A DNA stretch of 64,000 bases, from contig JAUSJT010000001.1 of NCBI GenBank assembly GCA_030647485.1, forward strand, positions 76,947 through 140,946, read 5' to 3'. Both the position numbers and the translations under genes were made by a program. The DNA is from a bacterium. GTDB lineage: Bacteria > Patescibacteriota > Minisyncoccia > Minisyncoccales > UBA10102. Under the pieces are notes generated by a model. That model made no database searches. It was given only the letters and a program-made list of their open reading frames with translations, and was not told the DNA's origin. Shown in pieces: positions 1 through 64,000 of this stretch (positions are counted from its first letter, which is position 1; every line of letters begins with the position of its first letter).

Positions 1-899
1 ATATCATCACTTCCCAGATTGAACACGAGTCAGTTCTTTCTTCGCTCGTGCTGTTAGAACAAGAAGGACTGGCGGAGGTAACCTATATCCCAGTTGATAA
101 GGAGGGTATTGTGCGGGTTGAGGATGTAAAAAACGCAGTGAAAGAAAACACAGTGCTTGTGTCTATTATGTATGCAAATAGTGAGATTGGGACTGTGCAG
201 CCAATTGCAGAAATTGGCGAGATGATTAGGGAACTAAAAACTAAAAACCAAAAACTAAAAATTGTTTTTCACACCGACGCGGTCCAGGCAGTTCAGTTTC
301 TTAGCTGCGATGCGCAAAAATTAAAAGTGAATCTTCTGACTATGAGTTCGCATAAAATCTACGGCCCTAAGGGAGCAGGGGCGCTGTATGTGAAAGACGG
401 AATATCCATTGCGCCCTTGATTTATGGAGGAGGCCAGGAACAAGGGATGCGGTCTGGCACCGAGAACGTTGCGGCAATCGTAGGAATGGGAGCAGCAGTA
501 CAGGAAGTGCAGAATCCCAAGTCCAAAATACAAGCTATTAAAATTCGCCAGTTGAGAGATCTGCTTATACGAGGCATACTGAAAAACGTGAAGGGAGTTG
601 AGCTTACAGGATCCAAAACGAGCAGACTGCCTAATAATGTGCATGTGCGGGTGCAAGGAGTAGAGGGTAGGGATATGGTTGTTTCTCTAGACCAGAAAGG
701 GATTGCGGTATCCAGCGGGTCTGCGTGTTCTGAAAAAAATCAGGAACCCTCCCACGTACTCTTGGCTCTTGGGTATTCTTTAGAGGAAGCATCTTGGGGA
801 GTGCGAATGACGCTGGGGAAAAACACCACCCAGGACGAAATTCAGAAGGTTATGAAGATGTTTATTCTTACAGTTGAACAACTGCGCAGAAGTTTGTAA
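1..899 (+). CDS. Cysteine desulfurase, NifS/IscS-type (5' end cut by window edge)
   Basis: Frame is open from nt 3 (IITSQIEHESV...). PLP-lysine motif SSHKIYGPKGAGALYV and catalytic-Cys loop SSGSACS are present. Stop at 897-899. Confidence 0.85.
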   Translation, partial: IITSQIEHESVLSSLVLLEQEGLAEVTYIPVDKEGIVRVEDVKNAVKENTVLVSIMYANSEIGTVQPIAEIGEMIRELKTKNQKLKIVFHTDAVQAVQFLSCDAQKLKVNLLTMSSHKIYGPKGAGALYVKDGISIAPLIYGGGQEQGMRSGTENVAAIVGMGAAVQEVQNPKSKIQAIKIRQLRDLLIRGILKNVKGVELTGSKTSRLPNNVHVRVQGVEGRDMVVSLDQKGIAVSSGSACSEKNQEPSHVLLALGYSLEEASWGVRMTLGKNTTQDEIQKVMKMFILTVEQLRRSL

Positions 900-908
900 A
901 ATATCGGT

Positions 909-2213
909 ATGGATACTTTTTCAAAAACAACGTCTTCTTTTCAGAAGTTTTTAAAGACCATTAAAAGAAAAGAGATGTCCTGGCTCCTGCCCGCAGTTGT
1001 GTGCATTTCTTTGGTTTCAGGTCTGGCAGGCGGAGTGGCGTTTGAATACCTCAAGGAGAATCTTGTGGGCATTGCCCCCAAGGTAAATATAGGGCAAGAA
1101 GGTGGAGTCAAAGAATATGTTCCCCAGACCACCCAGGAGCAAAAGATTATCGACGCTGTGAAACTGGTATTTCCTTCTGTAGTTAGTATTATTATCACCA
1201 AGGACGTCCCTATTATTGAGCAATACTTCACAAATCCTTTTGAAGAATTCTTTGGGCAGAGATCTCCGTTCCGGCTGCAGGTTCCCCAATACCGCCAGAA
1301 GGGAACAGAGAAAAAAGAAGTCGGAGGGGGATCTGGATTTATTGTCTCTGTAGACGGCTTTGTGGTGACGAACAAGCATGTGGTGTTAGACGAGGATGCA
1401 GACTATACTGTGTTTACCAACGACGGGAAATCGTATCCGGCGAAAGTACTTGCAAAAGATCCCCTGCAGGACTTGGCCATATTGAAAATAGACCAGGAGC
1501 AAATAGTTGATCAGTCAGGCGCATTCACGGCAAGGCCTTTTGTGCCAGTAAAGCTCGGGGATGCAGGTACGCTTCAAATAGGGCAGTCTGTCATTGCTAT
1601 TGGCAACGCCTTGGGAGAGTTTCGCAATACGGTTTCGGTGGGCGTCATCTCGGGCCTTGGAAGAACCATTACCGCTTCTGGGGGGGCGAATTTTGTGGAG
1701 ACCATAGAAGACGTTATCCAAACGGACGCTGCCATTAACAAGGGGAATTCGGGGGGTCCTTTGCTGAATCTCGCAGGAGAGGTGATTGGTATTAATACCG
1801 CAACGGTGTTAGACGCCCAAAACATTGGCTTTGCGGTTCCCATAAACAAGGTGAAGCGGGACATTGAGCAGGTACGGGCAGTAGGGAAGATTACGTATCC
1901 GTTCCTTGGAGTGCGCTATGCCCTTATCACTGATGCGGTTGCCAAAGATCGGAATTTGCCAGTTACCTATGGGGCTTTGATTGAGAAAGGAGACAGCGCT
2001 ACCCCCGCGGTGACGCCTGGGTCTGGCGCCCAGCAAGCTGGGATGCTCGAGGGAGACATTATCCTTGAATTTAACGGAGAGCGTGTTACTCCCGAGAATT
2101 CCTTGGCAAAGCTTATCCAAAAGTATAATCCCAAAGATACGGTGGTTGTAAAGATTCTTAGAGACGGGCAGGAGAAAATCCTGCAGGTAACCTTAGGCGA
2201 GCGGAGCGAATAA
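909..2213 (+). CDS. htrA: HtrA/DegP-family serine protease with C-terminal PDZ domain
   Basis: N-terminal TM helix. Triad contexts TNKHVV, DLAILKI and GNSGGPLLN. PDZ-like tail (GMLEGDIILEFNGERV). Confidence 0.85.
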   Translation: MDTFSKTTSSFQKFLKTIKRKEMSWLLPAVVCISLVSGLAGGVAFEYLKENLVGIAPKVNIGQEGGVKEYVPQTTQEQKIIDAVKLVFPSVVSIIITKDVPIIEQYFTNPFEEFFGQRSPFRLQVPQYRQKGTEKKEVGGGSGFIVSVDGFVVTNKHVVLDEDADYTVFTNDGKSYPAKVLAKDPLQDLAILKIDQEQIVDQSGAFTARPFVPVKLGDAGTLQIGQSVIAIGNALGEFRNTVSVGVISGLGRTITASGGANFVETIEDVIQTDAAINKGNSGGPLLNLAGEVIGINTATVLDAQNIGFAVPINKVKRDIEQVRAVGKITYPFLGVRYALITDAVAKDRNLPVTYGALIEKGDSATPAVTPGSGAQQAGMLEGDIILEFNGERVTPENSLAKLIQKYNPKDTVVVKILRDGQEKILQVTLGERSE

Positions 2214-2240
2214 GGGGTGCCTTGCCCCCTTTTCTTTTCC
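2212..2240 (+). terminator. Putative intrinsic terminator after htrA
   Basis: aaGGGGtgccttgCCCCCtt hairpin followed by a T-rich run (ttttcttttccctgttttt). Confidence 0.5.
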
Positions 2241-2264
2241 CTGTTTTTATGCTAGATTAAAGCC

Positions 2265-4973
2265 ATGAACGGAGGAGGAAATTTTACGCATAAAGCGCAA
2301 GAAGCCCTGTTTCAGGCGCAGAATAGCGCGCAGGAAAGAGGGCAGCAGCAAGTAGATGCCCTGCATCTCTTGTACGCTTTGCTTTCCCAAGAAGACAGTG
2401 TGGTTTTAACATTGCTCCAGAAAATAGGGGCAGATGTGGAAGGGTTAAGAAAGAAGGTAGAAATACATTTAGAAAAGCTCCCGGTAGTTGCCGCACCCAA
2501 TCCCCTTGGCCAGTTCTATCTTACCCAAGACCTTGCAAAGACCTTGGAAAGGGCTCGCCAGGAAGCAGGGAAAATGGGAGACGAGTATGTGTCAGTAGAA
2601 CACTTGTTCCTTGCTCTGCTTGATAGCCCTTCTGCGGCAAAAGAATTACTGGACCACACATCTTTTATAAACACGGGAAGCACGGACACGGAATTAGAGT
2701 TCAAAAAGCTGGATTATGAGACGGCGTTAAAGGTGCTAGCGCAAATAAGGGGAGGAGTCCGTATTACCGACCCAACCCCAGAGTCAAAATACCAGGTGGT
2801 GGAAAAATACGCCCGCAACCTTACAAGATTGGCTCGCCAGGGAAAGCTTGATCCGGTTATAGGAAGGGAGAACGAGATTCGGAGATTAATGCAGGTGCTG
2901 ACACGGAGAACCAAAAATAACCCCGTGCTTATAGGCGAAGCAGGGGTCGGGAAAACAGCAGTGGTGGAAGGACTGGCCCAGAAAATAGTGAAGGGAGACG
3001 TGCCAGAGAGCTTAAAAGATAAAGAACTTATTGCCTTGGATTTAGGTTCCCTGGTTGCAGGCACCAAGTACAGGGGGGAGTTTGAAGACAGGGTGAAGGC
3101 GTTGCTCAAAGAAATGGAGAGAGCTGCGGGAAAGTATGTTCTCTTCATAGACGAGCTCCACACTTTAGTGGGAGCCGGAGCCGCAGAAGGAGCGATTGAC
3201 GCCTCCAATCTTTTAAAGCCTGCACTTGCAAGAGGCGAATTGCGTGCCATTGGAGCCACCACACTGAAAGAGTATCAAAAGTATATTGAAAAGGATCCGG
3301 CCTTAGAGCGCCGCTTCCAGCCCATTCTTGTCGTAGAGCCTTCTATTGAAGACACGGTTTCCATTTTGCGCGGCATTAAAGAAAAGTACGAGTTGCATCA
3401 TGGGGTGAAGGTAAAAGATTCTGCCCTGGTTGCCGCGGCAAACTTAGCTGCCAGATATATTTCAGATAGGTTCTTGCCAGACAAGGCAGTGGACCTTATG
3501 GACGAAGCCATGAGCGCTTTGCGCTTGGATATGGAATCGCAACCCGCCGAGCTGGATTCTTTAAAGCGCGAGATTCAGAAGCTGGAAATTGAAAAGGAGG
3601 CGTTAAAGTCAGAAAAGAGCCAGGAGAAAAAGGTGAAAGGCATAACTCGTTCTTTAGCCGACCTTCAAGAAAAAGCAAAAGGCATTGAGGCAAAGTGGAA
3701 GTCAGAGAAGGACGTTATTATGAAAATAAAGGACTTTAAAAAAGAGCTGGAAGAGGCGAGATTCCAGGTGGAGCGAGAACAATCAAAGGCAAATCTCCAA
3801 AAGTTAGCCGAGTTAAAGTACGGCACCATTCCAGATCTCTTAAAACAATTGCGAGCAGAAGAAAAGAAGCTGGCGCGATTCCAGAAATCCAACCCAATAC
3901 TCAAAGAGGAGGTCACAGAAGAAGATGTTGCAAACGTGGTGTCGCGCTGGACCGGTATTCCTGTCATGCGCTTAATGGAAGAAGAGGCACAGAAATTAGA
4001 GAAAATGGAAGATGCCTTGAGAAAGAGGGTTATTGGACAGGAAGAGGCGCTTTTGGCAATATCCAACGCAATACGGAGAAATCGGGCAGGGCTTTCAGAA
4101 GAGAATAGGCCGTTGGGGTCGTTCTTGTTCTTGGGTCCTACCGGAGTGGGGAAAACAGAAACCGCCAAAGCGTTGGCCGAATTCTTGTTTAATGATCAGA
4201 ACGCGCTCATACGTCTTGATATGTCAGAGTATATGGAAAAGCACACCACGTCCCGCATGTTGGGTTCGCCCCCAGGATATGTGGGGTATGAAGAGGGAGG
4301 TCAGCTGACCGAGCAAATTAGAAGGCGCCCGTACAGCGTTATCCTGTTTGATGAGATTGAAAAGGCGCATCCCGAAGTGTTCAACGTGCTCTTGCAGATT
4401 ATGGAAGACGGAAGATTAACTGATGCCAAAGGAAGGGTTGCCTCGTTCAAAAACGCCATTGTGATCATGACTTCTAATGTGGGGTCTCAGTTCATTGCGG
4501 AAATGAATCCCTTGGGATTCTTGGCAGAACGCAAAGAAGACAAGAAGGCCGCGGTGCAAGACAAGGTTATGTCTGCCTTAAAAGAAGAGTTTCGCCCCGA
4601 GTTTTTAAACAGGATAGATGAAATAATCATCTTTAACTATCTTGCGAAAGAAGAAATCAAAAAGATTGTGGAATTAGAACTCGCAAAAGTTGCAGAACGC
4701 CTTGGTAAGAAAGGCATTGCTATCGCCGTTGCAGAAAAAGCGAAAGAGCTTCTTGTAGAGCAGGGCTTTGACCCAAATCTTGGAGCCCGTCCTCTGCGAA
4801 GGGTGATACAGCGAAAAGTTCTAGATCCCTTGTCTCTAAAAATAGTTGCAGGGGAAGTAAAGCTGGGAGAAAAAGTATCTATTGATGTTAAAGACGGCGA
4901 GATCTCTATCGCAGGTTCGTTGAGGCCTTTGCGCATGCCAGAGAAGATTCTCGCCAAAAGCGCAGCGAAATGA
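2265..4973 (+). CDS. clpB: ClpB disaggregase (two AAA+ modules plus coiled-coil middle domain)
   Basis: 902 aa. Walker A motifs GEAGVGKT and GPTGVGKT, a long charged coiled-coil between the modules, and an N-terminal Clp repeat region. Confidence 0.95.
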
Positions 4974-4997
4974 ATTGCATTAATATACAATTCAAAC

Positions 4998-5045
4998 GCT
5001 GCTGGAACGTTGAAATTTTATGAGAAATTTCTTACGTTCCGCAGC
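4998..5045 (+). terminator. Long nested hairpin after clpB (terminator-like, no U-tract)
   Basis: GCTGCtGGAACGTtGAAATTTtatgagAAATTTCttACGTTCCgCAGC, an almost perfect 48-nt extended stem-loop 25 nt after the clpB stop. Confidence 0.45.
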
Positions 5046-5055
5046 GAAATAATTC

Positions 5056-5787
5056 ATGATACGGACCATTCTCTTTTTTCTTGTGCCTTTTTGCTTAGGC
5101 GTGCTGGGAGGAATTTGGGCGCAGGCTTTCTTGCTGCCAGGATTGGCTTCCAACCCTGCGTTCCAAAACCTCCAATTTATCAAAGACTGGAACGCGAAAA
5201 TTCAGGTTGTATCTCCGGTGCAAGAGATAGTCATTCGGGAAAACGAAGGACTAGAGCGCCTTGTGAAACGCTTAGATAAGGTGGTGGCAGGACTAGAAAG
5301 CGTTTCAGGGAGTACTGTTATACGTGGGAGCGCGTTTGTATACACTTCAGACGGCTTGGCTGTTGTGCTTTCTACATCGGTTCCCCAAGGGTTCCAGACG
5401 AAGCTGTATATTTCAGGCAGCGAGCTGCCCATGGAAGCTAAAGTTCTTAAACGCGATACGAAGAACAATCTTGTTTTGCTCAAGATAGAAAGCACTGGCT
5501 TGGAAACAGCAGGCGTTAGCGAAGAGAGCGCGCTTTCCGTTGGGGAACGTGCCATACTGGTTGGCAAAACATTTGAAAAAGACGGGATTATTCCTTTCGT
5601 AAACCAGGGAGTAGTGCAGGGTTTGTACGCAGACAGGATCCAAACCAATATCAGAGAGTTGTTAAGCGTTCAGGGAAGCCCTGTGTTTGATATTGAGGGC
5701 AAACTTTTAGGCCTAGCCCTTTTAGATCAAAACAACAAGGTAAAGACCATTCCCGTATCCGTCCTGCGTTCCTTCCTCGGTTTATAA
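5056..5787 (+). CDS. Membrane-anchored trypsin-like (S1C-like) domain protein, probably catalytically inactive
   Basis: N-terminal TM helix. C-terminal GSPVFDIEGKLLGLA resembles the Ser-loop of HtrA proteases. The 243-aa product contains no histidine at all. Confidence 0.6.
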   Translation: MIRTILFFLVPFCLGVLGGIWAQAFLLPGLASNPAFQNLQFIKDWNAKIQVVSPVQEIVIRENEGLERLVKRLDKVVAGLESVSGSTVIRGSAFVYTSDGLAVVLSTSVPQGFQTKLYISGSELPMEAKVLKRDTKNNLVLLKIESTGLETAGVSEESALSVGERAILVGKTFEKDGIIPFVNQGVVQGLYADRIQTNIRELLSVQGSPVFDIEGKLLGLALLDQNNKVKTIPVSVLRSFLGL

Positions 5788-5820
5788 TGTTAGCCGCCTT
5801 TTACCGAGAGGAATTCGTTT

Positions 5821-5849
5821 TACATAAATTTGGACGATCGTCCAGATTT
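5821..5849. promoter_or_regulatory. Promoter-operator copy 1 with palindrome TGGACGATCGTCCA
   Basis: tacataaatTTGGACGATCGTCCAGATTT. Perfect 14-bp palindrome at 5831-5844, TTGGAC -35-like at 5830-5835, TATAAT at 5851-5856 (15-nt spacer). Confidence 0.55.
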
Positions 5850-6405
5850 ATATAATACTAAGATTGTGATATCACCAACAAAACAAAAAATTCTTTTGCT
5901 CTTACTCGCTGGAGTTGCTTTTGGTTTTGCTTATACGTTAGGACGACAGAGAAAAATTTTGAAGGAACTTGGAAGAGAGTGGCAAAAAATTGATGAGAAA
6001 AAGATCAAAGACGAGATTCGTCAACTCTATCAATCCAGAATGATCCAAAGAAAAGAAAACTCCGATGGTTCTGAAACACTCCTTCTTACGAAAAAAGGGA
6101 AATTAAAGGCGCTTACGTTCCACTTTGAGCATCTGAAAATTAAAAAAGAAAACTGGGATGGCAAATGGCGGTTGGTTATTTTTGATATTCCAGAAAAGAT
6201 ACGAGCAGGACGCAACGCGTTGAGAAGAAAATTGCGAGACCTTGGATTTTATGAACTCCAGAAAAGCGCATTAATCTTTCCTTATGCTTGTGAGAAAGAG
6301 CTCAAATTTATTATAGAATTTTTTGGAATGCGCAGATTTGTTCGGGTTTGCATCGTACAAAGTATTGACAACGAACCTCACTTGAAACGCGTGTTTGGCT
6401 TGTGA
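5830..6405 (+). CDS. PaaX-like transcriptional regulator (wHTH plus Cas2-like/PaaX C-terminal fold)
   Basis: WDGKWRLVIFDIPEKIRAGRNALRRKLRDLGFYELQKSALIFPY matches the PaaX-family core. The TTG start at 5830 lies inside the operator, so GTG 5866 is the more likely start. Confidence 0.65.
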   Translation: MDDRPDLYNTKIVISPTKQKILLLLLAGVAFGFAYTLGRQRKILKELGREWQKIDEKKIKDEIRQLYQSRMIQRKENSDGSETLLLTKKGKLKALTFHFEHLKIKKENWDGKWRLVIFDIPEKIRAGRNALRRKLRDLGFYELQKSALIFPYACEKELKFIIEFFGMRRFVRVCIVQSIDNEPHLKRVFGL

Positions 6406-6416
6406 TAATCAGCTTA

Positions 6417-6445
6417 TACATAAAATTGGACGATCGTCCAGATTT
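6417..6445. promoter_or_regulatory. Promoter-operator copy 2 with palindrome TGGACGATCGTCCA
   Basis: tacataaaaTTGGACGATCGTCCAGATTT, 28/29 identical to 5821-5849. Palindrome at 6427-6440. TGTAAA follows 15 nt after TTGGAC. Confidence 0.55.
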
Positions 6446-6532
6446 GTGTAAAGTGGGTAGAAGATGAGTTTTCCACAGGGTTTGCATAAAAATGGCATTG
6501 TAGAGGGAGTATGAGGAGGGGTATAATAAGGG

Positions 6533-7183
6533 ATGAATAAAAAACTAATCATTGCGGGAGTTGTCCTTCTTCTCATTATTGGGGGAGGGCTCTTTTTATT
6601 GTTAGGCGGTACAGCAACTAAGTCTCGCTTAGGAGAATCTGGATCTGATACTATTCCTACCCAATGGAGCCAGGCAGGGGATTATGAAATTAAAGAAGTC
6701 GCCGGCCAGCAAACAGTCGTCACCAACTCAAAAGCCGGATTTAGTTTTAAGGTCCCAGAGGGGTGGAGTGCAGGAACTCAGTATTTTAGTGAAGAAGAGT
6801 TTACGCTGGAGTTTCTTAGTCCCGACGCGGTAAAACGCGAAGGGAACCCTCCCCTGAATAAGGGTTGTGGCATTGGTTTGACTACCTTCTTCCGTGAAGA
6901 TCTTTGGGAGTCTTGGAATAATGATGTATTAAGAGTGCAGCAAAATCCAGGGGGAGGTCGGGAGGGAGAAAAGATAATTAAAGTAGGTGGAAAATCTGCC
7001 CTTTGGGATGCATTAAATGCACATGATCTCGCCGCTATTGAAATACTTGGGGAGATCATCCGAGTTAATGTTCCAATTTCTAACAACGGTGTAATCGAAT
7101 TGGGCATAACCATGATGCCCGATCGTCAGTCTAACTGTAAAGCAGAGTTTAATACTTTTCTCTCAAGCTTTTCCATCGATTAA
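6533..7183 (+). CDS. Hypothetical membrane-anchored/secreted protein
   Basis: 216-aa ORF with an N-terminal hydrophobic helix (LIIAGVVLLLIIGGGLFLLLGG). I recognise no motif. Confidence 0.6.
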   Translation: MNKKLIIAGVVLLLIIGGGLFLLLGGTATKSRLGESGSDTIPTQWSQAGDYEIKEVAGQQTVVTNSKAGFSFKVPEGWSAGTQYFSEEEFTLEFLSPDAVKREGNPPLNKGCGIGLTTFFREDLWESWNNDVLRVQQNPGGGREGEKIIKVGGKSALWDALNAHDLAAIEILGEIIRVNVPISNNGVIELGITMMPDRQSNCKAEFNTFLSSFSID

Positions 7184-7199
7184 CTGAATTCTTCTTCTA

Positions 7200-10100
7200 A
7201 TGATAGGGAGAATTTGTGTCACTCGTTTTAAAATAGGGCAAAGTTCAATGCTGCATCGCACCATACTTTGCGTCTTTTTAATTTTTGGTTTCGTATTACC
7301 AAGTTTAGTCTTTGCTCAAAGCGAAAATGATTTTTTGCTTTCCGAAAAAGATACAAAACTTATCGTTAACGAAATTCAGAAAGAACTTTCTAGGATTGGA
7401 GGTACGATAGATATCTTAAAGTATTCATCTCAACAACAAGCAGCACTGACGCTTTTGAGAAGTTCCGCGAGAGATATCGTACTAAGATTTTTACCTGCGT
7501 TTGTAGCTACTGAAACGATTAAAGTCGTTTTTAATCTAGTATCTTCTTTAGAGAAAGTTTCCGAAGTAACCATCAAAGAGATTCTGGATGAGATAGAAAA
7601 ACAAACAGTAGAAAAAGCAGTAGCAATTGGTAACGCTTGGCTTTTTCAGAATGAGATAAAAACTGGGAGCGGTACTATAAAGCACCCAAAGTCGGGAGGG
7701 AATTTTCAGTATGTGCTTATTTATAAATCTACGGCAGAAAGCAAGGCAGATATAATTTTTGAGTTCTACTCTCCAGAGCAAGTTGATTCGCCATCGTTTC
7801 AAGGATCCATGGGAACCTTCAGTGGTTCTTTAGGAGATTCTGCATATATAGGTAAAGTCAATCCATTCGTTATTCATATCGAAACAAAGGTAGAAAAAAT
7901 TGGTTTAGGTTGGGTAGTTGACTCTTCTGCCGATACAAAAATCACTGTAGAATTTCCAGACAAGGTGCCGGTGCTACAGTTAGCAAAAGAATTACCATAT
8001 CCCCTAGAGGAGCAGAAGATAAAACTATTGAATTATTGGAATACCGCAAAAAACATTCTAGAGTACTTGCGTTCTTTGGGAAGCGAAGCTATCGGAAAGA
8101 CCGCAGACTTTGTCTATAAAGCCCAGGAAGTTGTAAAGAGTCTTATCACCAATACATCCCAATTGTTTAGCAAAGCCGGTGCCGGTTTGGTAGACCCATT
8201 CTCAAAAGAGTCACAACAGATTGATTTTATTGAAGCTCAACTTAACCAGGTTAAGGATGTCTTAGACGCAAAAGAGAATGAAGTAAAACTTAGCTTAGCT
8301 AAGGATGCTAAGGATGAAGCTAGCCCTGTGGAAAACTTAATTCCATTAAGTTTCCCACAGGAACAGCCAATTCTGAGTCCGGTTGAGAGTAATATTGAGG
8401 AGGATGAGTTAAAACTTAATGAGATTAAGGATGAGGTTAGGGAAGAGCCGATACCACAAGTCGTTGTTCCAGAGCTCAATCAAAAACTTAATGAGATTAA
8501 GGATAAAGTAAAACTTAGTCCGACTAAGTTTTGCGCCATTGATCCTACGCGAGGTCCTGCCCTAAGCAGTGTAATACTTTATGAAATTGCGTGGATGGGA
8601 AGCGCCAATTCTGCGAACGACGAATACATAAAACTTAAAAATATCTCAAACAGCGCAGTAAATCTTGAGGGATGGCAGTTACAAGACAAGGATAATCAAA
8701 TTCAAATTGTCTTTGAAAAAGAGCACGGCATATTATTCCAAGAGATTTTTGTTTTGGAGAGAACTAATGATGATTCGTTGCCTGGCACCCAAGCTCATAT
8801 TATCTATGTAGGCGCATTGAATAATACGGATGAAGCTTTGTATCTCTTTGATGAAAAATGCGTTTTGCGAGACAAGGTTGTCGCCGATCCAAACTGGATT
8901 GCAGGAGATAGCAGCGCGCGCAAACCCATGGAACGAGGCAATGATCTAGGTTGGCATACTCTTGGGAGCCAAAATAATACGCTCCAAACTATGAGCAATT
9001 CAGGACCTGCTATTTCAGGTTCTCCTCCATTGGCGCCCGTAGCGCCAAAGACATACCCAAAGATTCTTATCTCTGAAGTTCAGATTGAGGGAGACGGCGC
9101 AAAGGACGAATTCGTCGAGTTATTCAATCCAAATAATGAGAGTGTGGACTTGAGCGGCTGGAAGCTGATGAGGAAAACCTCTGGAGGGTCGGATGCGTAC
9201 TTGGTAAGCTCCTCTGGATTTTCTGGAACCGTTGGAGCTTACAAATATTTCCTCATTGTGCCCCAGCTCAATGATGACGGCACTGCAAACTATAAGGGAA
9301 GCGCCGTTTCTGATCTCTATTATTCTGGCAAAACCTATTCGGTAGCTGCTGACAATACGGTTTTTCTGTACAATCCAAATGGACAAGAGGTTGATAGGGT
9401 TGGGTTTGGAACGTCATCATATGCCGAAGGCACTGCGCCAGCAAATCCTTCCTCAGGCAGTTCTCTTTCAAGAAAGTATGAGAATAGCGCGTATCAGGAT
9501 ACCGATAATAATGCGCAGGATTTTCAGGTGCAGGGCCCAAGCCCAAAAGCAGTGAATCCTGCGCCAACGCCTCCTCCGCCGCCTCCTCCACCGCCCCCTG
9601 CTCAAGACACTACTCCGCCCCAAGCAACATTGCAGAGCCTTGCTTCTTCTCAAAGCGATGTCTCTCTTTCTCTTTCCTGGACAGCAGCTGATCCTGTGGG
9701 AGATGTTTCTCCTAGTGGTCTACAATATATCTATGTTGAATATAGTGTAGCCCCAAGCGTAACTGGGAGTTTTGCCCAGTATAACAACAATGGAGTGTGG
9801 ACAAACTGGCAGATAGGTTCTGCTGGGAAATTGACTTTAAGTCCGCAAACCACAAGTCTTAGTCTCCGCACCCAAGACGGCGTGTCATATACGTTTCAGG
9901 TTACAGCAAAAGATGTTGCGGGGAACACCAGTACGACATCCAGTGCCGCCACAGCCGTGACTCTTCTGAAAACTGTGGTTATAAACGAAGTTGCGTGGAT
10001 GGGTACCAAGGCAAGCAGTTCGGACGAATGGGTGGAACTTTACAATGCCAGCGACGAGGAAATCGATTTGAGCGAATGGTCAATATATGGAGCAGATAGC

Positions 10101-11840
10101 GGGGAGTGCTTGAATTTTGCAGATGCGGATAACTTTGAGGCAGAAGGAACAAACGCTCAATTTCTGATTGCTCCGGGGGAGTATTTGGTGTACGGCAACG
10201 GTTCAGACACGGTAAAAGACCAAAGCGGCAATGCGCTTGTTGACGTTTGGGACGCAACTATTGGTCTTAATAACTCAAGTCCGGGAGCGCTTCAGTTGTA
10301 TGATCAAAAGGATTGCGTGAGTGCCGTGGTTGATGAGGTTAATCGGGCAGAAGGTGACTGGTTCGCGGGTAGAAATGAAAATCTCGGAACGGCAGAATCT
10401 CCAAATTGGATAAGGGTTTCTATGGAGCGCGTAGACGCAACAAAAGCGGGGTCAGACCCTGCTAACTGGGCAAAGAACAATATCATCAAATATAATGGAA
10501 GGGATGCGGCCAATAATTTAATAAACGGCACGCCGGGGCAAGCCAACAGCACTGTAACTTCTCCTACCACCATTGAAGCAAACATCGGGCTTAGGTTTGA
10601 CGAGTTTAGTACGATTACTCTTACACTTCTCGGCAGTCCTTATATTACCGTAGCTGGCATTACTGTCCCGGCGGAAAAAACTCTTATCGTAGAGCCAGGA
10701 GTGCGGGTGAAATTCCAGGACAATGCTGGCTACCTTACCGTGCAGGGAACCTTAAAAGCGCAAGGAACACAGGAGAGCCAGATTGCCTTTACCGTTACTG
10801 ATTTGGGCGCTGTTTGGTGCGGCATTAGAGTTATTTCACCCTCCACCGCTTCACAATTAGATTATGTGACCATTGATAAGGCCCAGAGTCTTACTGGCGG
10901 CGGAGGTTGCAATCAGAGCTTCATCACGTATGCGATGTACGTGGAGTCGAGCGCGGTTACCATAAACAACTCTGTTATTCAGACAGGTTCTGGCCATAGG
11001 AAGCTTTACTTAAAGAATTCCAACTCTATCATTAATGCTAGTACTGTGTCTGGAGCAACGTTGAACGCAGACTCCGTAGGCATATATATTGATGGAGGCA
11101 GTCCCACGATTTCTAATTCTACAATATCAAACAACTCTATTGGGATTTTTGTGTTTGGTACCGCAACAAATCCTACGATTACAGGAAACACTTTCAGTGG
11201 GAATATCTTTCCAATAAAGATGAGTAGCAACTCTGCAGCATTTTCAGAAAACACCGCAATGAATAATACGTATAACGGCATATTTATGGAAGGCGCAGTT
11301 TTTACTGACACTATTTGGCAAAAAGACAATATCCCCTATATCGTAAACAAGTTTACCGTGAATGCAGGATTCAAACTTACGATTCAGGCAGGGGTGATAG
11401 TAAAGTTCGTTAACACCCCCTATGCCGACTCTGGAATTACCGTGCAGGGAGCTCTTGTTACCCAGGGCACCGCATTAAATCCTGTAGTGTTTACTGGAAT
11501 AAACGACGCTACGACCTGGAAATGGATTTACCTTGCTCCAGGAAGCACAGGCTCCCAGCTCACATATACCACTCTCAAATACGGAGGGAATACGTATTAC
11601 AAAGCTGCTTTGTATGTGAAGCAAAGCGATATTCAGTTTTCTAATCTCACAATTTCTAACAGCGCACAGTCTGCAATCTTTTCCGATTCGGGCACAATAA
11701 CCGGATCTGGCGTGACGCTTTCAAGCAATCAGTACGGCTTCCATATGCAAGGAGGGAATTGTCCTGTCTTTACCGACATCCCTGCTATTACCGGAGGAGT
11801 AGCGTTTCATCCCTCTTCTTTTCCCTCGTGTTCGTTTTGA
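7200..11840 (+). CDS. Giant secreted protein with three lamin-tail-like domains, a poly-Pro linker and C-terminal parallel beta-helix repeats
   Basis: Signal peptide starts at the Met at 7248 (MLHRTILCVFLIFGFVLPSLVFAQ). LTD signatures are YEIAWMGSANSANDEYIKLKN (~8570), ISEVQIEGDGAKDEFVELFNPN (~9060) and INEVAWMGTKASSSDEWVELYN (~9975). PTPPPPPPPPPP lies at ~9560-9600. PbH1-like repeats (NSTISNNSIGIF, ITGNTFSGN) span ~10600-11700. Confidence 0.75.
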   Translation: MIGRICVTRFKIGQSSMLHRTILCVFLIFGFVLPSLVFAQSENDFLLSEKDTKLIVNEIQKELSRIGGTIDILKYSSQQQAALTLLRSSARDIVLRFLPAFVATETIKVVFNLVSSLEKVSEVTIKEILDEIEKQTVEKAVAIGNAWLFQNEIKTGSGTIKHPKSGGNFQYVLIYKSTAESKADIIFEFYSPEQVDSPSFQGSMGTFSGSLGDSAYIGKVNPFVIHIETKVEKIGLGWVVDSSADTKITVEFPDKVPVLQLAKELPYPLEEQKIKLLNYWNTAKNILEYLRSLGSEAIGKTADFVYKAQEVVKSLITNTSQLFSKAGAGLVDPFSKESQQIDFIEAQLNQVKDVLDAKENEVKLSLAKDAKDEASPVENLIPLSFPQEQPILSPVESNIEEDELKLNEIKDEVREEPIPQVVVPELNQKLNEIKDKVKLSPTKFCAIDPTRGPALSSVILYEIAWMGSANSANDEYIKLKNISNSAVNLEGWQLQDKDNQIQIVFEKEHGILFQEIFVLERTNDDSLPGTQAHIIYVGALNNTDEALYLFDEKCVLRDKVVADPNWIAGDSSARKPMERGNDLGWHTLGSQNNTLQTMSNSGPAISGSPPLAPVAPKTYPKILISEVQIEGDGAKDEFVELFNPNNESVDLSGWKLMRKTSGGSDAYLVSSSGFSGTVGAYKYFLIVPQLNDDGTANYKGSAVSDLYYSGKTYSVAADNTVFLYNPNGQEVDRVGFGTSSYAEGTAPANPSSGSSLSRKYENSAYQDTDNNAQDFQVQGPSPKAVNPAPTPPPPPPPPPPAQDTTPPQATLQSLASSQSDVSLSLSWTAADPVGDVSPSGLQYIYVEYSVAPSVTGSFAQYNNNGVWTNWQIGSAGKLTLSPQTTSLSLRTQDGVSYTFQVTAKDVAGNTSTTSSAATAVTLLKTVVINEVAWMGTKASSSDEWVELYNASDEEIDLSEWSIYGADSGECLNFADADNFEAEGTNAQFLIAPGEYLVYGNGSDTVKDQSGNALVDVWDATIGLNNSSPGALQLYDQKDCVSAVVDEVNRAEGDWFAGRNENLGTAESPNWIRVSMERVDATKAGSDPANWAKNNIIKYNGRDAANNLINGTPGQANSTVTSPTTIEANIGLRFDEFSTITLTLLGSPYITVAGITVPAEKTLIVEPGVRVKFQDNAGYLTVQGTLKAQGTQESQIAFTVTDLGAVWCGIRVISPSTASQLDYVTIDKAQSLTGGGGCNQSFITYAMYVESSAVTINNSVIQTGSGHRKLYLKNSNSIINASTVSGATLNADSVGIYIDGGSPTISNSTISNNSIGIFVFGTATNPTITGNTFSGNIFPIKMSSNSAAFSENTAMNNTYNGIFMEGAVFTDTIWQKDNIPYIVNKFTVNAGFKLTIQAGVIVKFVNTPYADSGITVQGALVTQGTALNPVVFTGINDATTWKWIYLAPGSTGSQLTYTTLKYGGNTYYKAALYVKQSDIQFSNLTISNSAQSAIFSDSGTITGSGVTLSSNQYGFHMQGGNCPVFTDIPAITGGVAFHPSSFPSCSF

Positions 11841-11842
11841 AC

Positions 11843-11870
11843 TTGACAGGTATACTTGGTGATGTATGAT
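11843..11870 (+). promoter_or_regulatory. Sigma70-type promoter of the vapBC-like operon
   Basis: TTGACA (11843-11848), 16 nt, TATGAT (11865-11870). ATG at 11879, only 8 nt downstream. Confidence 0.55.
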
Positions 11871-11878
11871 AGTGATGT

Positions 11879-12139
11879 ATGGCCACCTCTTCACTAAGAA
11901 CTCAAATTATTCTTCCTAAAGCTTTGCGTCAAGAAATTGAACGGGTCCGTCGTTTAACCAGAGAAAGCTTAGGAGAATATCTTAGAAAAGCAGCCCAGGA
12001 ACGTCTTGAGAAAGAAAAAAAAAGAAGCGTTAATTTGGCATTGCTTGTACGCAAGATTGGAACGGTAAAAAAAAGTGGGTGGGAGAAAGTCAATGTTTTA
12101 GAATGGCAGCGTAAAATGCGCGAAGATCGCGACATATAA
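11879..12139 (+). CDS. vapB: Ribbon-helix-helix antitoxin (VapB/CopG-like)
   Basis: 86 aa. N-terminal RHH-like segment ILPKALRQEIERVRRLTRESLGEYLRKAA. Lies directly upstream of a PIN gene. Confidence 0.65.
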   Translation: MATSSLRTQIILPKALRQEIERVRRLTRESLGEYLRKAAQERLEKEKKRSVNLALLVRKIGTVKKSGWEKVNVLEWQRKMREDRDI

Positions 12140-12148
12140 ACTGACTCT

Positions 12149-12523
12149 ATGCGGCTTCTGATTGATACGAACGTTTATATCCGAGCCCTTGCGGGGGGGA
12201 CACCAGACACTGCATTTCTGAAGAGAGCAGTACTCAATAAAACTGTGGTTTTTTCACCAATAGTGATAGCTGAATTTCTTACGCGTGCCCTGAAAGAAGA
12301 GCAAGAAATATTTGAAGAGATTATACAATCGTTTCCGATATTATCTATTGATGAAGAGACCGCCCGTATTGCCGCTGCCTACCGTAAGGCATCTCTTCAA
12401 ACATCGAGAACAAAGCTACTTGACTGTTTTCTTGCAGCTCAGGCAAAAATCCATAATGCAACCCTTGTCACGAATAATCGTTCTGATTTTCCTATGAGGG
12501 ACATTCGAGTCGTTACTCCTTAA
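12149..12523 (+). CDS. vapC: PIN-domain toxin (VapC-like)
   Basis: MRLLIDTNVYI start and LLDCFLAAQAKIHNATLVTNNRSDF tail, the typical PIN acidic-residue contexts. 124 aa. Confidence 0.8.
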   Translation: MRLLIDTNVYIRALAGGTPDTAFLKRAVLNKTVVFSPIVIAEFLTRALKEEQEIFEEIIQSFPILSIDEETARIAAAYRKASLQTSRTKLLDCFLAAQAKIHNATLVTNNRSDFPMRDIRVVTP

Positions 12524-12530
12524 TTGACGG

Positions 12531-12567
12531 AAAAAGAAAAAGGCCCGCGGCGTATGCCGAGGGTTTT
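12531..12567. terminator. Bidirectional intrinsic terminator between convergent genes
   Basis: A-run, CCCGCGGCgtatGCCGAGGG hairpin, then TTTT. Sits between vapC (+) and the minus-strand gene ending at 12637. Confidence 0.5.
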
Positions 12568-12636
12568 GGGTTGCGTGGGAGCGACGGTGACTTAAGTCTC
12601 TATAAATGACTAGTTCTTTGGCGCGAGCAGTCTAGG

Positions 12637-12855
12637 CTAGCGACGGATGCGGATCTCATGGCGCAGAAAGGCGACCTTGCCGTCGACATCTCCCATCTGA
12701 AGAACGAAATATTTCAGTCCTCCTTCTACGGGGATTCCGTTGTCTTGTTCTTCTGGAAAGAAATCGACAACTCTCGCCGTACGCCCCGCGAAGGAGAAAC
12801 CCTCTTTAACGGTGGCCCAGCTTCCAGGCTTCTTACCGTGTTGATCCAAAAGCAC
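12637..12855 (-). CDS. Hypothetical small protein (minus-strand island)
   Basis: 72-codon ORF with a GTG/TTG start region just after AGGGGG. Own promoter upstream. No recognised motif. Confidence 0.45.
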   Translation of the reverse strand: MLLDQHGKKPGSWATVKEGFSFAGRTARVVDFFPEEQDNGIPVEGGLKYFVLQMGDVDGKVAFLRHEIRIRR

Positions 12856-12892
12856 ACCCCCTATATCTACATGATTACGCTACGCTGACTCT

Positions 12893-12921
12893 TCTATATT
12901 CCAAGGCAACTGTTTTGTCAA
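12893..12921 (-). promoter_or_regulatory. Sigma70-type promoter (minus strand) fused to the hairpin element
   Basis: Minus strand reads GGGGATTGACAaaacagttgccttggaaTATAGA. -35 at 12921-12916, 17-nt spacer, -10 at 12898-12893. Confidence 0.5.
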
Positions 12922-12922
12922 T

Positions 12923-12950
12923 CCCCACACTCATATTTGAGTAGTGGGGG
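12923..12950. repeat. CCCCAC...GTGGGG hairpin element, copy A
   Basis: CCCCACACTCAtattTGAGTAGTGGGGG. Same family as 19955-19983 and 39337-39364. Confidence 0.7.
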
Positions 12951-12960
12951 TCAACTGTGG

Positions 12961-12999
12961 AAAACAAGAAGCTCCTGCGCGGGGGAGACGCAGGAGCTT
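12961..12999 (-). terminator. Intrinsic terminator of the minus-strand small-gene pair
   Basis: Minus strand reads AAGCTCCTGCGtctcccccgCGCAGGAGCTT followed by cttgtttt, 14 nt after the stop of the 13013-13174 ORF. Confidence 0.7.
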
Positions 13000-13012
13000 G
13001 GGTACCGCTCAC

Positions 13013-13174
13013 TTAGTTGATCGAGAACCTATTAATAACTACCACTCGGGCCGTGACGTCATCTTCGTAGACGACAGCAAGACCCGGGTCTTCAAGGTCC
13101 TTCAGAGTGAAGGTTGGGTACGTGTCGGCGTTGATGATGATGAGTCCCTTGATCCTTATCTTTGTCTCTTGCAT
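13013..13174 (-). CDS. Hypothetical small protein (53 aa), absent from the supplied ORF track
   Basis: GGAGGTaatcgATG gives a strong SD with 5-nt spacing. Product is MQETKIRIKGLIIINADTYPTFTLKDLEDPGLAVVYEDDVTARVVVINRFSIN. A terminator follows. Confidence 0.55.
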   Translation of the reverse strand: MQETKIRIKGLIIINADTYPTFTLKDLEDPGLAVVYEDDVTARVVVINRFSIN

Positions 13175-13319
13175 CGATTACCTCCGTTTTCCGGAATCGG
13201 TGGTTCATGAGGGGATCGCCGAGGTTGACGACAACTTCGTCGTTTTCCTCGGCAACCACTTTTCCTATCGCCCCGTGTTTTTGACTCCACGGAGCATTTA
13301 CCTGGACAAATTCGTCCAT
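13092..13319 (-). CDS. Hypothetical small protein (75 aa from ATG 13319)
   Basis: ATG at 13319 preceded by GGAAAGGAAG. Product begins MDEFVQVNAPWSQKHGAIGKVVAEENDEVVVNLGD. The frame runs 83 nt into the next ORF, so the true 3' end is uncertain. Confidence 0.5.
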   Translation of the reverse strand: MDEFVQVNAPWSQKHGAIGKVVAEENDEVVVNLGDPLMNHRFRKTEVIDARDKDKDQGTHHHQRRHVPNLHSEGP

Positions 13320-13354
13320 AAGTTTCTTCCTTTCCCCCTGCAAATCTAGCTTTC

Positions 13355-13382
13355 ATTATACACGTCTTCTTCATTTTGTCAA
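13355..13382 (-). promoter_or_regulatory. Sigma70-type promoter (minus strand) of the small-gene island
   Basis: Minus strand reads TTGACAaaatgaagaagacgtgTATAAT (16-nt spacer). Confidence 0.6.
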
Positions 13383-13396
13383 TACCTCACAACACT

Positions 13397-13425
13397 TTGA
13401 CCTATCTCCTTGTTTTTGATATACT
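13397..13425 (+). promoter_or_regulatory. Sigma70-type promoter of the wHTH gene (divergent from 13355-13382)
   Basis: TTGACC (13397-13402), 17 nt, TATACT (13420-13425). ATG at 13438. Confidence 0.55.
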
Positions 13426-13437
13426 CTCTTTTAGGTT

Positions 13438-14037
13438 ATGAACCACGATTTTTTCATTAAACTTACCCTAGGAGCGTATCGGGTAACAGATCTTTTGCCC
13501 CCAGCAGAGCATGCAAAAGCAGAAATAAGGAGTCTTGCCAATGCCGTATTGGTTAACCTCATCCTTTTTTCTGAAAATAACCCAATAACCTCCGAGCAAA
13601 GAAAATCTCTTATCCCAAAGATACAGGAAGAGATAGGCTCTTTGGTTGGGTATGTTATTGGTCTCAAAAGCAACAGCAAGATTGAAACAAAATATCTCCT
13701 CATTCTTGAGAAAGAATACCAGAAGATTGCGCAATGGCTTGATGAGCAGTCCTTCGACCCTTCGACAGAGCTCGGGGCTCAGGGCAGGCAGGCCCAGGTT
13801 TCTGTTCCCGTCGAGGTTCCTCAAAAGAAAGAAGAAGACGGTTCTCTTTCAGAGCGCCAGAGGAAGATTATGGGCATTTTACAGAACAAGGAAAAAACCC
13901 AGGTCTGGGAGCTCCAAAAGGTTCTTACAGAGGTTACCAAGAGAACTCTCCGAAGAGACCTCGATGATCTCTTGCAGCACAACCTTATTGAGCGGAAAGG
14001 GGAGTGGAACGCGGTATTCTACCGCATGAAACAATAA
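13438..14037 (+). CDS. DNA-binding protein with C-terminal DeoR-type winged HTH
   Basis: C-terminus SERQRKIMGILQNKEKTQVWELQKVLTEVTKRTLRRDLDDLLQHNLIERKG is a typical wHTH. The N-terminal half is helical and uncharacterised. Confidence 0.65.
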   Translation: MNHDFFIKLTLGAYRVTDLLPPAEHAKAEIRSLANAVLVNLILFSENNPITSEQRKSLIPKIQEEIGSLVGYVIGLKSNSKIETKYLLILEKEYQKIAQWLDEQSFDPSTELGAQGRQAQVSVPVEVPQKKEEDGSLSERQRKIMGILQNKEKTQVWELQKVLTEVTKRTLRRDLDDLLQHNLIERKGEWNAVFYRMKQ

Positions 14038-14063
14038 AACTGTGGAAAACTAGTGGATAAAAC

Positions 14064-14126
14064 TAGGACAAGCAGTTTTTTAAGTAGGACATTGCACAAT
14101 ATTGAAATTTGTCCTAGTATGTCCTA
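14064..14126. promoter_or_regulatory. Cluster of four TAGGACA/TGTCCTA heptamers at the sigma-factor promoter
   Basis: TAGGACA at 14064 and 14085. The reverse complement TGTCCTA at 14110 and 14120. Candidate promoter TTGCAC-17-TAGTAT (14092-14120) lies inside the cluster. Confidence 0.5.
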
Positions 14127-14134
14127 ATATCTCT

Positions 14135-14638
14135 ATGACAGATGAGATCCAAGACAATTTTAGCAAAATATATGACCAGTACGTCGCCAAGATCTACAGG
14201 TTCATATACTTAAAGGTAAGCTCCCAGGAGGTAGCAGAAGATTTGTCTTCGGAGGTGTTTATGAAGACGTGGGAGACGTACCGATTAGAAAGCACAAAAA
14301 TTGAGAATATTCAGGCTTATATCTACCAAATAGCCCGGAATGTGGTTGCTGACCATTACAGGACAAGGAAGATTAAAATAGTCTCCGTAGAAGAGACGAT
14401 TGATATCGTAGACTCGGCAGATTCCCTTGAAGACCAGGCAGTGCTTAACCTGGAAATGGACAGGGTTCAGAAGGCCTTGGCAACCATACAGGACGACTAC
14501 CAGAACCTTATCATTTGGCACTATCTAGACGAGCTTTCTGTGCCTGAAATAGCCCAGATTACAGGCAAAACCGAGGAGAACGTTAGAGTAGGCATACACA
14601 GGGCGCTCCAGGCTCTAAAGGGCAAGGTAGAGGTATAG
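14135..14638 (+). CDS. ECF-type RNA polymerase sigma-70 family factor
   Basis: Region 2 (IYDQYVAKIYRFIYLKVSSQEVAEDLSSEVFMKTWE) and region 4 HTH (LSVPEIAQITGKTEENVRVGIHRALQALK). The ORF-track start 14102 is TTG, so ATG 14135 is preferred. Confidence 0.85.
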   Translation: MTDEIQDNFSKIYDQYVAKIYRFIYLKVSSQEVAEDLSSEVFMKTWETYRLESTKIENIQAYIYQIARNVVADHYRTRKIKIVSVEETIDIVDSADSLEDQAVLNLEMDRVQKALATIQDDYQNLIIWHYLDELSVPEIAQITGKTEENVRVGIHRALQALKGKVEV

Positions 14639-14673
14639 GTGTAATAGAATCCCTTATTTTCCGACATAATACT

Positions 14674-15396
14674 ATGATGGACGAGAAAGAGCTTACAACT
14701 AAACTTTCTCTGCTCAAAAACATCAAGCCCAGAGAGAACTGGGTGATTTTTGCTAAGAGCCAAATCCTTAGCCTGGCTAAGGAGGAGGTACGCAGAAGCT
14801 GGATAGAAGATGTTTTTGCGACAGTATCGTTTCTCCGATATATGACAAAACCTGCTTATGTCCTACCCCTTCTTCTTGTCTTTGTGCTTGGAGGAGTAAC
14901 ACTGCAGGCCTCCAAGAACAGCCTTCCAGGAGACGCGCTTTTCACTGTTAGATCTATCTTTGAGAAAGCTACATTAAACAACCTGGAATTGGTGCAGAAA
15001 AGAATGGGAGACTTGCAGAAGATAGCGCAAGAGAACAAGGTGAGAAATCTCTCTGAAACCGTTAAGGAATTTAAGGAGAATGTGGGTAGGGTTTCCAGGA
15101 ACATAGCCCTGCTTGTGGATAAAGAGCCTGGCAAGGCTTTACAGGCAGGCTTGGAGCTTGTACAATTACAGAAAGACAAAGCTGCCATAGAGCAGATTTT
15201 GGGTACTGCCCTTGATGGAGACACCGAGAAAGAATTAAAGAGCGCCACGAAATACCTGGTTGAGAATGAATTGGAGGATCTTCTGACCAGAACGCTGACA
15301 GACGAACAGAAGAAATTGCTTGAAGAAGGAATCATTGCGTATCAGGTAGAAGATTATGAGTCGGCATTAGAAGCCGTATGGAAGATTTCTAATTAA
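14674..15396 (+). CDS. Putative anti-sigma factor / single-pass membrane protein
   Basis: Immediately follows the ECF sigma gene. One TM helix (PAYVLPLLLVFVLGGVTL) and a helical extracytoplasmic domain. Confidence 0.55.
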   Translation: MMDEKELTTKLSLLKNIKPRENWVIFAKSQILSLAKEEVRRSWIEDVFATVSFLRYMTKPAYVLPLLLVFVLGGVTLQASKNSLPGDALFTVRSIFEKATLNNLELVQKRMGDLQKIAQENKVRNLSETVKEFKENVGRVSRNIALLVDKEPGKALQAGLELVQLQKDKAAIEQILGTALDGDTEKELKSATKYLVENELEDLLTRTLTDEQKKLLEEGIIAYQVEDYESALEAVWKISN

Positions 15397-15507
15397 GAAT
15401 ATGGAACCGTCGCCTCAGGCGACTGGAATAAAAACAAGAGAAAACATTCAAAGGTCGAAACCAAAAGGTAAAAGTCAAAAATAAAAGTAAAAATCTTTAA
15501 AGTAAAA

Positions 15508-18500
15508 ATGAGTAAATTAAAACAGACATTCGCAACTGTGACCATTCTGTCTGTGCTCGTTTGGGGCGCATTGCCTGGCGGAGTTACAGCTCTTACTTCT
15601 GCTGAACTCGAAGCCCAGATCAATGCCCTCATGGCGCAGCTCAATACGTTGCAGGGGCAATTACCATCAAGCACTCCATCAACTTCTGGAGCTCCAGCAG
15701 CTTGCGCGGGGATAACCTTCGCAAGGAGTTTAACTGTTGGCAGTTCTGGAACCGATGTGAAGTGTCTTCAAGCATTGTTAAACTCAAGCGCTGACACGCA
15801 AGTTTCAGCTTCTGGAGTAGGTTCTGCTGGAAATGAATCTCTGTACTTTGGCAATTTGACCAGAGCTGCAGTAGTGAAATACCAGAACAAATATGCTGCC
15901 GAGATTTTGACTCCTCTTGGCTTGAGCGCTGGCACCGGATTCTTCGGAGCCGCCTCAAGAACCAGGGCGAACACATTACTTGCAGCAGCCCCAGTTGCAA
16001 CAACCCCAACTCCGACCCCAACCCCAACACCGACCCCAACCCCAACTCCAACAACGGGTCCTGTGAGCGTGGCGCTTGCATCAGATAACCCAGCAGCAAA
16101 AACGCTGGGAGCAAGCTCTGCTTACAACACCCTTGTGAAGGTGCAGGTGAACGGAGGTTCGGCAGGAGCAAGCGTTACATCTGTCACGGTAGAGCGCTTT
16201 GGCCTCTCTGTTGATACGAACGTTGCAGGAGTGTTGATCGTTGACGCAAACGGAAACAGAAAAGGAAATGTGGTAACGTTGGCAACCAATGTTGCAACCA
16301 TTCCATTTACCTCAGATCCCATTGTAGTCCCAGCAAACGGTTCAGCTGTCTTTAGCGTGCAAGCGCACATGGCTGCTGGAGCAACAGCTGGAACTATGGG
16401 CTTTAAAGTAACCGCAGTTTCTGGCACCCCCTCAGGATTGCCTTTGATAGGTAATCTGAACACGCTTTCTGCAACCACCGGAATTTTGGGTTCAGTAACT
16501 GTTGGAACAGTTTCGCAGACAACCGCGTCAGTGAGCGTGGACATTGGCCAGACCGATTATGTTCTTACCAAGTTCCGCGTTACTGAAGGCAGCGGCAACG
16601 AAGACGTAAAGGTAAGCAAAATTACCGTGTTCCAGAACGGAACCGCGTCAGACGCAGACCTTACCAATTGGGATCTTGTTGACATTAACGGAAACGTTTT
16701 GGCAACAGTAGCCCAGGCAACCAGCAAGACAGTGGTATTCAATCTTGCGACTCCTTACGCTCTTGCAAAAGGAACCAACAGAGACCTTACGGTCCGCGTT
16801 GACGTTGCTTCAGGTAGCCAGAGAACCGGACAAGCGATTATTCAGAATGACTACGACATGCAGGTTACCGGCACCTCAACTGGCCTTGGCATTTTGCCAA
16901 CCGCAGTAGCAATAGGAGGGAGTGGCGACACTTCTTTCCCGGTTGGTGATATTGCTTCTGGAACCGCAGGATACAACCTCTTGACGGTAAATCAGGGGAC
17001 AATAACCGTGAATAAGTCTGGGACTTCTCCGTCTGGCATTGTTGGCATTGGGCAGACCAATGTCACATTGGCAGTATTTGAATTGAATGCCCAGGGTGAA
17101 GACATCCAGATTCAGAGAGCGGATATTTTCGTCACCGGAACTTCAGTGGCAGCAGACTTTGCAGGCACTGTAAAGTTAATGACCGACGCAGGACAAACAC
17201 TTTACAGCGTGGCAGCTTCTACCGCAGCTCTCTATGATGACGACACCGCGGGAACCGATGTGGTAACGTTTTCAACGTACTACACCATTCCTGCAGGAAC
17301 CACTCTGAAGGTAAAGCTTGTTGCAGACGCTTCCAGCACCATTGATGGAACTGACACCGCTATTGGAAACATCTCTGATGTGTACTTTAAGCGCATGACC
17401 ACCAATACCTATGGAACAGCATCTGCTGCAACCACTGTGGCAGGCAACACGTTGACAGCAACAGCGGCAACCCTTACGGTCGTGAGCAACGCCTCGGTAG
17501 GCGCCACAACTGTGATTGAGGGCGGAAGCAACGTATTGCTCGGTTCTTACCTGTTGCAGACCAGCTCTGCTGAAGCAGTGAATGTTTCCAGCATTGCCAC
17601 CAGGATTGCAAGGGCGGGAGCTAGCACAACAGTCATTACGCCAGTTTCCAACCTTAAGTTAAAGAGAACAGACACTGGAGCGCAGCTTGGAACCATTATA
17701 TCGGCTCCAGCTACGATAGCCGATGGATTCAGCACCAATACCTTCTCGGTATCTGGCCAGCTGAATATTCCAGCATCCACAACCGTGCAGATTGACTTGT
17801 ACGCTAACCTCTCAACCGCAGCTTCAGACGGAGGCACCGATGACACCTTCATTACAAGCATTGCTGCAAGCGTAGTAAGCGGTGTGGGAGCAATATCTGG
17901 CACTTCTATTACTGGACCTACTGCCGCAATAACCGGAAGAACGCTTACCGTAGTTGAAGGAGGAACCTTGGCGCTGTCTATTGACACATCAGGGGCGGCT
18001 TCTTCTCAATTCTTCACCTCTGGACTTGCCGGAGTTGAAATGGGAAGAGTAAAGCTTGCCGCAACAGTTGAGGATATGAAGATAACCAGACTTGTGTTGA
18101 GAAGCGTTAACGGCGCTGGAAACGTCGCCAACGTGAAGTTGCTTGGCACAGGCCTTTCATCTGATCCTTCAGTTCCTCTTACTGCTGGAACCGCAACCTT
18201 TACCTTTGCTGCGGGCTCCGAGATGACAGTTCCCGCATACTCAAGCAGAGTCGTTACCGCAGTTGTTGACCTTACTGGCTCTGGCACAATCATTGCCAGC
18301 AGGCTGGGAGTTCTTGGATTCGGCACTGCAGACGCCCTTGGGGCAGGATCAGGCCTTACCGTACAGGAAAGATTGACCGGAACCGTTGAGGTTGCCGGAA
18401 CCAACACCTTTGCTGGAGCGGCAGGCGACGTGGTGTACTTCACTGCTACCGCAGCTGCAGGCACCAACACCACTCCCGGATTCTGGATGGTGACCACGGT

Positions 18501-19887
18501 GAACAGCACCACGCTGACCACTGCGGGAGCCCTTGCCTTGAACGGCGGAGCAACAGGAACCAGTTTTGCCACGGGTGATGTTCTCACCACGCTTACCAAG
18601 GTGAATACAGACGCAGGCAGCATTAACGCTATGGCAATGGCTTTGGCTGTTGGCGACCTGGTGTACGTGCACGACGCAAGCACTGTTGCAAACGATGGTT
18701 TCTACACTATTGCAACCGCAATTGCTTCAGGCGCAGATGCTACAGGAGCTACGACCTTGTCTGGAGACGCAATTTCTACCGTAGGCACGGCGTTGACTCT
18801 TGTTGCAGGCGACTCCATCACCAAGTTCACTAACTCCAATGGTCTTGCTGGCAACACCATGAGGTTTGAAGAGGTAGAGCCAGTAATTACAGTTGGTTCT
18901 ACTCCGGCCTCTGGTTCTGCCACGCCAAGCACCACGCAGACCGTAGCAACGTTTAACGTGAAAGCATCTGGAACAAGAGACATCACGTTTGACACCCTGG
19001 TAATTGAGAAGACCGGCGCAACCGCATCGTGGAACGTGAGAGACTTTAAGCTCTACAACGGAACCACGCTGTTGGCTGAAGTGTCCGGGCTTGCCTCAAA
19101 CACCAGAACGTTGACCGACGCTGGCGGCACCACGGCAACGGTTGAAGTAGCAGACAACGGAACCATTGGATTTGCTCCGAGCGACACCGTTCTCTATATT
19201 GACAGAGACGCAGAGCAGTTCTCTGGAGCAACTACCGTGAGCACCGTTACTGACTCTGACACTATTGTTCTTGCAGCTGATGTTGTTGGAGGCACTTCTG
19301 CCGCAACAGACTACCTTGTAAAGTACGGGGTAAGCGACACTGACGCTGCAGCGGCAACTACTGTTGTTGACGTAGCAGACGGCAGCAAATACCAGGTTGG
19401 CGATCAGATTTACGCCATTCCTTCCACTGCCGCTAACGCAGGTGGGGCAACCGTAGCCTCTGTGGGCGCAACATCCGTTACCCTCACATTGGCTGCCTTG
19501 TCTGGTATTGCAGATAACGCTGCTATTCTTGGCACCGAAGCTACTACCATATACAACCTCACGAGAGGCAGCAACACCGTAGTGTTTGGAGCAGCTTCCC
19601 CAACAACCGCGCTTGCTTCGCAGACTATTACCGCAGGCCAAACTCTTACGTTAACCGTAGAAGCGGACACAACGTACGTGAAGAGAGCCGTGGTAAGTTC
19701 TGCAATAAGCTCGGCAGCAGCAAGCTTTGGGATCAAGATCCCTGGAACAACTGGACCTTTGCAGGTTACGACATCGCAGGTTGAAGGATTTAACTGGGAT
19801 TACACCCCGTTGAACACCACAGGCACTGCGTTGCCTCGAACCGAAAGCGACAGCTATCCAGTGAACGGCCCAACTCTAAACTACTAA
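15508..19887 (+). CDS. 1459-aa secreted surface protein with an N-terminal coiled-coil/PG-binding anchor, TP linker and Thr/Ala/Gly-rich Ig-like repeats
   Basis: Signal peptide. PG_binding_1-like segment [15 protein letters not shown]...FGNLTRAAVVKYQNKY. Linker TPTPTPTPTPTPTPTPT. About 1250 aa of low-charge T/A/G/V-rich sequence typical of S-layer/adhesin proteins. Confidence 0.8.
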   Translation: MSKLKQTFATVTILSVLVWGALPGGVTALTSAELEAQINALMAQLNTLQGQLPSSTPSTSGAPAACAGITFARSLTVGSSGTDVKCLQALLNSSADTQVSASGVGSAGNESLYFGNLTRAAVVKYQNKYAAEILTPLGLSAGTGFFGAASRTRANTLLAAAPVATTPTPTPTPTPTPTPTPTTGPVSVALASDNPAAKTLGASSAYNTLVKVQVNGGSAGASVTSVTVERFGLSVDTNVAGVLIVDANGNRKGNVVTLATNVATIPFTSDPIVVPANGSAVFSVQAHMAAGATAGTMGFKVTAVSGTPSGLPLIGNLNTLSATTGILGSVTVGTVSQTTASVSVDIGQTDYVLTKFRVTEGSGNEDVKVSKITVFQNGTASDADLTNWDLVDINGNVLATVAQATSKTVVFNLATPYALAKGTNRDLTVRVDVASGSQRTGQAIIQNDYDMQVTGTSTGLGILPTAVAIGGSGDTSFPVGDIASGTAGYNLLTVNQGTITVNKSGTSPSGIVGIGQTNVTLAVFELNAQGEDIQIQRADIFVTGTSVAADFAGTVKLMTDAGQTLYSVAASTAALYDDDTAGTDVVTFSTYYTIPAGTTLKVKLVADASSTIDGTDTAIGNISDVYFKRMTTNTYGTASAATTVAGNTLTATAATLTVVSNASVGATTVIEGGSNVLLGSYLLQTSSAEAVNVSSIATRIARAGASTTVITPVSNLKLKRTDTGAQLGTIISAPATIADGFSTNTFSVSGQLNIPASTTVQIDLYANLSTAASDGGTDDTFITSIAASVVSGVGAISGTSITGPTAAITGRTLTVVEGGTLALSIDTSGAASSQFFTSGLAGVEMGRVKLAATVEDMKITRLVLRSVNGAGNVANVKLLGTGLSSDPSVPLTAGTATFTFAAGSEMTVPAYSSRVVTAVVDLTGSGTIIASRLGVLGFGTADALGAGSGLTVQERLTGTVEVAGTNTFAGAAGDVVYFTATAAAGTNTTPGFWMVTTVNSTTLTTAGALALNGGATGTSFATGDVLTTLTKVNTDAGSINAMAMALAVGDLVYVHDASTVANDGFYTIATAIASGADATGATTLSGDAISTVGTALTLVAGDSITKFTNSNGLAGNTMRFEEVEPVITVGSTPASGSATPSTTQTVATFNVKASGTRDITFDTLVIEKTGATASWNVRDFKLYNGTTLLAEVSGLASNTRTLTDAGGTTATVEVADNGTIGFAPSDTVLYIDRDAEQFSGATTVSTVTDSDTIVLAADVVGGTSAATDYLVKYGVSDTDAAAATTVVDVADGSKYQVGDQIYAIPSTAANAGGATVASVGATSVTLTLAALSGIADNAAILGTEATTIYNLTRGSNTVVFGAASPTTALASQTITAGQTLTLTVEADTTYVKRAVVSSAISSAAASFGIKIPGTTGPLQVTTSQVEGFNWDYTPLNTTGTALPRTESDSYPVNGPTLNY

Positions 19888-19954
19888 CCACCTTGTGGCT
19901 TTGCTCTTAGGACTATGTTCTAGGGACAGAGTTGGTTAGTAAGTTAGAAGCCAG

Positions 19955-19983
19955 CCCCCACACTCATTCTTGAGTCGTGGGGG
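19955..19983. repeat. CCCCAC...GTGGGG hairpin element, copy B
   Basis: CCCCCACACTCAttctTGAGTCGTGGGGG, 68 nt after the stop of the 1459-aa gene. Confidence 0.7.
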
Positions 19984-20092
19984 TTTGGTTTCTGCGCGAT
20001 TATCTGCGTGATACTTGCGCGATTATTTTATCTATAGCTAAAATAGTCAAGAAACTAATGACTGATGAAGATCCTGGAATTCCTGGATTCAG

Positions 20093-20236
20093 GTAGGCAG
20101 GATTGCAGTGAGCGATGTCGTTGATACTCTTGAGTGCCCAAAGCGAACAGCGCAAGCCCATCTCCAACGACTCAAAACTTTAAAGATTATCAAACAAGTC
20201 GGCAAAGGGCCCGCTTCTGCCTATATATTGGAATGA
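20093..20236 (+). pseudogene. Orphan wHTH gene fragment (3' remnant of a Fic-like or regulator gene)
   Basis: Translates to VGRIAVSDVVDTLECPKRTAQAHLQRLKTLKIIKQVGKGPASAYILE*. It has no start codon or upstream body, and parallels the C-terminal wHTH of the Fic protein. Confidence 0.45.
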
Positions 20237-20240
20237 TATG

Positions 20241-20301
20241 ATTGAGCGTATTGGACAAGGCCGTTCAACAAGTTATGTGATATCACGGATTAATACAGAT
20301 T
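20241..20301 (+). repeat. 61-bp duplicate of the Fic gene 3' end (copy 1)
   Basis: attgagcgtattggacaaggccgttcaacaagttatgtgaTatcacggattaatacagatt is 60/61 identical to 21357-21417. Confidence 0.9.
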
Positions 20302-20324
20302 TGCTAATCCGTTATAATCTGCTA
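20284..20324. repeat. Phased ATCNG pentamer half-modules (inverted pair)
   Basis: cacggattaatacagatt (reverse orientation) followed by aATCCGttataATCTGcta. Confidence 0.6.
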
Positions 20325-20342
20325 TAGTTGATATATCGGAAT

Positions 20343-21419
20343 ATGACAAAAAATAATAGATTAGACCAGCGGCTTTTGCAGATACCAGCTGAAATTTGGT
20401 CAAAAATAACACATATAGACGAGTTGAAGGGGCAATGGGTTGCTGGCGCTCGGCTTTCTCCTCAGGTTTTAGGCCGTCTTAAGCGATCAGTTTTGATTAC
20501 TTCAACTGGCGCCTCAACTCGTATTGAGGGCGCGAAACTATCTGACGAAGATATTGAAAAACTGATGCGCGGTATTAATATCCAGAAATTCACAGACCGC
20601 GATAAGCAGGAAGTGAAGGGATATTTTGAATTGCTTGAAAATGTCTTTGATTCTTGGGAATCTCTTACGTTTGGCGAAAACTCCATCAAGCATTTCCATG
20701 GGGAGCTTTTAAAATATGTGACGAAAGACGAGGATCACCGCGGCGAATATAAGAAGCAAGAAAATCAAGTGCAGATGATAAATGCGGCAGGTGAGTCAGT
20801 TGGCATACTTTTTAAGACTACGCCCTCGTATCTCACACCCAAAGAAATGCAGGAACTGGTTGAGTGGACCAAAGAAGCTCTTGTTGAGAAAAAATACCAC
20901 CCGCTTCTTATCGTGGGCAATTTTCTTGTTGAGTTTTTGCAGATACATCCATTTCAAGACGGCAATGGACGGCTTTCCCGCGTTCTTACAAACCTCCTCC
21001 TACTTAAAGAAGGCTACTTGTATATGCCATATGCTTCGCATGAAAAATTTGTTGAAGACAACAAGCCGGAGTATTATCTTGCGCTTCGCCAAAGTCAACA
21101 GACATTTAAAACGGGCAATGAGACTGTCATTCCGTGGATGGATTTCTTTTTGACTATTTTTTTGAAGCAGTCAGAAATGGCCATTGACCTTTTGTCTAAA
21201 GAAAACATTGAGAGGCTGCTTACTCAAAAACAACTCGCTGTTTGGAATTATCTCCAGAAAGCTGTTAGCGCTACACCGCGCGAAATCTCCAAAGAGACAA
21301 AAGTTGCTTATCCAACTGTTAGGCAGGCAATCGATAAGCTGATGCGCCTCAAAAAGATTGAGCGTATTGGACAAGGCCGTTCAACAAGTTATGTGACATC
21401 ACGGATTAATACAGATTAA
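20343..21419 (+). CDS. Fic/DOC-family protein (class II, N-terminal inhibitory motif) with C-terminal wHTH
   Basis: Canonical Fic motif HPFQDGNGRLSR. Inhibitory-helix motif S-T-R-I-E-G ([ST]xxxE[GN]). C-terminal HTH. The ORF-track TTG at 20328 is less likely than ATG 20343. Confidence 0.9.
   Translation: MTKNNRLDQRLLQIPAEIWSKITHIDELKGQWVAGARLSPQVLGRLKRSVLITSTGASTRIEGAKLSDEDIEKLMRGINIQKFTDRDKQEVKGYFELLENVFDSWESLTFGENSIKHFHGELLKYVTKDEDHRGEYKKQENQVQMINAAGESVGILFKTTPSYLTPKEMQELVEWTKEALVEKKYHPLLIVGNFLVEFLQIHPFQDGNGRLSRVLTNLLLLKEGYLYMPYASHEKFVEDNKPEYYLALRQSQQTFKTGNETVIPWMDFFLTIFLKQSEMAIDLLSKENIERLLTQKQLAVWNYLQKAVSATPREISKETKVAYPTVRQAIDKLMRLKKIERIGQGRSTSYVTSRINTD
21357..21417 (+). repeat. 61-bp repeat (copy 2), the native 3' end of the Fic gene
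   Basis: See 20241-20301. One mismatch (C vs T). Confidence 0.9.
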
Positions 21420-21462
21420 GACGGCACGGATTTATACAGATACTACAGATTTATGCGGATAC
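21400..21462. repeat. Phased ATCNG pentamer modules, reverse orientation (1.5 modules)
   Basis: Reverse complement reads gtATCCGcataaATCTGtagtATCTGtataaATCCGtg plus aATCTGtattaATCCGtg. Spans the Fic stop and the 3' end of the GxxExxY gene. Confidence 0.7.
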
Positions 21463-21855
21463 TCCCTTAGTGTGAATGAAACGTTTGATGATAAGCTTCC
21501 GAGGAGTAAAGGCAACCAAGAAGCCCAGCTCATAGGGTGATCCTTTGAGATAGCCCCAGAATTGTTTTTCGTCTTCGCTAGTCAAGAATGGTTTTGATTT
21601 TAGCTCAATCATAATCTTTTTGTCCACAACAAGATCGGGAATATATGTCCCTATCTTTTCACCTAGATAGGACAAGCTTATTCTGACTTGATGTCCTACC
21701 TCCATACCTTGTTTTTTAAGCTGTGCTGATAGAGCACGCTCAATAATCTTCTCTTTAATCCCTCCGCCAAGAGTATTATAGACCTGAAAACATGCGCCTC
21801 GGATCTTGTATGATTCTTCTTCATAAAGCAACTTACCTGGTTCTTTATTTCCCAT
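21451..21855 (-). CDS. GxxExxY-family protein (PD-(D/E)xK-like fold)
   Basis: 134 aa. EESYKIRGACFQVYNTLGGGIKEKIIERAL...IPDLVVDKKIMIELKS matches the family pattern (restriction-endonuclease-like D...ExK core). Confidence 0.65.
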   Translation of the reverse strand: MGNKEPGKLLYEEESYKIRGACFQVYNTLGGGIKEKIIERALSAQLKKQGMEVGHQVRISLSYLGEKIGTYIPDLVVDKKIMIELKSKPFLTSEDEKQFWGYLKGSPYELGFLVAFTPRKLIIKRFIHTKGVSA

Positions 21856-21870
21856 AAGGTGTATTTTACA

Positions 21871-21908
21871 GTATCCGTATCAATCCGTTAAATCCGTATA
21901 TATCCGTG
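21871..21908. repeat. Phased ATCNG pentamer module
   Basis: gtATCCGtatcaATCCGttaaATCCGtatatATCCGtg. Pentamers at 21873, 21883, 21892 and 21902 (10-9-10 spacing). Confidence 0.75.
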
Positions 21909-21973
21909 ATGTGGTTACAAAGTTATCCACAGCTTGACACCTTGCTATGCTTTTTAAGTATCGTATAATAGTT

Positions 21974-22012
21974 GTATCCGCATCAATCAGCAGTATCAGT
22001 ATTCATCAGCGG
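21974..22012. repeat. Phased ATCNG pentamer module
   Basis: gtATCCGcatcaATCAGcagtATCAGtattcATCAGcgg. Pentamers at 21976, 21986, 21995 and 22005. Confidence 0.75.
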
Positions 22013-22046
22013 TTTTAATATAAAGGTCGTAGTATTGAGTTTTCAA

Positions 22047-22084
22047 CATCCGCATTAATCTGTAGTATCCGCATTAATCAGCGG
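22047..22084. repeat. Phased ATCNG pentamer module
   Basis: cATCCGcattaATCTGtagtATCCGcattaATCAGcgg. Pentamers at 22048, 22058, 22067 and 22077. Lies 112 nt upstream of ATG 22197. Confidence 0.75.
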
Positions 22085-22196
22085 TATTGCAAAAAGTCGA
22101 AATCAAAAATTTTCACCTCTCATTATTTATAGATGCATAATAAGTAATGGGGGAATGGGAATAATAAACAATTCATAACAATTACCAAATTCATAA

Positions 22197-25100
22197 ATGA
22201 GTACTAAAGTTTTAAAGTATATTTCAGTTTGTTTGTTGGTTCTGGTATTCGGCGCGCTCGGAACAGGAGTCGCAAACGCTATTGTCACCCTGAACGCAAC
22301 TTCGGTAACCTCTGACGTCGCCCTCACTCTGACAGCAGCCGCGGCCTCAACATGGTCAACAAGCGCAGGAGCATTGACAATTACAGGAGCAGGAGCTTCC
22401 ACATGGTCAGTCACATCAGGAGATCTTACAGTTTCAACAGGCGCTGGCGCCCTTCTGCTTACAGCAGTTGGCGCAACGGCTGGAGACATAACCCTAACAG
22501 CCGGTGATGACTTTACCGTAAACGGTGCAGCCACTTCTCTGTACAACATTGGCGCCGCAACAACAGGTGGCACCATTATCATTGGAGGTACAGCTCAAAC
22601 AGGACTTATGTCTTTTGGTGACACTGACGCTTCAGTTGTCACAGAGATTTCCATTGGTGGTGGCAACGGCAACAAGACAGCCATCAACATTGGAGATGGC
22701 ACCGGAGCAAACGGGATTAACATTGGTACTGGTACCACTGGAATCAAGACGATTAAAATCGGTGATGACGCTACAGCCGTAAATGCAATCACAATAGGCG
22801 GCGCTGCATCCAACCTCGTTCTTAGTGATGCTCAATGGAGTATTACTGGTACTGGTCTTATCACTACAGCTGGCGTAGCCGATGGTACTGATACCTTGGT
22901 TCTCACCGCAGGTGACATCCTTGTCACCAACGGTGACTTGGATCTTTCGGGTGGTGACTTTAATGTGGTCCTCGATGCAGCTGATGGCGTAAACATTTCA
23001 AAGGGTGCGGCGCCAACCGCCGATGTGTTCACGATTGCAGGTGGCACTCCAGTCACAGCCAACGTTGATGGTCTTAACATCTCATTGACGACCGCTGAAG
23101 GCGCAACCGGTTCAACCTTGCTTAATTTGAACCCAACCTTTGCCGCCACGACAGCAAGCACCTTCAATGTCTTAAACGTTGCCGCCTTCACCGCAACCTC
23201 GACCACAAACGCAATGACCGCTCGGGCCATTGCCATTGGTGTCCTGACAGAAGCAGGCACAGGTACAGTGGCTTCAACAGCAATGAGTGTAGGTACCGGC
23301 TGGGACAATATCTTTGATACAGGTGGATTTGACGTAGTAAATGTTACTGGCGCGACCACCATTACTGGTTCAGCAGAAGGCACAGCCGCATTGACGCTCG
23401 CTCTTGGTGATGTGGTGCTTACCGATGGAGACCTGACGCTTACAAGCGGTCAAATTGAGGTTCCTGACAACGCAGTTTCTTTTGAAGTGCTTGTAGACGC
23501 CACAGGCGGAGCGGCTTACTTGGCTCTTGTAACCACTGATGGCTCTGAAACCATGGTCTTCGGCCACGGCACGGTTGACTCCATTACCTTTACCACTGAT
23601 GGCACGGGTACTGGAGAAATCGTTCTCCCGCTTCTCTCTATCGCCGGAGCTGAAATGGTGAGTGATACAGTAACCGCGACGCAGCTTGCCGCAGCCTTAA
23701 CCTTTGCAGCGCTTGACTACGTAGACCTGGCCTTGATTGTTCAAAACTCGACGGCTGATCAGGGGCTTCGCTTGCCACAGGCGGCGAGTGCCACCCCAAC
23801 AAGTCCAACTAACTCTTTAGAAGGATTAATTGCTTGGAATGCAGCCGATAATCAAGTAATAGTATATAGCGGTTCTGCATGGACAACTGCAATTGGCAAT
23901 ACTACAGCTGCAAACACCTGGACCGATAATCAGATCTACACTTTCGGAACTGACGAGGATATTGCGATTACCAACGCTTCTGCGACTACCGTTGATGTAT
24001 TATCTCTTACCGTTACCAATACCGACGCAGACGCTGCACAAATTTCTCTGACGCTAGGAAATGACACCGGTGTTGATACTACCGCCGCATTGAATCTTGC
24101 AGTCACAAGCGCCATAACAGGAGATGTTGACGTATTGGTTGGGCTTAACATTGCAGACCTTACTACGCCAGACAACGTTACAGTAGTAGAACGAGCTCTC
24201 GTTATTGGGAGTGGCTGGGATGCAAATCTCTTGTTTGCAGACACCACCACCCAGATTCAGATTACTGATACAGGAACCTATGTCTTTGAAAACGTCACTG
24301 GCACAGATTTCTTGGCCTTAAGTGTCACCCTAGCAACCTTTGCAGGTGACCTCACGTTAACCGGCGGAGACATCACAGGCACAGGTTCAGAATCAATCGA
24401 TATTTCTGAAGCCACAGCCAATGCCTTCACCTTTACAAGAAACGACGCGGGAACTGTTACCCTTACTGCCGCAGATGATGACGGTACCGCTGCCCTCACC
24501 ATTGTGGCCGGAGGCACTGCCACCCTCTCCATTGGAGACTCTGGAGACACCCTGGCCTTCACAGGAGTGGACATGAACTTTGCCATCATTGACGGCCAGT
24601 CTGTGAACATTGACGGGGACGCCACTCCAACCGCTGATCTTGTCACGATTGGATCTGGCGACACCACCGCAACAGCCAGCCTTGACGGTCTTAACATCAC
24701 CTTGATTACCGCTGAAGGCGCGGACGGTTCAACCCTTCTTAACCTGAACCCAACCTTTGCTGCCACAACAGCGAGCACCTTTAACGTGATGAACATAGCC
24801 GCATTCACCGCAACCTCCACAACAAACGCAATGACCGCTCGAGCCATAAGTATTGGCGCCCTGACAGAAGCTGGCAATGGTACGGTGGCTTCCACGGCCA
24901 TAAGCATTAGCACGGGTTGGGACAACATCTTTGACACAGGCGGCTTCGATGTCGTTAATGTCACAGGAGCAACAACCATTACCGGCTCTGCCGAAGGCAC
25001 CGCTGCTTTGACGCTCGCTCTTGGAGACGTTGTCCTTACAGATGGAGACCTTACCCTTACGAGTGGTCAGATTGAGGTTCCAGATAACGCCACCTCCTTT

Positions 25101-25679
25101 CAAGTCATTGTAGATAACGCGGCTGGAGCTGCTTATCTTGCCCTTGTCACCACTGATGGTGCTGAAACCATGGTCTTTGGCCATGGCACAGTAGATTCTG
25201 TTACCGTAACCACAGACGGCACAGGAGATGCAGAAGTAGTATTGCCAGCAGCATCCGTTGGCGAGTCTGAATTAGTAGCTTCTTCAGGCACGGGGCTTGG
25301 CGTTCTTCGTACAGCTCGCGCTCGGTATGTCTTTGGGACAGATAGTGGAACGTCAGGAACGGGAACGATTGCAGCCACAGCCGCTATTCCAGACAACGCA
25401 GTTATTGTGGGAGGAAGCATTAATTCCACAACAGCCGCTACTTCAGGAGGCTCGGCTACCATAGCGTTCGGAGTTACTGCAGGCGGAGCCACTGATACTA
25501 TCTTGGCCGCAGCCGCAGTAGCTACTTTGAGCTCAGACGCGTTGCTTAACGCTACTCGCACCTTCGCGTCTCCGTACAAGATGACTGCCGCAGGAAACAT
25601 CAACATCACCATAGCAGTAGCAGATTTGACCGCAGGCGTGATTGAAGTCACAGTATTGTACTATGTAGCAGCTAACTAA
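22197..25679 (+). CDS. 1160-aa secreted Thr/Ala/Gly-rich surface (S-layer-like) protein with a large internal duplication
   Basis: Signal peptide MSTKVLKYISVCLLVLVFGALGTGVANA. Low-charge T/A/G/V composition. Duplicated ~210-aa domain. No PG-binding module of its own. Confidence 0.8.
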   Translation: MSTKVLKYISVCLLVLVFGALGTGVANAIVTLNATSVTSDVALTLTAAAASTWSTSAGALTITGAGASTWSVTSGDLTVSTGAGALLLTAVGATAGDITLTAGDDFTVNGAATSLYNIGAATTGGTIIIGGTAQTGLMSFGDTDASVVTEISIGGGNGNKTAINIGDGTGANGINIGTGTTGIKTIKIGDDATAVNAITIGGAASNLVLSDAQWSITGTGLITTAGVADGTDTLVLTAGDILVTNGDLDLSGGDFNVVLDAADGVNISKGAAPTADVFTIAGGTPVTANVDGLNISLTTAEGATGSTLLNLNPTFAATTASTFNVLNVAAFTATSTTNAMTARAIAIGVLTEAGTGTVASTAMSVGTGWDNIFDTGGFDVVNVTGATTITGSAEGTAALTLALGDVVLTDGDLTLTSGQIEVPDNAVSFEVLVDATGGAAYLALVTTDGSETMVFGHGTVDSITFTTDGTGTGEIVLPLLSIAGAEMVSDTVTATQLAAALTFAALDYVDLALIVQNSTADQGLRLPQAASATPTSPTNSLEGLIAWNAADNQVIVYSGSAWTTAIGNTTAANTWTDNQIYTFGTDEDIAITNASATTVDVLSLTVTNTDADAAQISLTLGNDTGVDTTAALNLAVTSAITGDVDVLVGLNIADLTTPDNVTVVERALVIGSGWDANLLFADTTTQIQITDTGTYVFENVTGTDFLALSVTLATFAGDLTLTGGDITGTGSESIDISEATANAFTFTRNDAGTVTLTAADDDGTAALTIVAGGTATLSIGDSGDTLAFTGVDMNFAIIDGQSVNIDGDATPTADLVTIGSGDTTATASLDGLNITLITAEGADGSTLLNLNPTFAATTASTFNVMNIAAFTATSTTNAMTARAISIGALTEAGNGTVASTAISISTGWDNIFDTGGFDVVNVTGATTITGSAEGTAALTLALGDVVLTDGDLTLTSGQIEVPDNATSFQVIVDNAAGAAYLALVTTDGAETMVFGHGTVDSVTVTTDGTGDAEVVLPAASVGESELVASSGTGLGVLRTARARYVFGTDSGTSGTGTIAATAAIPDNAVIVGGSINSTTAATSGGSATIAFGVTAGGATDTILAAAAVATLSSDALLNATRTFASPYKMTAAGNINITIAVADLTAGVIEVTVLYYVAAN
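23004..23630 (+). repeat. Internal ~630-bp domain duplication, copy 1
   Basis: Encodes GAAPTADVFTIAGG...TDGTGTGEIVLP. Paralogous to 24614-25247. Confidence 0.85.
24614..25247 (+). repeat. Internal ~630-bp domain duplication, copy 2
   Basis: Encodes GDATPTADLVTIGSG...TDGTGDAEVVLP. A 60-aa block is identical to copy 1 despite many synonymous differences. Confidence 0.85.
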
Positions 25680-25716
25680 GCTTAATCAATCCTAACCTTT
25701 AGGTTAACTGTATAGG

Positions 25717-26745
25717 ATGAAAAAAATCAAACTTACAATAGGATTGCTCTTGCTTAGCTTGGCTGTTGTGTTGCCTGGAGGAGTTGTAAATGCCGCGTAC
25801 AATAGCGTTCCGTTTGATGCTGCAGCCACAGTAGTGCTTACAGGCCCGGAGCCAGATATTACGTTAACTATCTCTGGGGGAGCTGGGCAAGCTGTGGAAG
25901 CCATGGTTGTTAACACCGGTAACGTAACGGTTACGCTTGTCAGAAGTGGTGCCAATGCTTCAAGCATTACGTTCACATCTGCCGATAAGTTTACCTTGGG
26001 TAATGACGGCGGGTTTGCAACAACATGCGGCGCTAGCACTTCAAGTACTACGCTTACAAGAGTTCTTGCTTCTGGAGATGGAACAACAACCGTTGTTCTC
26101 TCTCCATCAAGAACGGTATGCGATGCAGGTAGTAGCGGAGGAGGCGGAGGCGGCGGTTCAACAGCCACTACTACAACCACCACAACTCCAACTACGACAA
26201 CCACTCCGACAACCCCAACAACTACTCCCACTACCACCCCAACTACGCCTACCACAACGCCTACCACCCCAACCACTACTCCAACAACAACAACCCCAAC
26301 CGCTTTAGTAGCAATCCCAGCAGTTCCCGCAAATCCAACCACAACCCAGATTCAGGCAGCAATTGTTGCAATTTTGAACAACATCAACTACTTGAGGACC
26401 CAGTTGGCCATACTCATAGCAACGGAACAGCCAGGATCAAAAGACGTGCCTCCGCATTGCCGCGGCATTGTATTCTCTAATGCTCTGAAAGTTGGAAGCA
26501 CGGGAAATGAGGTGAAGTGCTTGCAAGCGTTGCTCAATCAGGATTCTGGCACGAAGATAGCTTCTTTGGGAGTAGGTTCTCCTGGCAACGAGACCACACT
26601 CTTTGGCTCATTAACCAAGGCAGCAGTCGTGAAATTCCAACAGAAGTATGCTTCAAGCATTCTTACTCCCTTGGGACTAACCTTTGGAACTGGCACGGTA
26701 GGACCCTCAACAAGAGCAAAGCTTAATCAACTATTAGGTAAATAG
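25717..26745 (+). CDS. 342-aa secreted protein with a small N-terminal domain, Gly/Thr-Pro linker, and coiled-coil plus PG-binding C-terminal anchor
   Basis: Signal peptide. [30 protein letters not shown] linker. C-terminal [15 protein letters not shown]...[16 protein letters not shown]. Starts 37 nt after the upstream gene. Confidence 0.8.
26401..26532 (+). repeat. Near-identical block shared with 36539-36670 (anchor-module paralogues)
   Basis: 131/132 nt identical. A second block at 26569-26640 is 72/72 identical to 36707-36778. The flanks are clearly more diverged. Confidence 0.9.
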
Positions 26746-26776
26746 CCCGCCACTACTTTTTGCAAAAGTATGGGGG
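26746..26776. repeat. Variant of the C-rich/G-rich hairpin element
   Basis: CCCGCCACTACTTTTtgcAAAAGTATGGGGG, directly after the stop codon. Confidence 0.5.
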
Positions 26777-26805
26777 TTGATTCTCTCCTTGTGGGAACGC
26801 AAAGG

Positions 26806-26832
26806 CCCGTCTCTCTGGCGGGTTTTTGTTTT
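26806..26832 (+). terminator. Intrinsic terminator
   Basis: CCCGTCtctctGGCGGG followed by TTTTTGTTTT. Confidence 0.65.
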
Positions 26833-26833
26833 G

Positions 26834-26861
26834 TTGACATATCTAAGTGAATTGTTATCAT
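26834..26861 (+). promoter_or_regulatory. Sigma70-type promoter positioned for a leaderless antitoxin mRNA
   Basis: TTGACA (26834-26839), 16 nt, TATCAT (26856-26861). ATG at 26868, 6 nt downstream. Confidence 0.6.
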
Positions 26862-26867
26862 ACATGT

Positions 26868-27104
26868 ATGGCTACAAGAACAAGTCAAAATTCAATAACA
26901 ATCTCAAGGGAAGCCGTACGTAGGAAGGGCGGAGTTGTTATTTTGGACTTAGGAGAATACGAGAAGCTTCGCGAAAGCGCAGTGCCTACTTACTATTTGG
27001 CTGGGAAAGAGGCGGAAGAATTAGATAATCTTGTAAGAGAGGGAAGAAGAGAATATAAAGCAGGAAAGACAAGAAAGATAAAGTCCTTGAGCGATTTAGA
27101 CTAA
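26868..27104 (+). CDS. Phd/YefM- or RelB-like antitoxin
   Basis: 78 aa from ATG 26868. GGVVILDLGEYEKLRE is typical of Phd/YefM-type antitoxins. A RelE/ParE-like reading frame follows. Confidence 0.6.
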   Translation: MATRTSQNSITISREAVRRKGGVVILDLGEYEKLRESAVPTYYLAGKEAEELDNLVREGRREYKAGKTRKIKSLSDLD

Positions 27105-27107
27105 TGC

Positions 27108-27366
27108 ATGGAAATTCAAGTCTCGGAACGATTTAGGAAAAACTATCGAAAGCTTCCAAAGAGAATAAAGGAACGGGCAAAGCAAAAAGAATCGATTTTT
27201 CGAGGGAATCCTTTCGATTCTGGGCTCAAAACCCACAAACTTTCTGGCAAAGAAGAAGGCCGTGTGGGCTTTTTGGGTTACTGATTCTTATCGTATCAAG
27301 TTTATCTTTTTTCCTCGCGGGGAAGTTTTGTTTTTGGATATCGGCACCCATTCAATTTACAAATAA
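27108..27366 (+). pseudogene. RelE/ParE-family toxin gene disrupted by a +1 frameshift
   Basis: Frame 0 reads MEIQVSERFRKNYRKLPKRIKERAKQKESIFRGNPFDSGLKTHKLSGKEEGRVGFLGY* (stop at 27282-27284). The +1 frame from 27259 reads AVWAFWVTDSYRIKFIFFPRGEVLFLDIGTHSIYK* (stop at 27364-27366). Joined, they give a canonical RelE-like toxin. Confidence 0.75.
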
Positions 27367-27384
27367 GCGGGTTTTTGTTTTCTC

Positions 27385-27412
27385 TTGACTCCTCTTACTA
27401 TCAGCATATAAT
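27385..27412 (+). promoter_or_regulatory. Sigma70-type promoter of the DUF433/PIN-like pair
   Basis: TTGACT (27385-27390), 16 nt, TATAAT (27407-27412). ATG at 27421. Confidence 0.6.
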
Positions 27413-27420
27413 AGGTGTAT

Positions 27421-27657
27421 ATGGCACAACGCATCACTACCAACCCAAAGATATTAGCAGGAAAGCCGGTTATCAAGGGTACAAGAATACCGGTGTATTT
27501 AATTTTAAATCTTCTTGCAAACGGCTACACGTATGAGCGCATTATCAAAGCGTATCCTCGGTTGGAAAAACAGGATATTAAGGCAGCATTAGAATACGCA
27601 CAAGTACTCACGAAACGAGAAGAAGAGTTTGTAATTCCTCGGGTTGTTATGCAGTAA
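27421..27657 (+). CDS. DUF433-family putative antitoxin
   Basis: ITTNPKILAGKPVIKGTRIPVYLILNLLANGYTYERIIKAYPRLEKQDIKAALEYA is the DUF433 signature. Confidence 0.75.
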   Translation: MAQRITTNPKILAGKPVIKGTRIPVYLILNLLANGYTYERIIKAYPRLEKQDIKAALEYAQVLTKREEEFVIPRVVMQ

Positions 27658-27661
27658 GTGT

Positions 27662-28030
27662 ATGCCAAAGTTTCTTCTTGATGAGAATCTTTCTCATGAA
27701 ACCGCAGAATTTTTGAATTCGTTGGGCTACGACACAAAAATTGTAGCCCAATTTCGTTTAGACGGCGCAAATGATGAGAAAATAGCAGAAAAAGCCGCCA
27801 CAACAAGCCGTATTCTTATTACACTTGATCTTGACTTTGGCGAGATGTATTCTCTCGGTATTCAAAAGAATCTTGGAGTAGTGGTTTTGCGGCTTCGCAA
27901 TCAAACCGTGGAGTCCATCAATTTAGCGCTCAAGACACTTCTCGATTCGCAGATTCTGAAGCAAAAAGAGAACTACCGTGCTCTTATTATAGTTGAAGAA
28001 GGAAAAATTAGAATTCGCAAGAAATCCTAG
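27662..28030 (+). CDS. DUF5615-type PIN-like nuclease (putative toxin partner of DUF433)
   Basis: MPKFLLDENLSHETAEFLNSLGYD...ILITLDLDF. Overlaps or abuts the DUF433 gene. Confidence 0.7.
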   Translation: MPKFLLDENLSHETAEFLNSLGYDTKIVAQFRLDGANDEKIAEKAATTSRILITLDLDFGEMYSLGIQKNLGVVVLRLRNQTVESINLALKTLLDSQILKQKENYRALIIVEEGKIRIRKKS

Positions 28031-28050
28031 ATTGCCAAAAATCTGATAAC

Positions 28051-28089
28051 GTATCCGTATAAATCAGCAGTATCCGTATTAATCCGCGG
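28051..28089. repeat. Phased ATCNG pentamer module
   Basis: gtATCCGtataaATCAGcagtATCCGtattaATCCGcgg. Pentamers at 28053, 28063, 28072 and 28082. Confidence 0.75.
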
Positions 28090-28247
28090 CATATTGTTTT
28101 CCACAGGGCTGCGCCTTTACACCTGTGCTTGCAAAGAGGATAATAGATTAATTGGTCGCTATGACTTATAATTTTTTGCGTATCATTAGTTTTAACGTGC
28201 GCTCAAGCAGGGTCACTGTTTGAGTTTTCTTTCATTATAATAACGCC

Positions 28248-28287
28248 GATATCAGCATTAATCAGCTAAATCGGTATTAATCAGCGG
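28248..28287. repeat. Phased ATCNG pentamer module
   Basis: gatATCAGcattaATCAGctaaATCGGtattaATCAGcgg. Pentamers at 28251, 28261, 28270 and 28280. Ends 16 nt before ATG 28304. Confidence 0.75.
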
Positions 28288-28303
28288 TAAATTAAATAAA
28301 TAT

Positions 28304-31300
28304 ATGAAGACAAAAGTTTTTCAGAAAGTCGTCTCTATCACACTAAGCATCACAACCATTCTCTGGTCGTTTGGAGCGCCCCTCGGCGTTCTTTTTGCGC
28401 CCGGCACAGCGCGGGCTGCAGTAGCAATAGTTGTTAGCCCCGGCACAGTTAACGCGAACTTTCCGGGACCCATCATGGCAGGCTCAGCGGCAACTGCTGT
28501 TGCTAAGATTTCGGTTACGGCTTCTGTTATTAGTCAGACAGTACAAGCTGTAGCCGTGAACTTTTCTGGAACGGGATTCCTCACAACAGATTTGTTAGCA
28601 ATCGCGACAGGAGATACTTCTGGAGTCGCGCTTTATGAAGACACGGGGAATGTCGCAGGAACCTTTGTTGCCGGTTCTGACCCCGTGGTTACCTTGGCTG
28701 GCACTCCAAACTGGACGTCATCTACCACCAACATTACCTTAACGCCAGCTACCTCTGTCGCCTTGACAAGCACCGTAGCTAAGATTTTCTATATTGTTAT
28801 TAAAACGGCGGCACCTGGTACTCTTCTTAACGGAGACCAGATTGTTGCAACCATTCCGGCAGGCGGAGTTGTAACCACCGAAGGCGCCAATAGCAGTTCC
28901 GTTACCTTAACCCCGGTGATTGCGGATACTGTTGTCCCAACGATTTCAAGCGTTTCTGGATTTTCTGGCTCTACAACCGTTACGGTGAACTTTTCTGAAC
29001 CAGTGCAAAAGGTTGGAGGAGGAAACTTAGCGTTTGTGAGCGTGACCAACCCTCTCGACTATACTGACGGAGGGGGTACGGCGGAAGACATTGCTTCTGC
29101 AGGTATTGCGCATACCGCAGGCCAGCCCATGGCTACAATAACAATGGATGCAACCATTGACGCAGAAGATGTTGATGCAGGTCCTGCTACTATGGCCGCA
29201 GGATCAAACAATATTGCGGATATGGCAGGAAACGTTATGCTGACAACTCCCGCAAGAAACTTTAGCAGTCCCTTGACTATTACTACCGTTGTGGTTCCTA
29301 GTGCCATTGCTGGGGCATCGTACGCTTCAGAAAGTCCTCTTGTACAGTTTGCCGCGTCTGGTGGAACCGGATCTCCGTCCTTTACGGCAAATTCTGCCGG
29401 TGATACAGCAACTCTTTCGGCTCTTGCGTTAACATTAGGAACAGACGGAAAACTTACAACGGCAACAACATTGGCAAATACTCCGGGATCTTTCCAGGTT
29501 AATATCAAAGTTACCGCTGGTACTACTGCGACAAAACTTTTTACTATTAATGTTCAGCCAATAGGGGGAGGGGCTATTCCCGGCATTACGGGAGTTGCTC
29601 CTGCCGGAGCAGGCACGAGCTCAACACCGAGTATAGTCATTACAGGATCGAATACCACATTCACAAGCGCTTCAGTTGTGACTGTTAGCCTTCCTCCGGG
29701 ATCTGCTGACACCAACGGGATTACAGTTGGCGTCATTACGAGAAATAGCGCAACCTCCATTACGGCTCCTCTTACTATTGATTCTACTGCCACAGCAGGA
29801 TCCAGAGACGTGCGAGTGGTTACAGGCGCTGAAGTGGTGAATATGCCTGGCGGATTTGGCGTGTTTACCTCTGGAGGTTCTGGTTTGGGGCTTTTGCTTC
29901 CAACAGATGCCGCAACCAGTGTTCTCTTGCCAAGCCCGTCGTTTAACTTTACTCCGTCTTCCAACACAACAACTTTGAACAGCTACAGAATTACGGTTGC
30001 CTCAACCTCTGACTTTGCAACCAAGGTATGGGATTACACGTTTCCAAAGCCATCTGACGGTTCAAATACAAACGGAAGCCACTGCAGCTCTACTGGATGC
30101 AACGTGAACTACGGGGCAGGAACATTCTTGATTTTAACCCAGCCCGTATCGCTTACCCCAAACACCACTTATTATTGGAAGGTGAGCACGTATGCTGAAG
30201 CTACAGGTTCTGTGAGCGCGGCTCCAGTTGCCTTGGAAACAACGGGTATGCGTAGTCTTACCACCACGGCATCTGTTTCAGACAGCACGCCCCCAACCAT
30301 TATGCATAGGCCAGTGTTCCAAGCAAAGGCAAGCACAAACCTTGTTATGTTTGCCCGCGTGATGGACAATCTTGCAACCAGTACCAGCACCCCTGCCTTA
30401 ACCACAAAGATTATCTATTGCCCAGGATCTGGTTGTACTCCTACCACGAGCACCGGGCAGGCAAACGGTTCTTCTGTGGGGGCCGGGTATTTTAGCTACA
30501 CCATTCCTTCTGCAACCATTAGTACCGCAGGCACCATTGTGCGCTACTACTTGCAGGCATCAGACGGAACAACAAACCCGCAGAACTTTTATCAGACAGG
30601 AACCACGCCGTTTCAGTTAACTTCAGTAGCCGCGGCTGAAGGATCGGTCACCATTACAGGAACCGTGAAAGATTCAACAAATACGTGCGCTACAGCGGTG
30701 CAATCTGCCCGTGTGTTTGCGGAGGGAACTGGATTTTCTGCTACCACCGATGGGAGTTGCGCCTTTACCTTGGGTGGCGCATCGCCAAACGGCTTATTCA
30801 CAGGAACCTATGATTTGGTTGCGTTAAAAGACGGGTATGGAAACAGGACTATTGACGGTATACCCGCAGGAGCAACCTCTATTCCATTTCAGCTTACTTC
30901 GGGAGCAGGCGGCGGCTTTGGAGGAGACACCACAAAGCCGACAGTGCGCTTTACCATGCCAGGCAATGATATGACCAATATGCCTGGAGGAGACAGCAAT
31001 ATGAAAATAGTGGTGGTGTTCTCAAAGACAATGAGCCAATCGTCTATAACCTCCACGAATCTTACGGTGAATGACGCCACAACAGGATCGTTAGTTCCTA
31101 TCACCGCAAATGGCTCTTGGATATATTATTCAACCGCTCCCACAAACACTCCAATGATTCCGCCTGAAGCAAATATGGCAGTATGGTCTTTAACATCCCC
31201 CAATACCTTGGGAAACAATAAGACCATTGCGGTTGTTGTTACCTCAAACGTAACAGACACAGCCGGGAACTCGGTGCAGGGCAACCAATCAGACGGAAGC

Positions 31301-34300
31301 TACGCGTTTTCCTTTACAACGTCAAATTCAACATTTACCGGGACTTTGTCTGGCACGCAATCGTTTGGGCAGGGAGCGTTTATGCCGCCTCGTGTTATAG
31401 GAACTACGCCTACTCCGGGATCATCTAGCGCGCCCACAAACACGAAAGTGGTTATAAACTTTTCCGATCCAATGGCAGATGATTCGGGAACGTATGTTCT
31501 TAAGAATTACGTGAAGCTTTTCACGGTGTCTGGTACCACGGAAACCGATGTGTCTTCAAGCGCCATTGATACTGTTACTCTTAGCACTTCAAAGCTTTCT
31601 GCCGTTGTTACCTTAAAGAGCACCTATAATTCAGGAGCGTTTGCGGCAAGTACAAAATATAGGGTGAAAGCGTTGGGAGGAGCAAAGGGAAGCAGTGGCA
31701 TGACACTTGGTATCCCTGGGCAAGAAAGCAGCGTGTTTTATACGCTTGAATTTACCACAGGTACAGGGGGAGATACCGCAGCTCCAACCGTTGTGGGATC
31801 GTATCCAAGCAATGGTGATGCTGGCGTGCAGGTGAACGTGGGAGCGATGAATGTTGGATTTAGCAAGGATATGGATCCTTCCACTATTTCTACATCTACC
31901 ATTACACTTACGGTAGGAAGCACTTCTGTGAATGGAACAGTAGAATATCGCCCGTTGGAGCGCATGGCATACTTTTTGCCCAGATCAGTTTTGAACGCAA
32001 ACACCGCATACACGCTTACCGTTACAACTGGAGTGACGGGATTGAATGGCACTCCGCTAGGAACTGCAGTAACAAAAACATTCACCACTGGATCTGCAGA
32101 CTCAATTGTTCCTGCAATGTCGTTTATGAACGCAGATGACTTTGGAATTGCCCTTACCTTTTCTGAACCAATGAATGCCGCAAAAGCGACTGATACCATG
32201 AACTGGGCAACATCTGTGTTGAATCCTTTGGCGTACAACGTGATTAAGTATGGATCAGTAGCGTTTGACCCTGCAAGCGTAGGCACTGCAGTTTCTCTTG
32301 CCAGCGCAACCTTCTCCTATGATACAACGTCAAGCACTGTGCTTATTAAGGGTTTGGCCATTGCAGCTGCTATTGGCCAAGAGTTGTATCTTTCTATGGA
32401 TGTATCCCCAAGCAGCAATTCTGCAAAAGATCTTTCTGCCAATGTAATCACCTCTGCGGGGAATACTAGCCGAACTACTATTGGAAACAGCTTAACCACA
32501 AAGGGATCTTTGGGGCCAATGGCAACAACAACAGACGCGTTTTCTGGAGGAGGAACGTTTATACCAACGAACTTTTCTTCCACTACCTTTGGGTTTGCTC
32601 CTCCTGTTAACGTGATGCCAAGAAATATGATGGCGGGTAAGACCACGACTTATATGGTTATGGTGCCCATTTCAAAGCAAATTCCAATTTCTGGAACCAT
32701 TGTGTTAACTTTTCCAACCGGTTTTGACGTTACTGCGGCCCAGCAGGATCTAAACAGCCCCATGAGGACTGACTTGAATGGTCCTGGGACCGGAACCCCA
32801 ACATTTAAATGCACGACCAATGTTGCAGGAGGAAAGTCTTGCGCTGGCGGAGCTACCGTTACAGGCGATACATCATCAGGAGATGACGCAACAAAAGGAG
32901 GTCTCGCAGATGACGGAGTTGTGGTGAATACGCCAGCCCGCACGGTTACCGTGAATCTTTCTTCTGCAACAAATAGTGGAGGCAACGATTTCTTGAACAT
33001 TGATATTGCAGGCATTGTGAACTCTTCGGTTCCCAAGGACTTTAACACTGCAGGATACACCGTTGATATTAAGACCAAGAACGGAGCTACGGTGCTTGAA
33101 TCATTGACTTCAATGCCATTCTTTATTCAGACAGCAGGAAGTTATACCTTGTCTGGAACAATTACTGCTACGGGCGCGACCGGCCTTACCGCAAAGGTAT
33201 ACTTAATGTCTCCAATGACGGGTCCCACTGAAACCACATCAGGTACTTTTGCAGCAAATGCCGGAGCGTATAGTTTTACCGCATTGCCAGCAGGGGAGTA
33301 TATGCTATTTACCGACCAGACCGTTACCTTGACAGGAGGGGAGTTTACCGGCAAGACCGCGCCAGAACGAGTTGTTATCAGCGAAGCAACAGACCTTGCT
33401 TCAGATACGGTAAACAACGACGTTATTGATTACGATTTTACGCTTGCCAACAACGCTTCTACTAACGATGCAACCGTTTTGGTTGATATTACTGGAACCG
33501 TCGGCGAGTTATTAGATGTTTTTGCGGGTTCTTCTATGGGAACAGGGTTTAAGGTGAAACAAGTAACATTGGATACAAGCCCCAAGACCGTTACTCTTAG
33601 ACTTGCAGTTGGAAAATGGTTTGTGGGAGTGGGGCCGCAAATGCCAAAGGGCCCAATGGGAGGGCCTCCTCCGGCTCCAAACTATATTATGCCAAGGCCT
33701 TTGGACATTACCGTTGTTACCATTTCCCCAGATACATTTGTGGAGAATAGCGGAACTGCAAACAACGGTACTTTGGCGTTTACTCTTACTTCTGCGACAA
33801 AATCCATTCAGGGATTGGTAAAAGACGGGTCGGGCAAGGTTATGGCAAATGCCGAGGTGTACGCGTATTCTCCGCAGGGAGGGTTTGGCACGCACGCTAA
33901 TACAGATACAGCTGGCGCGTTTACCTTAAGCGTTGTGGACGGTTCCTACATTGTTGGTTCGTTTATCCCAGGTATGCCTCCTTCAAAAGAAGTGCCTGTT
34001 GTGGTAACGTCTCATAGCACCCAGTATCTCTTAATTGACGGTGCAACCACTACTATAACTCCTGCAACCGCCGCAACCACATTTGTCTTAAAAGTGGCAA
34101 AACCCGATTATACTATTTCAGGCAAGGTGACAGACGGAACCAATACAGTGCAAGGAGCTTCGGTGTTTGCATACCGCACTGACGGGCCAGGGTTTGCAAA
34201 CGCAAACACAGATTCTGCTGGAACCTACACGTTGTATGTTTCCAATGGAACTTGGAAGGTAGGGTCGTTCTTGCCCCAGTACGGAAACTTGACAGAACAA

Positions 34301-36883
34301 ACTATCACGGTTTTGAACGCAAGCCAAAGCAACGTGAACTTTACGCCTACTGGAACAGGGACCTTTTACACGGTGTCTGGTAGGGTGTACCAAGACATTA
34401 CCGTTGGAGGCGGATTTAACGGGTCAGACGTTGCCATTCAAGGATCGTTTGTGAGAATATCAGGGAACAGCACTTCCAACGAAGCCATCACCGGAGCTGA
34501 CGGAACCTACAGTGTGAAAGTGCCCTCAGGTACAGGGTATACCATAAAGGCATCCGCTCCTGGTATTGGAGAACTAGCAGGGCTTTCTGGAGTAAGCGTT
34601 TTAGCAGACACTGCGAATCAAGACATTACATTGACAGTTCCCCGAACCATTACCATCACATTAAGCACGTCTGTTGCAGAGGCATTTATAGAATTGTTCT
34701 CATCTACGGGAGTGGGCGGCAGGGTTGTAATTAAGAACACCACGACCGGAATCTTGAGCGTGCCAAACGGAGACTACAGCGTGAATGTGCAGATGCCAGG
34801 AGTTGTTTTGACAAGCACTGCTATTGCCGCAACTACCGGAGATACTGTGTATAGCAATACTACAGGAATTGTGGCTGTGAACGGCGCTGAAGGATTAACC
34901 GTAACCGTGCCTACCTTGAGAACCGTATCTGGAACGGTCACAGACGGATCTGCCGCGGTTGCAGACGCATGGGTTGAAATTGCTGACTCTTCCAACGGAG
35001 CGCGCACAGGAGTAAAAGCAGGATCTGACGGGACATTCACCCTGAAAGTCACAAATTCTGCAACCGCCTACAAGATAAACGCAATGAAACCAGGGTACTT
35101 TAGGGATGCAACTTCTATAACCGTGACTTCGGCGGTGGCGAATGCAACTTTGACAGGTCTAACCATTGCCATGTCAGCTTCCACTCTTTCCATTACAGGC
35201 ACGGTCTACATCGGTTCAACAGGTGCGGCGAACGCTTTTGTGCGGGCAGAAAAGCAGGGAGGAGGATTTTCGGGAACGCAGGCTGATGCAACCGGAGCAT
35301 ATACCTTGCCGGTCAACGCAGGCACATGGAGGGTATATGGAGTTGCAGATGGATACGCCGAAGCTGCAGCCGCTAGCGCGGTTGTTATTGCTTCCTCTTC
35401 TCAAAGCGGAGTGAATATTACGGTGAGTACCACGGTTTCTTTGGCAGCTCCAAAGTCCAAGCCCATGATACCTGCTTCTGGAGGAACGCTTGAAGACGCA
35501 ACATCTGGAATAAAGATTACTGTTCCAGAAAAAGCTTTAGGTTCTTCTATGTCTGCCGGGAATATTCAGGCAAAACAGACCAATAACGTGAGGTCTACTT
35601 CAACTTCAAAGCCAGTGGGAGGAAAGGCGCAAGAGATTAAGGCAATTGATTCTGATAACAATGCGATCACAACGCTCCCGCTTCCTGTCACAGTTGAAAT
35701 GACCTTGACCTTGGCGGAAATGGTAGCTACTGTTTCTTCGAGCGATTCTTCAATTAACACCCTGGCTGAAGCAGATACCTTGAAAATGGGATATTGGGAT
35801 GATAGCGCGCAGTCATGGATAACGCTTGCTTCCACAATAACGTACAAGAATTCTGCTGGTACGGTGATTACAGATGAAACAACCATTGATACGGCAGCCG
35901 AGTTTAGCGCAACCGTGGCAACCGCAACAGTGTCTGCGAGCACAGATCACTTCTCTCTGTATGCTCCTATTTCGTCAGTTGGTTCTGCCCCTCCAGCAAC
36001 TCCAACAGGATTGGCTGCAGTGACCGGAGGCCAAACGCAAATAAATCTTTCCTGGACCGCGGTCACTTCTGATCCTGCTGCAACGGGATATGATATTTAC
36101 CGAAGCGCCACCTCTGGGGGAACATATGATCGCGTGGGATCTGAACCAACAGTGTCTTCTGGGTCTACTACCGCGTTTTCTGACACCGGGTTGTCTAGCG
36201 GAGTCACGTACTTCTATAAGATAAGCGCCGTGAACGCATCAGGAGAGTCTGCTTCTTCTAGCGCGGTTTCAACAGCAACCAGTACTGCTGGCGCAGGAGC
36301 TACTGGAGGTTCATCATCTACGTCTATCACAACGCCAGTAACCACACCGACTACGCCAACCATAACAACCACAACACCGACTACTACTCCAACAATTCCA
36401 ACCCCAACCCCAGCCACAACTACCACTCCAACAACGTTACAGCTCATTGCAATCCCAGCAGTTCCTGCTAACCCAACTACAGCTCAAGTTCAGGCGGCGA
36501 TTGTCGCAATTCTGAACAACATCAGCTACTTAAGAGCCCAGTTGGCCATACTCATAGCAACGGAACAGCCAGGATCAAAAGACGTGCCTCCGCATTGCCG
36601 CGGCATTGTATTCTCCAATGCTCTGAAAGTTGGAAGCACGGGAAATGAGGTGAAGTGCTTGCAAGCGTTGTTGAACCAGGATACTAGTACCAAGGTTACT
36701 TCTTCTGGAGTAGGTTCTCCTGGCAACGAGACCACACTCTTTGGCTCATTAACCAAGGCAGCAGTCGTGAAATTCCAAGAGAAGTACGCCTCAAGTATTC
36801 TGACTCCATCTGGCTTAACCGCTGGCACTGGAATCATTGGGCCAGCCACCAGAGCAAAACTCAACGCCCTGCTCGGCAAGTAA
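28304..36883 (+). CDS. 2859-aa giant surface protein with Ig-like/SbsA-like domains, carboxypeptidase-regulatory-like repeats, FN3, TP linker and a coiled-coil plus PG-binding anchor
   Basis: Signal peptide. Repeated G(T/K/R)V.D..g....A.V......g....TD..G.y.l motifs (e.g. GKVTDGTNTVQGASVFAYRTDGPGFANANTDSAGTYTLYV). FN3-like segment PTGLAAVTGGQTQINLSWTAV...YFYKISAVNASGES. C-terminal anchor paralogous to 26300-26745. Confidence 0.85.
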   Translation: MKTKVFQKVVSITLSITTILWSFGAPLGVLFAPGTARAAVAIVVSPGTVNANFPGPIMAGSAATAVAKISVTASVISQTVQAVAVNFSGTGFLTTDLLAIATGDTSGVALYEDTGNVAGTFVAGSDPVVTLAGTPNWTSSTTNITLTPATSVALTSTVAKIFYIVIKTAAPGTLLNGDQIVATIPAGGVVTTEGANSSSVTLTPVIADTVVPTISSVSGFSGSTTVTVNFSEPVQKVGGGNLAFVSVTNPLDYTDGGGTAEDIASAGIAHTAGQPMATITMDATIDAEDVDAGPATMAAGSNNIADMAGNVMLTTPARNFSSPLTITTVVVPSAIAGASYASESPLVQFAASGGTGSPSFTANSAGDTATLSALALTLGTDGKLTTATTLANTPGSFQVNIKVTAGTTATKLFTINVQPIGGGAIPGITGVAPAGAGTSSTPSIVITGSNTTFTSASVVTVSLPPGSADTNGITVGVITRNSATSITAPLTIDSTATAGSRDVRVVTGAEVVNMPGGFGVFTSGGSGLGLLLPTDAATSVLLPSPSFNFTPSSNTTTLNSYRITVASTSDFATKVWDYTFPKPSDGSNTNGSHCSSTGCNVNYGAGTFLILTQPVSLTPNTTYYWKVSTYAEATGSVSAAPVALETTGMRSLTTTASVSDSTPPTIMHRPVFQAKASTNLVMFARVMDNLATSTSTPALTTKIIYCPGSGCTPTTSTGQANGSSVGAGYFSYTIPSATISTAGTIVRYYLQASDGTTNPQNFYQTGTTPFQLTSVAAAEGSVTITGTVKDSTNTCATAVQSARVFAEGTGFSATTDGSCAFTLGGASPNGLFTGTYDLVALKDGYGNRTIDGIPAGATSIPFQLTSGAGGGFGGDTTKPTVRFTMPGNDMTNMPGGDSNMKIVVVFSKTMSQSSITSTNLTVNDATTGSLVPITANGSWIYYSTAPTNTPMIPPEANMAVWSLTSPNTLGNNKTIAVVVTSNVTDTAGNSVQGNQSDGSYAFSFTTSNSTFTGTLSGTQSFGQGAFMPPRVIGTTPTPGSSSAPTNTKVVINFSDPMADDSGTYVLKNYVKLFTVSGTTETDVSSSAIDTVTLSTSKLSAVVTLKSTYNSGAFAASTKYRVKALGGAKGSSGMTLGIPGQESSVFYTLEFTTGTGGDTAAPTVVGSYPSNGDAGVQVNVGAMNVGFSKDMDPSTISTSTITLTVGSTSVNGTVEYRPLERMAYFLPRSVLNANTAYTLTVTTGVTGLNGTPLGTAVTKTFTTGSADSIVPAMSFMNADDFGIALTFSEPMNAAKATDTMNWATSVLNPLAYNVIKYGSVAFDPASVGTAVSLASATFSYDTTSSTVLIKGLAIAAAIGQELYLSMDVSPSSNSAKDLSANVITSAGNTSRTTIGNSLTTKGSLGPMATTTDAFSGGGTFIPTNFSSTTFGFAPPVNVMPRNMMAGKTTTYMVMVPISKQIPISGTIVLTFPTGFDVTAAQQDLNSPMRTDLNGPGTGTPTFKCTTNVAGGKSCAGGATVTGDTSSGDDATKGGLADDGVVVNTPARTVTVNLSSATNSGGNDFLNIDIAGIVNSSVPKDFNTAGYTVDIKTKNGATVLESLTSMPFFIQTAGSYTLSGTITATGATGLTAKVYLMSPMTGPTETTSGTFAANAGAYSFTALPAGEYMLFTDQTVTLTGGEFTGKTAPERVVISEATDLASDTVNNDVIDYDFTLANNASTNDATVLVDITGTVGELLDVFAGSSMGTGFKVKQVTLDTSPKTVTLRLAVGKWFVGVGPQMPKGPMGGPPPAPNYIMPRPLDITVVTISPDTFVENSGTANNGTLAFTLTSATKSIQGLVKDGSGKVMANAEVYAYSPQGGFGTHANTDTAGAFTLSVVDGSYIVGSFIPGMPPSKEVPVVVTSHSTQYLLIDGATTTITPATAATTFVLKVAKPDYTISGKVTDGTNTVQGASVFAYRTDGPGFANANTDSAGTYTLYVSNGTWKVGSFLPQYGNLTEQTITVLNASQSNVNFTPTGTGTFYTVSGRVYQDITVGGGFNGSDVAIQGSFVRISGNSTSNEAITGADGTYSVKVPSGTGYTIKASAPGIGELAGLSGVSVLADTANQDITLTVPRTITITLSTSVAEAFIELFSSTGVGGRVVIKNTTTGILSVPNGDYSVNVQMPGVVLTSTAIAATTGDTVYSNTTGIVAVNGAEGLTVTVPTLRTVSGTVTDGSAAVADAWVEIADSSNGARTGVKAGSDGTFTLKVTNSATAYKINAMKPGYFRDATSITVTSAVANATLTGLTIAMSASTLSITGTVYIGSTGAANAFVRAEKQGGGFSGTQADATGAYTLPVNAGTWRVYGVADGYAEAAAASAVVIASSSQSGVNITVSTTVSLAAPKSKPMIPASGGTLEDATSGIKITVPEKALGSSMSAGNIQAKQTNNVRSTSTSKPVGGKAQEIKAIDSDNNAITTLPLPVTVEMTLTLAEMVATVSSSDSSINTLAEADTLKMGYWDDSAQSWITLASTITYKNSAGTVITDETTIDTAAEFSATVATATVSASTDHFSLYAPISSVGSAPPATPTGLAAVTGGQTQINLSWTAVTSDPAATGYDIYRSATSGGTYDRVGSEPTVSSGSTTAFSDTGLSSGVTYFYKISAVNASGESASSSAVSTATSTAGAGATGGSSSTSITTPVTTPTTPTITTTTPTTTPTIPTPTPATTTTPTTLQLIAIPAVPANPTTAQVQAAIVAILNNISYLRAQLAILIATEQPGSKDVPPHCRGIVFSNALKVGSTGNEVKCLQALLNQDTSTKVTSSGVGSPGNETTLFGSLTKAAVVKFQEKYASSILTPSGLTAGTGIIGPATRAKLNALLGK

Positions 36884-36885
36884 TT

Positions 36886-36928
36886 CCTTAGCTAAGCTAA
36901 GTTATCCACACCTTAGCTAAGCTAAGTT
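36886..36928. repeat. Two 18-bp direct repeats (CCTTAGCTAAGCTAAGTT), each holding the 10-bp palindrome CTTAGCTAAG
   Basis: Copies at 36886-36903 and 36911-36928, separated by atccaca. Together with the preceding tt this forms TTATCCACA. Confidence 0.8.
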
Positions 36929-36939
36929 TTGCCAAGAGT

Positions 36940-36965
36940 CCCGCTTGTGCGGGGCTTTTGGTTTT
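36940..36965 (+). terminator. Intrinsic terminator of the giant gene
   Basis: CCCGCttgtGCGGG followed by gcttttggtttt. Confidence 0.6.
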
Positions 36966-36980
36966 GGTATAGTGGAACAT

Positions 36981-37610
36981 ATGCAAAGGATTCTCTTATT
37001 GTTTAAAAATCCAGCAGTTGTTGTCTTCTTATTTGCCGTTGCGGGCATTGGTGCATTTTTTGGCATTCAATACGTGCAAGACCAGAAAGAATTGCGGTAT
37101 TTTGAAGGGCTGGCTGCCAAGCGTTCTGACGGGTCGCAGTTTGTTGAACAACTTCTCAAAGCAAGGAAGGACCTGAAAGATAGTAATAAAGACAATGATT
37201 TTGCCGCCTATGCGAACATTGGGGTGAATCTGAATATCTTTGGGGAAAAGGCAGAAGCGTTGCAGTGGTATGGGAAAGCGCTTCTCATAGATCCCGAGAG
37301 CCTCCTTGTTTTGAATAATGTGGCAGACATATACTCTGACCTTGGCCAGTATGACAAGGCAGAACAGAATTGGCTGAAACTCACAGAGCTATATCCCGAC
37401 AAAACCATGTTTTACCGTTCGCTCGGGTATTTATACTGGTACCGCATGCAAAAGAGCCCCCAAGACATTGAAGCATTGTTCAAGAAGGGGCTGGCAGCGA
37501 CGAATAACAATGCCGATCTTCTCACATGGCTTATTTCCTATTTCTCTGAAACAGGAAACAACGTAAAGTTCGCAGAATATGCCAATCTTCTCAATGCAGG
37601 AAAGAAGTAA
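36981..37610 (+). CDS. TPR-repeat protein with N-terminal TM helix
   Basis: ATG 36981 lies downstream of the terminator, so the ORF-track start 36945 is unlikely. TPR-like AEALQWYGKALLIDPESLLVLNNVADIYSDLGQYDKAEQNWLKL. Confidence 0.7.
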   Translation: MQRILLLFKNPAVVVFLFAVAGIGAFFGIQYVQDQKELRYFEGLAAKRSDGSQFVEQLLKARKDLKDSNKDNDFAAYANIGVNLNIFGEKAEALQWYGKALLIDPESLLVLNNVADIYSDLGQYDKAEQNWLKLTELYPDKTMFYRSLGYLYWYRMQKSPQDIEALFKKGLAATNNNADLLTWLISYFSETGNNVKFAEYANLLNAGKK

Positions 37611-39297
37611 ACAAGGCGTATTGGTTGGTATACTGTTCCTTATCCTTCCGCTGTTTGTTTCTGCAGACATCGTAGGAGAGAGGAAGAGTTTTTTTGTTGA
37701 TTCTTCATATGACGAGTTAAAGCGCGATACGCTTGAAGCAACCCTTCGCGTAGCCAATTCAAAGGCGTATTTTTACATTGAAGACGCCTGGTGGAATGGT
37801 TTGTCTTTGTCTGATCAATATGCAACCGAGCAGGTTGTTATTGCGTTGGCGCAGGAATTTGAGCAAAATATCTATCCTTCTCTCACGCAGGTATTCGGGT
37901 TTGAATGGAAGCCCGGCATTGACAACAATGACGCAATAACCGTTCTTCTGCACTTGATGCGCCAAGACGCAGGCGGTTACACCGACTACGGGAACGAATA
38001 CTCCAAATTGCAGAACCCGAAATCAAATGAGAGGGAAATGGTCTATGTAAACCTTCGCCAGCTGCACGCTCCCTTGATGAAAAACTTTCTCGCTCACGAG
38101 TTCACCCACCTTATAACTTTCAATCAGAAAGACAAAATAAGGAACGTTTCAGAAGAGGTCTGGTTAAATGAGGTGCGCGCGGAATACGCCCCGACCCTTA
38201 TGGGGTATGACGCGAACTATGAAAACAGTAACTTAAAGCAGCGCATCAAGAACTTTCTGGATAAGCCTTCCAATTCTCTCACGGAATGGGAAAGCAAGAC
38301 GTATGACTATGGCGCAGCAAATCTCTTTGCGCAGTATTTGGTTGACCAGTATGGGAAGGAGGTCCTTGTCGATTCTCTGAAATCTTCCAAAGTAGGCATT
38401 GCTTCCGTGAACGAGGCGCTGACGAAGGGAGCGTTTCAGGAGGACTTTTCGCAGGTGTTCACAAATTGGGTTATTACGCTGTTTTTGAACGATTGCGCGT
38501 ATGGCGCCAGGTACTGCTACCATAATCCCCATTTGGTGAATTTTCGCGTTATTCCACAGACGAATTTCTTCCCTTCTATTGGAGAAAATATCTTGGTGCT
38601 GAACAATGTAACCCAGGATTGGGTAGGGAATTGGTATAAAATAGTGGGAGGAAAAGACACGCTCAAGGTTGAGTTTAGAGGAGACCCCGGAGGAGTGTTC
38701 CGGGTGCCGTATATTATAGAAGACGCGCAACGGAAATTCTCTGTTCAATTTCTCTTTTTGAATGGGGAGAATAATGGGGAGCTGTTCATACCCAAATTCA
38801 ACAGCGACGTGCGGTCTGTTATCGTTCTCCCAATATCTCAAAAGAAGATTCAGGAATTGGACGAGAAACATCCTGCGTATCCATTTTCTCTCTCTATCTC
38901 TACAACGAAGCGATCCCCGGAAGCGGAGCAGGAACTTATCACCCAGCTTCTCTTGCAAATTGATGTTTTGAAAAAGAGAATCGCGGAGTTGCAGGCGGAG
39001 TTAGCTCGAACCCTCGGGAATCAGGGAGGTATTCCATGTATGCAGCTCACCAAGAACTTGTTTTTTGGTATGAGAGGGGATAGCGAGGTGAGTTGCCTCC
39101 AAGAGTTCCTGAAGTTGAAAGAACCGGAGCTGTATCCTGAAGGGTTGGTTTCTGGCAACTTCTTTGCTCTTACCCAAGCTGCGGTGGTACGGTTCCAGGA
39201 GAAATACCAATCTGAAGTGCTAGCTCCTCTAGGCCTTGCCCAAGGAACAGGATATGTTGGATCTTTGACCCGCAAGAAACTCAACGAGCTGTTCTAG
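37594..39297 (+). CDS. Secreted HExxH zinc-metallopeptidase-like protein with C-terminal coiled-coil plus PG-binding anchor
   Basis: Signal peptide from Met 37594. LAHEFTHLITF (HExxH). C-terminal coiled coil (LLLQIDVLKKRIAELQAELAR) then GDSEVSCLQEFLK...FALTQAAVVRFQEKY. Confidence 0.75.
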   Translation: MQERSKQGVLVGILFLILPLFVSADIVGERKSFFVDSSYDELKRDTLEATLRVANSKAYFYIEDAWWNGLSLSDQYATEQVVIALAQEFEQNIYPSLTQVFGFEWKPGIDNNDAITVLLHLMRQDAGGYTDYGNEYSKLQNPKSNEREMVYVNLRQLHAPLMKNFLAHEFTHLITFNQKDKIRNVSEEVWLNEVRAEYAPTLMGYDANYENSNLKQRIKNFLDKPSNSLTEWESKTYDYGAANLFAQYLVDQYGKEVLVDSLKSSKVGIASVNEALTKGAFQEDFSQVFTNWVITLFLNDCAYGARYCYHNPHLVNFRVIPQTNFFPSIGENILVLNNVTQDWVGNWYKIVGGKDTLKVEFRGDPGGVFRVPYIIEDAQRKFSVQFLFLNGENNGELFIPKFNSDVRSVIVLPISQKKIQELDEKHPAYPFSLSISTTKRSPEAEQELITQLLLQIDVLKKRIAELQAELARTLGNQGGIPCMQLTKNLFFGMRGDSEVSCLQEFLKLKEPELYPEGLVSGNFFALTQAAVVRFQEKYQSEVLAPLGLAQGTGYVGSLTRKKLNELF

Positions 39298-39303
39298 GGT
39301 TGA

Positions 39304-39332
39304 CCCCCACCACTTAAAATTAAGTATGGGGG
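39304..39332. repeat. Variant C-rich/G-rich hairpin
   Basis: CCCCCACCACTTAaaatTAAGTATGGGGG, 7 nt after the stop codon. Confidence 0.55.
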
Positions 39333-39336
39333 TTAT

Positions 39337-39364
39337 CCCCACACTCATAGTATGAGTAGTGGGG
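39337..39364. repeat. CCCCAC...GTGGGG hairpin element, copy C
   Basis: CCCCACACTCAtagtaTGAGTAGTGGGG, immediately followed by ATTGACAAA as in copy A. Confidence 0.7.
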
Positions 39365-39365
39365 A

Positions 39366-39394
39366 TTGACAAATTTCCATTGATTTGCTATGAT
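39366..39394 (+). promoter_or_regulatory. Consensus sigma70-type promoter with no protein gene behind it
   Basis: TTGACA (39366-39371), 17 nt, TATGAT (39389-39394). Confidence 0.6.
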
Positions 39395-39400
39395 GGTTTT

Positions 39401-39481
39401 GGTGAGTGTGAGTTCCAAGCAATTGGATACTTCAATGTAAGACGACGACAGACCTCTCTATAGCGAGGTCTGTTGTTTTTT
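39401..39481 (+). ncRNA. Candidate ~80-nt small RNA (orphan promoter-to-terminator unit)
   Basis: Predicted TSS ~39401. Ends at hairpin ACAGACCTCtctatagcGAGGTCTGT followed by TGTTTTTT (39448-39481). The only internal ORF is a 12-codon GTG-initiated frame. Confidence 0.45.
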
Positions 39482-39714
39482 AAGAGCGTTTTTGATAGTA
39501 TAGAGGCGGATCGGGAGCAGCGCTCACTAAGTCTTACAACTGGAGTCAAGCGCTCCCGGTCCATTTTGGGAATAATCGCTTGATAAACTTATTTTCATAC
39601 TATCGTTCCTCAAAATCCCCAGCGAGATTTTGGGAACTGCGCTCTCGGCAATTTCATGAACCATGCGAAATTGCCTCCGAGGGCTAGTCTGAAAATTAGT
39701 TTATCCGCTCTAGT

Positions 39715-40662
39715 ATGCCAGATACGTTGAGTAGATTTCTTGGAGGATTACAAAAGAACGTGTCTCTGAAGAAATACACGACGTTTCGCATTGGCGGGAA
39801 CGCCAAGTATTTTTTTATTGCGAGAACCATTCCCCTTGTCATTAAAGCAATTAAAGTGGCAAGGGATTTGCGAACCCCCTTTTTTATTCTGGGAGGAGGA
39901 AGCAATCTTGTAGTTTCAGATAAAGGATTCTCTGGCTTAGTGGTTCACATTCAGACAAAGAAATACAGAATAGAAGCCGGAAAGTTTTTTTGCGAAGCCG
40001 GAGTTTCAATGGCGACATTGGTCAAAGAGACCGGGAAGAGAGGGCTCTCTGGTTTTGAATGGGCAGGCGGATTGCCAGGGTCTGTGGGGGGAGCAATACG
40101 CGGCAACGCAGGAGCATTCAAGGGAGAGATCAAAGATAATATTCTTTGGGTTATAGCGCTTGATAAGAAAGGGCGGGAAAAGCTGTTCTTAAGAAACAGA
40201 TGCAAATTTTCTTATCGTTCCTCCTTATTCAAAGAAAAAGGATTAGTGATTCTCTCTGCGGCGTTTTCGTTAAAGAAAGGGAATAAGCGCGCCATACAAT
40301 CAATTGCCGCAGACCACATTGCATATCGCAAAGAAAGGCATCCCTTAGAATATCCCAACGCAGGAAGCGTGTTTAAAAACTGTGATCTTAAGAAATTTTC
40401 CCTTGCTTTGCAAAAAAAGCTCCAGCCCGCAGTAAAGATAGATCCGTTCCCCGTGGTTCCTACTGCGTATCTCAACGACCAGGCCGGTTTAAAGGGTGTG
40501 CGCCAAAATGCTATTCAAGTTTCGGTAAAACACCCCAATTGCATGGTGAATCTTGGGAAAGGAAAGGCAAAAGATGTGATTCTGCTGATGCAGAAAGTGA
40601 AAAAAATCATCAAAAAGAAGTTTGGAGTTGAGTTAGAACAGGAGATAGAGTTCGTTGAGTGA
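39715..40662 (+). CDS. murB: UDP-N-acetylenolpyruvoylglucosamine reductase
   Basis: 315 aa. FAD-binding N-terminus (TFRIGGNAKYFF, LGGGSNLV) and typical MurB C-terminal region (NAGSVFKN). Confidence 0.9.
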   Translation: MPDTLSRFLGGLQKNVSLKKYTTFRIGGNAKYFFIARTIPLVIKAIKVARDLRTPFFILGGGSNLVVSDKGFSGLVVHIQTKKYRIEAGKFFCEAGVSMATLVKETGKRGLSGFEWAGGLPGSVGGAIRGNAGAFKGEIKDNILWVIALDKKGREKLFLRNRCKFSYRSSLFKEKGLVILSAAFSLKKGNKRAIQSIAADHIAYRKERHPLEYPNAGSVFKNCDLKKFSLALQKKLQPAVKIDPFPVVPTAYLNDQAGLKGVRQNAIQVSVKHPNCMVNLGKGKAKDVILLMQKVKKIIKKKFGVELEQEIEFVE

Positions 40663-40813
40663 TGTTTTGGGTTATCCACATTGACACTATGTGCTGCAGG
40701 TGAGAAAATAATATAAGACGTTGCGGGTAGTAAAAATGCGGTCGATGCTATTCGCCAGTGTACTATATCGTTGAACATATTTTCTCGACACAATTCGGGA
40801 ATACAATATACCT

Positions 40814-40852
40814 ATGGCAAAAAAGAAAGGAGGAAAGAAGAAGAAGAAATAA
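40814..40852 (+). CDS. 12-codon Lys-rich upstream ORF (MAKKKGGKKKKK), candidate leader peptide
   Basis: ATG GCA AAA AAG AAA GGA GGA AAG AAG AAG AAG AAA TAA. Stops 16 nt before the first hairpin arm. Translation is unproven. Confidence 0.3.
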   Translation: MAKKKGGKKKKK

Positions 40853-40868
40853 CAATTGTCTTCTCTGA

Positions 40869-40947
40869 ACAATCCCGTTTCTGAAAAGAAGCGGGATTGT
40901 TTTTTTAGAACAATCCCGCTTCTCCAAAGAATCAGGGTTGTTTTTTT
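40869..40947 (+). promoter_or_regulatory. Four-segment alternative-hairpin element (two tandem terminator hairpins, attenuator-like) upstream of speH
   Basis: Seg1 40869-40882 pairs with seg2 40887-40900 (14 bp, GAAA loop, U6). Seg3 40910-40923 pairs with seg4 40928-40941 (weaker, U7). Seg2 and seg3 are perfectly complementary over 14 bp. Confidence 0.5.
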
Positions 40948-40972
40948 CTTATAAAATGATACACTCAATGCT

Positions 40973-41338
40973 ATGCGGCAGATACAGAGAAGAATTTCTC
41001 GCGTTGGAGTCCATGTCATAGCCGATTTCTGGGGCGGGAGAGTTATTAAAAGTACGCGAGAGTTGAAAACCCTTCTCGCAAGAGCCGCAAAAAAAGGGGA
41101 GAATACTCCTTTGAAATTCGCCCTACACAAGTTTTCTCCGCAGGGCATCACAGGAGTCGTGCTCCTGGCGGAATCGCACATTGCTCTCCATACGTGGCCG
41201 GAGTTTAAATATACCGCAATAGACATTTTTACATGCGGTAAAAAATCAAAGCCCGAGGAAGCGCTCAAATTTCTCCAAGGAGAGCTTCGGCCCAAGCGGA
41301 TGCAGGTTAGAAAGATAAAACGGGGGAATGCATTGTAA
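40973..41338 (+). CDS. speH: S-adenosylmethionine decarboxylase proenzyme (small, SpeH-type)
   Basis: 121 aa. Self-processing site context VLLAESHIALHTWPE and DIFTCG. Confidence 0.9.
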   Translation: MRQIQRRISRVGVHVIADFWGGRVIKSTRELKTLLARAAKKGENTPLKFALHKFSPQGITGVVLLAESHIALHTWPEFKYTAIDIFTCGKKSKPEEALKFLQGELRPKRMQVRKIKRGNAL

Positions 41339-41355
41339 TATAAAGAGTTTCTCGC

Positions 41356-43782
41356 ATGGCCTTTTTAGAAAAGATATTTGGGGGTGGGCAAGACCACTTT
41401 GCAAAGAAAGTTGCAGGTTCTGTCAAGAACATCAACGCTTTAGAACTTGATACGCAGGCGAGGTCTCTTGACGCTCTCAAAGAAAAAACACAAGAGCTTA
41501 AAGATCGTCTCGGCAAGGGAGAATCGCTAGTTGAACTCTTAGAGGAGGCTTTCGCGCTAGTGCGTGAATCGTCCAGAAGAACGCTGGGGCAGCGGCATTT
41601 TGATGTGCAGCTCATGGGAGGCATTGCTTTGCACCAGGGCAAGATAGCAGAAATGCGCACAGGAGAAGGGAAAACACTTGTGGCAACGCTAGCTGCATAT
41701 CTTAACGCCTTGGAGGGGAAGGGAGTGCATATAGTAACCGTGAACGATTATCTTGCAAAGAGAGACACCGTGTGGATGGGACAAATTTATTATGCTTTGG
41801 GTTTGAGCGTGGGATGCATTACGCATGACTCTTCCTATATATATGACCCTAGCGTGCAGGCGGGAGGGGCCCAAGACAGAGAACGCGACATAGTGGGAGG
41901 ATTCAAAGTAGTAGAGAGTTATCTAAAGCTTGTTACGAGGAAAGAGGCGTATGTCGCAGATATTACCTATGGCACGAACAACGAGTTTGGGTTTGACTAT
42001 TTGAGAGATAACATGGCGTATGATCTGAACGCCCAAACCCAGCGAGGGCAGCACTTTGCCATTATTGACGAGGTAGACTCCATTCTTATTGACGAGGCGC
42101 GCACCCCTTTGATTATTTCCGCTCCAGACCAAGAATCCTCTGATTGGTACAAAGATTTCGCAAGAATTATTCCGCGCCTGGGGACAGAGGGGGATTATGA
42201 GAAAGATGAGAAATTAAAAACGGTAACCCTCACCGAATCTGGCATTGATAAGGTGGAACATTTGCTTGGATTAAAGGATATATATGAGGAGAGGGGAATC
42301 AAATATCTTCATCACTTAGAGCAGGCTCTGAAAGCCCAGGTTCTGTTTGAGAGAGACAAAGATTATGTTGTGAAAGACGGACAGGTAGTTATTGTAGACG
42401 AGTTTACCGGCAGGATGCTCCCGGGGCGCAGATACTCTGGGGGATTGCATCAGGCGCTTGAAGCGAAAGAAGGGGTGCGCGTTCAGCCCGAATCGCTGAC
42501 CCTAGCTTCCATTAGCTTTCAGAACTATTTTCGCTTATACGCAAAGCTAGCGGGAATGACCGGAACCGCCCAGACTTCCGCGGAAGAATTCTTTAAGGTG
42601 TATGGGCTGGAAGTGGTAAGCGTTCCTACGAATAAACCCATGGCTAGACAGGATATCCCAGATAAGGTGTATCAGACAGAAAAAGCAAAGTTTCAGGCAT
42701 TGGCAAAAGAAGTTGCCACGCGCCATGCGCAGGGCCAGCCCGTTCTTGTGGGAACTGTTTCTATCCAAAAGAATGAATATCTAAGCGCTTTACTCAAGAC
42801 CGAAGGAATTCCGCATGAAGTTTTGAATGCGAAGGCGCATGAGCGGGAAGGAGAGATTATTGCGCAAGCAGGTAGAAAAGACGCTGTCACCATTGCTACG
42901 AATATGGCAGGCCGAGGAGTGGATATCATCTTGGGCGGGAATCCTTCTTTACCCGACGAAGCGAATGCAGTTCGCGAAGTCGGTGGTCTTTATGTGATTG
43001 GAACGGAGCGCCATGAAGCAAGGAGAATAGATAACCAACTGCGAGGGAGGGCAGGAAGACAAGGGGATCCTGGATCTTCGCAGTTTTTCCTTTCCTTGGA
43101 TGACGACCTCATTCGGATTTTTGGAGGAGAAAAGATGCAGCACATGATGAAAGGTTTTCATATCCCAGAAGACCAGCCCATTGAGTCAAAACTCGTCTCC
43201 TCTGCTATTGAATCTGCACAGGGGAAAGTGGAGGGATTCAACTTTGACGCGAGAAAGCACTTATTGGATTACGATGACGTGCTGAATAAGCACCGGGAGG
43301 TGATGTATAAAAAGCGAAAGGAGGTATTGGAGAAATCTCAAAGTTCAAGCCTTAAGGGTCAACTTTTAGAGATTATTGAGAAGGCAGGACATACAAAAGA
43401 AGAGTATGAAAAAAAAGAACAAGAGTTAGGGCCGGAGAATATGCGCCAGGCAGAGAAGCTTGTATGTCTGCGCGTTATTGATTCTTTATGGATTGAACAT
43501 TTGGAGAACATGGAGCAGCTTCGAGATTCTGTGCGATTGCGTGCATACGGCCAGCAAGATCCTCTCGTAGAGTATAAAAATGAAGGGCATAGAATGTTTA
43601 AGAGTCTTTTGGAGCATATTGATGTGTTAATAGCCCAGTCCATATTTGGAGTGCGTATGACGACGCAGGCTCAACCTGCTCCGACTCAGGTTATTTCAAG
43701 CAATGAGCCGAAGGCTGGGAGAAACGACCCGTGTCCCTGTGGAAGCGGTAAGAAATATAAGCGCTGTCATGGGAATAATTAA
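41356..43782 (+). CDS. secA: Preprotein translocase ATPase SecA
   Basis: 808 aa. [13 protein letters not shown] Walker [19 protein letters not shown], and C-terminal zinc motif [14 protein letters not shown]. Confidence 0.97.
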
Positions 43783-43799
43783 ATCTATATGATTTCATT

Positions 43800-43925
43800 A
43801 TGAGGAAAATAAAAATTAAACCTAAAGAAGAGGCGATTGCAGCTGTTTTAAAAGCAGAACAAGAAGTTCGCCGGGGCAGAATGCTCAAGGGAGATTTAAG
43901 GAAACTGGCACGCAAAATGCCTTAA
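43800..43925 (+). CDS. Small antitoxin-like ORF (41 aa)
   Basis: MRKIKIKPKEEAIAAVLKAEQEVRRGRMLKGDLRKLARKMP. Sits directly before a RelE/ParE-like N-terminal remnant. Weak support. Confidence 0.3.
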   Translation: MRKIKIKPKEEAIAAVLKAEQEVRRGRMLKGDLRKLARKMP

Positions 43926-43929
43926 CGGT

Positions 43930-43995
43930 ATGGACGTATCATACGCCCCAACGTTCGTGCGCCAGTTTAAGGCATTGGAGAAAAATCTCCAGTAG
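43930..43995 (+). pseudogene. Truncated RelE/ParE-like toxin remnant
   Basis: MDVSYAPTFVRQFKALEKNLQ then TAG. This resembles the N-terminus of RelE/ParE toxins (..F.K.LKKL....Q), and the rest of the gene is absent or degraded. Confidence 0.35.
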
Positions 43996-44068
43996 AAGAT
44001 CACGATATCTACTCAATGTGAGCTCGGGGAGTTGTAAAAAAGAACGAGTTCTGGTAGCATAGATATCT

Positions 44069-45418
44069 ATGAGAAAGAAACGGGTATACCTTATCATTCT
44101 TGCTCTCATAATTTTGGGCGCGAGCTCTGCCATTTTTGTATACCCCCAGTATATCAACGGTCTTTTAGGAAAGGTTGGGATTATACCTCCTTTTATTCGC
44201 ATTCCCGAGGTTCCTTTCCAACTCGGCCTGGATCTTCAGGGGGGCATGCATTTAGTGTACCAGGCAGACCTTTCCCAAATTCAGAGCGTAGAGTATGACT
44301 CTGCGATGGCAGGGTTGCGGGATGTCATTGAACGGAGAGTCAACCTATTCGGGGTCAAGGAACCTCTGGTGCAGACAGAGGGATCAGGGGGCGAGCAACG
44401 GTTAATTGTTGAGCTTGCCGGAGTTTTGGATTTTCAAGAAGCAGCCCGGCTCATTGGTCAGACTCCGTATCTTGAGTTCGCAGAGCAGAAAGAGAACTAC
44501 GAAGAGGTTATAGCAAACAATCAAAAGGTTATTGAAGCTCAAGAAGGGAATCTTGAGAATCCCTTTGCCTCCACTCCTTTAACAGGAAGGTATTTGGAAC
44601 GGGCCGAGCTTTCATTTGATTCCATTACTCAAGAATCTCAAGTTCAGCTCCAGTTTGACGAAGAAGGCGCGAAGCTCTTTGAAGAGTTGACTACAAAGAA
44701 CGTGAGTCGTCCCCTGGCTATATTTTTGGACGGCCAGCTTCTTTCAGCCCCTATTGTCCAAGAGCCCATTTCAGGAGGAAAGGCCCAGATTACAGGGCAG
44801 TTTTCAGTAGAGGAAGCGCGTCAAATCGTGCGGGACTTGAATGCGGGAGCCCTTCCCGTGCCCATTTCTCTTCTTTCCCAACAGAATGTGGGGGCAACTC
44901 TTGGGCATGATTCTTTGGTGAAGAGCTTGAACGCCGGGGCCATAGGATTTTTAGGCGTTATTCTGTTCATGATCATGATGTATCGTGTGCCAGGGCTTTT
45001 TGCGTGTTTTGCGCTTTTATTGTACCTTATGCTCCTTCTCGCACTATTCAAAATTATCCCCGTCACCTTAACGCTGGCTGGAATCGCAGGGGTTATCTTA
45101 TCTGTTGGTATGGCAGTGGATGCAAACGTACTTATCTTTTCCAGAATGAGGGAAGAATTGCGGGAAGGAAAGAGTTTCCTTGTTGCCATGGAAGAGGGAT
45201 TTATACGAGCATGGCCTTCTATTCGAGACGGGAACCTTACCACCTTGTTTGTTTCTTTAATTCTATTCTGGTTTGGTTCTTCTTTCGTGCAGGGTTTTGC
45301 TTTGACACTCTCTTTGGGAATAGTTCTAAGCATGTTTTCTGGCATTGTCGTGACAAGGAATTTGATGCGGATGTTCGCGGGAACATTCTTTGAAAAACTC
45401 ACATGGTTGTGGAAATGA
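44069..45418 (+). CDS. secD: Protein-export membrane protein SecD
   Basis: 449 aa. LGLDLQGG motif, periplasmic domain and C-terminal six-helix bundle (GIAGVILSVGMAVDANVLIFSRMREE). Confidence 0.92.
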   Translation: MRKKRVYLIILALIILGASSAIFVYPQYINGLLGKVGIIPPFIRIPEVPFQLGLDLQGGMHLVYQADLSQIQSVEYDSAMAGLRDVIERRVNLFGVKEPLVQTEGSGGEQRLIVELAGVLDFQEAARLIGQTPYLEFAEQKENYEEVIANNQKVIEAQEGNLENPFASTPLTGRYLERAELSFDSITQESQVQLQFDEEGAKLFEELTTKNVSRPLAIFLDGQLLSAPIVQEPISGGKAQITGQFSVEEARQIVRDLNAGALPVPISLLSQQNVGATLGHDSLVKSLNAGAIGFLGVILFMIMMYRVPGLFACFALLLYLMLLLALFKIIPVTLTLAGIAGVILSVGMAVDANVLIFSRMREELREGKSFLVAMEEGFIRAWPSIRDGNLTTLFVSLILFWFGSSFVQGFALTLSLGIVLSMFSGIVVTRNLMRMFAGTFFEKLTWLWK

Positions 45419-46269
45419 AAAATATTTTTGCTTTCATCGCAATACTTTTTGTGGTTGCGGCCTGTACGAGCTTGTTGCTGTTTGGGTTGCGCTTTGGCAT
45501 TGATTTTACGGGAGGCACTATATTGGAAGCAGAATACAAAGAGAGCAGACCTTCCATGGATGAAATTTCAACATCTCTGCAGAACGCGGGGATTGCGTCG
45601 TTTACCGTACAACCCCTTGGAGAAAAGGGTATAGTGGTGCGCCTCAAGGAAATTCCTCAAGAAACTCATGCTCTCATACTGGAAAAACTTGGAGATCAAG
45701 CGCAGGAAAACCGTTTTGAAACTATAGGCCCTGTGATAGGGAAGGAACTCCGGTCTAAAACCGTATGGTTTACAATCCTTTCTCTTCTTCTTATCGTTGG
45801 ATATATCGGGCTTGCTTTCCGAAGAACAGTTGAATACATGAAGTCGTGGCAATGGAGCGTTGCAGCTTTAATTTCGCTTTCCCATAATCTTCTTATCCCT
45901 TTGGGCGTCCTTGCCATTCTGGGAAAGTTCCAGGGAGTTGAGGTGGACATTCCTATTGTGGTTGCGCTTTTAACTGTGGTGGGGTATTCAATCAACGATA
46001 CGATTGTGGTATTTGACCGGATACGGGAGAATTTGGTGCGCCATCGCGGCGTTGATTTTGAAGACACGGTTCAGAGAAGCATCCGAGAGACTTTTGCACG
46101 GTCTTTCAATACGGGCTTTGCAACCATTCTGACGCTTTTGGCAATTGTATTTTTTGGAGGGGAAACGCTCCGGCTTTTCTCACTCATCCTTATTATAGGG
46201 ATTGTTGCGGGAACGTATGCTTCGCTTTTCTTTGCTCCTTGGGTTCTCAAGGTATTGCGAAAGAGTTGA
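45415..46269 (+). CDS. secF: Protein-export membrane protein SecF
   Basis: ATGA overlap with the secD stop. GIDFTGGT motif and VVGYSINDTIVVFDRIREN. Confidence 0.92.
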   Translation: MKNIFAFIAILFVVAACTSLLLFGLRFGIDFTGGTILEAEYKESRPSMDEISTSLQNAGIASFTVQPLGEKGIVVRLKEIPQETHALILEKLGDQAQENRFETIGPVIGKELRSKTVWFTILSLLLIVGYIGLAFRRTVEYMKSWQWSVAALISLSHNLLIPLGVLAILGKFQGVEVDIPIVVALLTVVGYSINDTIVVFDRIRENLVRHRGVDFEDTVQRSIRETFARSFNTGFATILTLLAIVFFGGETLRLFSLILIIGIVAGTYASLFFAPWVLKVLRKS

Positions 46270-46307
46270 CATTACTCTTTATCTATGGTTTCATATACTA
46301 ATACCCG

Positions 46308-47336
46308 ATGAATTTTGCATATCCTAAAGTTGCTTCCAGTTTAGTTTCAGGGCTGGGGTCTCGAGTCAGGGACATTGTCTCGAGGCGTTTTGGGTTGGCA
46401 CAGGAGAATCCCGAGACATTAGAGGCGATAGGTAGTGTGCATCACATTACGCGAGAACGGGTGCGCCAAATCGTTCAAGACACATTGCGTCAGATACGAG
46501 AAGAAATAGAGGCGGATAGAAGCAGCCAGGCGCATGGGGTATTTCAATATTTTAGCGATACTTTGAGACGGGCAGGCTCCATGAAGCGGGAAGATCTTCT
46601 TTGCGATATGCTGGGAGCGCGAGGAGCCGCAAACCCGGTGGTGTTTTTGCTTGTCGTAGGAGATGAGTTTTTTGATCATCGAGAGACCCAGGACTTCTAT
46701 TCGTTTTGGTCTTTGAAAAAGGAGATGGTGGAACGGGCTTCTGATTTTAACCAGAATCTTCTTTCGTTCTTTGAGAAGAAGGAAGCTCCCGTCCAGGAGG
46801 AAGAGATTGAGGCGTTGCCATATGATGTATTGCGCGGCAAGAGCTTGCTCTCATTTTTGGAGGCGTCAAAGCATATTATGCGCTCTTGGGACGGGAAGTG
46901 GGGATTGAGAACGTGGCCCGAGGTGAATCCAAGGGGCATTAGGGATAAGGCATACCTTGTGCTTAAGCGCTATGAAAAACCCCTGCATTTTACCAAAGTT
47001 TCCAAGCTCATTGAAGAATTCCAGGGGGAATTCCTGCAGAATAAGGAAAAAAGAGTGCTGCCCCAGACCGTGCATAATGAGCTTATTAAAGATGAGCGTT
47101 TTGTGCTTGTAGGACGGGGAACGTATGCTCTGTCTGATTGGGGGTATGAGCCAGGAACCGTAAAAGATGTTATTATGTCTTTATTGAGGGGGAACGGAGG
47201 AAGAATGGCAAAAGAGGACATTATGGAGAAGACGCTTTCCCAACGGCAGGTAAAAGAGAGCACCATTGAGCTTAACCTTCAAGATAAGAGCATGTTCTCT
47301 CGGGACCCTCAAGGCAGGTATTTTATTAAAGCGTAG
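46308..47336 (+). CDS. DNA-binding protein with an N-terminal sigma-70 region-4-like HTH and a C-terminal HARE-HTH-like domain
   Basis: ETLEAIGSVHHITRERVRQIVQDTLRQIRE (region 4 type). C-terminal RFVLVGRGTYALSDWGYEPGTVKDVI (HARE-HTH/RpoE-delta-like). Confidence 0.6.
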   Translation: MNFAYPKVASSLVSGLGSRVRDIVSRRFGLAQENPETLEAIGSVHHITRERVRQIVQDTLRQIREEIEADRSSQAHGVFQYFSDTLRRAGSMKREDLLCDMLGARGAANPVVFLLVVGDEFFDHRETQDFYSFWSLKKEMVERASDFNQNLLSFFEKKEAPVQEEEIEALPYDVLRGKSLLSFLEASKHIMRSWDGKWGLRTWPEVNPRGIRDKAYLVLKRYEKPLHFTKVSKLIEEFQGEFLQNKEKRVLPQTVHNELIKDERFVLVGRGTYALSDWGYEPGTVKDVIMSLLRGNGGRMAKEDIMEKTLSQRQVKESTIELNLQDKSMFSRDPQGRYFIKA

Positions 47337-47338
47337 AA

Positions 47339-48691
47339 ATGGTATCTCAAATACTTTTTCAATTTGCGGAAAGCTTCTGGGAGATACTCGGATTGATTCT
47401 TGGGCTTGTCCTGCGCTTTACAATAGCATGGTGGTGGCTGTTTTTGCCTTTTATTCTTTTCAGGCCCGCTATTTACTTCTGGATGTGGTGGAGGAATGAG
47501 ATTTTTTCTTCACAGCAACGATATATATATGTGGAACTCAAGATGCCCCAGGACGTGCAAAAGCCAATGAAGGCAATGGAGGACGTGTTCTCGGGCCTAT
47601 GGCAAATGCATGATCCCGCAAACCCAAGGGAAAAGTGGCTGGAGGGGAAGTACCAGCTGAACATATCCATTGAGATTGTCTCGACAGAGGGTGTTGTGCA
47701 TTTTTACATGAGAATCCCAGAGGGAGGCAAGCAGCTGCTGGAAGCGTCTATTTATTCGCATTATCCCACCGCGGAAATCCAGGTTGTGGAAGATTATACA
47801 AAGCAGATCCCCCAGGATATTCCCAATAAAGAATGGGAGCTTTGGGGCACAAGCTATATTCTAGAAAAGCCGAGTCCCTATCCCATTAAGACCTACTCAA
47901 AATTCTTTGAGCCAAGCCCCGAGGGAGAAGAAGAAAGGCGCATTGACCCCATGTCCCATCTTATTGAAGGGCTTTCAACTATTGGGAAAGGGGAGCATCT
48001 TTGGATTCAGCTTATTCTTTGGCCGGTTCTTCACACAGATCCCAATGAAAGCACTCTCGTGCAAGATGGAAACGATATTGTGGCAGAGCTGGTGAGAAGA
48101 AAGGTTCCCGCAAAGCCCGCGGGCGTATTCGGAGGTATTGAAAAAGACTTGGCGGCTGTGGGAACAACTCTTATGACAGGAAGCGTGCCCACGGCTGCTG
48201 AACAGGAACGGGAGATCTTTCCCCCTGAAATGAAGCTTACTCCTGGAGAAAGGGACATAGTGACCGCCATTGAAGAAAAAATAAGCAAGTATGCGTTTAA
48301 GGTTTCAGCGCGATTCATATATATTGCAAAGCGCGAGAATTACTTTGGCCCTGCAAAAGCCCTTCCCATGAGCTATTTTACCCAGTTCAGCACGGCAACA
48401 TACAATAACTTTCGTCCTATGAAAAGGACTCTCACTAAAACATATACCGTATTGACCTGGTTTCTTGATAAAAGGAGCGTCTTTGTGAAAAAGCGCCGCC
48501 TCTTGCGTCACTACTTAATGCATATCCCTCCGTTTTATCCTTACTCACCGCCAGGAGCGCGCTTTTACCTAAATATAGAAGAACTTGCCACTTTATTTCA
48601 TTTCCCAGGCAAAATGGTTGCTCCTTCTGTTTCAGTCCCTCGCGTGGAGTCAAAGAAAGGAGAAGCGCCTCCGGGCTTGCCTACAGAGTAA
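47339..48691 (+). CDS. Hypothetical membrane protein (two N-terminal TM helices plus ~380-aa soluble domain)
   Basis: 450 aa. Starts 2 nt after the previous stop and ends 6 nt before the ATPase gene. No recognised motif. Confidence 0.7.
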   Translation: MVSQILFQFAESFWEILGLILGLVLRFTIAWWWLFLPFILFRPAIYFWMWWRNEIFSSQQRYIYVELKMPQDVQKPMKAMEDVFSGLWQMHDPANPREKWLEGKYQLNISIEIVSTEGVVHFYMRIPEGGKQLLEASIYSHYPTAEIQVVEDYTKQIPQDIPNKEWELWGTSYILEKPSPYPIKTYSKFFEPSPEGEEERRIDPMSHLIEGLSTIGKGEHLWIQLILWPVLHTDPNESTLVQDGNDIVAELVRRKVPAKPAGVFGGIEKDLAAVGTTLMTGSVPTAAEQEREIFPPEMKLTPGERDIVTAIEEKISKYAFKVSARFIYIAKRENYFGPAKALPMSYFTQFSTATYNNFRPMKRTLTKTYTVLTWFLDKRSVFVKKRRLLRHYLMHIPPFYPYSPPGARFYLNIEELATLFHFPGKMVAPSVSVPRVESKKGEAPPGLPTE

Positions 48692-48697
48692 TTATGT

Positions 48698-50437
48698 ATG
48701 AGCGAAATCAATTTTTTTGGAGTAACAAATTTCAGAAACACCGCGAAGAAGTTTGGGATTAAGTTGGACGACCGGCGCCGCCATTTTTATTCTGTGGGGA
48801 AAACGGGCATGGGCAAGACGGAAATGCTAAAGAACATGGCCATACAGGATATTCAGGGAGGCAACGGCATGGGATTTATAGACCCTCACGGGGAAGCCGC
48901 AGAAGACCTTCTCCATTTTGTTCCTTCCTCAAGGGTTAACGATGTTATCTATTTTAACCCCGCAGACACCGATTATCCCATTGCGTTCAACGTAATGGAA
49001 AAGGTGGATCCTGAACACCGCCACCTGGTTGCTTCGGGGTTAATGTCCGTATTCAAGAAGGTATGGCCTGATGTGTGGTCTGCCCGCATGGAATACATTT
49101 TGAATAATGCGATTTTAGCTTTATTGGAATATCCCGGGTCTACCTTGTTGGGCATTAACCGCATGCTTTCTGACGTGGCATACCGGGCAAAAGTGGTAGA
49201 AAAGATTTCAGATCCCGTGGTAAAGGCGTTCTGGACCCAAGAGTATGCCAGGTATACCCAGAGATACGAAGTGGAAGCAACCGCGGCCATTCAAAACAAG
49301 GTTGGCCAGTTTATCTCCAATCCTCTCATACGCAATATCGTGGGGCAGACCAAGTCTTCTATTGATATGCGCGAGGTCATGGACGGGGGAAAGATCTTAA
49401 TTCTCAACTTGGCAAAAGGAAGAATAGGGGAGGATAACTCGCGTTTGCTTGGCGCTATGCTGGTCACCAAATTGCAGCTGGCTGCCATGTCACGCGTTGA
49501 CATCCCAGAGGAAGAAAGAAGAGATTTCTTTCTATACATAGACGAGTTTCAAAACTTTGCTTCAGATTCCTTTGTGAACATTTTGTCTGAAGCGAGAAAG
49601 TATCGCCTAGCTCTCATATTGAGCCATCAGTATGTGGCTCAATTGGGGATAGGGGTAGAAACAAAAGTGAAAGATGCCGTTTTTGGAAACGTAGGCACCA
49701 TGGTTATATTCCGCGTAGGGGCAGAAGATGCGGAATTTCTTGAACTGGAATTTACCCCAGATTTTATTGCCGAAGATTTTGTGAATCTGGGAAAGTACAA
49801 CATCTACGTGAAGCTTATGATAGACGGTATTGCAGGGCGCCCCTTTTCTGCGCTGACCCTTCCTCCCATTGTATTCCCATACGAGAATCCTGAAGATTCT
49901 CCGAAAGAAACCATTATCAAGGTTTCGCGAGAGCGGTATAGCATGCCCCGCGCGTTCGTGGAAGACAAGATTGCAGTATGGACTGAAGCTGATCAGCCAG
50001 CAACTCCGGGGCAGGCAGGGTCACGGGCAGTTTCGCCCCAGGCGCAAACCCAGACGCTTTATGACGCCAGATGCTCTAGTTGCGGGAAGGATACCAAGGT
50101 GGTGTTTCCTCCAGACGGGAAGCGCCCCGTATACTGCAAGTCGTGCAGAACTAAGTTAAAAAATGCGAACCCGGCTCCGATTGCGCCCAAAGAAGCTCCG
50201 CAGCAAAAACAGGAGGTTATTTCTGCTCCTACTATTGTAGCGAAAGAGATTTCTTTGAAAGAAGCGTTGGAAAAAGGGCCTACCCTTTTTTATCATGCCA
50301 ACAGGAATAAACAGGGAGAGGTCAAAAGAATAGAAGTAGATAAAGAAGCGCTCAAGAAGGCGCTCGGAAAGGCGCTCGGAGAAAACAATAAAACAAAGAA
50401 AGGGCAGCTTCATCCCGGAGAAACAGTGTACTTTTAA
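48698..50437 (+). CDS. VirD4/TraG/HerA-like P-loop ATPase (T4SS coupling-protein-like) with C-terminal CxxC-x17-CxxC zinc ribbon
   Basis: Walker A GKTGMGKT. Walker B FFLYIDEFQNF. ILSHQY. C-terminal CSSCGKDTKVVFPPDGKRPVYCKSC and a Lys-rich tail. Confidence 0.75.
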   Translation: MSEINFFGVTNFRNTAKKFGIKLDDRRRHFYSVGKTGMGKTEMLKNMAIQDIQGGNGMGFIDPHGEAAEDLLHFVPSSRVNDVIYFNPADTDYPIAFNVMEKVDPEHRHLVASGLMSVFKKVWPDVWSARMEYILNNAILALLEYPGSTLLGINRMLSDVAYRAKVVEKISDPVVKAFWTQEYARYTQRYEVEATAAIQNKVGQFISNPLIRNIVGQTKSSIDMREVMDGGKILILNLAKGRIGEDNSRLLGAMLVTKLQLAAMSRVDIPEEERRDFFLYIDEFQNFASDSFVNILSEARKYRLALILSHQYVAQLGIGVETKVKDAVFGNVGTMVIFRVGAEDAEFLELEFTPDFIAEDFVNLGKYNIYVKLMIDGIAGRPFSALTLPPIVFPYENPEDSPKETIIKVSRERYSMPRAFVEDKIAVWTEADQPATPGQAGSRAVSPQAQTQTLYDARCSSCGKDTKVVFPPDGKRPVYCKSCRTKLKNANPAPIAPKEAPQQKQEVISAPTIVAKEISLKEALEKGPTLFYHANRNKQGEVKRIEVDKEALKKALGKALGENNKTKKGQLHPGETVYF

Positions 50438-51507
50438 TGTCTATGAAAAGCATACGAGATGCAACGATTGCGGGACTGCGCGTTCTCATGAGGTGTGATT
50501 TTAACGTACCCCTTGATAAAGAGGGTGGCGTTACTGATGATTTTAGGATTCGTTCGACTCTTCCTACTATAGAATACATTCTTGGGAAAAAGGGGAAGTT
50601 GGTGTTGATGACCCATTTGGGAGACCCTGACGGAAAACCAACGAAGGCTCTTTCGGTTGAGAGAATCCGTAAAAAGTTAGCTGAGCTTCTTGACACCCCG
50701 GTTGCAAGTGCGCAAGACTGCGTGGGAAAGACGATTGAGGAATCTACCCGTAGAATGAAGCCAGGAGACGTACTGCTTTTAGAGAACGTACGGTTCCACA
50801 AAGAGGAGGAGGAAAACAACAAGGAATTTGCACAAAAACTTGCTGCTCTAGGGGATATGTATGTGAATGACGCATTCTCGGTATGCCATAGGCCTCATGC
50901 CTCGGTGGTAGGGGTTCCCTTGCTACTCCCTGCATACGCTGGATTTTTCTTGGAACTTGAACTCCAGGGGTTGGAGCGCCTTCTTCTGAATCCTGCCCAC
51001 CCAGTTGTTGCTGTCATAGGCGGGAAGAAAATTGAGAGCAAACTGCCCGTTATTGATCGTATCTCAAAGACGGCAGATGCGGTATTACTTGGGAATATTC
51101 TTGCAAACGAAGCCAAGAGCAAAAAGGTAAAGTTCAAAAACTCGTCCAAGATTTTTATGCCCTTAGACGGGATTCCGGGTCAAGGCAAGGAATTTGATAT
51201 CGGCCCCAAAACCAAGGCGTTGTATGTAAAAATATTGAAAAATGCTAAAACCGTATTCTGGGCAGGTCCCCTGGGCAAATATGAAGATGCAAGATATGAG
51301 GAGGGATCCCTTGCGGTTGCAAAAGCCATTATCAAAAGCAACGCATATTCTATTGCGGGAGGAGGAAACCTTTTGGCATTCTTAGGGAAGCATCGCCTCC
51401 GAGAGAAGTTCTCCCATGTTTCTACCGGAGGAAGCGCAATGCTTGAGTTTCTTTCAGGGAAAAAGCTCCCTGGGTTGGAGGCCTTGAATTATTATGCTGG
51501 AAATTAA
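50437..51507 (+). CDS. pgk: Phosphoglycerate kinase (short form, 356 aa)
   Basis: RCDFNVPLD, LMTHLGDPDG, GGKKIESKLPVI, STGGSAMLEFL. TAATG overlap with the upstream stop. Confidence 0.9.
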   Translation: MSMKSIRDATIAGLRVLMRCDFNVPLDKEGGVTDDFRIRSTLPTIEYILGKKGKLVLMTHLGDPDGKPTKALSVERIRKKLAELLDTPVASAQDCVGKTIEESTRRMKPGDVLLLENVRFHKEEEENNKEFAQKLAALGDMYVNDAFSVCHRPHASVVGVPLLLPAYAGFFLELELQGLERLLLNPAHPVVAVIGGKKIESKLPVIDRISKTADAVLLGNILANEAKSKKVKFKNSSKIFMPLDGIPGQGKEFDIGPKTKALYVKILKNAKTVFWAGPLGKYEDARYEEGSLAVAKAIIKSNAYSIAGGGNLLAFLGKHRLREKFSHVSTGGSAMLEFLSGKKLPGLEALNYYAGN

Positions 51508-52660
51508 AAACCTCAAAAAAGCAGCGCAGAGAATCAAGAAAGCTGTTCAAGACAAAGAACGCATTATTCTCTATGGAGATTCGGATCTTGACGGAGTGTG
51601 TTCAGTTATCATTCTCCAAGAAACTCTTTTGAGTTTGGGCGGCAACATTTGCGCATTATATTTCCCAGACAGAGAACAAGAGGGGTACGGAATTACCAAG
51701 ACAGCCCTTGGGCGCTTGGAGTCTTATGCTCCAGGACTCTTAATTTCCATGGATTTGGGCATAACGAACTTTGAAGAGATACGACAAGCTCGAGCCATGG
51801 GATTTGAGGTTATTCTCGTGGACCATCATGAGATTTTAGATGCTTTGCCCGAGGCCGATATTATCGTAGATCCAAAACAACCGGGAGAAACATATCCCTT
51901 TCACGGATTTGCAGCATGCGGTCTCACTCTGCGTCTGGCGTTAACGCTGCTGGAAAAGAAAGCTTCTTTGGCCTTGATATCTGGCTTGAAAGAACTGGCT
52001 GCTTTGGCTACTGTTGCGGATATGATGCCAAGGAAAGAAGACAATCTCCAGATTATCCAAGAGGGATTATCGTCAATGGGTAGCTCTTGGAGACCTGGCA
52101 TCAAAGCTTTTGAACAATTTGAAGAGTTCAGAAGAATAGAAAGCGTTGAGGTGCGGATTACCCAGATGATTGCTCTCTTAAATGTGCGAGATGTGGAGTA
52201 CGGGATTCCGGCAGCCTACAGGGTGCTAGCTGCCAAGACAGAACAGGAGGCCGTTGAACTGCTGCGTGTTCTCCAGGAAAAGCATAAAATACGCAAAGAT
52301 AACATCCGTCTGTACGCAGAGAGGGTGCGCTCATCTTTAGCCAGGGCGCCCCGGCCTGTTGTGATTTTTGAAGGAGACGAATCTTTTGACTATATTCTTT
52401 TAGGATCTGTCGCCTCCATTATTTCACAGGAGTATAATGTACCCGCTTTCATCTATAAAAAAAAGGAGTTAGAGAGTATAGGAAGTGTGCGAGCCCCGTC
52501 CGGGTATGATACGGTACAAGCAATGAAGGTATGCGCGCCATTACTGTCAACATATGGAGGGCATGCCCAGGCTTCAGGATTTAGGCTGCGAAATGAGAAC
52601 CTAGAAAAGTTCAAAGATTGTCTTGTCGATCATTTTACAAATAACAGTCGAACTATCTGA
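51494..52660 (+). CDS. DHH/DHHA1-family phosphoesterase (RecJ-like/NrnA-like)
   Basis: ILYGDSDLDGVCS (DxD), LVDHHE (DHH), GGHAQASGF (DHHA1 GGH). Confidence 0.8.
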   Translation: MLEIKNLKKAAQRIKKAVQDKERIILYGDSDLDGVCSVIILQETLLSLGGNICALYFPDREQEGYGITKTALGRLESYAPGLLISMDLGITNFEEIRQARAMGFEVILVDHHEILDALPEADIIVDPKQPGETYPFHGFAACGLTLRLALTLLEKKASLALISGLKELAALATVADMMPRKEDNLQIIQEGLSSMGSSWRPGIKAFEQFEEFRRIESVEVRITQMIALLNVRDVEYGIPAAYRVLAAKTEQEAVELLRVLQEKHKIRKDNIRLYAERVRSSLARAPRPVVIFEGDESFDYILLGSVASIISQEYNVPAFIYKKKELESIGSVRAPSGYDTVQAMKVCAPLLSTYGGHAQASGFRLRNENLEKFKDCLVDHFTNNSRTI

Positions 52661-52666
52661 TTTTCT

Positions 52667-53107
52667 ATGCAAAAGTTTATTGTACATACAGACGGGGGTT
52701 CCAGGTCAAACCCGGGGCCCGCTGCCATAGGGGTTGTTATCTCAAACGAAAAAGGGCAGAAGCTCAAGGAATTTGGAGAATATCTTGGGACGGCAACGAA
52801 TAACGAGGCAGAATACAAGGCCGCCATCTTTGCGTTAAAGAAAATCAAAAGCCTGTGGGGCAAGGAGAATGCAAAGAAATCAGAGGTAGATATGTTTGCT
52901 GATTCTGAATTGTTAGTAAGGCAGATGAAAGGGGAGTACAAGATTGAGAACGCAAAAATACAACCCTTGTTCTTGGAGCTGTGGAACCTTCTCATCGATT
53001 TTAAAAAGGTGCGGTTCTCCTCGATTCCCCGGGAACGTAACAAAGAGGCAGATCGTCTGGTGAATGAGTCGCTAGACAGCCAATCAACCAAGAGACAACT
53101 TTTTTAA
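52667..53107 (+). CDS. rnhA: Ribonuclease HI
   Basis: VHTDGGSRSNPGPAAIGVVI, NNEAEYKAAIFALKK, ADSELLVRQMKGEYK, NKEADRLVN: the DEDD catalytic contexts. Confidence 0.88.
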   Translation: MQKFIVHTDGGSRSNPGPAAIGVVISNEKGQKLKEFGEYLGTATNNEAEYKAAIFALKKIKSLWGKENAKKSEVDMFADSELLVRQMKGEYKIENAKIQPLFLELWNLLIDFKKVRFSSIPRERNKEADRLVNESLDSQSTKRQLF

Positions 53108-53133
53108 CATTTATGCAGTCTGCCTGTGAGCTA

Positions 53134-53161
53134 TTGACAACACATATGGATTGTATATAGT
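53134..53161 (+). promoter_or_regulatory. Sigma70-type promoter of the brnTA-like operon
   Basis: TTGACA (53134-53139), 16 nt, TATAGT (53156-53161). ATG at 53170. Confidence 0.6.
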
Positions 53162-53169
53162 AGATGTGT

Positions 53170-53454
53170 ATGAAGTATTTTGACTGGGACTTTCAGAAAG
53201 ATGAGCAGTTAAAGCGGGAAAGAGATATTAGTTTTGAGGATATATTGATAGCAATTGATGGGGGTAACCTTTTAGATGTTATTGAACACCCAAATAAAAA
53301 GAAATATCCTAATCAGGAGTTGTTTGTGGTTGACATAAATGATTATGCGTATCTAGTTCCTTTTGCTGAAGACGAAGAGAAGTACTTCTTAAAAACAATA
53401 TTTCCAAGCAGAAAGATGACTCAAAAATACATAATTAATAAAAAGAAGATATGA
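53170..53454 (+). CDS. brnT: BrnT-like (DUF497) ribonuclease toxin
   Basis: MKYFDWDFQKDEQLKRERDISFEDIL matches the BrnT N-terminal pattern (F.WD..K...N..KHG.SFEE). The toxin-first gene order is as in brnTA. Confidence 0.7.
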   Translation: MKYFDWDFQKDEQLKRERDISFEDILIAIDGGNLLDVIEHPNKKKYPNQELFVVDINDYAYLVPFAEDEEKYFLKTIFPSRKMTQKYIINKKKI

Positions 53455-53714
53455 AATATTTTGAATTAACTAAGGAAGAACAGAAAATCCTGAAAACCGT
53501 TGAAGCAGGAGAATTTAAGTCTGTTCGTAATCTAAAGCAAGCAAAAAAGAACGCTGTGTATGCTGCTAGAAATACTCTAAGCAAGACCCGCAATATCAAC
53601 ATCCGTCTTTCAGACAGAGCCCTGCAAAAAATTAAGGCTTTGGCGGCACAGAAAGGATTGCCCTACCAAACCCTTATTAGCTCATTGCTACATCAGTATT
53701 CTCGTTCAAGTTAA
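53451..53714 (+). CDS. brnA: BrnA-like antitoxin (C-terminal RHH)
   Basis: 4-nt overlap with the toxin gene. INIRLSDRALQKIKALAAQKGLPYQTLISSLLHQY matches the BrnA pattern. Confidence 0.7.
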   Translation: MKYFELTKEEQKILKTVEAGEFKSVRNLKQAKKNAVYAARNTLSKTRNINIRLSDRALQKIKALAAQKGLPYQTLISSLLHQYSRSS

Positions 53715-53725
53715 AAATAGACAGA

Positions 53726-53756
53726 AAAGAAAAAGCCCACGAACCGTGGGTTTTTT
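53726..53756. terminator. Bidirectional intrinsic terminator (brnA on +, rnpB on -)
   Basis: aaaagaaaaagCCCACGaacCGTGGGtttttt: a perfect 6-bp GC-rich stem flanked by an A-run and a T-run. Confidence 0.75.
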
Positions 53757-53759
53757 CTT

Positions 53760-54075
53760 GCCGCAGCAAGCCGATAAGCCGAATTCTGTCGTGGGAGATC
53801 ATCTATCTGTTCCGCAGATTACTCTGCGGAATCAAGCGAGTTACTTTTCACCAAGACTCTACATGAATGCAGATTCCTGGGTTTACTCTTGCGCCCTATA
53901 GGGATTTAGCCGTTTCACTTCCGCCACATTGGCGGACATCGTCACTGTTCGCACCCCGAGGATTGCTCCTGCCGGGCATTACCCGGAATAGTTTATCCCT
54001 CACCATAATTTGGTTCGGGAGGGTGTTCGGACTTTCCTCTCGCCTAAGGCGAGCGATCTCCTAGCTTGCTGCGGC
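53760..54075 (-). ncRNA. rnpB: RNase P RNA, bacterial type A (~316 nt)
   Basis: Minus strand: P1 GCCGCAGCAAGC/GCTTGCTGCGGC, P2 GGAGATC/GATCTCC, P4 strands GAGGAAAGTCCG and ACAGAATTCGGCTTAT. Confidence 0.93.
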
Positions 54076-54139
54076 ATATATATTGTACTGAAGCCATAGA
54101 ACTTTGTCAAATAGAGAAATTCATGTACAATAGAGAATT

Positions 54140-55510
54140 ATGCTTGGCGGATTTCTTAATGGTACAACAAAGACGGTATCAGGGGCGGCCATTATTCTTG
54201 CCTTGTCCTTTCTTTTTAGTAGGATACTGGGTATTGTCCGAGACCGCATGCTCACAGGAACATTTGGAGCAGGGAAAGATTTGGACGCATACATGGCCGC
54301 CTTTCGCATACCGGATTTTCTGTATGCGTTTTTGGTTATTTGGGGGTTGAGCGCGGTGTTTCTGCCCTTGTTTTCTGAATACATGGCGCAAGACAAAGAG
54401 AAGGCATGGCGGTTTGTGAATAATATGATGGGCATGTATGCTTTGTTTTTGGGAGTAGGGTCGCTTTTTGCAGCTCTCTTCATGCGCCAGCTTATTGCTT
54501 TTGTGACGCCCGGGTTTGAAGGCGCCCAGCTTGAAACAGCAGTTTTACTTTCCCGTCTCATGCTTATAGGCCCTCTCTTTTTTGCATTCTCTGCGATTAC
54601 ATCAGGCGTGCTCCAATATTTCCAGAAGTTTGTTGCCTATGCGCTTGCCCCTGTTGTGTATAATCTTTCTATCATTGCAGGAATAGTGTTTTTAGCTCCC
54701 TCTTTTGGGGTGTTTGGAGTTGCCATGGGAGTAGTTATTGGGGCCTTGCTCCATTTTTTTATTCAGGTTCCTACCCTTCTTGCCACAGGATTTTCTTTTC
54801 GCCTAGGTTTTTCTTTTGCTGATCCCCAAGTACGCAAGGCCTTGCTTTTATCTATTCCAAGAACCGTGGCCGGGGTTGCGCACCAGCTTAACATTATCAT
54901 CATGGTGGCGTTCGCCTCTTTTCTTTCCGTTGGCAGCATCACTATATTTACCATTGCAGAGCACATGTACTATTTCCCCGTTGGAGTGATTGGAGTTTCT
55001 CTGGCTACTGCTGCCTTTCCGTTGCTTTCTAAGGCAGGAGCAGCAATGGATATGAAGAGTTTCTCTTTAACGCTTTTTTCATCGCTCTGGCGCGTTACAG
55101 GCGCTGCTCTGCTCGCTGCGCTGTTGCTGTTTCTTTTGCGAGAGCCGCTTTTCCGCATCTTGTATCTTTCCGGAGGGTTTACCACAGAGAATGTTAAACT
55201 TGCCGCGGCTGTTTTTGGGGTGTTTACCCTGGGCATTGTGTTTCAGTCTGTTATTCCCTTGTTGGTGCGAGCATTCTTTGCTCTGCAAAATACTATAGCG
55301 CCAACAGTAGCAAGCGTAAGTTCTGTTTTATTTAATATTGTTTTAGCATACGTATTTTTGCAGCTTGGATGGGGCATTTTTGCCTTGCCCTGGGCGCTGG
55401 TGATATCTGGAGTATTCCAATGCCTATTGCTTTCTTTATTGTTGTTTATTGTTTTGAAACGGAACCATGTCCCGCTTCGCGGGATCTCGCATAGCGAGAC
55501 AAAACCATGA
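54140..55510 (+). CDS. murJ: Lipid II flippase MurJ
   Basis: 456 aa, polytopic. N-terminus SFLFSRILGIVRDRMLTGTFGAGKDLDAYMAAFRIPDFLY is the MurJ/MviN signature. Confidence 0.88.
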   Translation: MLGGFLNGTTKTVSGAAIILALSFLFSRILGIVRDRMLTGTFGAGKDLDAYMAAFRIPDFLYAFLVIWGLSAVFLPLFSEYMAQDKEKAWRFVNNMMGMYALFLGVGSLFAALFMRQLIAFVTPGFEGAQLETAVLLSRLMLIGPLFFAFSAITSGVLQYFQKFVAYALAPVVYNLSIIAGIVFLAPSFGVFGVAMGVVIGALLHFFIQVPTLLATGFSFRLGFSFADPQVRKALLLSIPRTVAGVAHQLNIIIMVAFASFLSVGSITIFTIAEHMYYFPVGVIGVSLATAAFPLLSKAGAAMDMKSFSLTLFSSLWRVTGAALLAALLLFLLREPLFRILYLSGGFTTENVKLAAAVFGVFTLGIVFQSVIPLLVRAFFALQNTIAPTVASVSSVLFNIVLAYVFLQLGWGIFALPWALVISGVFQCLLLSLLLFIVLKRNHVPLRGISHSETKP

Positions 55511-57285
55511 GTAATATTAGAAACTTTTGTATCATAGCTCACATTGACCATGGAAAGTCTACCCTAGCTGACCGGTTTTTGGAACTGACGGGAACCGTGG
55601 AGCGAAGAAAAATGAAAGAGCAGTTTTTAGACCAAATGGATTTGGAGCGTGAAAAGGGCATTACCATTAAAATGCAGCCCGTGCGCATGCGCTACACAAA
55701 AGACGGGCAAGAATACATATTGAACTTAATTGATACTCCGGGGCATGCGGATTTTTCATATGAAGTTTCCAGGTCCTTGGCTGCGGTGGAGGGAGCTATT
55801 TTGCTGGTAGACGCGACCAAGGGGGTACAGGCGCAAACCCTGGCGCATTTGAATCATGCTAAAGCGCAGGGCCTCGCCATCATTCCTTGCATTAACAAGA
55901 TCGATTCTCCTTTGGCAAGAATTGAAGAGGTTGCGAAGGAAATTATGAAATTGCTTTCTATAACCCAGGAAGAGATTTTTCGCATTTCCGCGAAAGAAGG
56001 TATCGGTATTAAGGAAGTGCTTCATGCTGTCATTGATACGGTGCCCGCTCCAAGAGGGGAGGAATCAAAACCGTTTCGCGCGCTTATCTTTGACTCAAGA
56101 TTTGATGCCTTCAAGGGTATTGTTGCGTTTGTGCGAGTGGTGGATGGGTCTTTGTTACCCCATGAGAAAATCTTGCTTCTTGGGACCGATGTGGAAAGTT
56201 TAGTGAAGGAAGTCGGATCTTTTTCTCCCGCAGAGACGCTTGAAGAATCTTTGCATGCAGGAGAAATTGGGTATATTGCGACCGGAATCAAAGAGCCTGC
56301 AAGAGTGAGGATTGGGGACACAATATCTAAGGGAAAGAACGTGGAAATACTCACGGGATTTCAGATTCCAAAGCCCGTGGTATTCGTAAGTTTGTATCCA
56401 CAGGATCCTAATGAATTTGATGCGTTGCAAGACGCTCTTTCTAAGTTGAAGCTTAATGATCCAGCTTTGTCGTATGCGATAGAATCAAAAGAAGCATTGG
56501 GCAGGGGATTTCGGTGTGGGTTTCTTGGGGTATTGCATTCTGAAATCATTTCAGAGCGCATAGAGAGAGAATACAAAATCCAAATGGTTATTTCCCGTCC
56601 TTCTGTAGAATTCTCCATAGTTGCAAACAACGGAAAAGTGCTCTCTGTGAAAGTTCCATCAGATTGGCCAGAACCTAATATGATCAAATCTATGGAGGAA
56701 TCTTGGGCCGAGGTGGAGGTTATCACTCCTGGAACGTTTCTTTCCGCGACCTTGCAGTTTCTCCGAGGATTTGAGGGGAGCAAGTCTGAAGTGGAAGATT
56801 TGGGAGAGGAGAAGTTCCTCCTCCGATATGAGATGCCGCTTCGTGAGCTTATTGGGGACTTTCATGATAAGTTAAAAAGCGTGACGCAGGGTATGGCGTC
56901 TATGGATTACAGAATTTTGGGGATGAGACCGGCTAACTTGGTAAAGCTTGAATTCCGCATTGCAGGAGCTATAGAAGAAGCGCTTTCTATGGTGGTTCCA
57001 GAGTCCCGCGCGTACCAAGAGGGAAAGAAAGTTGTAGAGAAGCTCAAAGAGGTTCTTGGACCACAGCTCTTTGAAGTTGCCCTTCAGGCTACGGTGGGAT
57101 CTAAAATTCTTGCAAGGGAAACAATCAGCGCGAGAAGAAAGGATGTGACAGCTCCTCTATACGGAGGAGACGTGACAAGAAAAAATAAATTACTGGAGAT
57201 TCAGAAGAAAGGCAAGAAAGAGTTAAAAGCAAAAGGGCGGGTTGTGATTCCTACCCGCGTATTCTTGGATTTATTCCGCACGTGA
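55507..57285 (+). CDS. lepA: Translation elongation factor 4 (LepA)
   Basis: 592 aa. IIAHIDHGKSTLADR, DTPGHADF, CINKID and the LepA-specific C-terminal domain. ATGA overlap with murJ. Confidence 0.96.
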   Translation: MSNIRNFCIIAHIDHGKSTLADRFLELTGTVERRKMKEQFLDQMDLEREKGITIKMQPVRMRYTKDGQEYILNLIDTPGHADFSYEVSRSLAAVEGAILLVDATKGVQAQTLAHLNHAKAQGLAIIPCINKIDSPLARIEEVAKEIMKLLSITQEEIFRISAKEGIGIKEVLHAVIDTVPAPRGEESKPFRALIFDSRFDAFKGIVAFVRVVDGSLLPHEKILLLGTDVESLVKEVGSFSPAETLEESLHAGEIGYIATGIKEPARVRIGDTISKGKNVEILTGFQIPKPVVFVSLYPQDPNEFDALQDALSKLKLNDPALSYAIESKEALGRGFRCGFLGVLHSEIISERIEREYKIQMVISRPSVEFSIVANNGKVLSVKVPSDWPEPNMIKSMEESWAEVEVITPGTFLSATLQFLRGFEGSKSEVEDLGEEKFLLRYEMPLRELIGDFHDKLKSVTQGMASMDYRILGMRPANLVKLEFRIAGAIEEALSMVVPESRAYQEGKKVVEKLKEVLGPQLFEVALQATVGSKILARETISARRKDVTAPLYGGDVTRKNKLLEIQKKGKKELKAKGRVVIPTRVFLDLFRT

Positions 57286-57410
57286 TGTCTCCTTGAAAAG
57301 GAAGGAGATTTCCCCTAGAATAGAGGGGCTAAGAGAAAAAGCACGGTGCTTAGAGCTACCATGGATACTACAAGTATCCAGGTGGCGCGCATAACTGTTT
57401 TGAGTTTCAT

Positions 57411-57803
57411 ATGATATCAAGCGTTAGGTTTCGCAAAAAGAAGATAGGCAAGCTGCGAGATACGGTGTTTCTGACTATGCTCTTGGTGCTTGGCTTGGGA
57501 CTAGGAACCTTTCTTGTCTTCCATAATATCAGGATTTACCAGAAAAGGGTAGAGCTGCAGGAGCGTGCAGAGAACCTGAAGGGTCAAATTGCTTCTTTGG
57601 AGGATAGAAGGAATGAGTTAGAATCTGCAATTCAGGTCGGCACCACGCAAGAATACCAAGAGAAAGTACTGCGAGAGCAGGGACTGTACAAAAAGCCAGG
57701 AGAAGAAGTGGTGACTATTCTTCCGCCAGAACAGGTTCAGGAAGAGCAAAAACAGCAGCAGAGGAATAGAGTTTGGTGGAATCCGTTTAGTTGGTTTAAA
57801 TAA
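57411..57803 (+). CDS. Septum formation initiator family protein (FtsB/DivIC-like)
   Basis: Single TM helix, then coiled coil (RVELQERAENLKGQIASLEDRRNELE), then LREQGLYKKPGEEVV. Confidence 0.7.
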   Translation: MISSVRFRKKKIGKLRDTVFLTMLLVLGLGLGTFLVFHNIRIYQKRVELQERAENLKGQIASLEDRRNELESAIQVGTTQEYQEKVLREQGLYKKPGEEVVTILPPEQVQEEQKQQQRNRVWWNPFSWFK

Positions 57804-57836
57804 TTGAATGATTCCTTAGTCTCACTAAGGAAAACT

Positions 57837-57911
57837 GCGGGTGTCGTATAACGGCCATTATGCAACCTTCCCAAGGTTGAGAAGAGGGTTCGACTCCCTT
57901 CACCCGCTCCA
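57837..57911 (+). tRNA. tRNA-Gly (anticodon CCC), CCA encoded
   Basis: Acceptor GCGGGTG/CACCCGC. Anticodon arm CAACC-TTCCCAA-GGTTG. T-loop TTCGACT. 3' TCCA. Confidence 0.9.
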
Positions 57912-57912
57912 G

Positions 57913-57984
57913 GCCGGAGTAGCTCAGTGGTAGAGCAGAGCTTTCGTAAAGCTAAGGTCGCGAGTCCGACTCTCGCCTCCGGCT
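57913..57984 (+). tRNA. tRNA-Thr (anticodon CGT), no encoded CCA
   Basis: Acceptor GCCGGAG/CTCCGGC. D-arm GCTC-AGTGGTA-GAGC. Anticodon loop TTCGTAA. Unusual T-loop TCCGACT. Starts 1 nt after the tRNA-Gly CCA. Confidence 0.85.
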
Positions 57985-58040
57985 CCTATTTCTTCAATCT
58001 TCTGATTTGATTTTTAGGGCAAATCAGATACAATGAAGCT

Positions 58041-59172
58041 ATGATAGGGAACATGGAAGAACAGATTGAAGGCCTCCGCAAGAGAATCACATTGCTGGAG
58101 GACTGCCTTTGACAACGCTCAAAAGAAAGAGCGGATTCTTGAGATTGAGATTGAAGTTTCCAAGCCCGAGTTTTGGAATGATAGAAACAGGGCGCTTAGA
58201 CTAAGCCAGGAATTGTCTGCGTTGAAAGAAGAAAAAGAGTTGTTCGAAAAGATTTTTGCGGAATGGCAAGATCTTTCAGAACTAGCAAAAATATCTTCTT
58301 TGGAAGAAAAAGATCTGCCTCGCCGGCAGGCGGGCCTTTCTGAATTAGAACAGCAGACGGCTATTCTCGCAGAGAAGGTAAAGAATGCAGAGCTTCAGGT
58401 GTTTCTTTCAGAGAAGTATGACAGAGGGAATGCGGTGCTCACTATTACCGCAGGGGCTGGAGGGCAGGATGCGCAAGACTGGGTTGCTCTGCTGTTTCGC
58501 ATGTATGAGAGATACTGCGCAAAGAAGAACTGGAACGTGAAGGTGCTCCATGAGTCGTTTGGAGATCCAGGGCCAGAGGGGCGAATTGGTATAAAACAGG
58601 TCACCTTTGAAGCTGCAGGAACGTATGCGTATGGGTTCTTAAAAAAAGAGAACGGAGTGCATAGATTAGTAAGAATATCTCCCTTTTCTGCCAAGGCCTT
58701 GCGCCATACCTCGTTTGCGGCCCTAGAGGTGCTTCCTAAAATTGACGCAGCCCAAGAGCACATAGAAATACGTCCTGAAGATATACAGGTTGAAATGACG
58801 CGTTCTTCCGGTCCAGGAGGGCAGAACGTGAACAAGCGGGAAACCGCGGTGAGAATGGTGCATATTCCTACTGGCATTGTGGTGGAGTCTCAAACCCAGA
58901 GGTCCCAACAGCAGAACAAAGAGAAGGCATTAGAAATACTTGCCGCAAAACTATATCTTGTGCAGCAGCAAGCCCGTGCGCAAGAATTAGCATCGCTCAA
59001 AGGGAAACAGAGTTCCATTGAATGGGGGAGTCAAATACGTTCGTACGTCTTGGCTCCATATCAGCTGGTGAAAGACCATAGAACCAATGCGGAAACTTCA
59101 AATACCCAGGCCGTACTGAATGGAGAGCTCGATGAATTTATTGAAGCAGAGCTTACTCTGAAGAATGGTTAA
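58041..59172 (+). CDS. prfB: Peptide chain release factor 2, with programmed +1 frameshift
   Basis: Frame 0 reads MIGNMEEQIEGLRKRITLLEDCL then CTT TGA C (58107-58113), preceded by GGAGG. The +1 frame continues to 59172 with the SPF and GGQ (SGPGGQNVNK) motifs. Confidence 0.93.
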
Positions 59173-59199
59173 TTTGTTAACCATTATTATAATATAATA

Positions 59200-59880
59200 A
59201 TGATTAATTTTCAAAAAGTCACAAAAGCATACTCTTCAAGCAGCATCGCTCTTTCCGATGTTTCTTTTGAGGTGAAGCAGGGAGAGTTTGTCTCTTTGGT
59301 GGGAAAATCAGGGGCAGGCAAGACTACGCTCTTAAAGCTTCTACTCGCAGAAGAGCGGCCAACCCAGGGAGCTGTGTTTTTTGAAGAACAGGATGTTGCC
59401 AAAATTCCTCCTTCCCAGCTTCCGCACTTGAGAAGAAAGATAGGGACGGTGTTTCAGGATTACAAGCTATTGCATTCAAAGACCGCGTATGAGAATATTG
59501 CCTATGTGATGGAGGTGATGGGAGCCGCAGACCAAGAGATAGCTCGGGATGTTTCTGGGGTGTTGGAAATCGTAGGATTGCTTTCTCGTAGTCACCATTA
59601 TCCAACACAGCTTTCAGGAGGGGAGAAGCAGAGGGTTGCCATAGCCCGCGCCCTCATACACCGCCCCGAGGTCATAGTTGCAGACGAGCCGACCGGGAAC
59701 CTTGATCCATATCACACCGCAGATATCATTCGCCTTTTAGTGAAAATAAATGAATTGGGGACAACCGTGATTTTGGCAACACACAACAGAGAGGTTATAA
59801 ATCGCCTCGGCAAAAGGGTGATTACCCTAGAAGAGGGGAAGGTTGTGCGAGACGAAGAACGAGGGAAGTTTATCTTATAG
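59200..59880 (+). CDS. ftsE: Cell-division ABC transporter ATPase FtsE
   Basis: GKSGAGKTT Walker [16 protein letters not shown] signature, [12 protein letters not shown] Walker B. Followed by ftsX. Confidence 0.92.
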
Positions 59881-59886
59881 CATTCT

Positions 59887-60798
59887 ATGTTTGGTCCTAC
59901 TCTAAACAGAATCTTACGGTCTGGATGGGAGAAATTCTCTAGAGATACGAGCTCGTCTTCTGCCGCTCTTTTGGTTATGGTTATCGTGCTTTCCATTGTC
60001 ACTTCTTTGTTCTTTCTGCAGGGTATTAGCTCTTTTCTTATTGAAAGTTTGCAGGAATCCGTTGACGTGAGCACGTTCTTAAAAGATTCTGCGCCGACCG
60101 AAGAGGTCACTGCGTTGCAGCAGTCCCTTTCTACTCTTCCCGAGGTGAAAGAAGTTATATATGTATCAAAAGAAGATGCCCTAGCGCAATTTATAGGGCG
60201 CCATGAAAAAGATCAGGTTATCTTGGATTCTTTAGACGCCATAGGCGCCAATCCTTTGTTAGCGTCGATAAGCATTAAGGCATGGGACCCTGCTTCCTTT
60301 GGAAAGATCGCAGAATTCTTGGAAACTACGCCACTAGCTTCTATCATCCAGAATGTAGATTTTCATGAACGGGCACCTGTCATTAATAGGCTTGCTGCAA
60401 TCGCTTCCGGAGTGCGTACTACAGCGTTGGCAGGCAGCATATTCGCGGGTCTCATCGCGGTATTGGTTGCGTTTAACACCATACGCTTAACCATTTACAG
60501 CTCTAAAGAAGAGATAGAGATTATGCGCCTAGTGGGGGCATCCAATATGTTCATACGCTCTCCGTTCTTGCTTCAGGGCATAATTGTGGGAGCGTTGGCA
60601 TCCTTGCTCACGTTTATTCTGTTGGTTCCGTTTACTCTATTCCTTAGTTCTAAGCTTGAAACATTCGTTCCTCAATTCAGTTTGTTTGAGTATTTCATGA
60701 ACAATTTCTTCATGATTTTGTTCTTGCAGCTGTTCGTGGGCATTGGCTTGGGAGTTCTCTCTAGCCTCATTGCTATACGAAGGTATCTGAAGGTCTAG
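59887..60798 (+). CDS. ftsX: Cell-division permease-like protein FtsX
   Basis: 303 aa. One TM helix, a periplasmic domain and three C-terminal TM helices with EIEIMRLVGAS. Confidence 0.88.
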   Translation: MFGPTLNRILRSGWEKFSRDTSSSSAALLVMVIVLSIVTSLFFLQGISSFLIESLQESVDVSTFLKDSAPTEEVTALQQSLSTLPEVKEVIYVSKEDALAQFIGRHEKDQVILDSLDAIGANPLLASISIKAWDPASFGKIAEFLETTPLASIIQNVDFHERAPVINRLAAIASGVRTTALAGSIFAGLIAVLVAFNTIRLTIYSSKEEIEIMRLVGASNMFIRSPFLLQGIIVGALASLLTFILLVPFTLFLSSKLETFVPQFSLFEYFMNNFFMILFLQLFVGIGLGVLSSLIAIRRYLKV

Positions 60799-60850
60799 AT
60801 TTCTCATTGAGTATTTGGTGTTTCGGATGTGCTAATGGTATAATGATACC

Positions 60851-61636
60851 ATGAGAAAAGTGTTCCAAGTGGGTCAGCTTGATCATGGCGACCCGCGGTA
60901 TGTCAAATGGAGAAAATCACTTGTGGGACGCGCTTCGGGTTGGAGTAAAGGCTATACAAAAGAAACACATGCAAGTGTTGCCAAGATTTCTTCTACTTTT
61001 AAGAAGAAAAAGATAGATAACTTCAAAAGGTGGAGGGCGGAGGCGCGTAGGCAGGGGTTAATCCCTAGTGGTTATCCAGGGTTTAAGCGCACGAAAGACC
61101 TTGCGTTTCTTATCGGTATGACGTTAGGAGATGGGAGTATTTATGTATACCCGCGCACAGAAGGCTTACGTATTACGCTTGGAACGGATAAGCCAAAGCT
61201 TTGGAGATACGTAGCGAACGTTGTCCGTAGGGTATTTCGGAAAAACCCTGCGGTGAGTAAAGTTAAGGGGAGCGAGTGCATGATTGTTACTCTTTATGAA
61301 AAAGAGATTAGTAGGAGGTTGGGTATTCCAAGTGGCAATAGGGGGAAAATGAAAATTGTATTGCCCCAATGGATTCTTGGGGGAAAATCGATGTTTGTTT
61401 CTTGTCTAAAAGGATTGTATGAAGCAGAGGGAGGTTTTCATATACACAAACCCACCTCTACATATAAGTTGATATTCTATAACAGAAATGATACTCTATT
61501 AAAGATTGTAGAGGATGGGGTGAGAGGATTAGGATTCCATCCCCATAGTAGTAAAGATAAAGTTCAAGTTTCAAGAAAAGATGAAGTGTATGGTTTGAAA
61601 GCATTACTTTCCTTTCGAGAGTATCCGGATATATAA
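60851..61636 (+). CDS. Free-standing double-motif LAGLIDADG homing-endonuclease-like protein
   Basis: Two LAGLIDADG motifs: LAFLIGMTLGDGSI and CLKGLYEAEGGF. Extended -10 TGGTATAAT (60836-60844) lies 6 nt before the ATG. Confidence 0.75.
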   Translation: MRKVFQVGQLDHGDPRYVKWRKSLVGRASGWSKGYTKETHASVAKISSTFKKKKIDNFKRWRAEARRQGLIPSGYPGFKRTKDLAFLIGMTLGDGSIYVYPRTEGLRITLGTDKPKLWRYVANVVRRVFRKNPAVSKVKGSECMIVTLYEKEISRRLGIPSGNRGKMKIVLPQWILGGKSMFVSCLKGLYEAEGGFHIHKPTSTYKLIFYNRNDTLLKIVEDGVRGLGFHPHSSKDKVQVSRKDEVYGLKALLSFREYPDI

Positions 61637-61638
61637 AT

Positions 61639-61710
61639 TGCGGGGTCGTCTAACGGTAGTGACGCCAGACTCTGAATCTGGTAATGAAGGTTCGATTCCT
61701 TCCCCCGCAG
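61639..61710 (+). tRNA. tRNA-Gln (anticodon CTG), no encoded CCA
   Basis: Acceptor TGCGGGG/CCCCGCA (U1-A72 as in bacterial tRNA-Gln). Anticodon arm CCAGA-CTCTGAA-TCTGG. T-arm GAAGG-TTCGATT-CCTTC. Starts 2 nt after the endonuclease stop. Confidence 0.9.
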
Positions 61711-61779
61711 CCGTCATATGCTAAGTCAAGTGACTGAGAGGCGTAAATTCTTTTATCGGAGAAAATCAGTTTCATTGCT

Positions 61780-62742
61780 ATGATTCTAACCTACCTTTTA
61801 CTTATTGTCGGTTTCGTAGCGCTCATTAAGGGTGCGGGCTTGCTGGTTGATGGCGCTTCTTCCCTTGCCAAACGCCTCGGAGTTTCCGCGCTTGTTATCG
61901 GGCTTACCATCGTTGCGTTCGGCACCTCAACCCCGGAATTGATCGTTAATATCTTTGCCAGCATTCAAGGAAATACTGACATTGCCATAGGCAACATCTT
62001 GGGAAGCAATATTTTCAACATTTTGTTTGTTTTAGGAATTTCTGCCGTGATCTATCCTTTGGCAGTCAAAAGAGGAACAGTTTGGAAAGAAATTCCCTTA
62101 GCTCTTTTAGCGGTGATCGTGCTCGCGCTCATGGCAAATGACGCCTTTATTGATAACGGCTCATTGTCAGCGCTCACTCGAATCGATGGCCTTATTTTAA
62201 TTTCTTTCTTCATTATTTTTCTTTACTACGTATTCGGCATCAGCAAAGTCGAATCTGCCGATACGGTTGAAACAACACCGCGCAAACACTCATTGTTGCG
62301 ATCGTATCTTATGATTGGCGGCGGTCTTGTGGGATTGATTATCGGCGGCAAGTGGGTTGTGGACGGCGCAACTGCTTTCGCAACCAGCTTAGGGATGAGC
62401 GAAGCATTAATTGGTTTGACTATTGTCGCTGTGGGCACTTCTCTCCCGGAACTCGCGACCTCGACAGTGGCTGCTTACAAAAAAGATGTTGATATTGCCG
62501 TGGGAAATATTGTTGGTTCAAATATTTTTAACATTTTCTGGATTTTAGGCTTGAGCGCTGTAATACGGCCATTGCCTTTTTCTCAAATCCTTATGAGCGA
62601 TGTGTTTATGACCGTTATTGCCACATTGCTTTTATTCGCAGCCCTGTTTATTGGAAAACGGCACATTCTTGAGCGGTGGCAAGGGATTTGCTTTATTGCG
62701 CTTTATGTCGGTTATGTTGTGTATTTGGTCATTCGCGGGTAG
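61780..62742 (+). CDS. Ca2+/Na+ antiporter (CaCA family, YrbG-like)
   Basis: Two alpha-repeats: GTSTPELIVNI...GNILGSNIFNIL and GTSLPELATS...GNIVGSNIFNIF. Confidence 0.88.
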   Translation: MILTYLLLIVGFVALIKGAGLLVDGASSLAKRLGVSALVIGLTIVAFGTSTPELIVNIFASIQGNTDIAIGNILGSNIFNILFVLGISAVIYPLAVKRGTVWKEIPLALLAVIVLALMANDAFIDNGSLSALTRIDGLILISFFIIFLYYVFGISKVESADTVETTPRKHSLLRSYLMIGGGLVGLIIGGKWVVDGATAFATSLGMSEALIGLTIVAVGTSLPELATSTVAAYKKDVDIAVGNIVGSNIFNIFWILGLSAVIRPLPFSQILMSDVFMTVIATLLLFAALFIGKRHILERWQGICFIALYVGYVVYLVIRG

Positions 62743-62749
62743 CGTCACC

Positions 62750-62839
62750 ATGTCTAACAAAGTCAAAAGAATCATCTTTATCATCATTGTCGTTTTGCTT
62801 CTCTTTGCTTTTGTTTTGCCTTTAGCGGTTGGTTATTAA
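62750..62839 (+). CDS. Possible 29-aa single-TM micro-protein
   Basis: MSNKVKRIIFIIIVVLLLFAFVLPLAVGY. ATG 62750 lies just after the antiporter stop. Weak support. Confidence 0.3.
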   Translation: MSNKVKRIIFIIIVVLLLFAFVLPLAVGY

Positions 62840-62843
62840 AAGT

Positions 62844-63248
62844 ATGAAAAGGAATATGTTCGAGCATCTCGTTGTTGAAGCAATGGCGGCCTTGCCTTTA
62901 CGAGTGCGAGAAGCGATGAGCAATGTGGCGATTGTGATTAAACAAGAACCGCGACGGAGAAAATCTCCGCCAAAGGCGGATCAGCCTCTGGCTGAAAAAA
63001 TCAAAAGACACGACGTATTATTGGGCCTTTATGAGGGCATTCCGTTAACGGGGCGAAATTCGGGATATTTTGGAGTGCTGCCAGATAAAATCACTATCTT
63101 TCAGCAACCGATAGAAGAATTAGCCGCTCGCGATGAAAAGAAGTTGAAAAAAATGATTTCTGAGGTAGTGTGGCACGAAATCGGCCATCACTTCGGTTTG
63201 AGCGACCCGGAGCTTGATGCTCTTGAGGAAAAGCACAATATTTGCTAG
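62844..63248 (+). CDS. Small zinc metallopeptidase-family protein (HExxH, COG3824-like)
   Basis: VVWHEIGHHFGLSD near the C-terminus and LLGLYEGIPL in the middle. The start is ambiguous among TTG 62829, ATG 62844 and ATG 62856. Confidence 0.7.
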   Translation: MKRNMFEHLVVEAMAALPLRVREAMSNVAIVIKQEPRRRKSPPKADQPLAEKIKRHDVLLGLYEGIPLTGRNSGYFGVLPDKITIFQQPIEELAARDEKKLKKMISEVVWHEIGHHFGLSDPELDALEEKHNIC

Positions 63249-63259
63249 AATTACCCAAC

Positions 63260-64000
63260 ATGATGCCTATTCCAAAGTATCTTACACGATTTTTCTTTAT
63301 TGGTCTTTTTGCCGCCTTTATTCTTCTTTCAAGCGTTGTTGCTTTTGTTACTGACTGGTGGTGGTTCTCCGAGGTTGGCTACACTCAAATATTTATTAAG
63401 TCTCTGATCGCTAAAATAGCGTTGTTTTTAACAGCGGGAATTTTTGCCGCTGTTTTTTTGCTCTTCAACTTCTCTTTAGCGATTCGCTCAACGATTCCCT
63501 GGATGGCAACCTTGCCGGCGGCGTTAGTCGGCCAGCCGTTGAATGTGAACAGCCGCGTGGTTAAGAAGTTGGCTGTTGTTCTTGGCTTGGTACTCGCGCT
63601 CTTTTTCGGACTTATAGCGACAGCCAACTGGCAAGAGGTACTGGAATTTATTTCCGGCACGGCTTTTGGCACAACAGACCCTGTCTTTGGCAAGGATATC
63701 GGCTTTTATCTGTTTTCTTTTCCTCTTTTTCAGATAGGATTAGGCCTAATAAAATCCCTTATCATTGTAGCGTTGATCGGTTGTGCGCTGATATATTTTT
63801 TGCGTGGCAACCTTCGTTTCCCAGGCCTGCGATCGCTTAACCAACTGCAGATAGAACGCTCAACGAGAATCCATCTTGGCATTTTGCTGGTTATTTTTTT
63901 GGCAACCATTGCCGCCGGAGTCTATCTTTCCCGTTTTACGCTGCTCACGAGCCAGAGCGGTTTAGTATTTGGCGCGACATACACAGACGCAACCGTGAGA
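63260..64000 (+). CDS. UPF0182-family polytopic membrane protein (3' end beyond window)
   Basis: Open frame from ATG 63260 to the window edge, so it is absent from the ORF track. FVTDWWWFSEVGYTQIF is the family's N-terminal signature, and there are several TM helices. Confidence 0.6.
   Translation, partial: MMPIPKYLTRFFFIGLFAAFILLSSVVAFVTDWWWFSEVGYTQIFIKSLIAKIALFLTAGIFAAVFLLFNFSLAIRSTIPWMATLPAALVGQPLNVNSRVVKKLAVVLGLVLALFFGLIATANWQEVLEFISGTAFGTTDPVFGKDIGFYLFSFPLFQIGLGLIKSLIIVALIGCALIYFLRGNLRFPGLRSLNQLQIERSTRIHLGILLVIFLATIAAGVYLSRFTLLTSQSGLVFGATYTDATVR

Follow-up and report, generated by a model that had tools for sequence, protein, structure and literature searches.

The window, that is, the whole stretch of 64,000 nucleotides analyzed here, from an ultra-small bacterium (Patescibacteria), carries a succession of genes for regulators and secreted proteins, interspersed with repeats and hairpins, as follows.

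7200..11840 (+): p1546, a large protein with an N-terminal hydrophobic segment, three LTD domains, and a NosD-like beta-helix; first gene of the conserved cassette
13438..14037 (+): p199, DeoR-like HTH protein, candidate dedicated regulator
14102..14638 (+): ECF sigma factor; likely true start at the ATG at 14135
14674..15396 (+): DUF5667-like protein spanning the membrane once; putative anti-sigma factor
15397..15507 (+): p1459 leader, with hairpin GTCGCC-TCA-GGCGAC and, 55 nt ahead of the ATG, a AAAGGTCGA box
15508..19887 (+): p1459, in which the anchor module follows the signal peptide and a (TP)n linker (aa 165-187) leads into an Ig-like array
15586..15984 (+): anchor module of p1459, aa 27-159 (HMM 190-205 bits)
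19956..19982 (+): terminator-like hairpin CCCCACACTCAT..TGAGTCGTGGGG after p1459
20328..21419 (+): Fic/DOC protein with winged HTH (Pfam Fic, 8.7e-15); first gene of the insertion
21975..22084 (+): three copies of a 19-bp repeat (TATCCGCATTAATCAGCGG) ahead of p1160, two of them in tandem
22197..25679 (+): p1160, a secreted repeat protein rich in Ala, Gly, and Thr; lacks the module
25717..26745 (+): p342, in which a signal peptide and a small domain are followed by a long T/P linker (aa 151-197) and the C-terminal module
26329..26742 (+): anchor module of p342, aa 205-342
26746-27643: toxin-antitoxin-like small ORFs (by eye)
27644..28030 (+): DUF5615 (PIN-like) toxin-type gene (Pfam, 1.3e-19)
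28052..28287 (+): two pairs of the p1160-type 19-bp repeat, preceding p2859
28304..36883 (+): p2859, giant secreted protein with T/P linker and C-terminal module
36467..36880 (+): anchor module of p2859, aa 2722-2859
36945..37610 (+): membrane-anchored TPR protein (Pfam TPR), overlapping the start of p572 by 32 nt
37579..39297 (+): p572, HExxH (MA-clan-like) metallopeptidase with C-terminal module
38923..39294 (+): anchor module of p572, aa 449-572
39337..39364 (+): terminator-like hairpin after p572
39715..43782 (+): murB and secA, conserved downstream end of the cassette

The five secreted proteins named in the original prediction (1459, 1160, 342, 2859, and 572 aa, the last 567 aa from its second Met) lie where they had been placed, all on the forward strand, and by eye each begins with a signal-peptide-like segment. 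Four of them, p1459, p342, p2859, and p572, indeed share one module of ~125 to 135 aa, which lies at the N terminus of p1459 but at the C terminus of the other three. When all six frames of the window were translated and searched with an HMM of the four modules, it retrieved them with domain E values of 1.7e-62, 1.6e-75, 3.5e-74, and 1.2e-56, and there was no fifth copy in the window. Pairwise identity is 32 to 50%, the p342/p2859 pair excepted: these two modules are 89% identical in amino acids and 90% in nucleotides over 300 nt, which points to recent duplication or gene conversion. The cargos are as first described, namely, an Ig-like array (p1459), a small domain (p342), CarboxypepD_reg and fn3 domains (p2859, in which Pfam recognizes six CarboxypepD_reg, three Big_5, and fn3), and an HExxH peptidase (p572, with HEFTH at aa 173 and weak matches to Peptidase_MA_2 and the MXAN_6640 HExxH family). 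The T/P-rich linkers said to join module and cargo are present in p1459, p342, and p2859 but not in p572.

Each module consists of a heptad helix ahead of a divergent PG_binding_1 domain. The predicted PG_binding_1-type fold of the globular part is borne out by Pfam, by AlphaFold with Foldseek, and by a sequence profile. Against the Pfam PG_binding_1 cutoff of 23 bits, the p342 module passes with 24.7 and that of p2859 falls below with 20.3, and the p1459 and p572 modules have no PG_binding_1 match at E<=0.01. One module copy in four reaches this curated cutoff. The AlphaFold (AF2) model of the module (pLDDT 90.3) has helices at aa 7-35, 62-71, 96-113, and 128-137, and its best 14 Foldseek matches in the PDB (probability 0.99-1.00) are all known peptidoglycan-binding-domain proteins, including 1lbu, 5tv7, SleC, SleB, CtpB, phiKZ gp144, and the AP3 endolysin, with YcbB further down the list (0.57-0.66). 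By sequence profile, the module matches 1lbu (E 0.006) and the helix part matches a designed coiled coil (E 7e-7). The helix is amphipathic, as expected, with a clean heptad core: hydrophobic residues are conserved at profile positions 8, 12, 15, 19, 22, 26, and 29, and hydrophobicity power peaks, among the periods tested, at 3.5. Of 110 complete copies, 92 have it ahead of the PG domain, and it looks obligate; its absence from 12 single PG domains, some of them on p1459-type proteins, indicates that it is not essential for the anchor.

A conserved Cys pair, also part of the original description, is present in all four window modules (Cys66/Cys86 in p1459, Cys248/Cys268 in p342, Cys2765/Cys2785 in p2859, and Cys487/Cys506 in p572) but is optional across the family, 56 of 114 aligned modules having both cysteines, 45 neither, and 13 one. 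Cysteines are even in number in each of the four module proteins and lie in close pairs, and p1459 contains none beyond its module pair. The pattern suggests a disulfide in about half of the family, which would staple the strand before the domain to the domain's first helix. PG_binding_1 domains sit classically on wall-lytic enzymes, as the Foldseek match list illustrates, and they occur also in the pro-domains of matrix metalloproteinases. The module might accordingly be an enzyme-targeting or latency domain and its bearers wall-remodeling enzymes instead of displayed cargo, an idea to which p572, a zinc peptidase with Cys near its module, lends some color. We judge it very improbable, in that three of the four cargos (Ig-like; CarboxypepD_reg/fn3; small domain) have no catalytic domain, the cysteines co-vary as a pair with no lone switch Cys, and the p572 module is C-terminal, ~270 residues past the HExxH motif.

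The description of the module as movable holds, both termini being used on differing cargos; in 80 related loci taken together with the window, the module is placed N-terminally 71 times and C-terminally 34 times. The proposed census by module profile returned 21,848 cluster representatives at E<=1e-3, 11,019 at E<=1e-10, and 1,822 at E<=1e-30, and the module, found in at least 417 genome loci, is not local to this genome. The named clusters among the 1,822 belong to Patescibacteria/Parcubacteria, and the 80 listed loci are mostly Patescibacteria-type MAGs, with a few labeled otherwise; as far as its sequence can be traced here, the module appears mostly confined to Patescibacteria-type records, mainly Paceibacteria/Parcubacteria. 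Some of the top census matches carry several helix-bearing modules per protein, which leaves the idea of a helix in place of tandem repeats weakly supported.

The secreted proteins had been assigned to a 25-kb envelope island. The surface genes are not contiguous, the run being broken by the Fic-HTH gene, the DUF5615 gene, and other toxin-antitoxin-like small ORFs, nor is the arrangement peculiar to this genome: a cassette conserved across the phylum has here been divided by a local insertion. The cassette comprises the LTD protein, the DeoR-like HTH protein, the ECF sigma factor, the DUF5667-like membrane protein, a p1459-like protein, the TPR protein, the HExxH peptidase, murB, and secA; beyond secA follow secD, secF, and murJ, and with MurB and MurJ encoded next to the cluster, the organism is expected to make peptidoglycan. 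The LTD protein p1546 (Pfam LTD, 7e-40; NosD, 1.1e-5) has a homologue in 28 of the 80 loci, usually upstream and on the forward strand. Both p1546 and p199 lie outside the range first delimited (14102-39297). A TPR gene is found downstream of p1459-type genes in 12 related loci and a p572-type gene in 17, mostly straight after the p1459-type gene. The lineage-specific insertion (~17 kb) includes the Fic gene, flanked by a 62-nt direct repeat (20240-20301 and 21356-21417; 98% identity), p1160, p342, the toxin-antitoxin genes, and p2859, and has its own repeat elements. No homologue of p1160 occurs among the 80 loci, p342-type cargos recur in 2 and p2859-type cargos in 9, and only p1459 and TPR-p572 are members of the conserved cassette.

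The original prediction also called the first genes a sigma/anti-sigma pair. The ECF sigma factor is secure (Sigma70_r2 and r4_2; 87.6 bits with TIGR02937, whose cutoff is 42.9), but the anti-sigma factor lacks family support: the DUF5667-like protein has one hydrophobic span (~aa 60-80) and no Pfam or NCBIfam match at E<=0.01 (DUF5667, E 0.67), and a ZAS motif is absent. Such a protein lies directly upstream of 36 of 63 p1459-type genes, with the sigma gene beside it in 35. The DeoR-like gene (p199, HTH_DeoR, E 0.0025, below the Pfam cutoff) precedes more of them, 45 of 63, and in one subclade it is present without the sigma pair. The position of the sigma and DUF5667 genes, and the placement of all genes on a single strand, could suggest one ECF-sigma envelope regulon spanning 25 kb, with all five secreted proteins switched on together, but we find this quite unlikely. 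The cassette takes in only two of the module-bearing genes, and the window sequence yielded no evidence of one sigma-controlled regulon. Both p1459 and p572 are followed by terminator-like hairpins (three window copies versus 0 expected), p342 has a related hairpin behind it, and the 19-bp repeat (7 window matches versus 0 expected) is private to the upstream regions of p1160 and p2859, with none found at p1459 or p572 in a search of the window. In several related loci, a sigma-70-like promoter is seen by eye between the DUF5667 and p1459-type genes, and some of these loci carry a structured leader, of which the p1459 leader is, judging from its letters, a reduced form; covariance model R1 found no significant match in the p1459 leader. 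Published expression readings also differ, at 7.6 and 0 for the sigma gene versus 16.7 and 15.9 for its neighbor (PMC10936435). Control by the sigma factor is putative.

The p1459 cargo is modeled as an Ig-like beta-sandwich array (pLDDT 90.9), and its fold search returns generic Ig-like arrays, adhesins outranking an archaeal S-layer protein. P0236 shares this cargo (E 1e-86, with 33% identity across 938 aa), but in it the place of the p1459 module is taken, at exactly the same position, by three SLH repeats, which come with a signal peptide and a T/P linker. Within CPR lineages, SLH-type and PG-type relatives interleave, and the TPR partner gene follows both alike, the window TPR gene being homologous to that beside the SLH-anchored homologue (E 3e-13). 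SLH domains are known from non-S-layer proteins too. Our analysis makes p1459 a candidate S-layer-like major surface protein. In published work, PMX_810_sub_00353, 00352, 00351, and 00350 are annotated as a DeoR-HTH protein, an ECF sigma factor, DUF5667, and a signal-peptide PGBD protein, respectively (PMC10936435), in the gene order of the window, and the last (692 aa) was among the highest-expressed genes of unknown function in the metatranscriptome. We infer that it is the p1459 counterpart, the orthology being drawn from synteny and annotation, not from sequence. The SLH swap and this expression lend indirect support to the idea of a display system forming a main surface component.

Taken together, these results make it fairly probable that the module is a swappable, noncovalent anchor to the cell's own wall, with S-layer-like p1459 as its main bearer. 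The module proteins would be exported by Sec and lose their signal peptides. In each, an amphipathic helix of about three heptads would lead through a short flexible spacer into the three-helix PG_binding_1 domain, and this domain would bind the peptidoglycan of the producing cell. Helices of neighboring molecules may zip together, and we propose that this multivalency would tighten wall attachment; p1459 might form an S-layer lattice. The anchor would function at either protein end. It has been shuffled onto varied cargos, in this genome recently between p342 and p2859, and an insertion has split the cassette here and brought further surface cargos.

Patescibacteria are episymbionts, and the module might instead bind a partner's wall, the cargos being adhesins or degradative enzymes directed against the host, as put forward for PGBD proteins with high expression in Paceibacteria that parasitize archaea (PMC10936435). 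The best structural matches of the cargo are adhesins (PrgB, antigen I/II, and pilins), and the peptidase p572 bears the same module. Methanogenic archaea are not known to have murein. This weighs against such a ligand, the hosts in the study in which highly expressed PGBD proteins were read as host-attachment factors being methanogenic archaea, with Methanothrix-like cells mentioned (Kuroda et al.; PMC10936435). Moreover, SLH, which anchors to the producer's own wall polymers, replaces the module in homologues; a terminal anchor, flexible T/P linker, and distal cargo have the geometry of self-display; and the organism encodes MurB and MurJ. We therefore consider host attachment unlikely and retain the self-wall anchor.

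Among known systems, the closest in fold are the PG_binding_1 (PF01471) domains of the Streptomyces albus Zn DD-peptidase (1lbu), phiKZ gp144, SleB/SleC, CtpB, and YcbB, which have the same three helices. They share with the module the signature G..G..V..LQ ... FG..T..AV..FQ ... G.vG..T...L, a terminal, modular placement, and a presumed noncovalent contact with murein. The module differs in its ~10-aa insertions after helix 1 and after FQ (KYAxxxLTPxGL), its marginal or subthreshold Pfam score, the heptad helix in front, and the optional Cys pair, and it sits on nonenzymatic display cargos and a candidate major surface protein, whereas PF01471 sits on hydrolases. The SLH, CWB2, and SH3 anchors of Firmicutes are likewise bipartite (anchor plus surface domain), with one anchor type common to many proteins per genome, anchor swaps among homologous cargos, and Ig-like arrays as the commonest surface fold (bioRxiv 10.1101/2025.04.02.646754); peptidoglycan-binding (PG_binding) anchors have 0 occurrences in that work. 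Unlike these anchors, the module presumably has peptidoglycan, not a secondary wall polymer, as its ligand, has an added coiled coil, and belongs to a CPR phylum. LysM repeats and tandem PG_binding_1 domains illustrate a shared principle, weak single-domain affinity raised by multivalency, and the PG_binding_1 proteins ExeA/GspA multimerize on peptidoglycan. Tandem helix-less PG domains occur in some p572 and p2859 orthologues; in the module itself, multivalency would come from the coiled coil, not from repeats.

Kuroda et al. (2024; PMC10936435) describe highly expressed extracellular PGBD proteins from "Ca. Yanofskyibacterium," Microsyncoccus, and Minisyncoccus, which, with orthology taken from synteny, are probably of the same family and in the same cassette; very high expression of Paceibacteria PGBD proteins was flagged in that work. 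It reads them as host-attachment enzymes; neither the unit of helix plus domain and how it is distributed, nor the cassette, nor the exchange with SLH is defined there. In line with the original supposition that the composite has not been defined as a unit, neither Pfam nor NCBIfam offers a dedicated model of it.

The sigma gene and the five secreted ORFs that the original prediction placed between 14102 and 39297 are confirmed, all on the + strand, and the interpretation put on them holds in part (the secreted proteins are named here by length in amino acids, and p572 counts 567 from its second Met):

14102-14638, + strand, ECF sigma gene, with Pfam Sigma70_r2 and r4_2
14674-15396, + strand, 240-aa single-pass membrane protein (DUF5667-like)
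15508-19887, + strand, p1459, signal-peptide-like N-terminus by eye
22197-25679, + strand, p1160, signal-peptide-like N-terminus by eye
25717-26745, + strand, p342, signal-peptide-like N-terminus by eye
28304-36883, + strand, p2859, signal-peptide-like N-terminus by eye
37579-39297, + strand, p572, signal-peptide-like N-terminus by eye

Four of these proteins (p1459, p342, p2859, and p572) were held to share one module, and an HMM built from the four proposed copies and applied to a six-frame translation of the entire window recovers exactly those four, with domain E-values of 1e-56 to 1e-75, and finds no fifth copy. In p1459 the module (aa 27-159) is N-terminal, coming directly behind the signal peptide and ahead of TTPTPTPTPTPTPTPTPTT; in the other three proteins it is C-terminal. 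Both placements are as proposed, and the T/P-rich linker claimed for p572 is absent. The p342 and p2859 modules share 89% protein identity and 90% DNA identity over 300 nt, indicating that at least one copy moved or was converted recently, and the remaining pairs in the window share 32 to 50%. No LPXTG motif with a hydrophobic tail, as in sortase anchoring, occurs at the C-termini (...NGPTLNY, ...LYYVAAN, ...LNQLLGK, ...LNALLGK, and ...KLNELF), and an NCBIfam scan assigned no specific family to p1459, p342, or the "anti-sigma" protein. In a correction to the original prediction, the region does not consist of surface genes alone: it also contains a Fic-HTH gene and small toxin-antitoxin-like ORFs, among them a DUF5615 toxin-type gene.

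By sequence, PG_binding_1 (PF01471) scores 24.7 bits in p342 and 20.3 bits in p2859, against a gathering threshold of 23 bits; the family gives no Pfam match at an E-value of ≤0.01 in p1459 or p572, and a precomputed PF01471 match is present in many module-family members. An AlphaFold2 model of the p342 module (27 homologues; pLDDT of 90.3) consists of a 29-residue helix, a lower-confidence spacer, and a compact helical domain. The first 14 Foldseek matches of this model in the PDB are known peptidoglycan-binding-domain proteins at a probability of 0.99 to 1.00, among them the Zn DD-peptidase 1lbu, 5tv7, SleC, SleB, CtpB, phiKZ gp144, and the AP3 endolysin (PDB ids among the top matches, 1lbu, 5tv7, 9h68, 6tci, 4c2h, 3bkh, and 5nm7), with YcbB placed lower; 1lbu is matched by the module's sequence profile, too (E-value of 0.006). 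The peptidoglycan-binding fold that had been proposed is thus borne out in the predicted structure, as a three-helix bundle like the N-terminal domain of 1lbu.

The helix preceding this domain has a heptad core (L8, I12, L15, I/L19, L22, L26, and L29) that is conserved across about 95 aligned copies. Its hydrophobicity power peaks at a period of 3.5 among the periods tested, its a/d periodicity extends over at least three heptads, as in a coiled coil, and its best sequence match in the PDB is the designed coiled coil "Alphabody" (5mj3; E-value of 7e-7). In 80 related loci, each of the 92 helix-bearing modules stands alone and none of the six tandem domains has the helix; 12 single domains also lack it, and several top matches in the census described below contain multiple stretches beginning at profile position 3 to 7, which correspond to several helix-bearing modules in one protein. 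That the helix might substitute for tandem peptidoglycan-binding domains is, at present, a weak idea. Two tandem PG_binding_1-like domains without a helix are seen at L007:12616-14589 (cargo homologous to p572), L064:1-2616 (cargo homologous to p2859), and L062:15149-16405 (an unassigned protein).

The cysteine pair, described initially as conserved, is real yet optional in the family: in 114 aligned copies from the 80 loci and the window, both cysteines occur in 56, neither in 45, and one in 13, and the four module proteins of the window have an even number of cysteines in close pairs. Constancy across the family, therefore, does not hold. The two cysteines of the p1459 module are the only ones among its 1,459 residues, and on this pattern the module cysteines behave like a disulfide pair. 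A cysteine switch like that of matrix metalloproteinases was rejected because the cysteines are paired and the module is also carried by non-peptidases. An interpretation of the module as an enzyme-targeting or latency domain is disfavored because most of its cargos are noncatalytic and, again, because of the pairing.

Among 1.84 billion cluster representatives, a profile of the trimmed module matches 21,848 at an E-value of ≤1e-3 (a band that must include ordinary PG_binding_1 domains), 11,019 at ≤1e-10, and 1,822 at ≤1e-30. In the commonest architecture, the module occupies residues ~25 to 160 of proteins of 1,100 to 1,500 aa, and the named relatives are "peptidoglycan-binding domain-containing proteins" of Parcubacteria, Wildermuthbacteria, or Patescibacteria, with the nearest homologues of p1459 pointing to Wildermuthbacteria. 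A genome scan with one genome per species yielded at least 417 loci; the 80 that are listed derive mostly from Patescibacteria-type MAGs (labeled Nealson-, Giovannoni-, Nomura-, Yonath-, Lloyd-, and Komeilibacteria, and many of them Saccharibacteria), with a few carrying other labels. In these 80 loci and the window, 71 copies of the module are N-terminal and 34 are C-terminal, on varied cargos. The view that the module had not previously been defined as a unit is upheld, in that a generic "peptidoglycan-binding" label exists and a helix-plus-domain definition does not. The anchor represents a module of a known kind, in a variant specific to Patescibacteria.

The cargo of p1459 has no Pfam match. 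Its AlphaFold2 model (aa 170-900; 60 homologues) is all-beta with a pLDDT of 90.9, and Foldseek aligns it with Ig-like arrays in PrgB, integrin legs, antigen I/II, pilins, and the Haloferax S-layer protein 7ptu (E-value of 4e-5). No specific S-layer relative emerged from the fold search, which returned generic Ig-like array matches alone, and the predicted fold is compatible with an adhesin and an S-layer protein alike.

The decisive clue to the nature of p1459, as read from its homologues, is a swap of anchors. No SLH domain occurs in p1459 itself; one to three SLH domains are present in the cargo homologues P0229, P0233, P0236, and P0254, in the same position as the module of p1459. P0236 is 33% identical to p1459 over 938 residues (E-value of 1e-86), in an alignment that begins exactly at the first strand of the cargo. 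Ahead of that strand, each protein has a signal peptide and a linker (T/P in P0236, (TP)n in p1459), and the stretch between these is occupied by three SLH repeats in P0236 and by the helix-PG module in p1459. Among relatives of P0236, SLH-anchored proteins interleave with those anchored by PF01471 or the helix-PG module, including P0320 (42% identity) and P0189 (38%), and a membrane TPR gene of one kind follows genes of both types. Records for the SLH-anchored relatives name Gracilibacteria or Peregrinibacteria, a taxonomy inferred indirectly, via named relatives.

With its signal peptide, predicted wall-anchor domain, and large Ig-like surface domain, p1459 has the bipartite makeup of an S-layer protein. 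The module could instead mediate adhesion to the wall of a host, but the archaeal hosts concerned have no murein, and the module is equivalent in position to SLH. Host-wall adhesion (Kuroda et al., PMC10936435) thus fits poorly as the role of the module, and display of an S-layer-like protein and accessory cargos on the cell's own wall is the role that the sequences best support. In "Candidatus Yanofskyibacterium," PMX_810_sub_00353, PMX_810_sub_00352, PMX_810_sub_00351, and PMX_810_sub_00350 encode a DeoR-type HTH protein, an ECF sigma factor, a DUF5667 protein, and a signal-peptide PGBD protein, with day-14 values, apparently on a log scale, of 10.4, 7.6, 12.5, and 16.7, respectively (PMC10936435). 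This gene order is that of the window, and from synteny we infer that PMX_810_sub_00350 is the p1459 orthologue; the published expression data agree with a reading of p1459 as a major surface protein. S-layers have been seen on Patescibacteria by microscopy (PMC13293708), and the literature that we searched gives neither the lattice protein nor its anchor for Paceibacteria.

Comparison of the window proteins with the 80 loci reveals a recurrent gene order: p1546, p199 (a protein with a weak DeoR-type HTH; E-value of 0.0025), the ECF sigma factor, the DUF5667-like protein, a p1459-type protein, an optional TPR protein, a p572-type HExxH peptidase with a C-terminal module, murB, and then secA. 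The conserved first gene of this cassette, present in 28 of 80 loci and devoid of the anchor module, is as follows:

7200-11840, p1546, 1,546 aa, with an N-terminal hydrophobic segment, three lamin-tail domains, and a NosD-like beta-helix

Of the N-terminal-module genes, 63 have 2.5 kb or more of sequence upstream; the sigma factor and membrane protein lie immediately upstream in 35 of these and p199 lies upstream in 45, both of which are lower bounds because single sequences served as queries. This recurrence supports a real association of p1459 with the regulator genes, conserved in evolution. The sigma gene product scores 87.6 bits against TIGR02937 (cutoff of 42.9) and matches Sigma70_r2 and r4_2 with no region-3 match, placing it in the ECF (group 4) class. 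Its partner fits "anti-sigma" in the operational sense, as a protein with one hydrophobic span that is encoded 35 nt from the sigma gene and co-inherited behind it; family models lend no support, there being no Pfam or NCBIfam match at an E-value of ≤0.01 (DUF5667, E-value of 0.67) and no Cys/His motif (ZAS HxxxCxxC) in its ~58-aa cytoplasmic segment. Our literature search found no papers on DUF5667. A GGAAC occurs upstream of p1459 at 15403, and no convincing −10 element follows it at the spacing of an ECF-type promoter (GGAAC...CGTC).

In other genomes, the p1459-type gene is usually followed directly by the p572-type peptidase; in the window ~17.7 kb lies between the two, a stretch that holds Fic, p1160, p342, a pair of toxin-antitoxin-like units, and p2859. 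None of the 80 loci contains a homologue of p1160. Read from its gene order, the "island" consists of a conserved cassette split by an insertion. The window also contains the following repeats and other elements:

21975-22012, 22066-22084, 28052-28089, and 28250-28287, 19-bp repeat TATCCGCATTAATCAGCGG, ≤3 mismatches
12923-12949, 19956-19982, and 39337-39364, G/C-clamped hairpin CCCCACACTCAT..TGAGTnGTGGGG, 3 occurrences versus 0 expected
20240-20301 and 21356-21417, 62-nt direct repeat, 98% identity, bracketing the Fic gene
12149-12523, PIN-domain gene, with a small ORF upstream
27644-28030, DUF5615 gene, with small ORFs ahead, DUF433-type and RelE-type by eye
21915-21923, 28095-28103, and 36901-36909, and in reverse orientation 14042-14062 and ~12955, TT(T/A)TCCACA box (DnaA-box-like)
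36884-36944, p2859-TPR intergenic region, 17-nt direct repeat CTTAGCTAAGCTAAGTT on both sides of ATCCACAC
46308-50437, a 342-aa protein with Sigma70_r4 and a HARE-HTH domain, a 450-aa ORF (unassigned), and a TrwB-like type IV coupling-protein homologue with a treble-clef zinc finger
53759-54072, − strand, bacterial class A RNase P RNA (123.8 bits), among genes otherwise on the + strand

The 19-bp repeat occurs seven times in the window (versus 0 expected), mostly as tandem pairs and only upstream of p1160 and p2859, and may be a shared operator of the inserted genes; weaker relatives of it flank the Fic-HTH gene. The G/C-clamped hairpin lies in the gap between the PIN gene and p199, after p1459, and after p572, with related hairpins at ~26749-26780 (after p342) and 39301-39335, and looks like a reused terminator or a small repeat element. 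Since the inserted genes carry their own repeat, hairpins follow p1459, p572, and p342, and the cassette is split, the sequence argues against the single co-regulated 25-kb unit of the original prediction, and a single ECF regulon spanning the whole region is disfavored. The upstream copy of the 62-nt repeat is a duplicated 3' end of a Fic-type ORF, which suggests cassette insertion or recombination. Toxin-antitoxin-like units at 11841-13437 and 26746-28030 are located at the junctions of the conserved cassette. The TT(T/A)TCCACA box recurs near a promoter-like TTGACA and is also found upstream of p1459-type genes in L013, L027, L045, and L073. Export and wall-synthesis genes (murB, secA, secD, secF, and murJ) at 39715-46269 and 54140-55510 flank the surface-protein cluster.

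At many of the related loci, a structured element is situated between the DUF5667 gene and the p1459-type gene, in which an outer stem (P1) surrounds a conserved hairpin. This hairpin, P2, reads UCGUGGCC...GGUCGCGA and includes G-U pairs on the + strand; directly before the 3' arm of P1, 42 to 69 nt from the ATG in most loci, comes a AAGGUCGA that is single-stranded and invariant. Examples are as follows:

L025:9767-9825, + strand, leader
L059:9609-9741, + strand, leader
L022:9804-9898, + strand, leader
L013:9765-9872, + strand, leader

In a stem-arm control, the true positions exceeded shuffles (P = 4e-10) and exceeded nearby decoys modestly (P = 0.007), and because of the latter result we relied instead on covariation in the alignment. 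In this alignment of 12 sequences, pairing holds in 95.8% of cells, and compensatory changes are seen at 9 of 16 pairs; the observed percentage paired, number of pairs with a compensatory change, and covariation score were not reached in any of 500 shuffles, and register-slid controls collapse. A covariance model of the leader (R1) returned 23 matches at an E-value of ≤1 in 1.13 Mb (20 of them at <0.01), every one on the + strand and directly upstream of a p1459-type gene. No Rfam family matched at gathering thresholds in 10 loci and the window. The element is a candidate cis-regulatory 5' leader RNA, as judged from its sequence and pairing. The window contains a reduced leader at 15397-15507, consisting of a short hairpin and a AAAGGTCGA box, and R1 has no significant match there, even with filters off, such that the leader RNA is a feature of the related loci and not demonstrably of the window. 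A second structural class, with an inner hairpin UUUUGAAUAU...AUAUUCAAAAG, was seen by eye in L030, L031, L037, L038, and L040.

The PG_binding_1 fold with its heptad helix, the positional equivalence to SLH, and the presence of MurB/MurJ with secA/secD/secF beside the cluster underpin a proposed mechanism. After Sec export, the PG domain would bind the producer's own murein noncovalently, and the helix would pair with helices of neighboring molecules, providing avidity and perhaps lattice contacts; outside the cell, the PG domain would be stabilized by the optional disulfide. Assembly or maturation of the p1459 layer may be aided by the TPR protein and by the HExxH peptidase, itself wall-anchored, and expression may be tuned by the DeoR-like protein and by the ECF sigma factor with its DUF5667 partner. 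Joined into one reading, which we offer tentatively and regard as possible rather than probable, the helix-PG_binding_1 module would be a general wall-display anchor of Paceibacteria and p1459-type proteins their S-layer proteins, with the coiled coil driving an oligomerization that would set lattice geometry and supply avidity for a thin murein layer. They would be served by a dedicated cassette (DeoR-like HTH protein, ECF sigma factor, DUF5667 sensor, TPR assembly factor, and wall-anchored maturation peptidase) and, in many lineages, by a hitherto undescribed structured 5' leader RNA that would regulate or stabilize the mRNA.

A large part of bacterial diversity belongs to the Patescibacteria (CPR), which live attached to other cells and whose envelope proteins are almost entirely unassigned. 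A searchable anchor unit offers a candidate surface proteome for any Paceibacteria genome (1,822 clusters at the strictest threshold), and the analysis yields a candidate major surface protein family evolutionarily linked to SLH-anchored proteins, a conserved regulatory and assembly cassette, and a candidate cis-regulatory RNA. If the anchor binds murein in the form of a coiled-coil oligomer, it would also lend itself to engineering as a compact display tag.

In S-layer and other surface proteins of Firmicutes, SLH, CWB2, and SH3 anchors are swapped on a conserved surface domain (bioRxiv 10.1101/2025.04.02.646754). The exchange between SLH and the helix-PG module resembles this system in that the swap takes place on a conserved surface domain, and differs from it in that peptidoglycan-binding anchors are unmentioned there. 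Swappable modular wall anchors are, thus, already established, and the advance made here is an extension of the kind and not a new category: a result useful for the envelope biology of the CPR, on a principle established elsewhere.

Follow-up and report, generated by a model that had tools for sequence, protein, structure and literature searches.

A putative poly-cationic micro-peptide gene with a duplicated terminator in the murB–speH gap of a patescibacterium

Does the gap between murB and speH in this bacterium hold an attenuator that serves speH, or an element of another kind that has come to look like one? In the window (the whole 64-kb stretch of DNA that was analysed), the gap measures 310 nt, is flanked by genes for MurB and AdoMet decarboxylase as assigned with Pfam, and carries a lysine-rich open reading frame (ORF) of 12 codons followed by two hairpins, which the original prediction had read as a classic four-segment, ribosome-mediated and polyamine-responsive attenuator dedicated to speH. 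SpeH homologues put the window organism in Patescibacteria, and comparison with its relatives leads us, with moderate confidence, to another reading, namely that the gap would hold a free-standing gene for a poly-cationic micro-peptide, the terminator of which has been duplicated, and not a speH attenuator. The features of the gap are given below in order of position.

40681–40709, + strand: predicted promoter of the micro-gene, with −35 TTGACA (40681–86), a 17-nt spacer containing TG (40701–02) and −10 GAAAAT (40704–09).
40723–40755, + strand: leader hairpin 1, with 5′ arm GCGGGUAGUA, loop AAAAUGCGGUCGA and 3′ arm UGCUAUUCGC.
40782–40801, + strand: leader hairpin 2, UUCUCGA paired with UCGGGAA around the loop CACAAU, found by folding and specific to the window clade.
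40814–40852, + strand: micro-ORF encoding MAKKKGGKKKKK; 70 distinct ORF sequences are found family-wide.
40858–40866, + strand: pyrimidine tract GUCUUCUCU, 3′ of the stop codon and able to pair with the purines at the 3′ end of the ORF.
40867–40906, + strand: predicted terminator 1 (seg1:seg2), a 14–16 bp stem with GAAA loop and U-run; −24.3 kcal/mol, z −8.6.
40908–40947, + strand: predicted terminator 2 (seg3:seg4), a decayed copy of terminator 1; −12.1 kcal/mol.
40938–40965, + strand: putative speH promoter, from comparison, with TTGTTT (40938–43), a 16-nt spacer and the extended −10 TG-a-TACACT (40957–65).
40973–41338, + strand: speH (S-adenosylmethionine decarboxylase, 121 aa); Pfam PF02675, E = 3e-34, with homologues from Patescibacteria.

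The micro-ORF runs on the + strand from the ATG at 40814 to the TAA at 40852 (12 sense codons and the stop: ATG GCA AAA AAG AAA GGA GGA AAG AAG AAG AAG AAA TAA). Its sequence and position are as originally described, with lysine accounting for 8 of the 12 codons and not for 9 as had been counted. Inside the ORF lies AGAAAGGAGG, a perfect Shine–Dalgarno-like run that is specific to the window clade, and pairing of GUCUUCUCU with the ORF 3′ end puts the stop codon in a small hairpin loop (minimum free energy fold of 40836–40907). When both strands of the whole 64-kb window were scanned for ATG-ORFs with 9 or more codons and a Lys plus Arg content of 55 % or higher, this was the single one found, and the locus is more than chance. 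Searches of the window for hpf, speE and bpsA, which recur below as neighbours in other genomes, found none of them.

All four segments of the predicted attenuator are present (seg1 40869–82, seg2 40887–900, seg3 40910–23, seg4 40928–41), the second U-run counting six or seven residues depending on where seg4 is ended, where seven had been given. Seg2:seg3 folds with −25.7 kcal/mol and the nested 1:4 plus 2:3 fold with −40.5 kcal/mol, and the z-scores of the window's hairpins and pairings against shuffles range from −3.3 to −8.9; exact copies of a segment arm occur nowhere else in the 64-kb window. Both hairpins are terminator-like by folding and by a hairpin-plus-T-run scan, and a simple consensus terminator scan listed neither of them. 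The four segments are two copies of a 41-nt direct repeat (40855–95 and 40896–936, 78 % identical), in other words one tandemly duplicated hairpin, and the complementarity of seg2 and seg3 is therefore an automatic by-product. The 41-nt insertion that supplies the second hairpin is confined to the window and an identical short contig (L001) and is absent from five related lineages, so that the 1:2/2:3/3:4 topology on which the original prediction was built belongs to this genome alone. At the position of terminator 1, all relatives have a single hairpin whose stem sequences differ and stay paired (L004, L005 and L009); terminator 1 is, judged by this comparison, the ancestral terminator of the micro-gene, and its second, weaker copy probably acts as a back-up terminator. 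The mechanics of classical attenuation also find little foothold here. Hairpin 1:2 is itself a full terminator (−24.3 kcal/mol with a U-run) and 3:4 is not the sole one; furthermore, 40852 is the last base of the stop codon and 40869 the first of seg1, with the Lys codons 17–50 nt upstream of seg1. As the ORF thus stops 16 nt before seg1, a stalled ribosome would be unable to mask it.

Since the window genome has no terminator between murB and the micro-gene unit, the hairpins would also stop read-through from murB. An interpretation of the hairpins as murB terminators only was rejected, because in L005 and L010 murB is followed by a terminator of its own, ahead of the promoter of the unit; the separate terminators in these two relatives imply that the hairpins behind the ORF belong to the unit and not primarily to murB.

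As to speH itself, the original prediction saw no convincing promoter between the hairpins and the gene, a statement that is contradicted at the sequence level by the conserved extended −10 TGaTACACT and its genome-typical leaderless layout. The −35-like TTGTTT is the tail of hairpin 2, the ATG at 40973 lies 7 nt 3′ of the −10, and TGaTA(C/T)ACT is conserved before speH in all six lineages (the window and five relatives). Among the long ORFs of the window, 12 of 32 have TANNNT ending 4–9 nt before the ATG, as compared to 9.7 % of control ATGs, and 2 of 32 have a Shine–Dalgarno-like motif, most window genes being without a Shine–Dalgarno sequence. A corresponding layout, consisting of a GGGG-TTGTTTTTTT tail, about 10 nt, TGnTAnnnT, a few nt and the ATG, recurs in 27 of 61 modules that precede hpf or speH, and the −10 is found inside the terminator loop in 8 further modules of this set. 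By these signals, speH appears to start from its own promoter as an independent leaderless transcript. The original prediction had named three observations that would speak against it (a separate start of speH downstream of 40947 with expression independent of the ORF, hairpins that simply act as tandem terminators of the murB transcript, and an arrangement conserved in no relative), and two of these were made here at the level of sequence.

A close comparison covered five lineages with SpeH 70–83 % identical to that of the window and the gene order murB–gap–speH–secA, the gaps of which were aligned with that of the window. Directly after murB, all six lineages share the promoter TTGACA / TG-n-GAAAAT, which in the window matches the consensus at 10 of 12 positions, carries the TG in addition, is unchanged in the six lineages and predicts a transcription start at about 40716. 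Further common to the aligned lineages are a leader of about 100 nt, the micro-ORF, a terminator hairpin and TGATA(C/T)ACT shortly before the speH start. In the relatives, the micro-ORF encodes either MAKKRGGKKKKR or, with GCA inserted in frame, MAAKKKGGKKKKK. Between lineages, the unit from promoter to ORF stop shows 90–92 % nucleotide identity as compared to 73–84 % for the murB, speH and secA coding sequences, and by this measure the micro-gene unit is under stronger constraint than the neighbouring coding sequences. Leader hairpin 1 of the window contains three G–U pairs, valid in the + strand RNA alone, and corresponds to the family hairpin GCAAAUAG-yGGUCGA-CUAUUUGC; as its longer-looped version is missed by the family covariance model R1, its homology to the family is argued from its position and two shared motifs, the GGUCGA loop and the CUAUUYGC arm. 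The pairs of leader hairpin 2 are kept by one-sided changes in L005 and L009 (U–G to U–A and A–U to G–U). Two other readings of this region were rejected, namely a protein-coding leader (suggested by a called gene of 33 aa that overlies the leader in L011), given that the frames differ between lineages, and a leaderless micro-ORF served by an adjacent −10 (TACAAT, 40803–08), the final T of which is C in most relatives.

The search for Lys-rich ORFs upstream of speH in related genomes that the original prediction had proposed found them to be widespread in Patescibacteria. A genome survey of 80 speH loci from species-representative genomes, in which a script looked for Lys/Arg-rich ATG-ORFs upstream of speH, returned matches exclusively on the speH strand (none on the opposite strand in 435 kb), and no such ORF in the surveyed non-Patescibacteria loci, which included Omnitrophota and archaea. 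Of 34 loci in which murB stands upstream of speH, 32 contain the unit (including six loci that the filter had missed), and many of the surveyed speH genes are without it. The family gene order is murB, micro-ORF, [hpf], speH, [bpsA], speE, secA, where brackets mark genes that are not always present, and the peptides range from MAKKKKKKK through MAKKKAKKKKKK and MAKRKKKRKGTVRKRKATKRKKTNRKKKAKGRKRKR to a 57-residue version of KRKTT repeats. In a separate metagenome scan, the leader-hairpin pattern alone returned 83 loci; a poly-Lys/Arg ORF starts 24–91 nt after the hairpin in 77 of 80 evaluable loci, and 69 of 76 have murB on the upstream side. Among the genes recognised downstream in these metagenome loci, the first is hpf in 36, speH in 10, secA in 7 and another gene in 14, and some loci read murB, unit, hpf, secA without speH. 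Altogether, about 86 distinct versions of the unit were found in Patescibacteria, just after murB; L094 has the unit twice, with hpf and a deoxyhypusine-synthase-like gene behind one copy and an AdoMetDC-like gene behind the other. Across these loci, the constant partner of the unit is the upstream murB, the downstream gene varies, and the unit, as far as gene order can tell, is not speH-specific.

The anatomy of the unit is well preserved throughout the family. A TTGACA plus extended −10 (TGnRAAAAT) promoter is found in 78 of 83 modules. Covariation of the leader hairpin was assessed on 18 in-register sequences that had been obtained independently of the hairpin: 95.8 % of cells are paired, double compensatory changes occur in 5 of 8 pairs, and 1 of 500 shuffles was as good. 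In an earlier hairpin alignment with rows out of register, covariation was not significant (76–159 of 500 shuffles as good). The frequent G–U pairs in this hairpin argue for a + strand RNA over a DNA operator. The spacer between leader hairpin and ORF is AU-rich and without a Shine–Dalgarno sequence. The ORF itself comprises 8–58 codons with 55–85 % Lys plus Arg, and its last residue is always Lys or Arg, followed by TAA or TAG; in every case, the ATG and the in-frame TAA/TAG exactly bracket the purine tract. The second codon varies (GCA, GCT, GCC, GTA or CCA), the changes among GCA, GCT and GCC being synonymous, and lysine is encoded by AAG in 55 % of cases as compared to 20 % in the long genes nearby. 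In a tract made of purines alone no frame can contain a stop codon, and of 18 ORFs with 20 or more codons, 17 are interrupted by stops when read in another frame. We take the frame as selected, because ATG and stop are in frame at nearly all independent loci, for which chance would give one third. Behind the stop codon follows a pyrimidine tract with the consensus aaUCUUCUU that is complementary to the ORF 3′ end; a complementary run of at least 6 nt between the two occurs in 57 % of modules as compared to 13 % of shuffles. A terminator-like hairpin with T-run is found in 69 of 77 modules, its stem starting 7–16 nt after the stop in most of them (median about 11 nt, 15 nt in the window), and the family terminators have −13 to −41 kcal/mol and U7–8. 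A search for an alternative conserved partner of either terminator arm found none across the family, which is therefore considered to be without antiterminator. Overall, the unit is predicted to be a discrete promoter-to-terminator RNA of about 130–250 nt, and the micro-ORF is, by these signatures, a selected, translated-looking element with a terminator structure 3′ of it.

In the independent micro-gene that we favour, transcription would start at the near-consensus promoter, at about 40716, and yield an RNA with a structured leader whose hairpin exposes the loop GGUCGA. Translation without a Shine–Dalgarno sequence would give a very short poly-cationic peptide (MAKKKGGKKKKK here, 8–58 residues elsewhere), and the RNA would end at the intrinsic terminator about 15 nt past the stop codon. 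A 41-nt tandem duplication in this one genome would have added the second, weaker terminator copy and with it the attenuator look. SpeH would be transcribed separately, from a promoter that overlaps the terminator T-run, with a start at or next to the ATG and hence a leaderless mRNA. We infer the transcript ends, the translation of the ORF and a function that resides in the product and not in the process of translating it. Owing to its chemistry and to the company of hpf and polyamine genes, the likely role of the peptide would be that of a polycation that binds RNA, ribosomes or DNA. Against a peptide gene speaks that a 12-residue, low-complexity peptide of variable length would be an unusual functional product and that no library relative ties it to a function.

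Comparison with known systems shows features in common with several of them, along with differences. Eukaryotic AdoMetDC is controlled by the uORF MAGDIS, and E. coli has the polyamine-responsive leader peptide SpeFL; both work through a specific peptide sequence on which the ribosome stalls, and each serves a single target gene. The unit is likewise a tiny ORF that may lie upstream of a polyamine-pathway gene, but it encodes low-complexity poly-Lys/Arg of variable length and precedes hpf more often than speH; a consistent link to an AdoMetDC gene, as in a polyamine-sensing uORF, is not found. Tiny poly-basic ribosome-associated proteins with conserved sequences are represented by bTHX, bS22, the mycobacterial 24-aa large-subunit protein and eL41. 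Shared with these are a length of 10–60 residues, 55–85 % Lys/Arg, the 'MAK...' start, a strong promoter, a structured leader as potential autoregulatory site and the ribosome-related neighbour hpf, whereas the family peptides show no detectable sequence relation to them, low complexity and highly variable length. The classical attenuators trpL, hisL, pheL and thrL resemble the unit in the very short ORF rich in one amino acid and the intrinsic terminator close behind it, and the segments of the window could formally adopt three pairings that exclude one another. However, the unit has no conserved antiterminator, hairpin 1:2 alone already forms a terminator, the ORF ends short of segment 1 and varies between 8 and 58 codons, the downstream hpf, speH and secA are unrelated to lysine supply, and the downstream gene has, at sequence level, its own promoter; among five defining features of classical attenuators, the unit shows the clustered-codon ORF and lacks the other four. 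Tandem intrinsic terminators, with two hairpin plus U-run units in a row and the second one weaker, are matched by the window, except that here the pair stems from a recent 41-nt duplication and the hairpins can thus cross-pair (seg2:seg3). As for stop-proximal terminator suppression by a coupled ribosome of the pyrBI type (Roland et al. 1988, as cited in Li et al. 2016, PMC4824070), the stop codon of the unit lies within about 7–16 nt of the stem, where the limit is about 17 nt (PMC4824070). The pyrBI leader ORF extends across the attenuator, whereas the ORF of the unit stops before the terminator, the terminators are much stronger and the predicted downstream promoter is separate.

Database searches are in line with an element that has so far escaped description. 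With Rfam 15, the highest-scoring window matches, PyrR at 28.3 bits (gathering 54) and mir-515 at 28.7 bits (gathering 68), stayed below threshold, and 12 related loci gave nothing at E ≤ 0.01; the sub-threshold noise of these scans consisted of miRNA models, PyrR and a Thr leader. A 36-aa family member had no match in Pfam, NCBIfam or PDB at E ≤ 10, and an exact look-up of eight longer family peptides in a collection of 15 billion proteins found none. In the literature searched, neither the unit nor the speH leader discussed below is described, although the coverage was incomplete and novelty is thereby left unproven. SRP RNA, 6S RNA, the raiA motif and a T-box were rejected as identities of the RNA, given that no model matched and that the leader is far too short for a T-box.

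The dedicated speH attenuator of the original prediction is, in our estimate, highly improbable and is largely refuted by the comparison presented here. Its segments and their energies are real, its Lys-rich ORF is conserved, and polyamine genes (speH, speE, bpsA) are frequent neighbours family-wide, so that a part of the idea stands; but the layout derives from a 41-nt duplication private to this genome, the full terminator seg1:seg2 would take effect ahead of the synthesis of seg3, 16 nt separate the ORF from seg1, a conserved, putative speH promoter lies 3′ of hairpin 2, and the unit is not dedicated to speH, as it mostly precedes hpf and sometimes has no speH nearby; in most relatives, moreover, speH has a separate leader of its own. 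Somewhat less remote, and still distinctly unlikely, is a unit that acts mainly as RNA (a small RNA, a sponge or a protein-binding RNA), in which the purine tract and the GGUCGA hairpin would be functional and the reading frame incidental. Such a role would suit the discrete promoter-to-terminator RNA, the covariation of the conserved leader hairpin, the purine tract that is free of stops in any frame and the AGAAAGGAGG of the window clade, a perfect complement of the anti-Shine–Dalgarno tail of 16S rRNA. It leaves unexplained, however, that ATG and TAA/TAG stand in frame around the tract in 77 of 80 independently retrieved loci, that longer members with T-bearing codons stay open in this frame alone and that the second codon varies synonymously, and the RNA has no Rfam match.

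A translation-coupled attenuator without antiterminator, although we regard it as unlikely too, is the main rival of the peptide gene. A ribosome that trails RNA polymerase closely across the poly-Lys ORF and comes to stand at the stop codon would melt the hairpin formed by ORF end and pyrimidine tract, crowd the base of the terminator and lower termination, and read-through into hpf, speH or secA would report translation capacity (Lys-tRNA, polyamines, free ribosomes); in the window, a blocked hairpin 1 would free seg2 for seg3 (−25.7 kcal/mol), so that hairpin 2 would be disabled too. The distance from stop to stem is indeed short and fairly constant, and in E. coli, the coupled ribosome strongly curbs termination at sites less than about 10–17 nt past a stop codon (PMC4824070); the 7–16 nt found here accordingly count against a free-standing gene. 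The same holds for the two units in L094, placed before two genes of the ribosome/polyamine cluster that the unit heads, which fit a cis-acting role better, and for the enrichment in AAG, a minority codon in these genomes, which could reflect pausing codons and not avoidance of A-runs. The post-stop tract, conserved and complementary to the ORF end, likewise speaks for coupling. What tells against coupling is the strength of the terminators (−13 to −41 kcal/mol), the constancy of the upstream murB next to a varying downstream gene, and the predicted promoters of the downstream genes, which overlap the terminator or sit inside it. In addition, the start region of hpf would be partly locked in the terminator stem of a read-through RNA, and the regulatory sign is ambiguous, as slower translation would give less hpf.

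Taking up the micro-peptide gene together with its translation-coupled counterpart, we tentatively propose that the unit may be an unrecognised, clade-wide element of Patescibacteria, either a polycation gene or an antiterminator-free, ribosome-sensing attenuator, both of which would be undescribed. In the former case, it would specify a polycation genetically, a peptide counterpart of polyamines that would join hpf and the polyamine genes in acting on ribosomes or nucleic acids; in the latter, passage of the ribosome through the poly-lysine tract, which polyamines and Lys-tRNA would influence, would gate the hpf–speH–secA cluster. Patescibacteria comprise a large share of bacterial diversity, with tiny genomes, unusual ribosomes and a regulation that is almost unknown experimentally, and the unit offers a concrete candidate for their ribosome, polyamine or dormancy biology. 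It is missing from gene calls, protein collections and RNA family libraries although it is more conserved than the surrounding enzymes, and the micro-ORF exemplifies how very short, low-complexity genes escape gene callers. The window also carries a warning for annotation, as a textbook-like four-segment attenuator can arise from the mere duplication of a terminator.

A separate observation concerns speH in relatives with hpf between the unit and speH, where the gene has its own conserved leader (61 distinct instances). This leader gave no Rfam match in 12 related loci and has been lost in the window clade. Its outer helix, GUUAAYCGC / GCGRUUAAC, is 99.4 % paired, with compensatory changes in 8 of 9 pairs and 0 of 500 shuffles as good, and encloses an invariant CUCUUUGUUUUU along with one to three variable hairpins. 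CUCUUUGUUUUU is perfectly complementary over 12 bp to AAAAACAAAGAG, that is, codons 3–7 of speH; the pairing is fully standard in 20 of 21 sequences, with one mismatch in the other, and is returned by RNAalifold as a consensus helix. From its architecture, this leader looks like a riboswitch-type translational switch specific to speH and would be a better candidate for polyamine- or SAM-linked control.

Gene starts in the window genome rarely carry Shine-Dalgarno motifs (2/32 long ORFs), and a -10 box lies 4-9 nt upstream of the ATG in 12/32 long ORFs, as compared to 9.7% of control ATGs in the window. Together, these two features of the sequence suggest that leaderless mRNAs are widespread in this genome; examples of the layout are the starts at 2265, 6533, 36981, 46308, 54140, 59200, and 60851. 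Within the micro-ORFs of the window clade, AGAAAGGAGG (window 40823-40835) constitutes a perfect extended Shine-Dalgarno-like run that is not followed by a start codon at a usable distance; the run is confined to this clade and absent from the micro-ORFs of other clades. The window furthermore contains a direct similarity of 14/17 nt, which is weaker in relatives and may be due to chance, between the following segments:

40742-40758, leader hairpin loop and 3' arm (TCGATGCTATTCGCCAG)
40965-40981, speH start region (TCAATGCTATGCGGCAG)

In two relatives, an additional hairpin resembling a terminator is located downstream of the murB stop codon and upstream of the promoter of the micro-gene (loci from related genomes or metagenomes, own coordinates):

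L005 3690-3735
L010 1050-1085

No such hairpin was found in this interval of the window, and murB read-through transcripts would thus terminate at the terminators of the micro-gene.

In most other Patescibacteria, a riboswitch-like leader is located immediately upstream of speH, for example:

L011 2895-3020, speH leader outside the window (further loci: L013, L019, L022, L045, L055, L115, L152, and ~50 others)

Its outer helix (GUUAAYCGC/GCGRUUAAC) covaries among the related loci and surrounds the invariant segment CUCUUUGUUUUU, a perfect complement of speH codons 3-7 (AAAAACAAAGAG). Rfam gave no match for this leader in the related loci scanned, and it is absent from the window clade.

In some relatives, a putative hpf promoter (TTGAAA/TTGCAA, 17 nt, TGnTAnACT) is embedded in the loop of the micro-gene terminator hairpin, whose G-rich 3' arm lies 8-15 nt upstream of the hpf ATG:

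L034 1790-1870
L036 1803-1890
L041 1769-1850
L031 1794-1860

In many other relatives, the terminator tail TTGTTTTTTT also serves as a -35-like element.

Some lineages carry a tandem pair of poly-basic micro-ORFs inside one unit, and several micro-ORF peptides have Cys-containing C-terminal tails (RRSCCR, GCCK, RRGCR). Loci cited for tandem micro-ORFs or Cys tails are:

L050 964-1154
L118, two ORFs
L094, L108, and L168

One lineage harbors two complete units (L094 1300-5300, minus strand): murB is followed by unit 1, hpf, and a gene resembling deoxyhypusine synthase, and then by unit 2, a divergent AdoMetDC-like gene, and secA.
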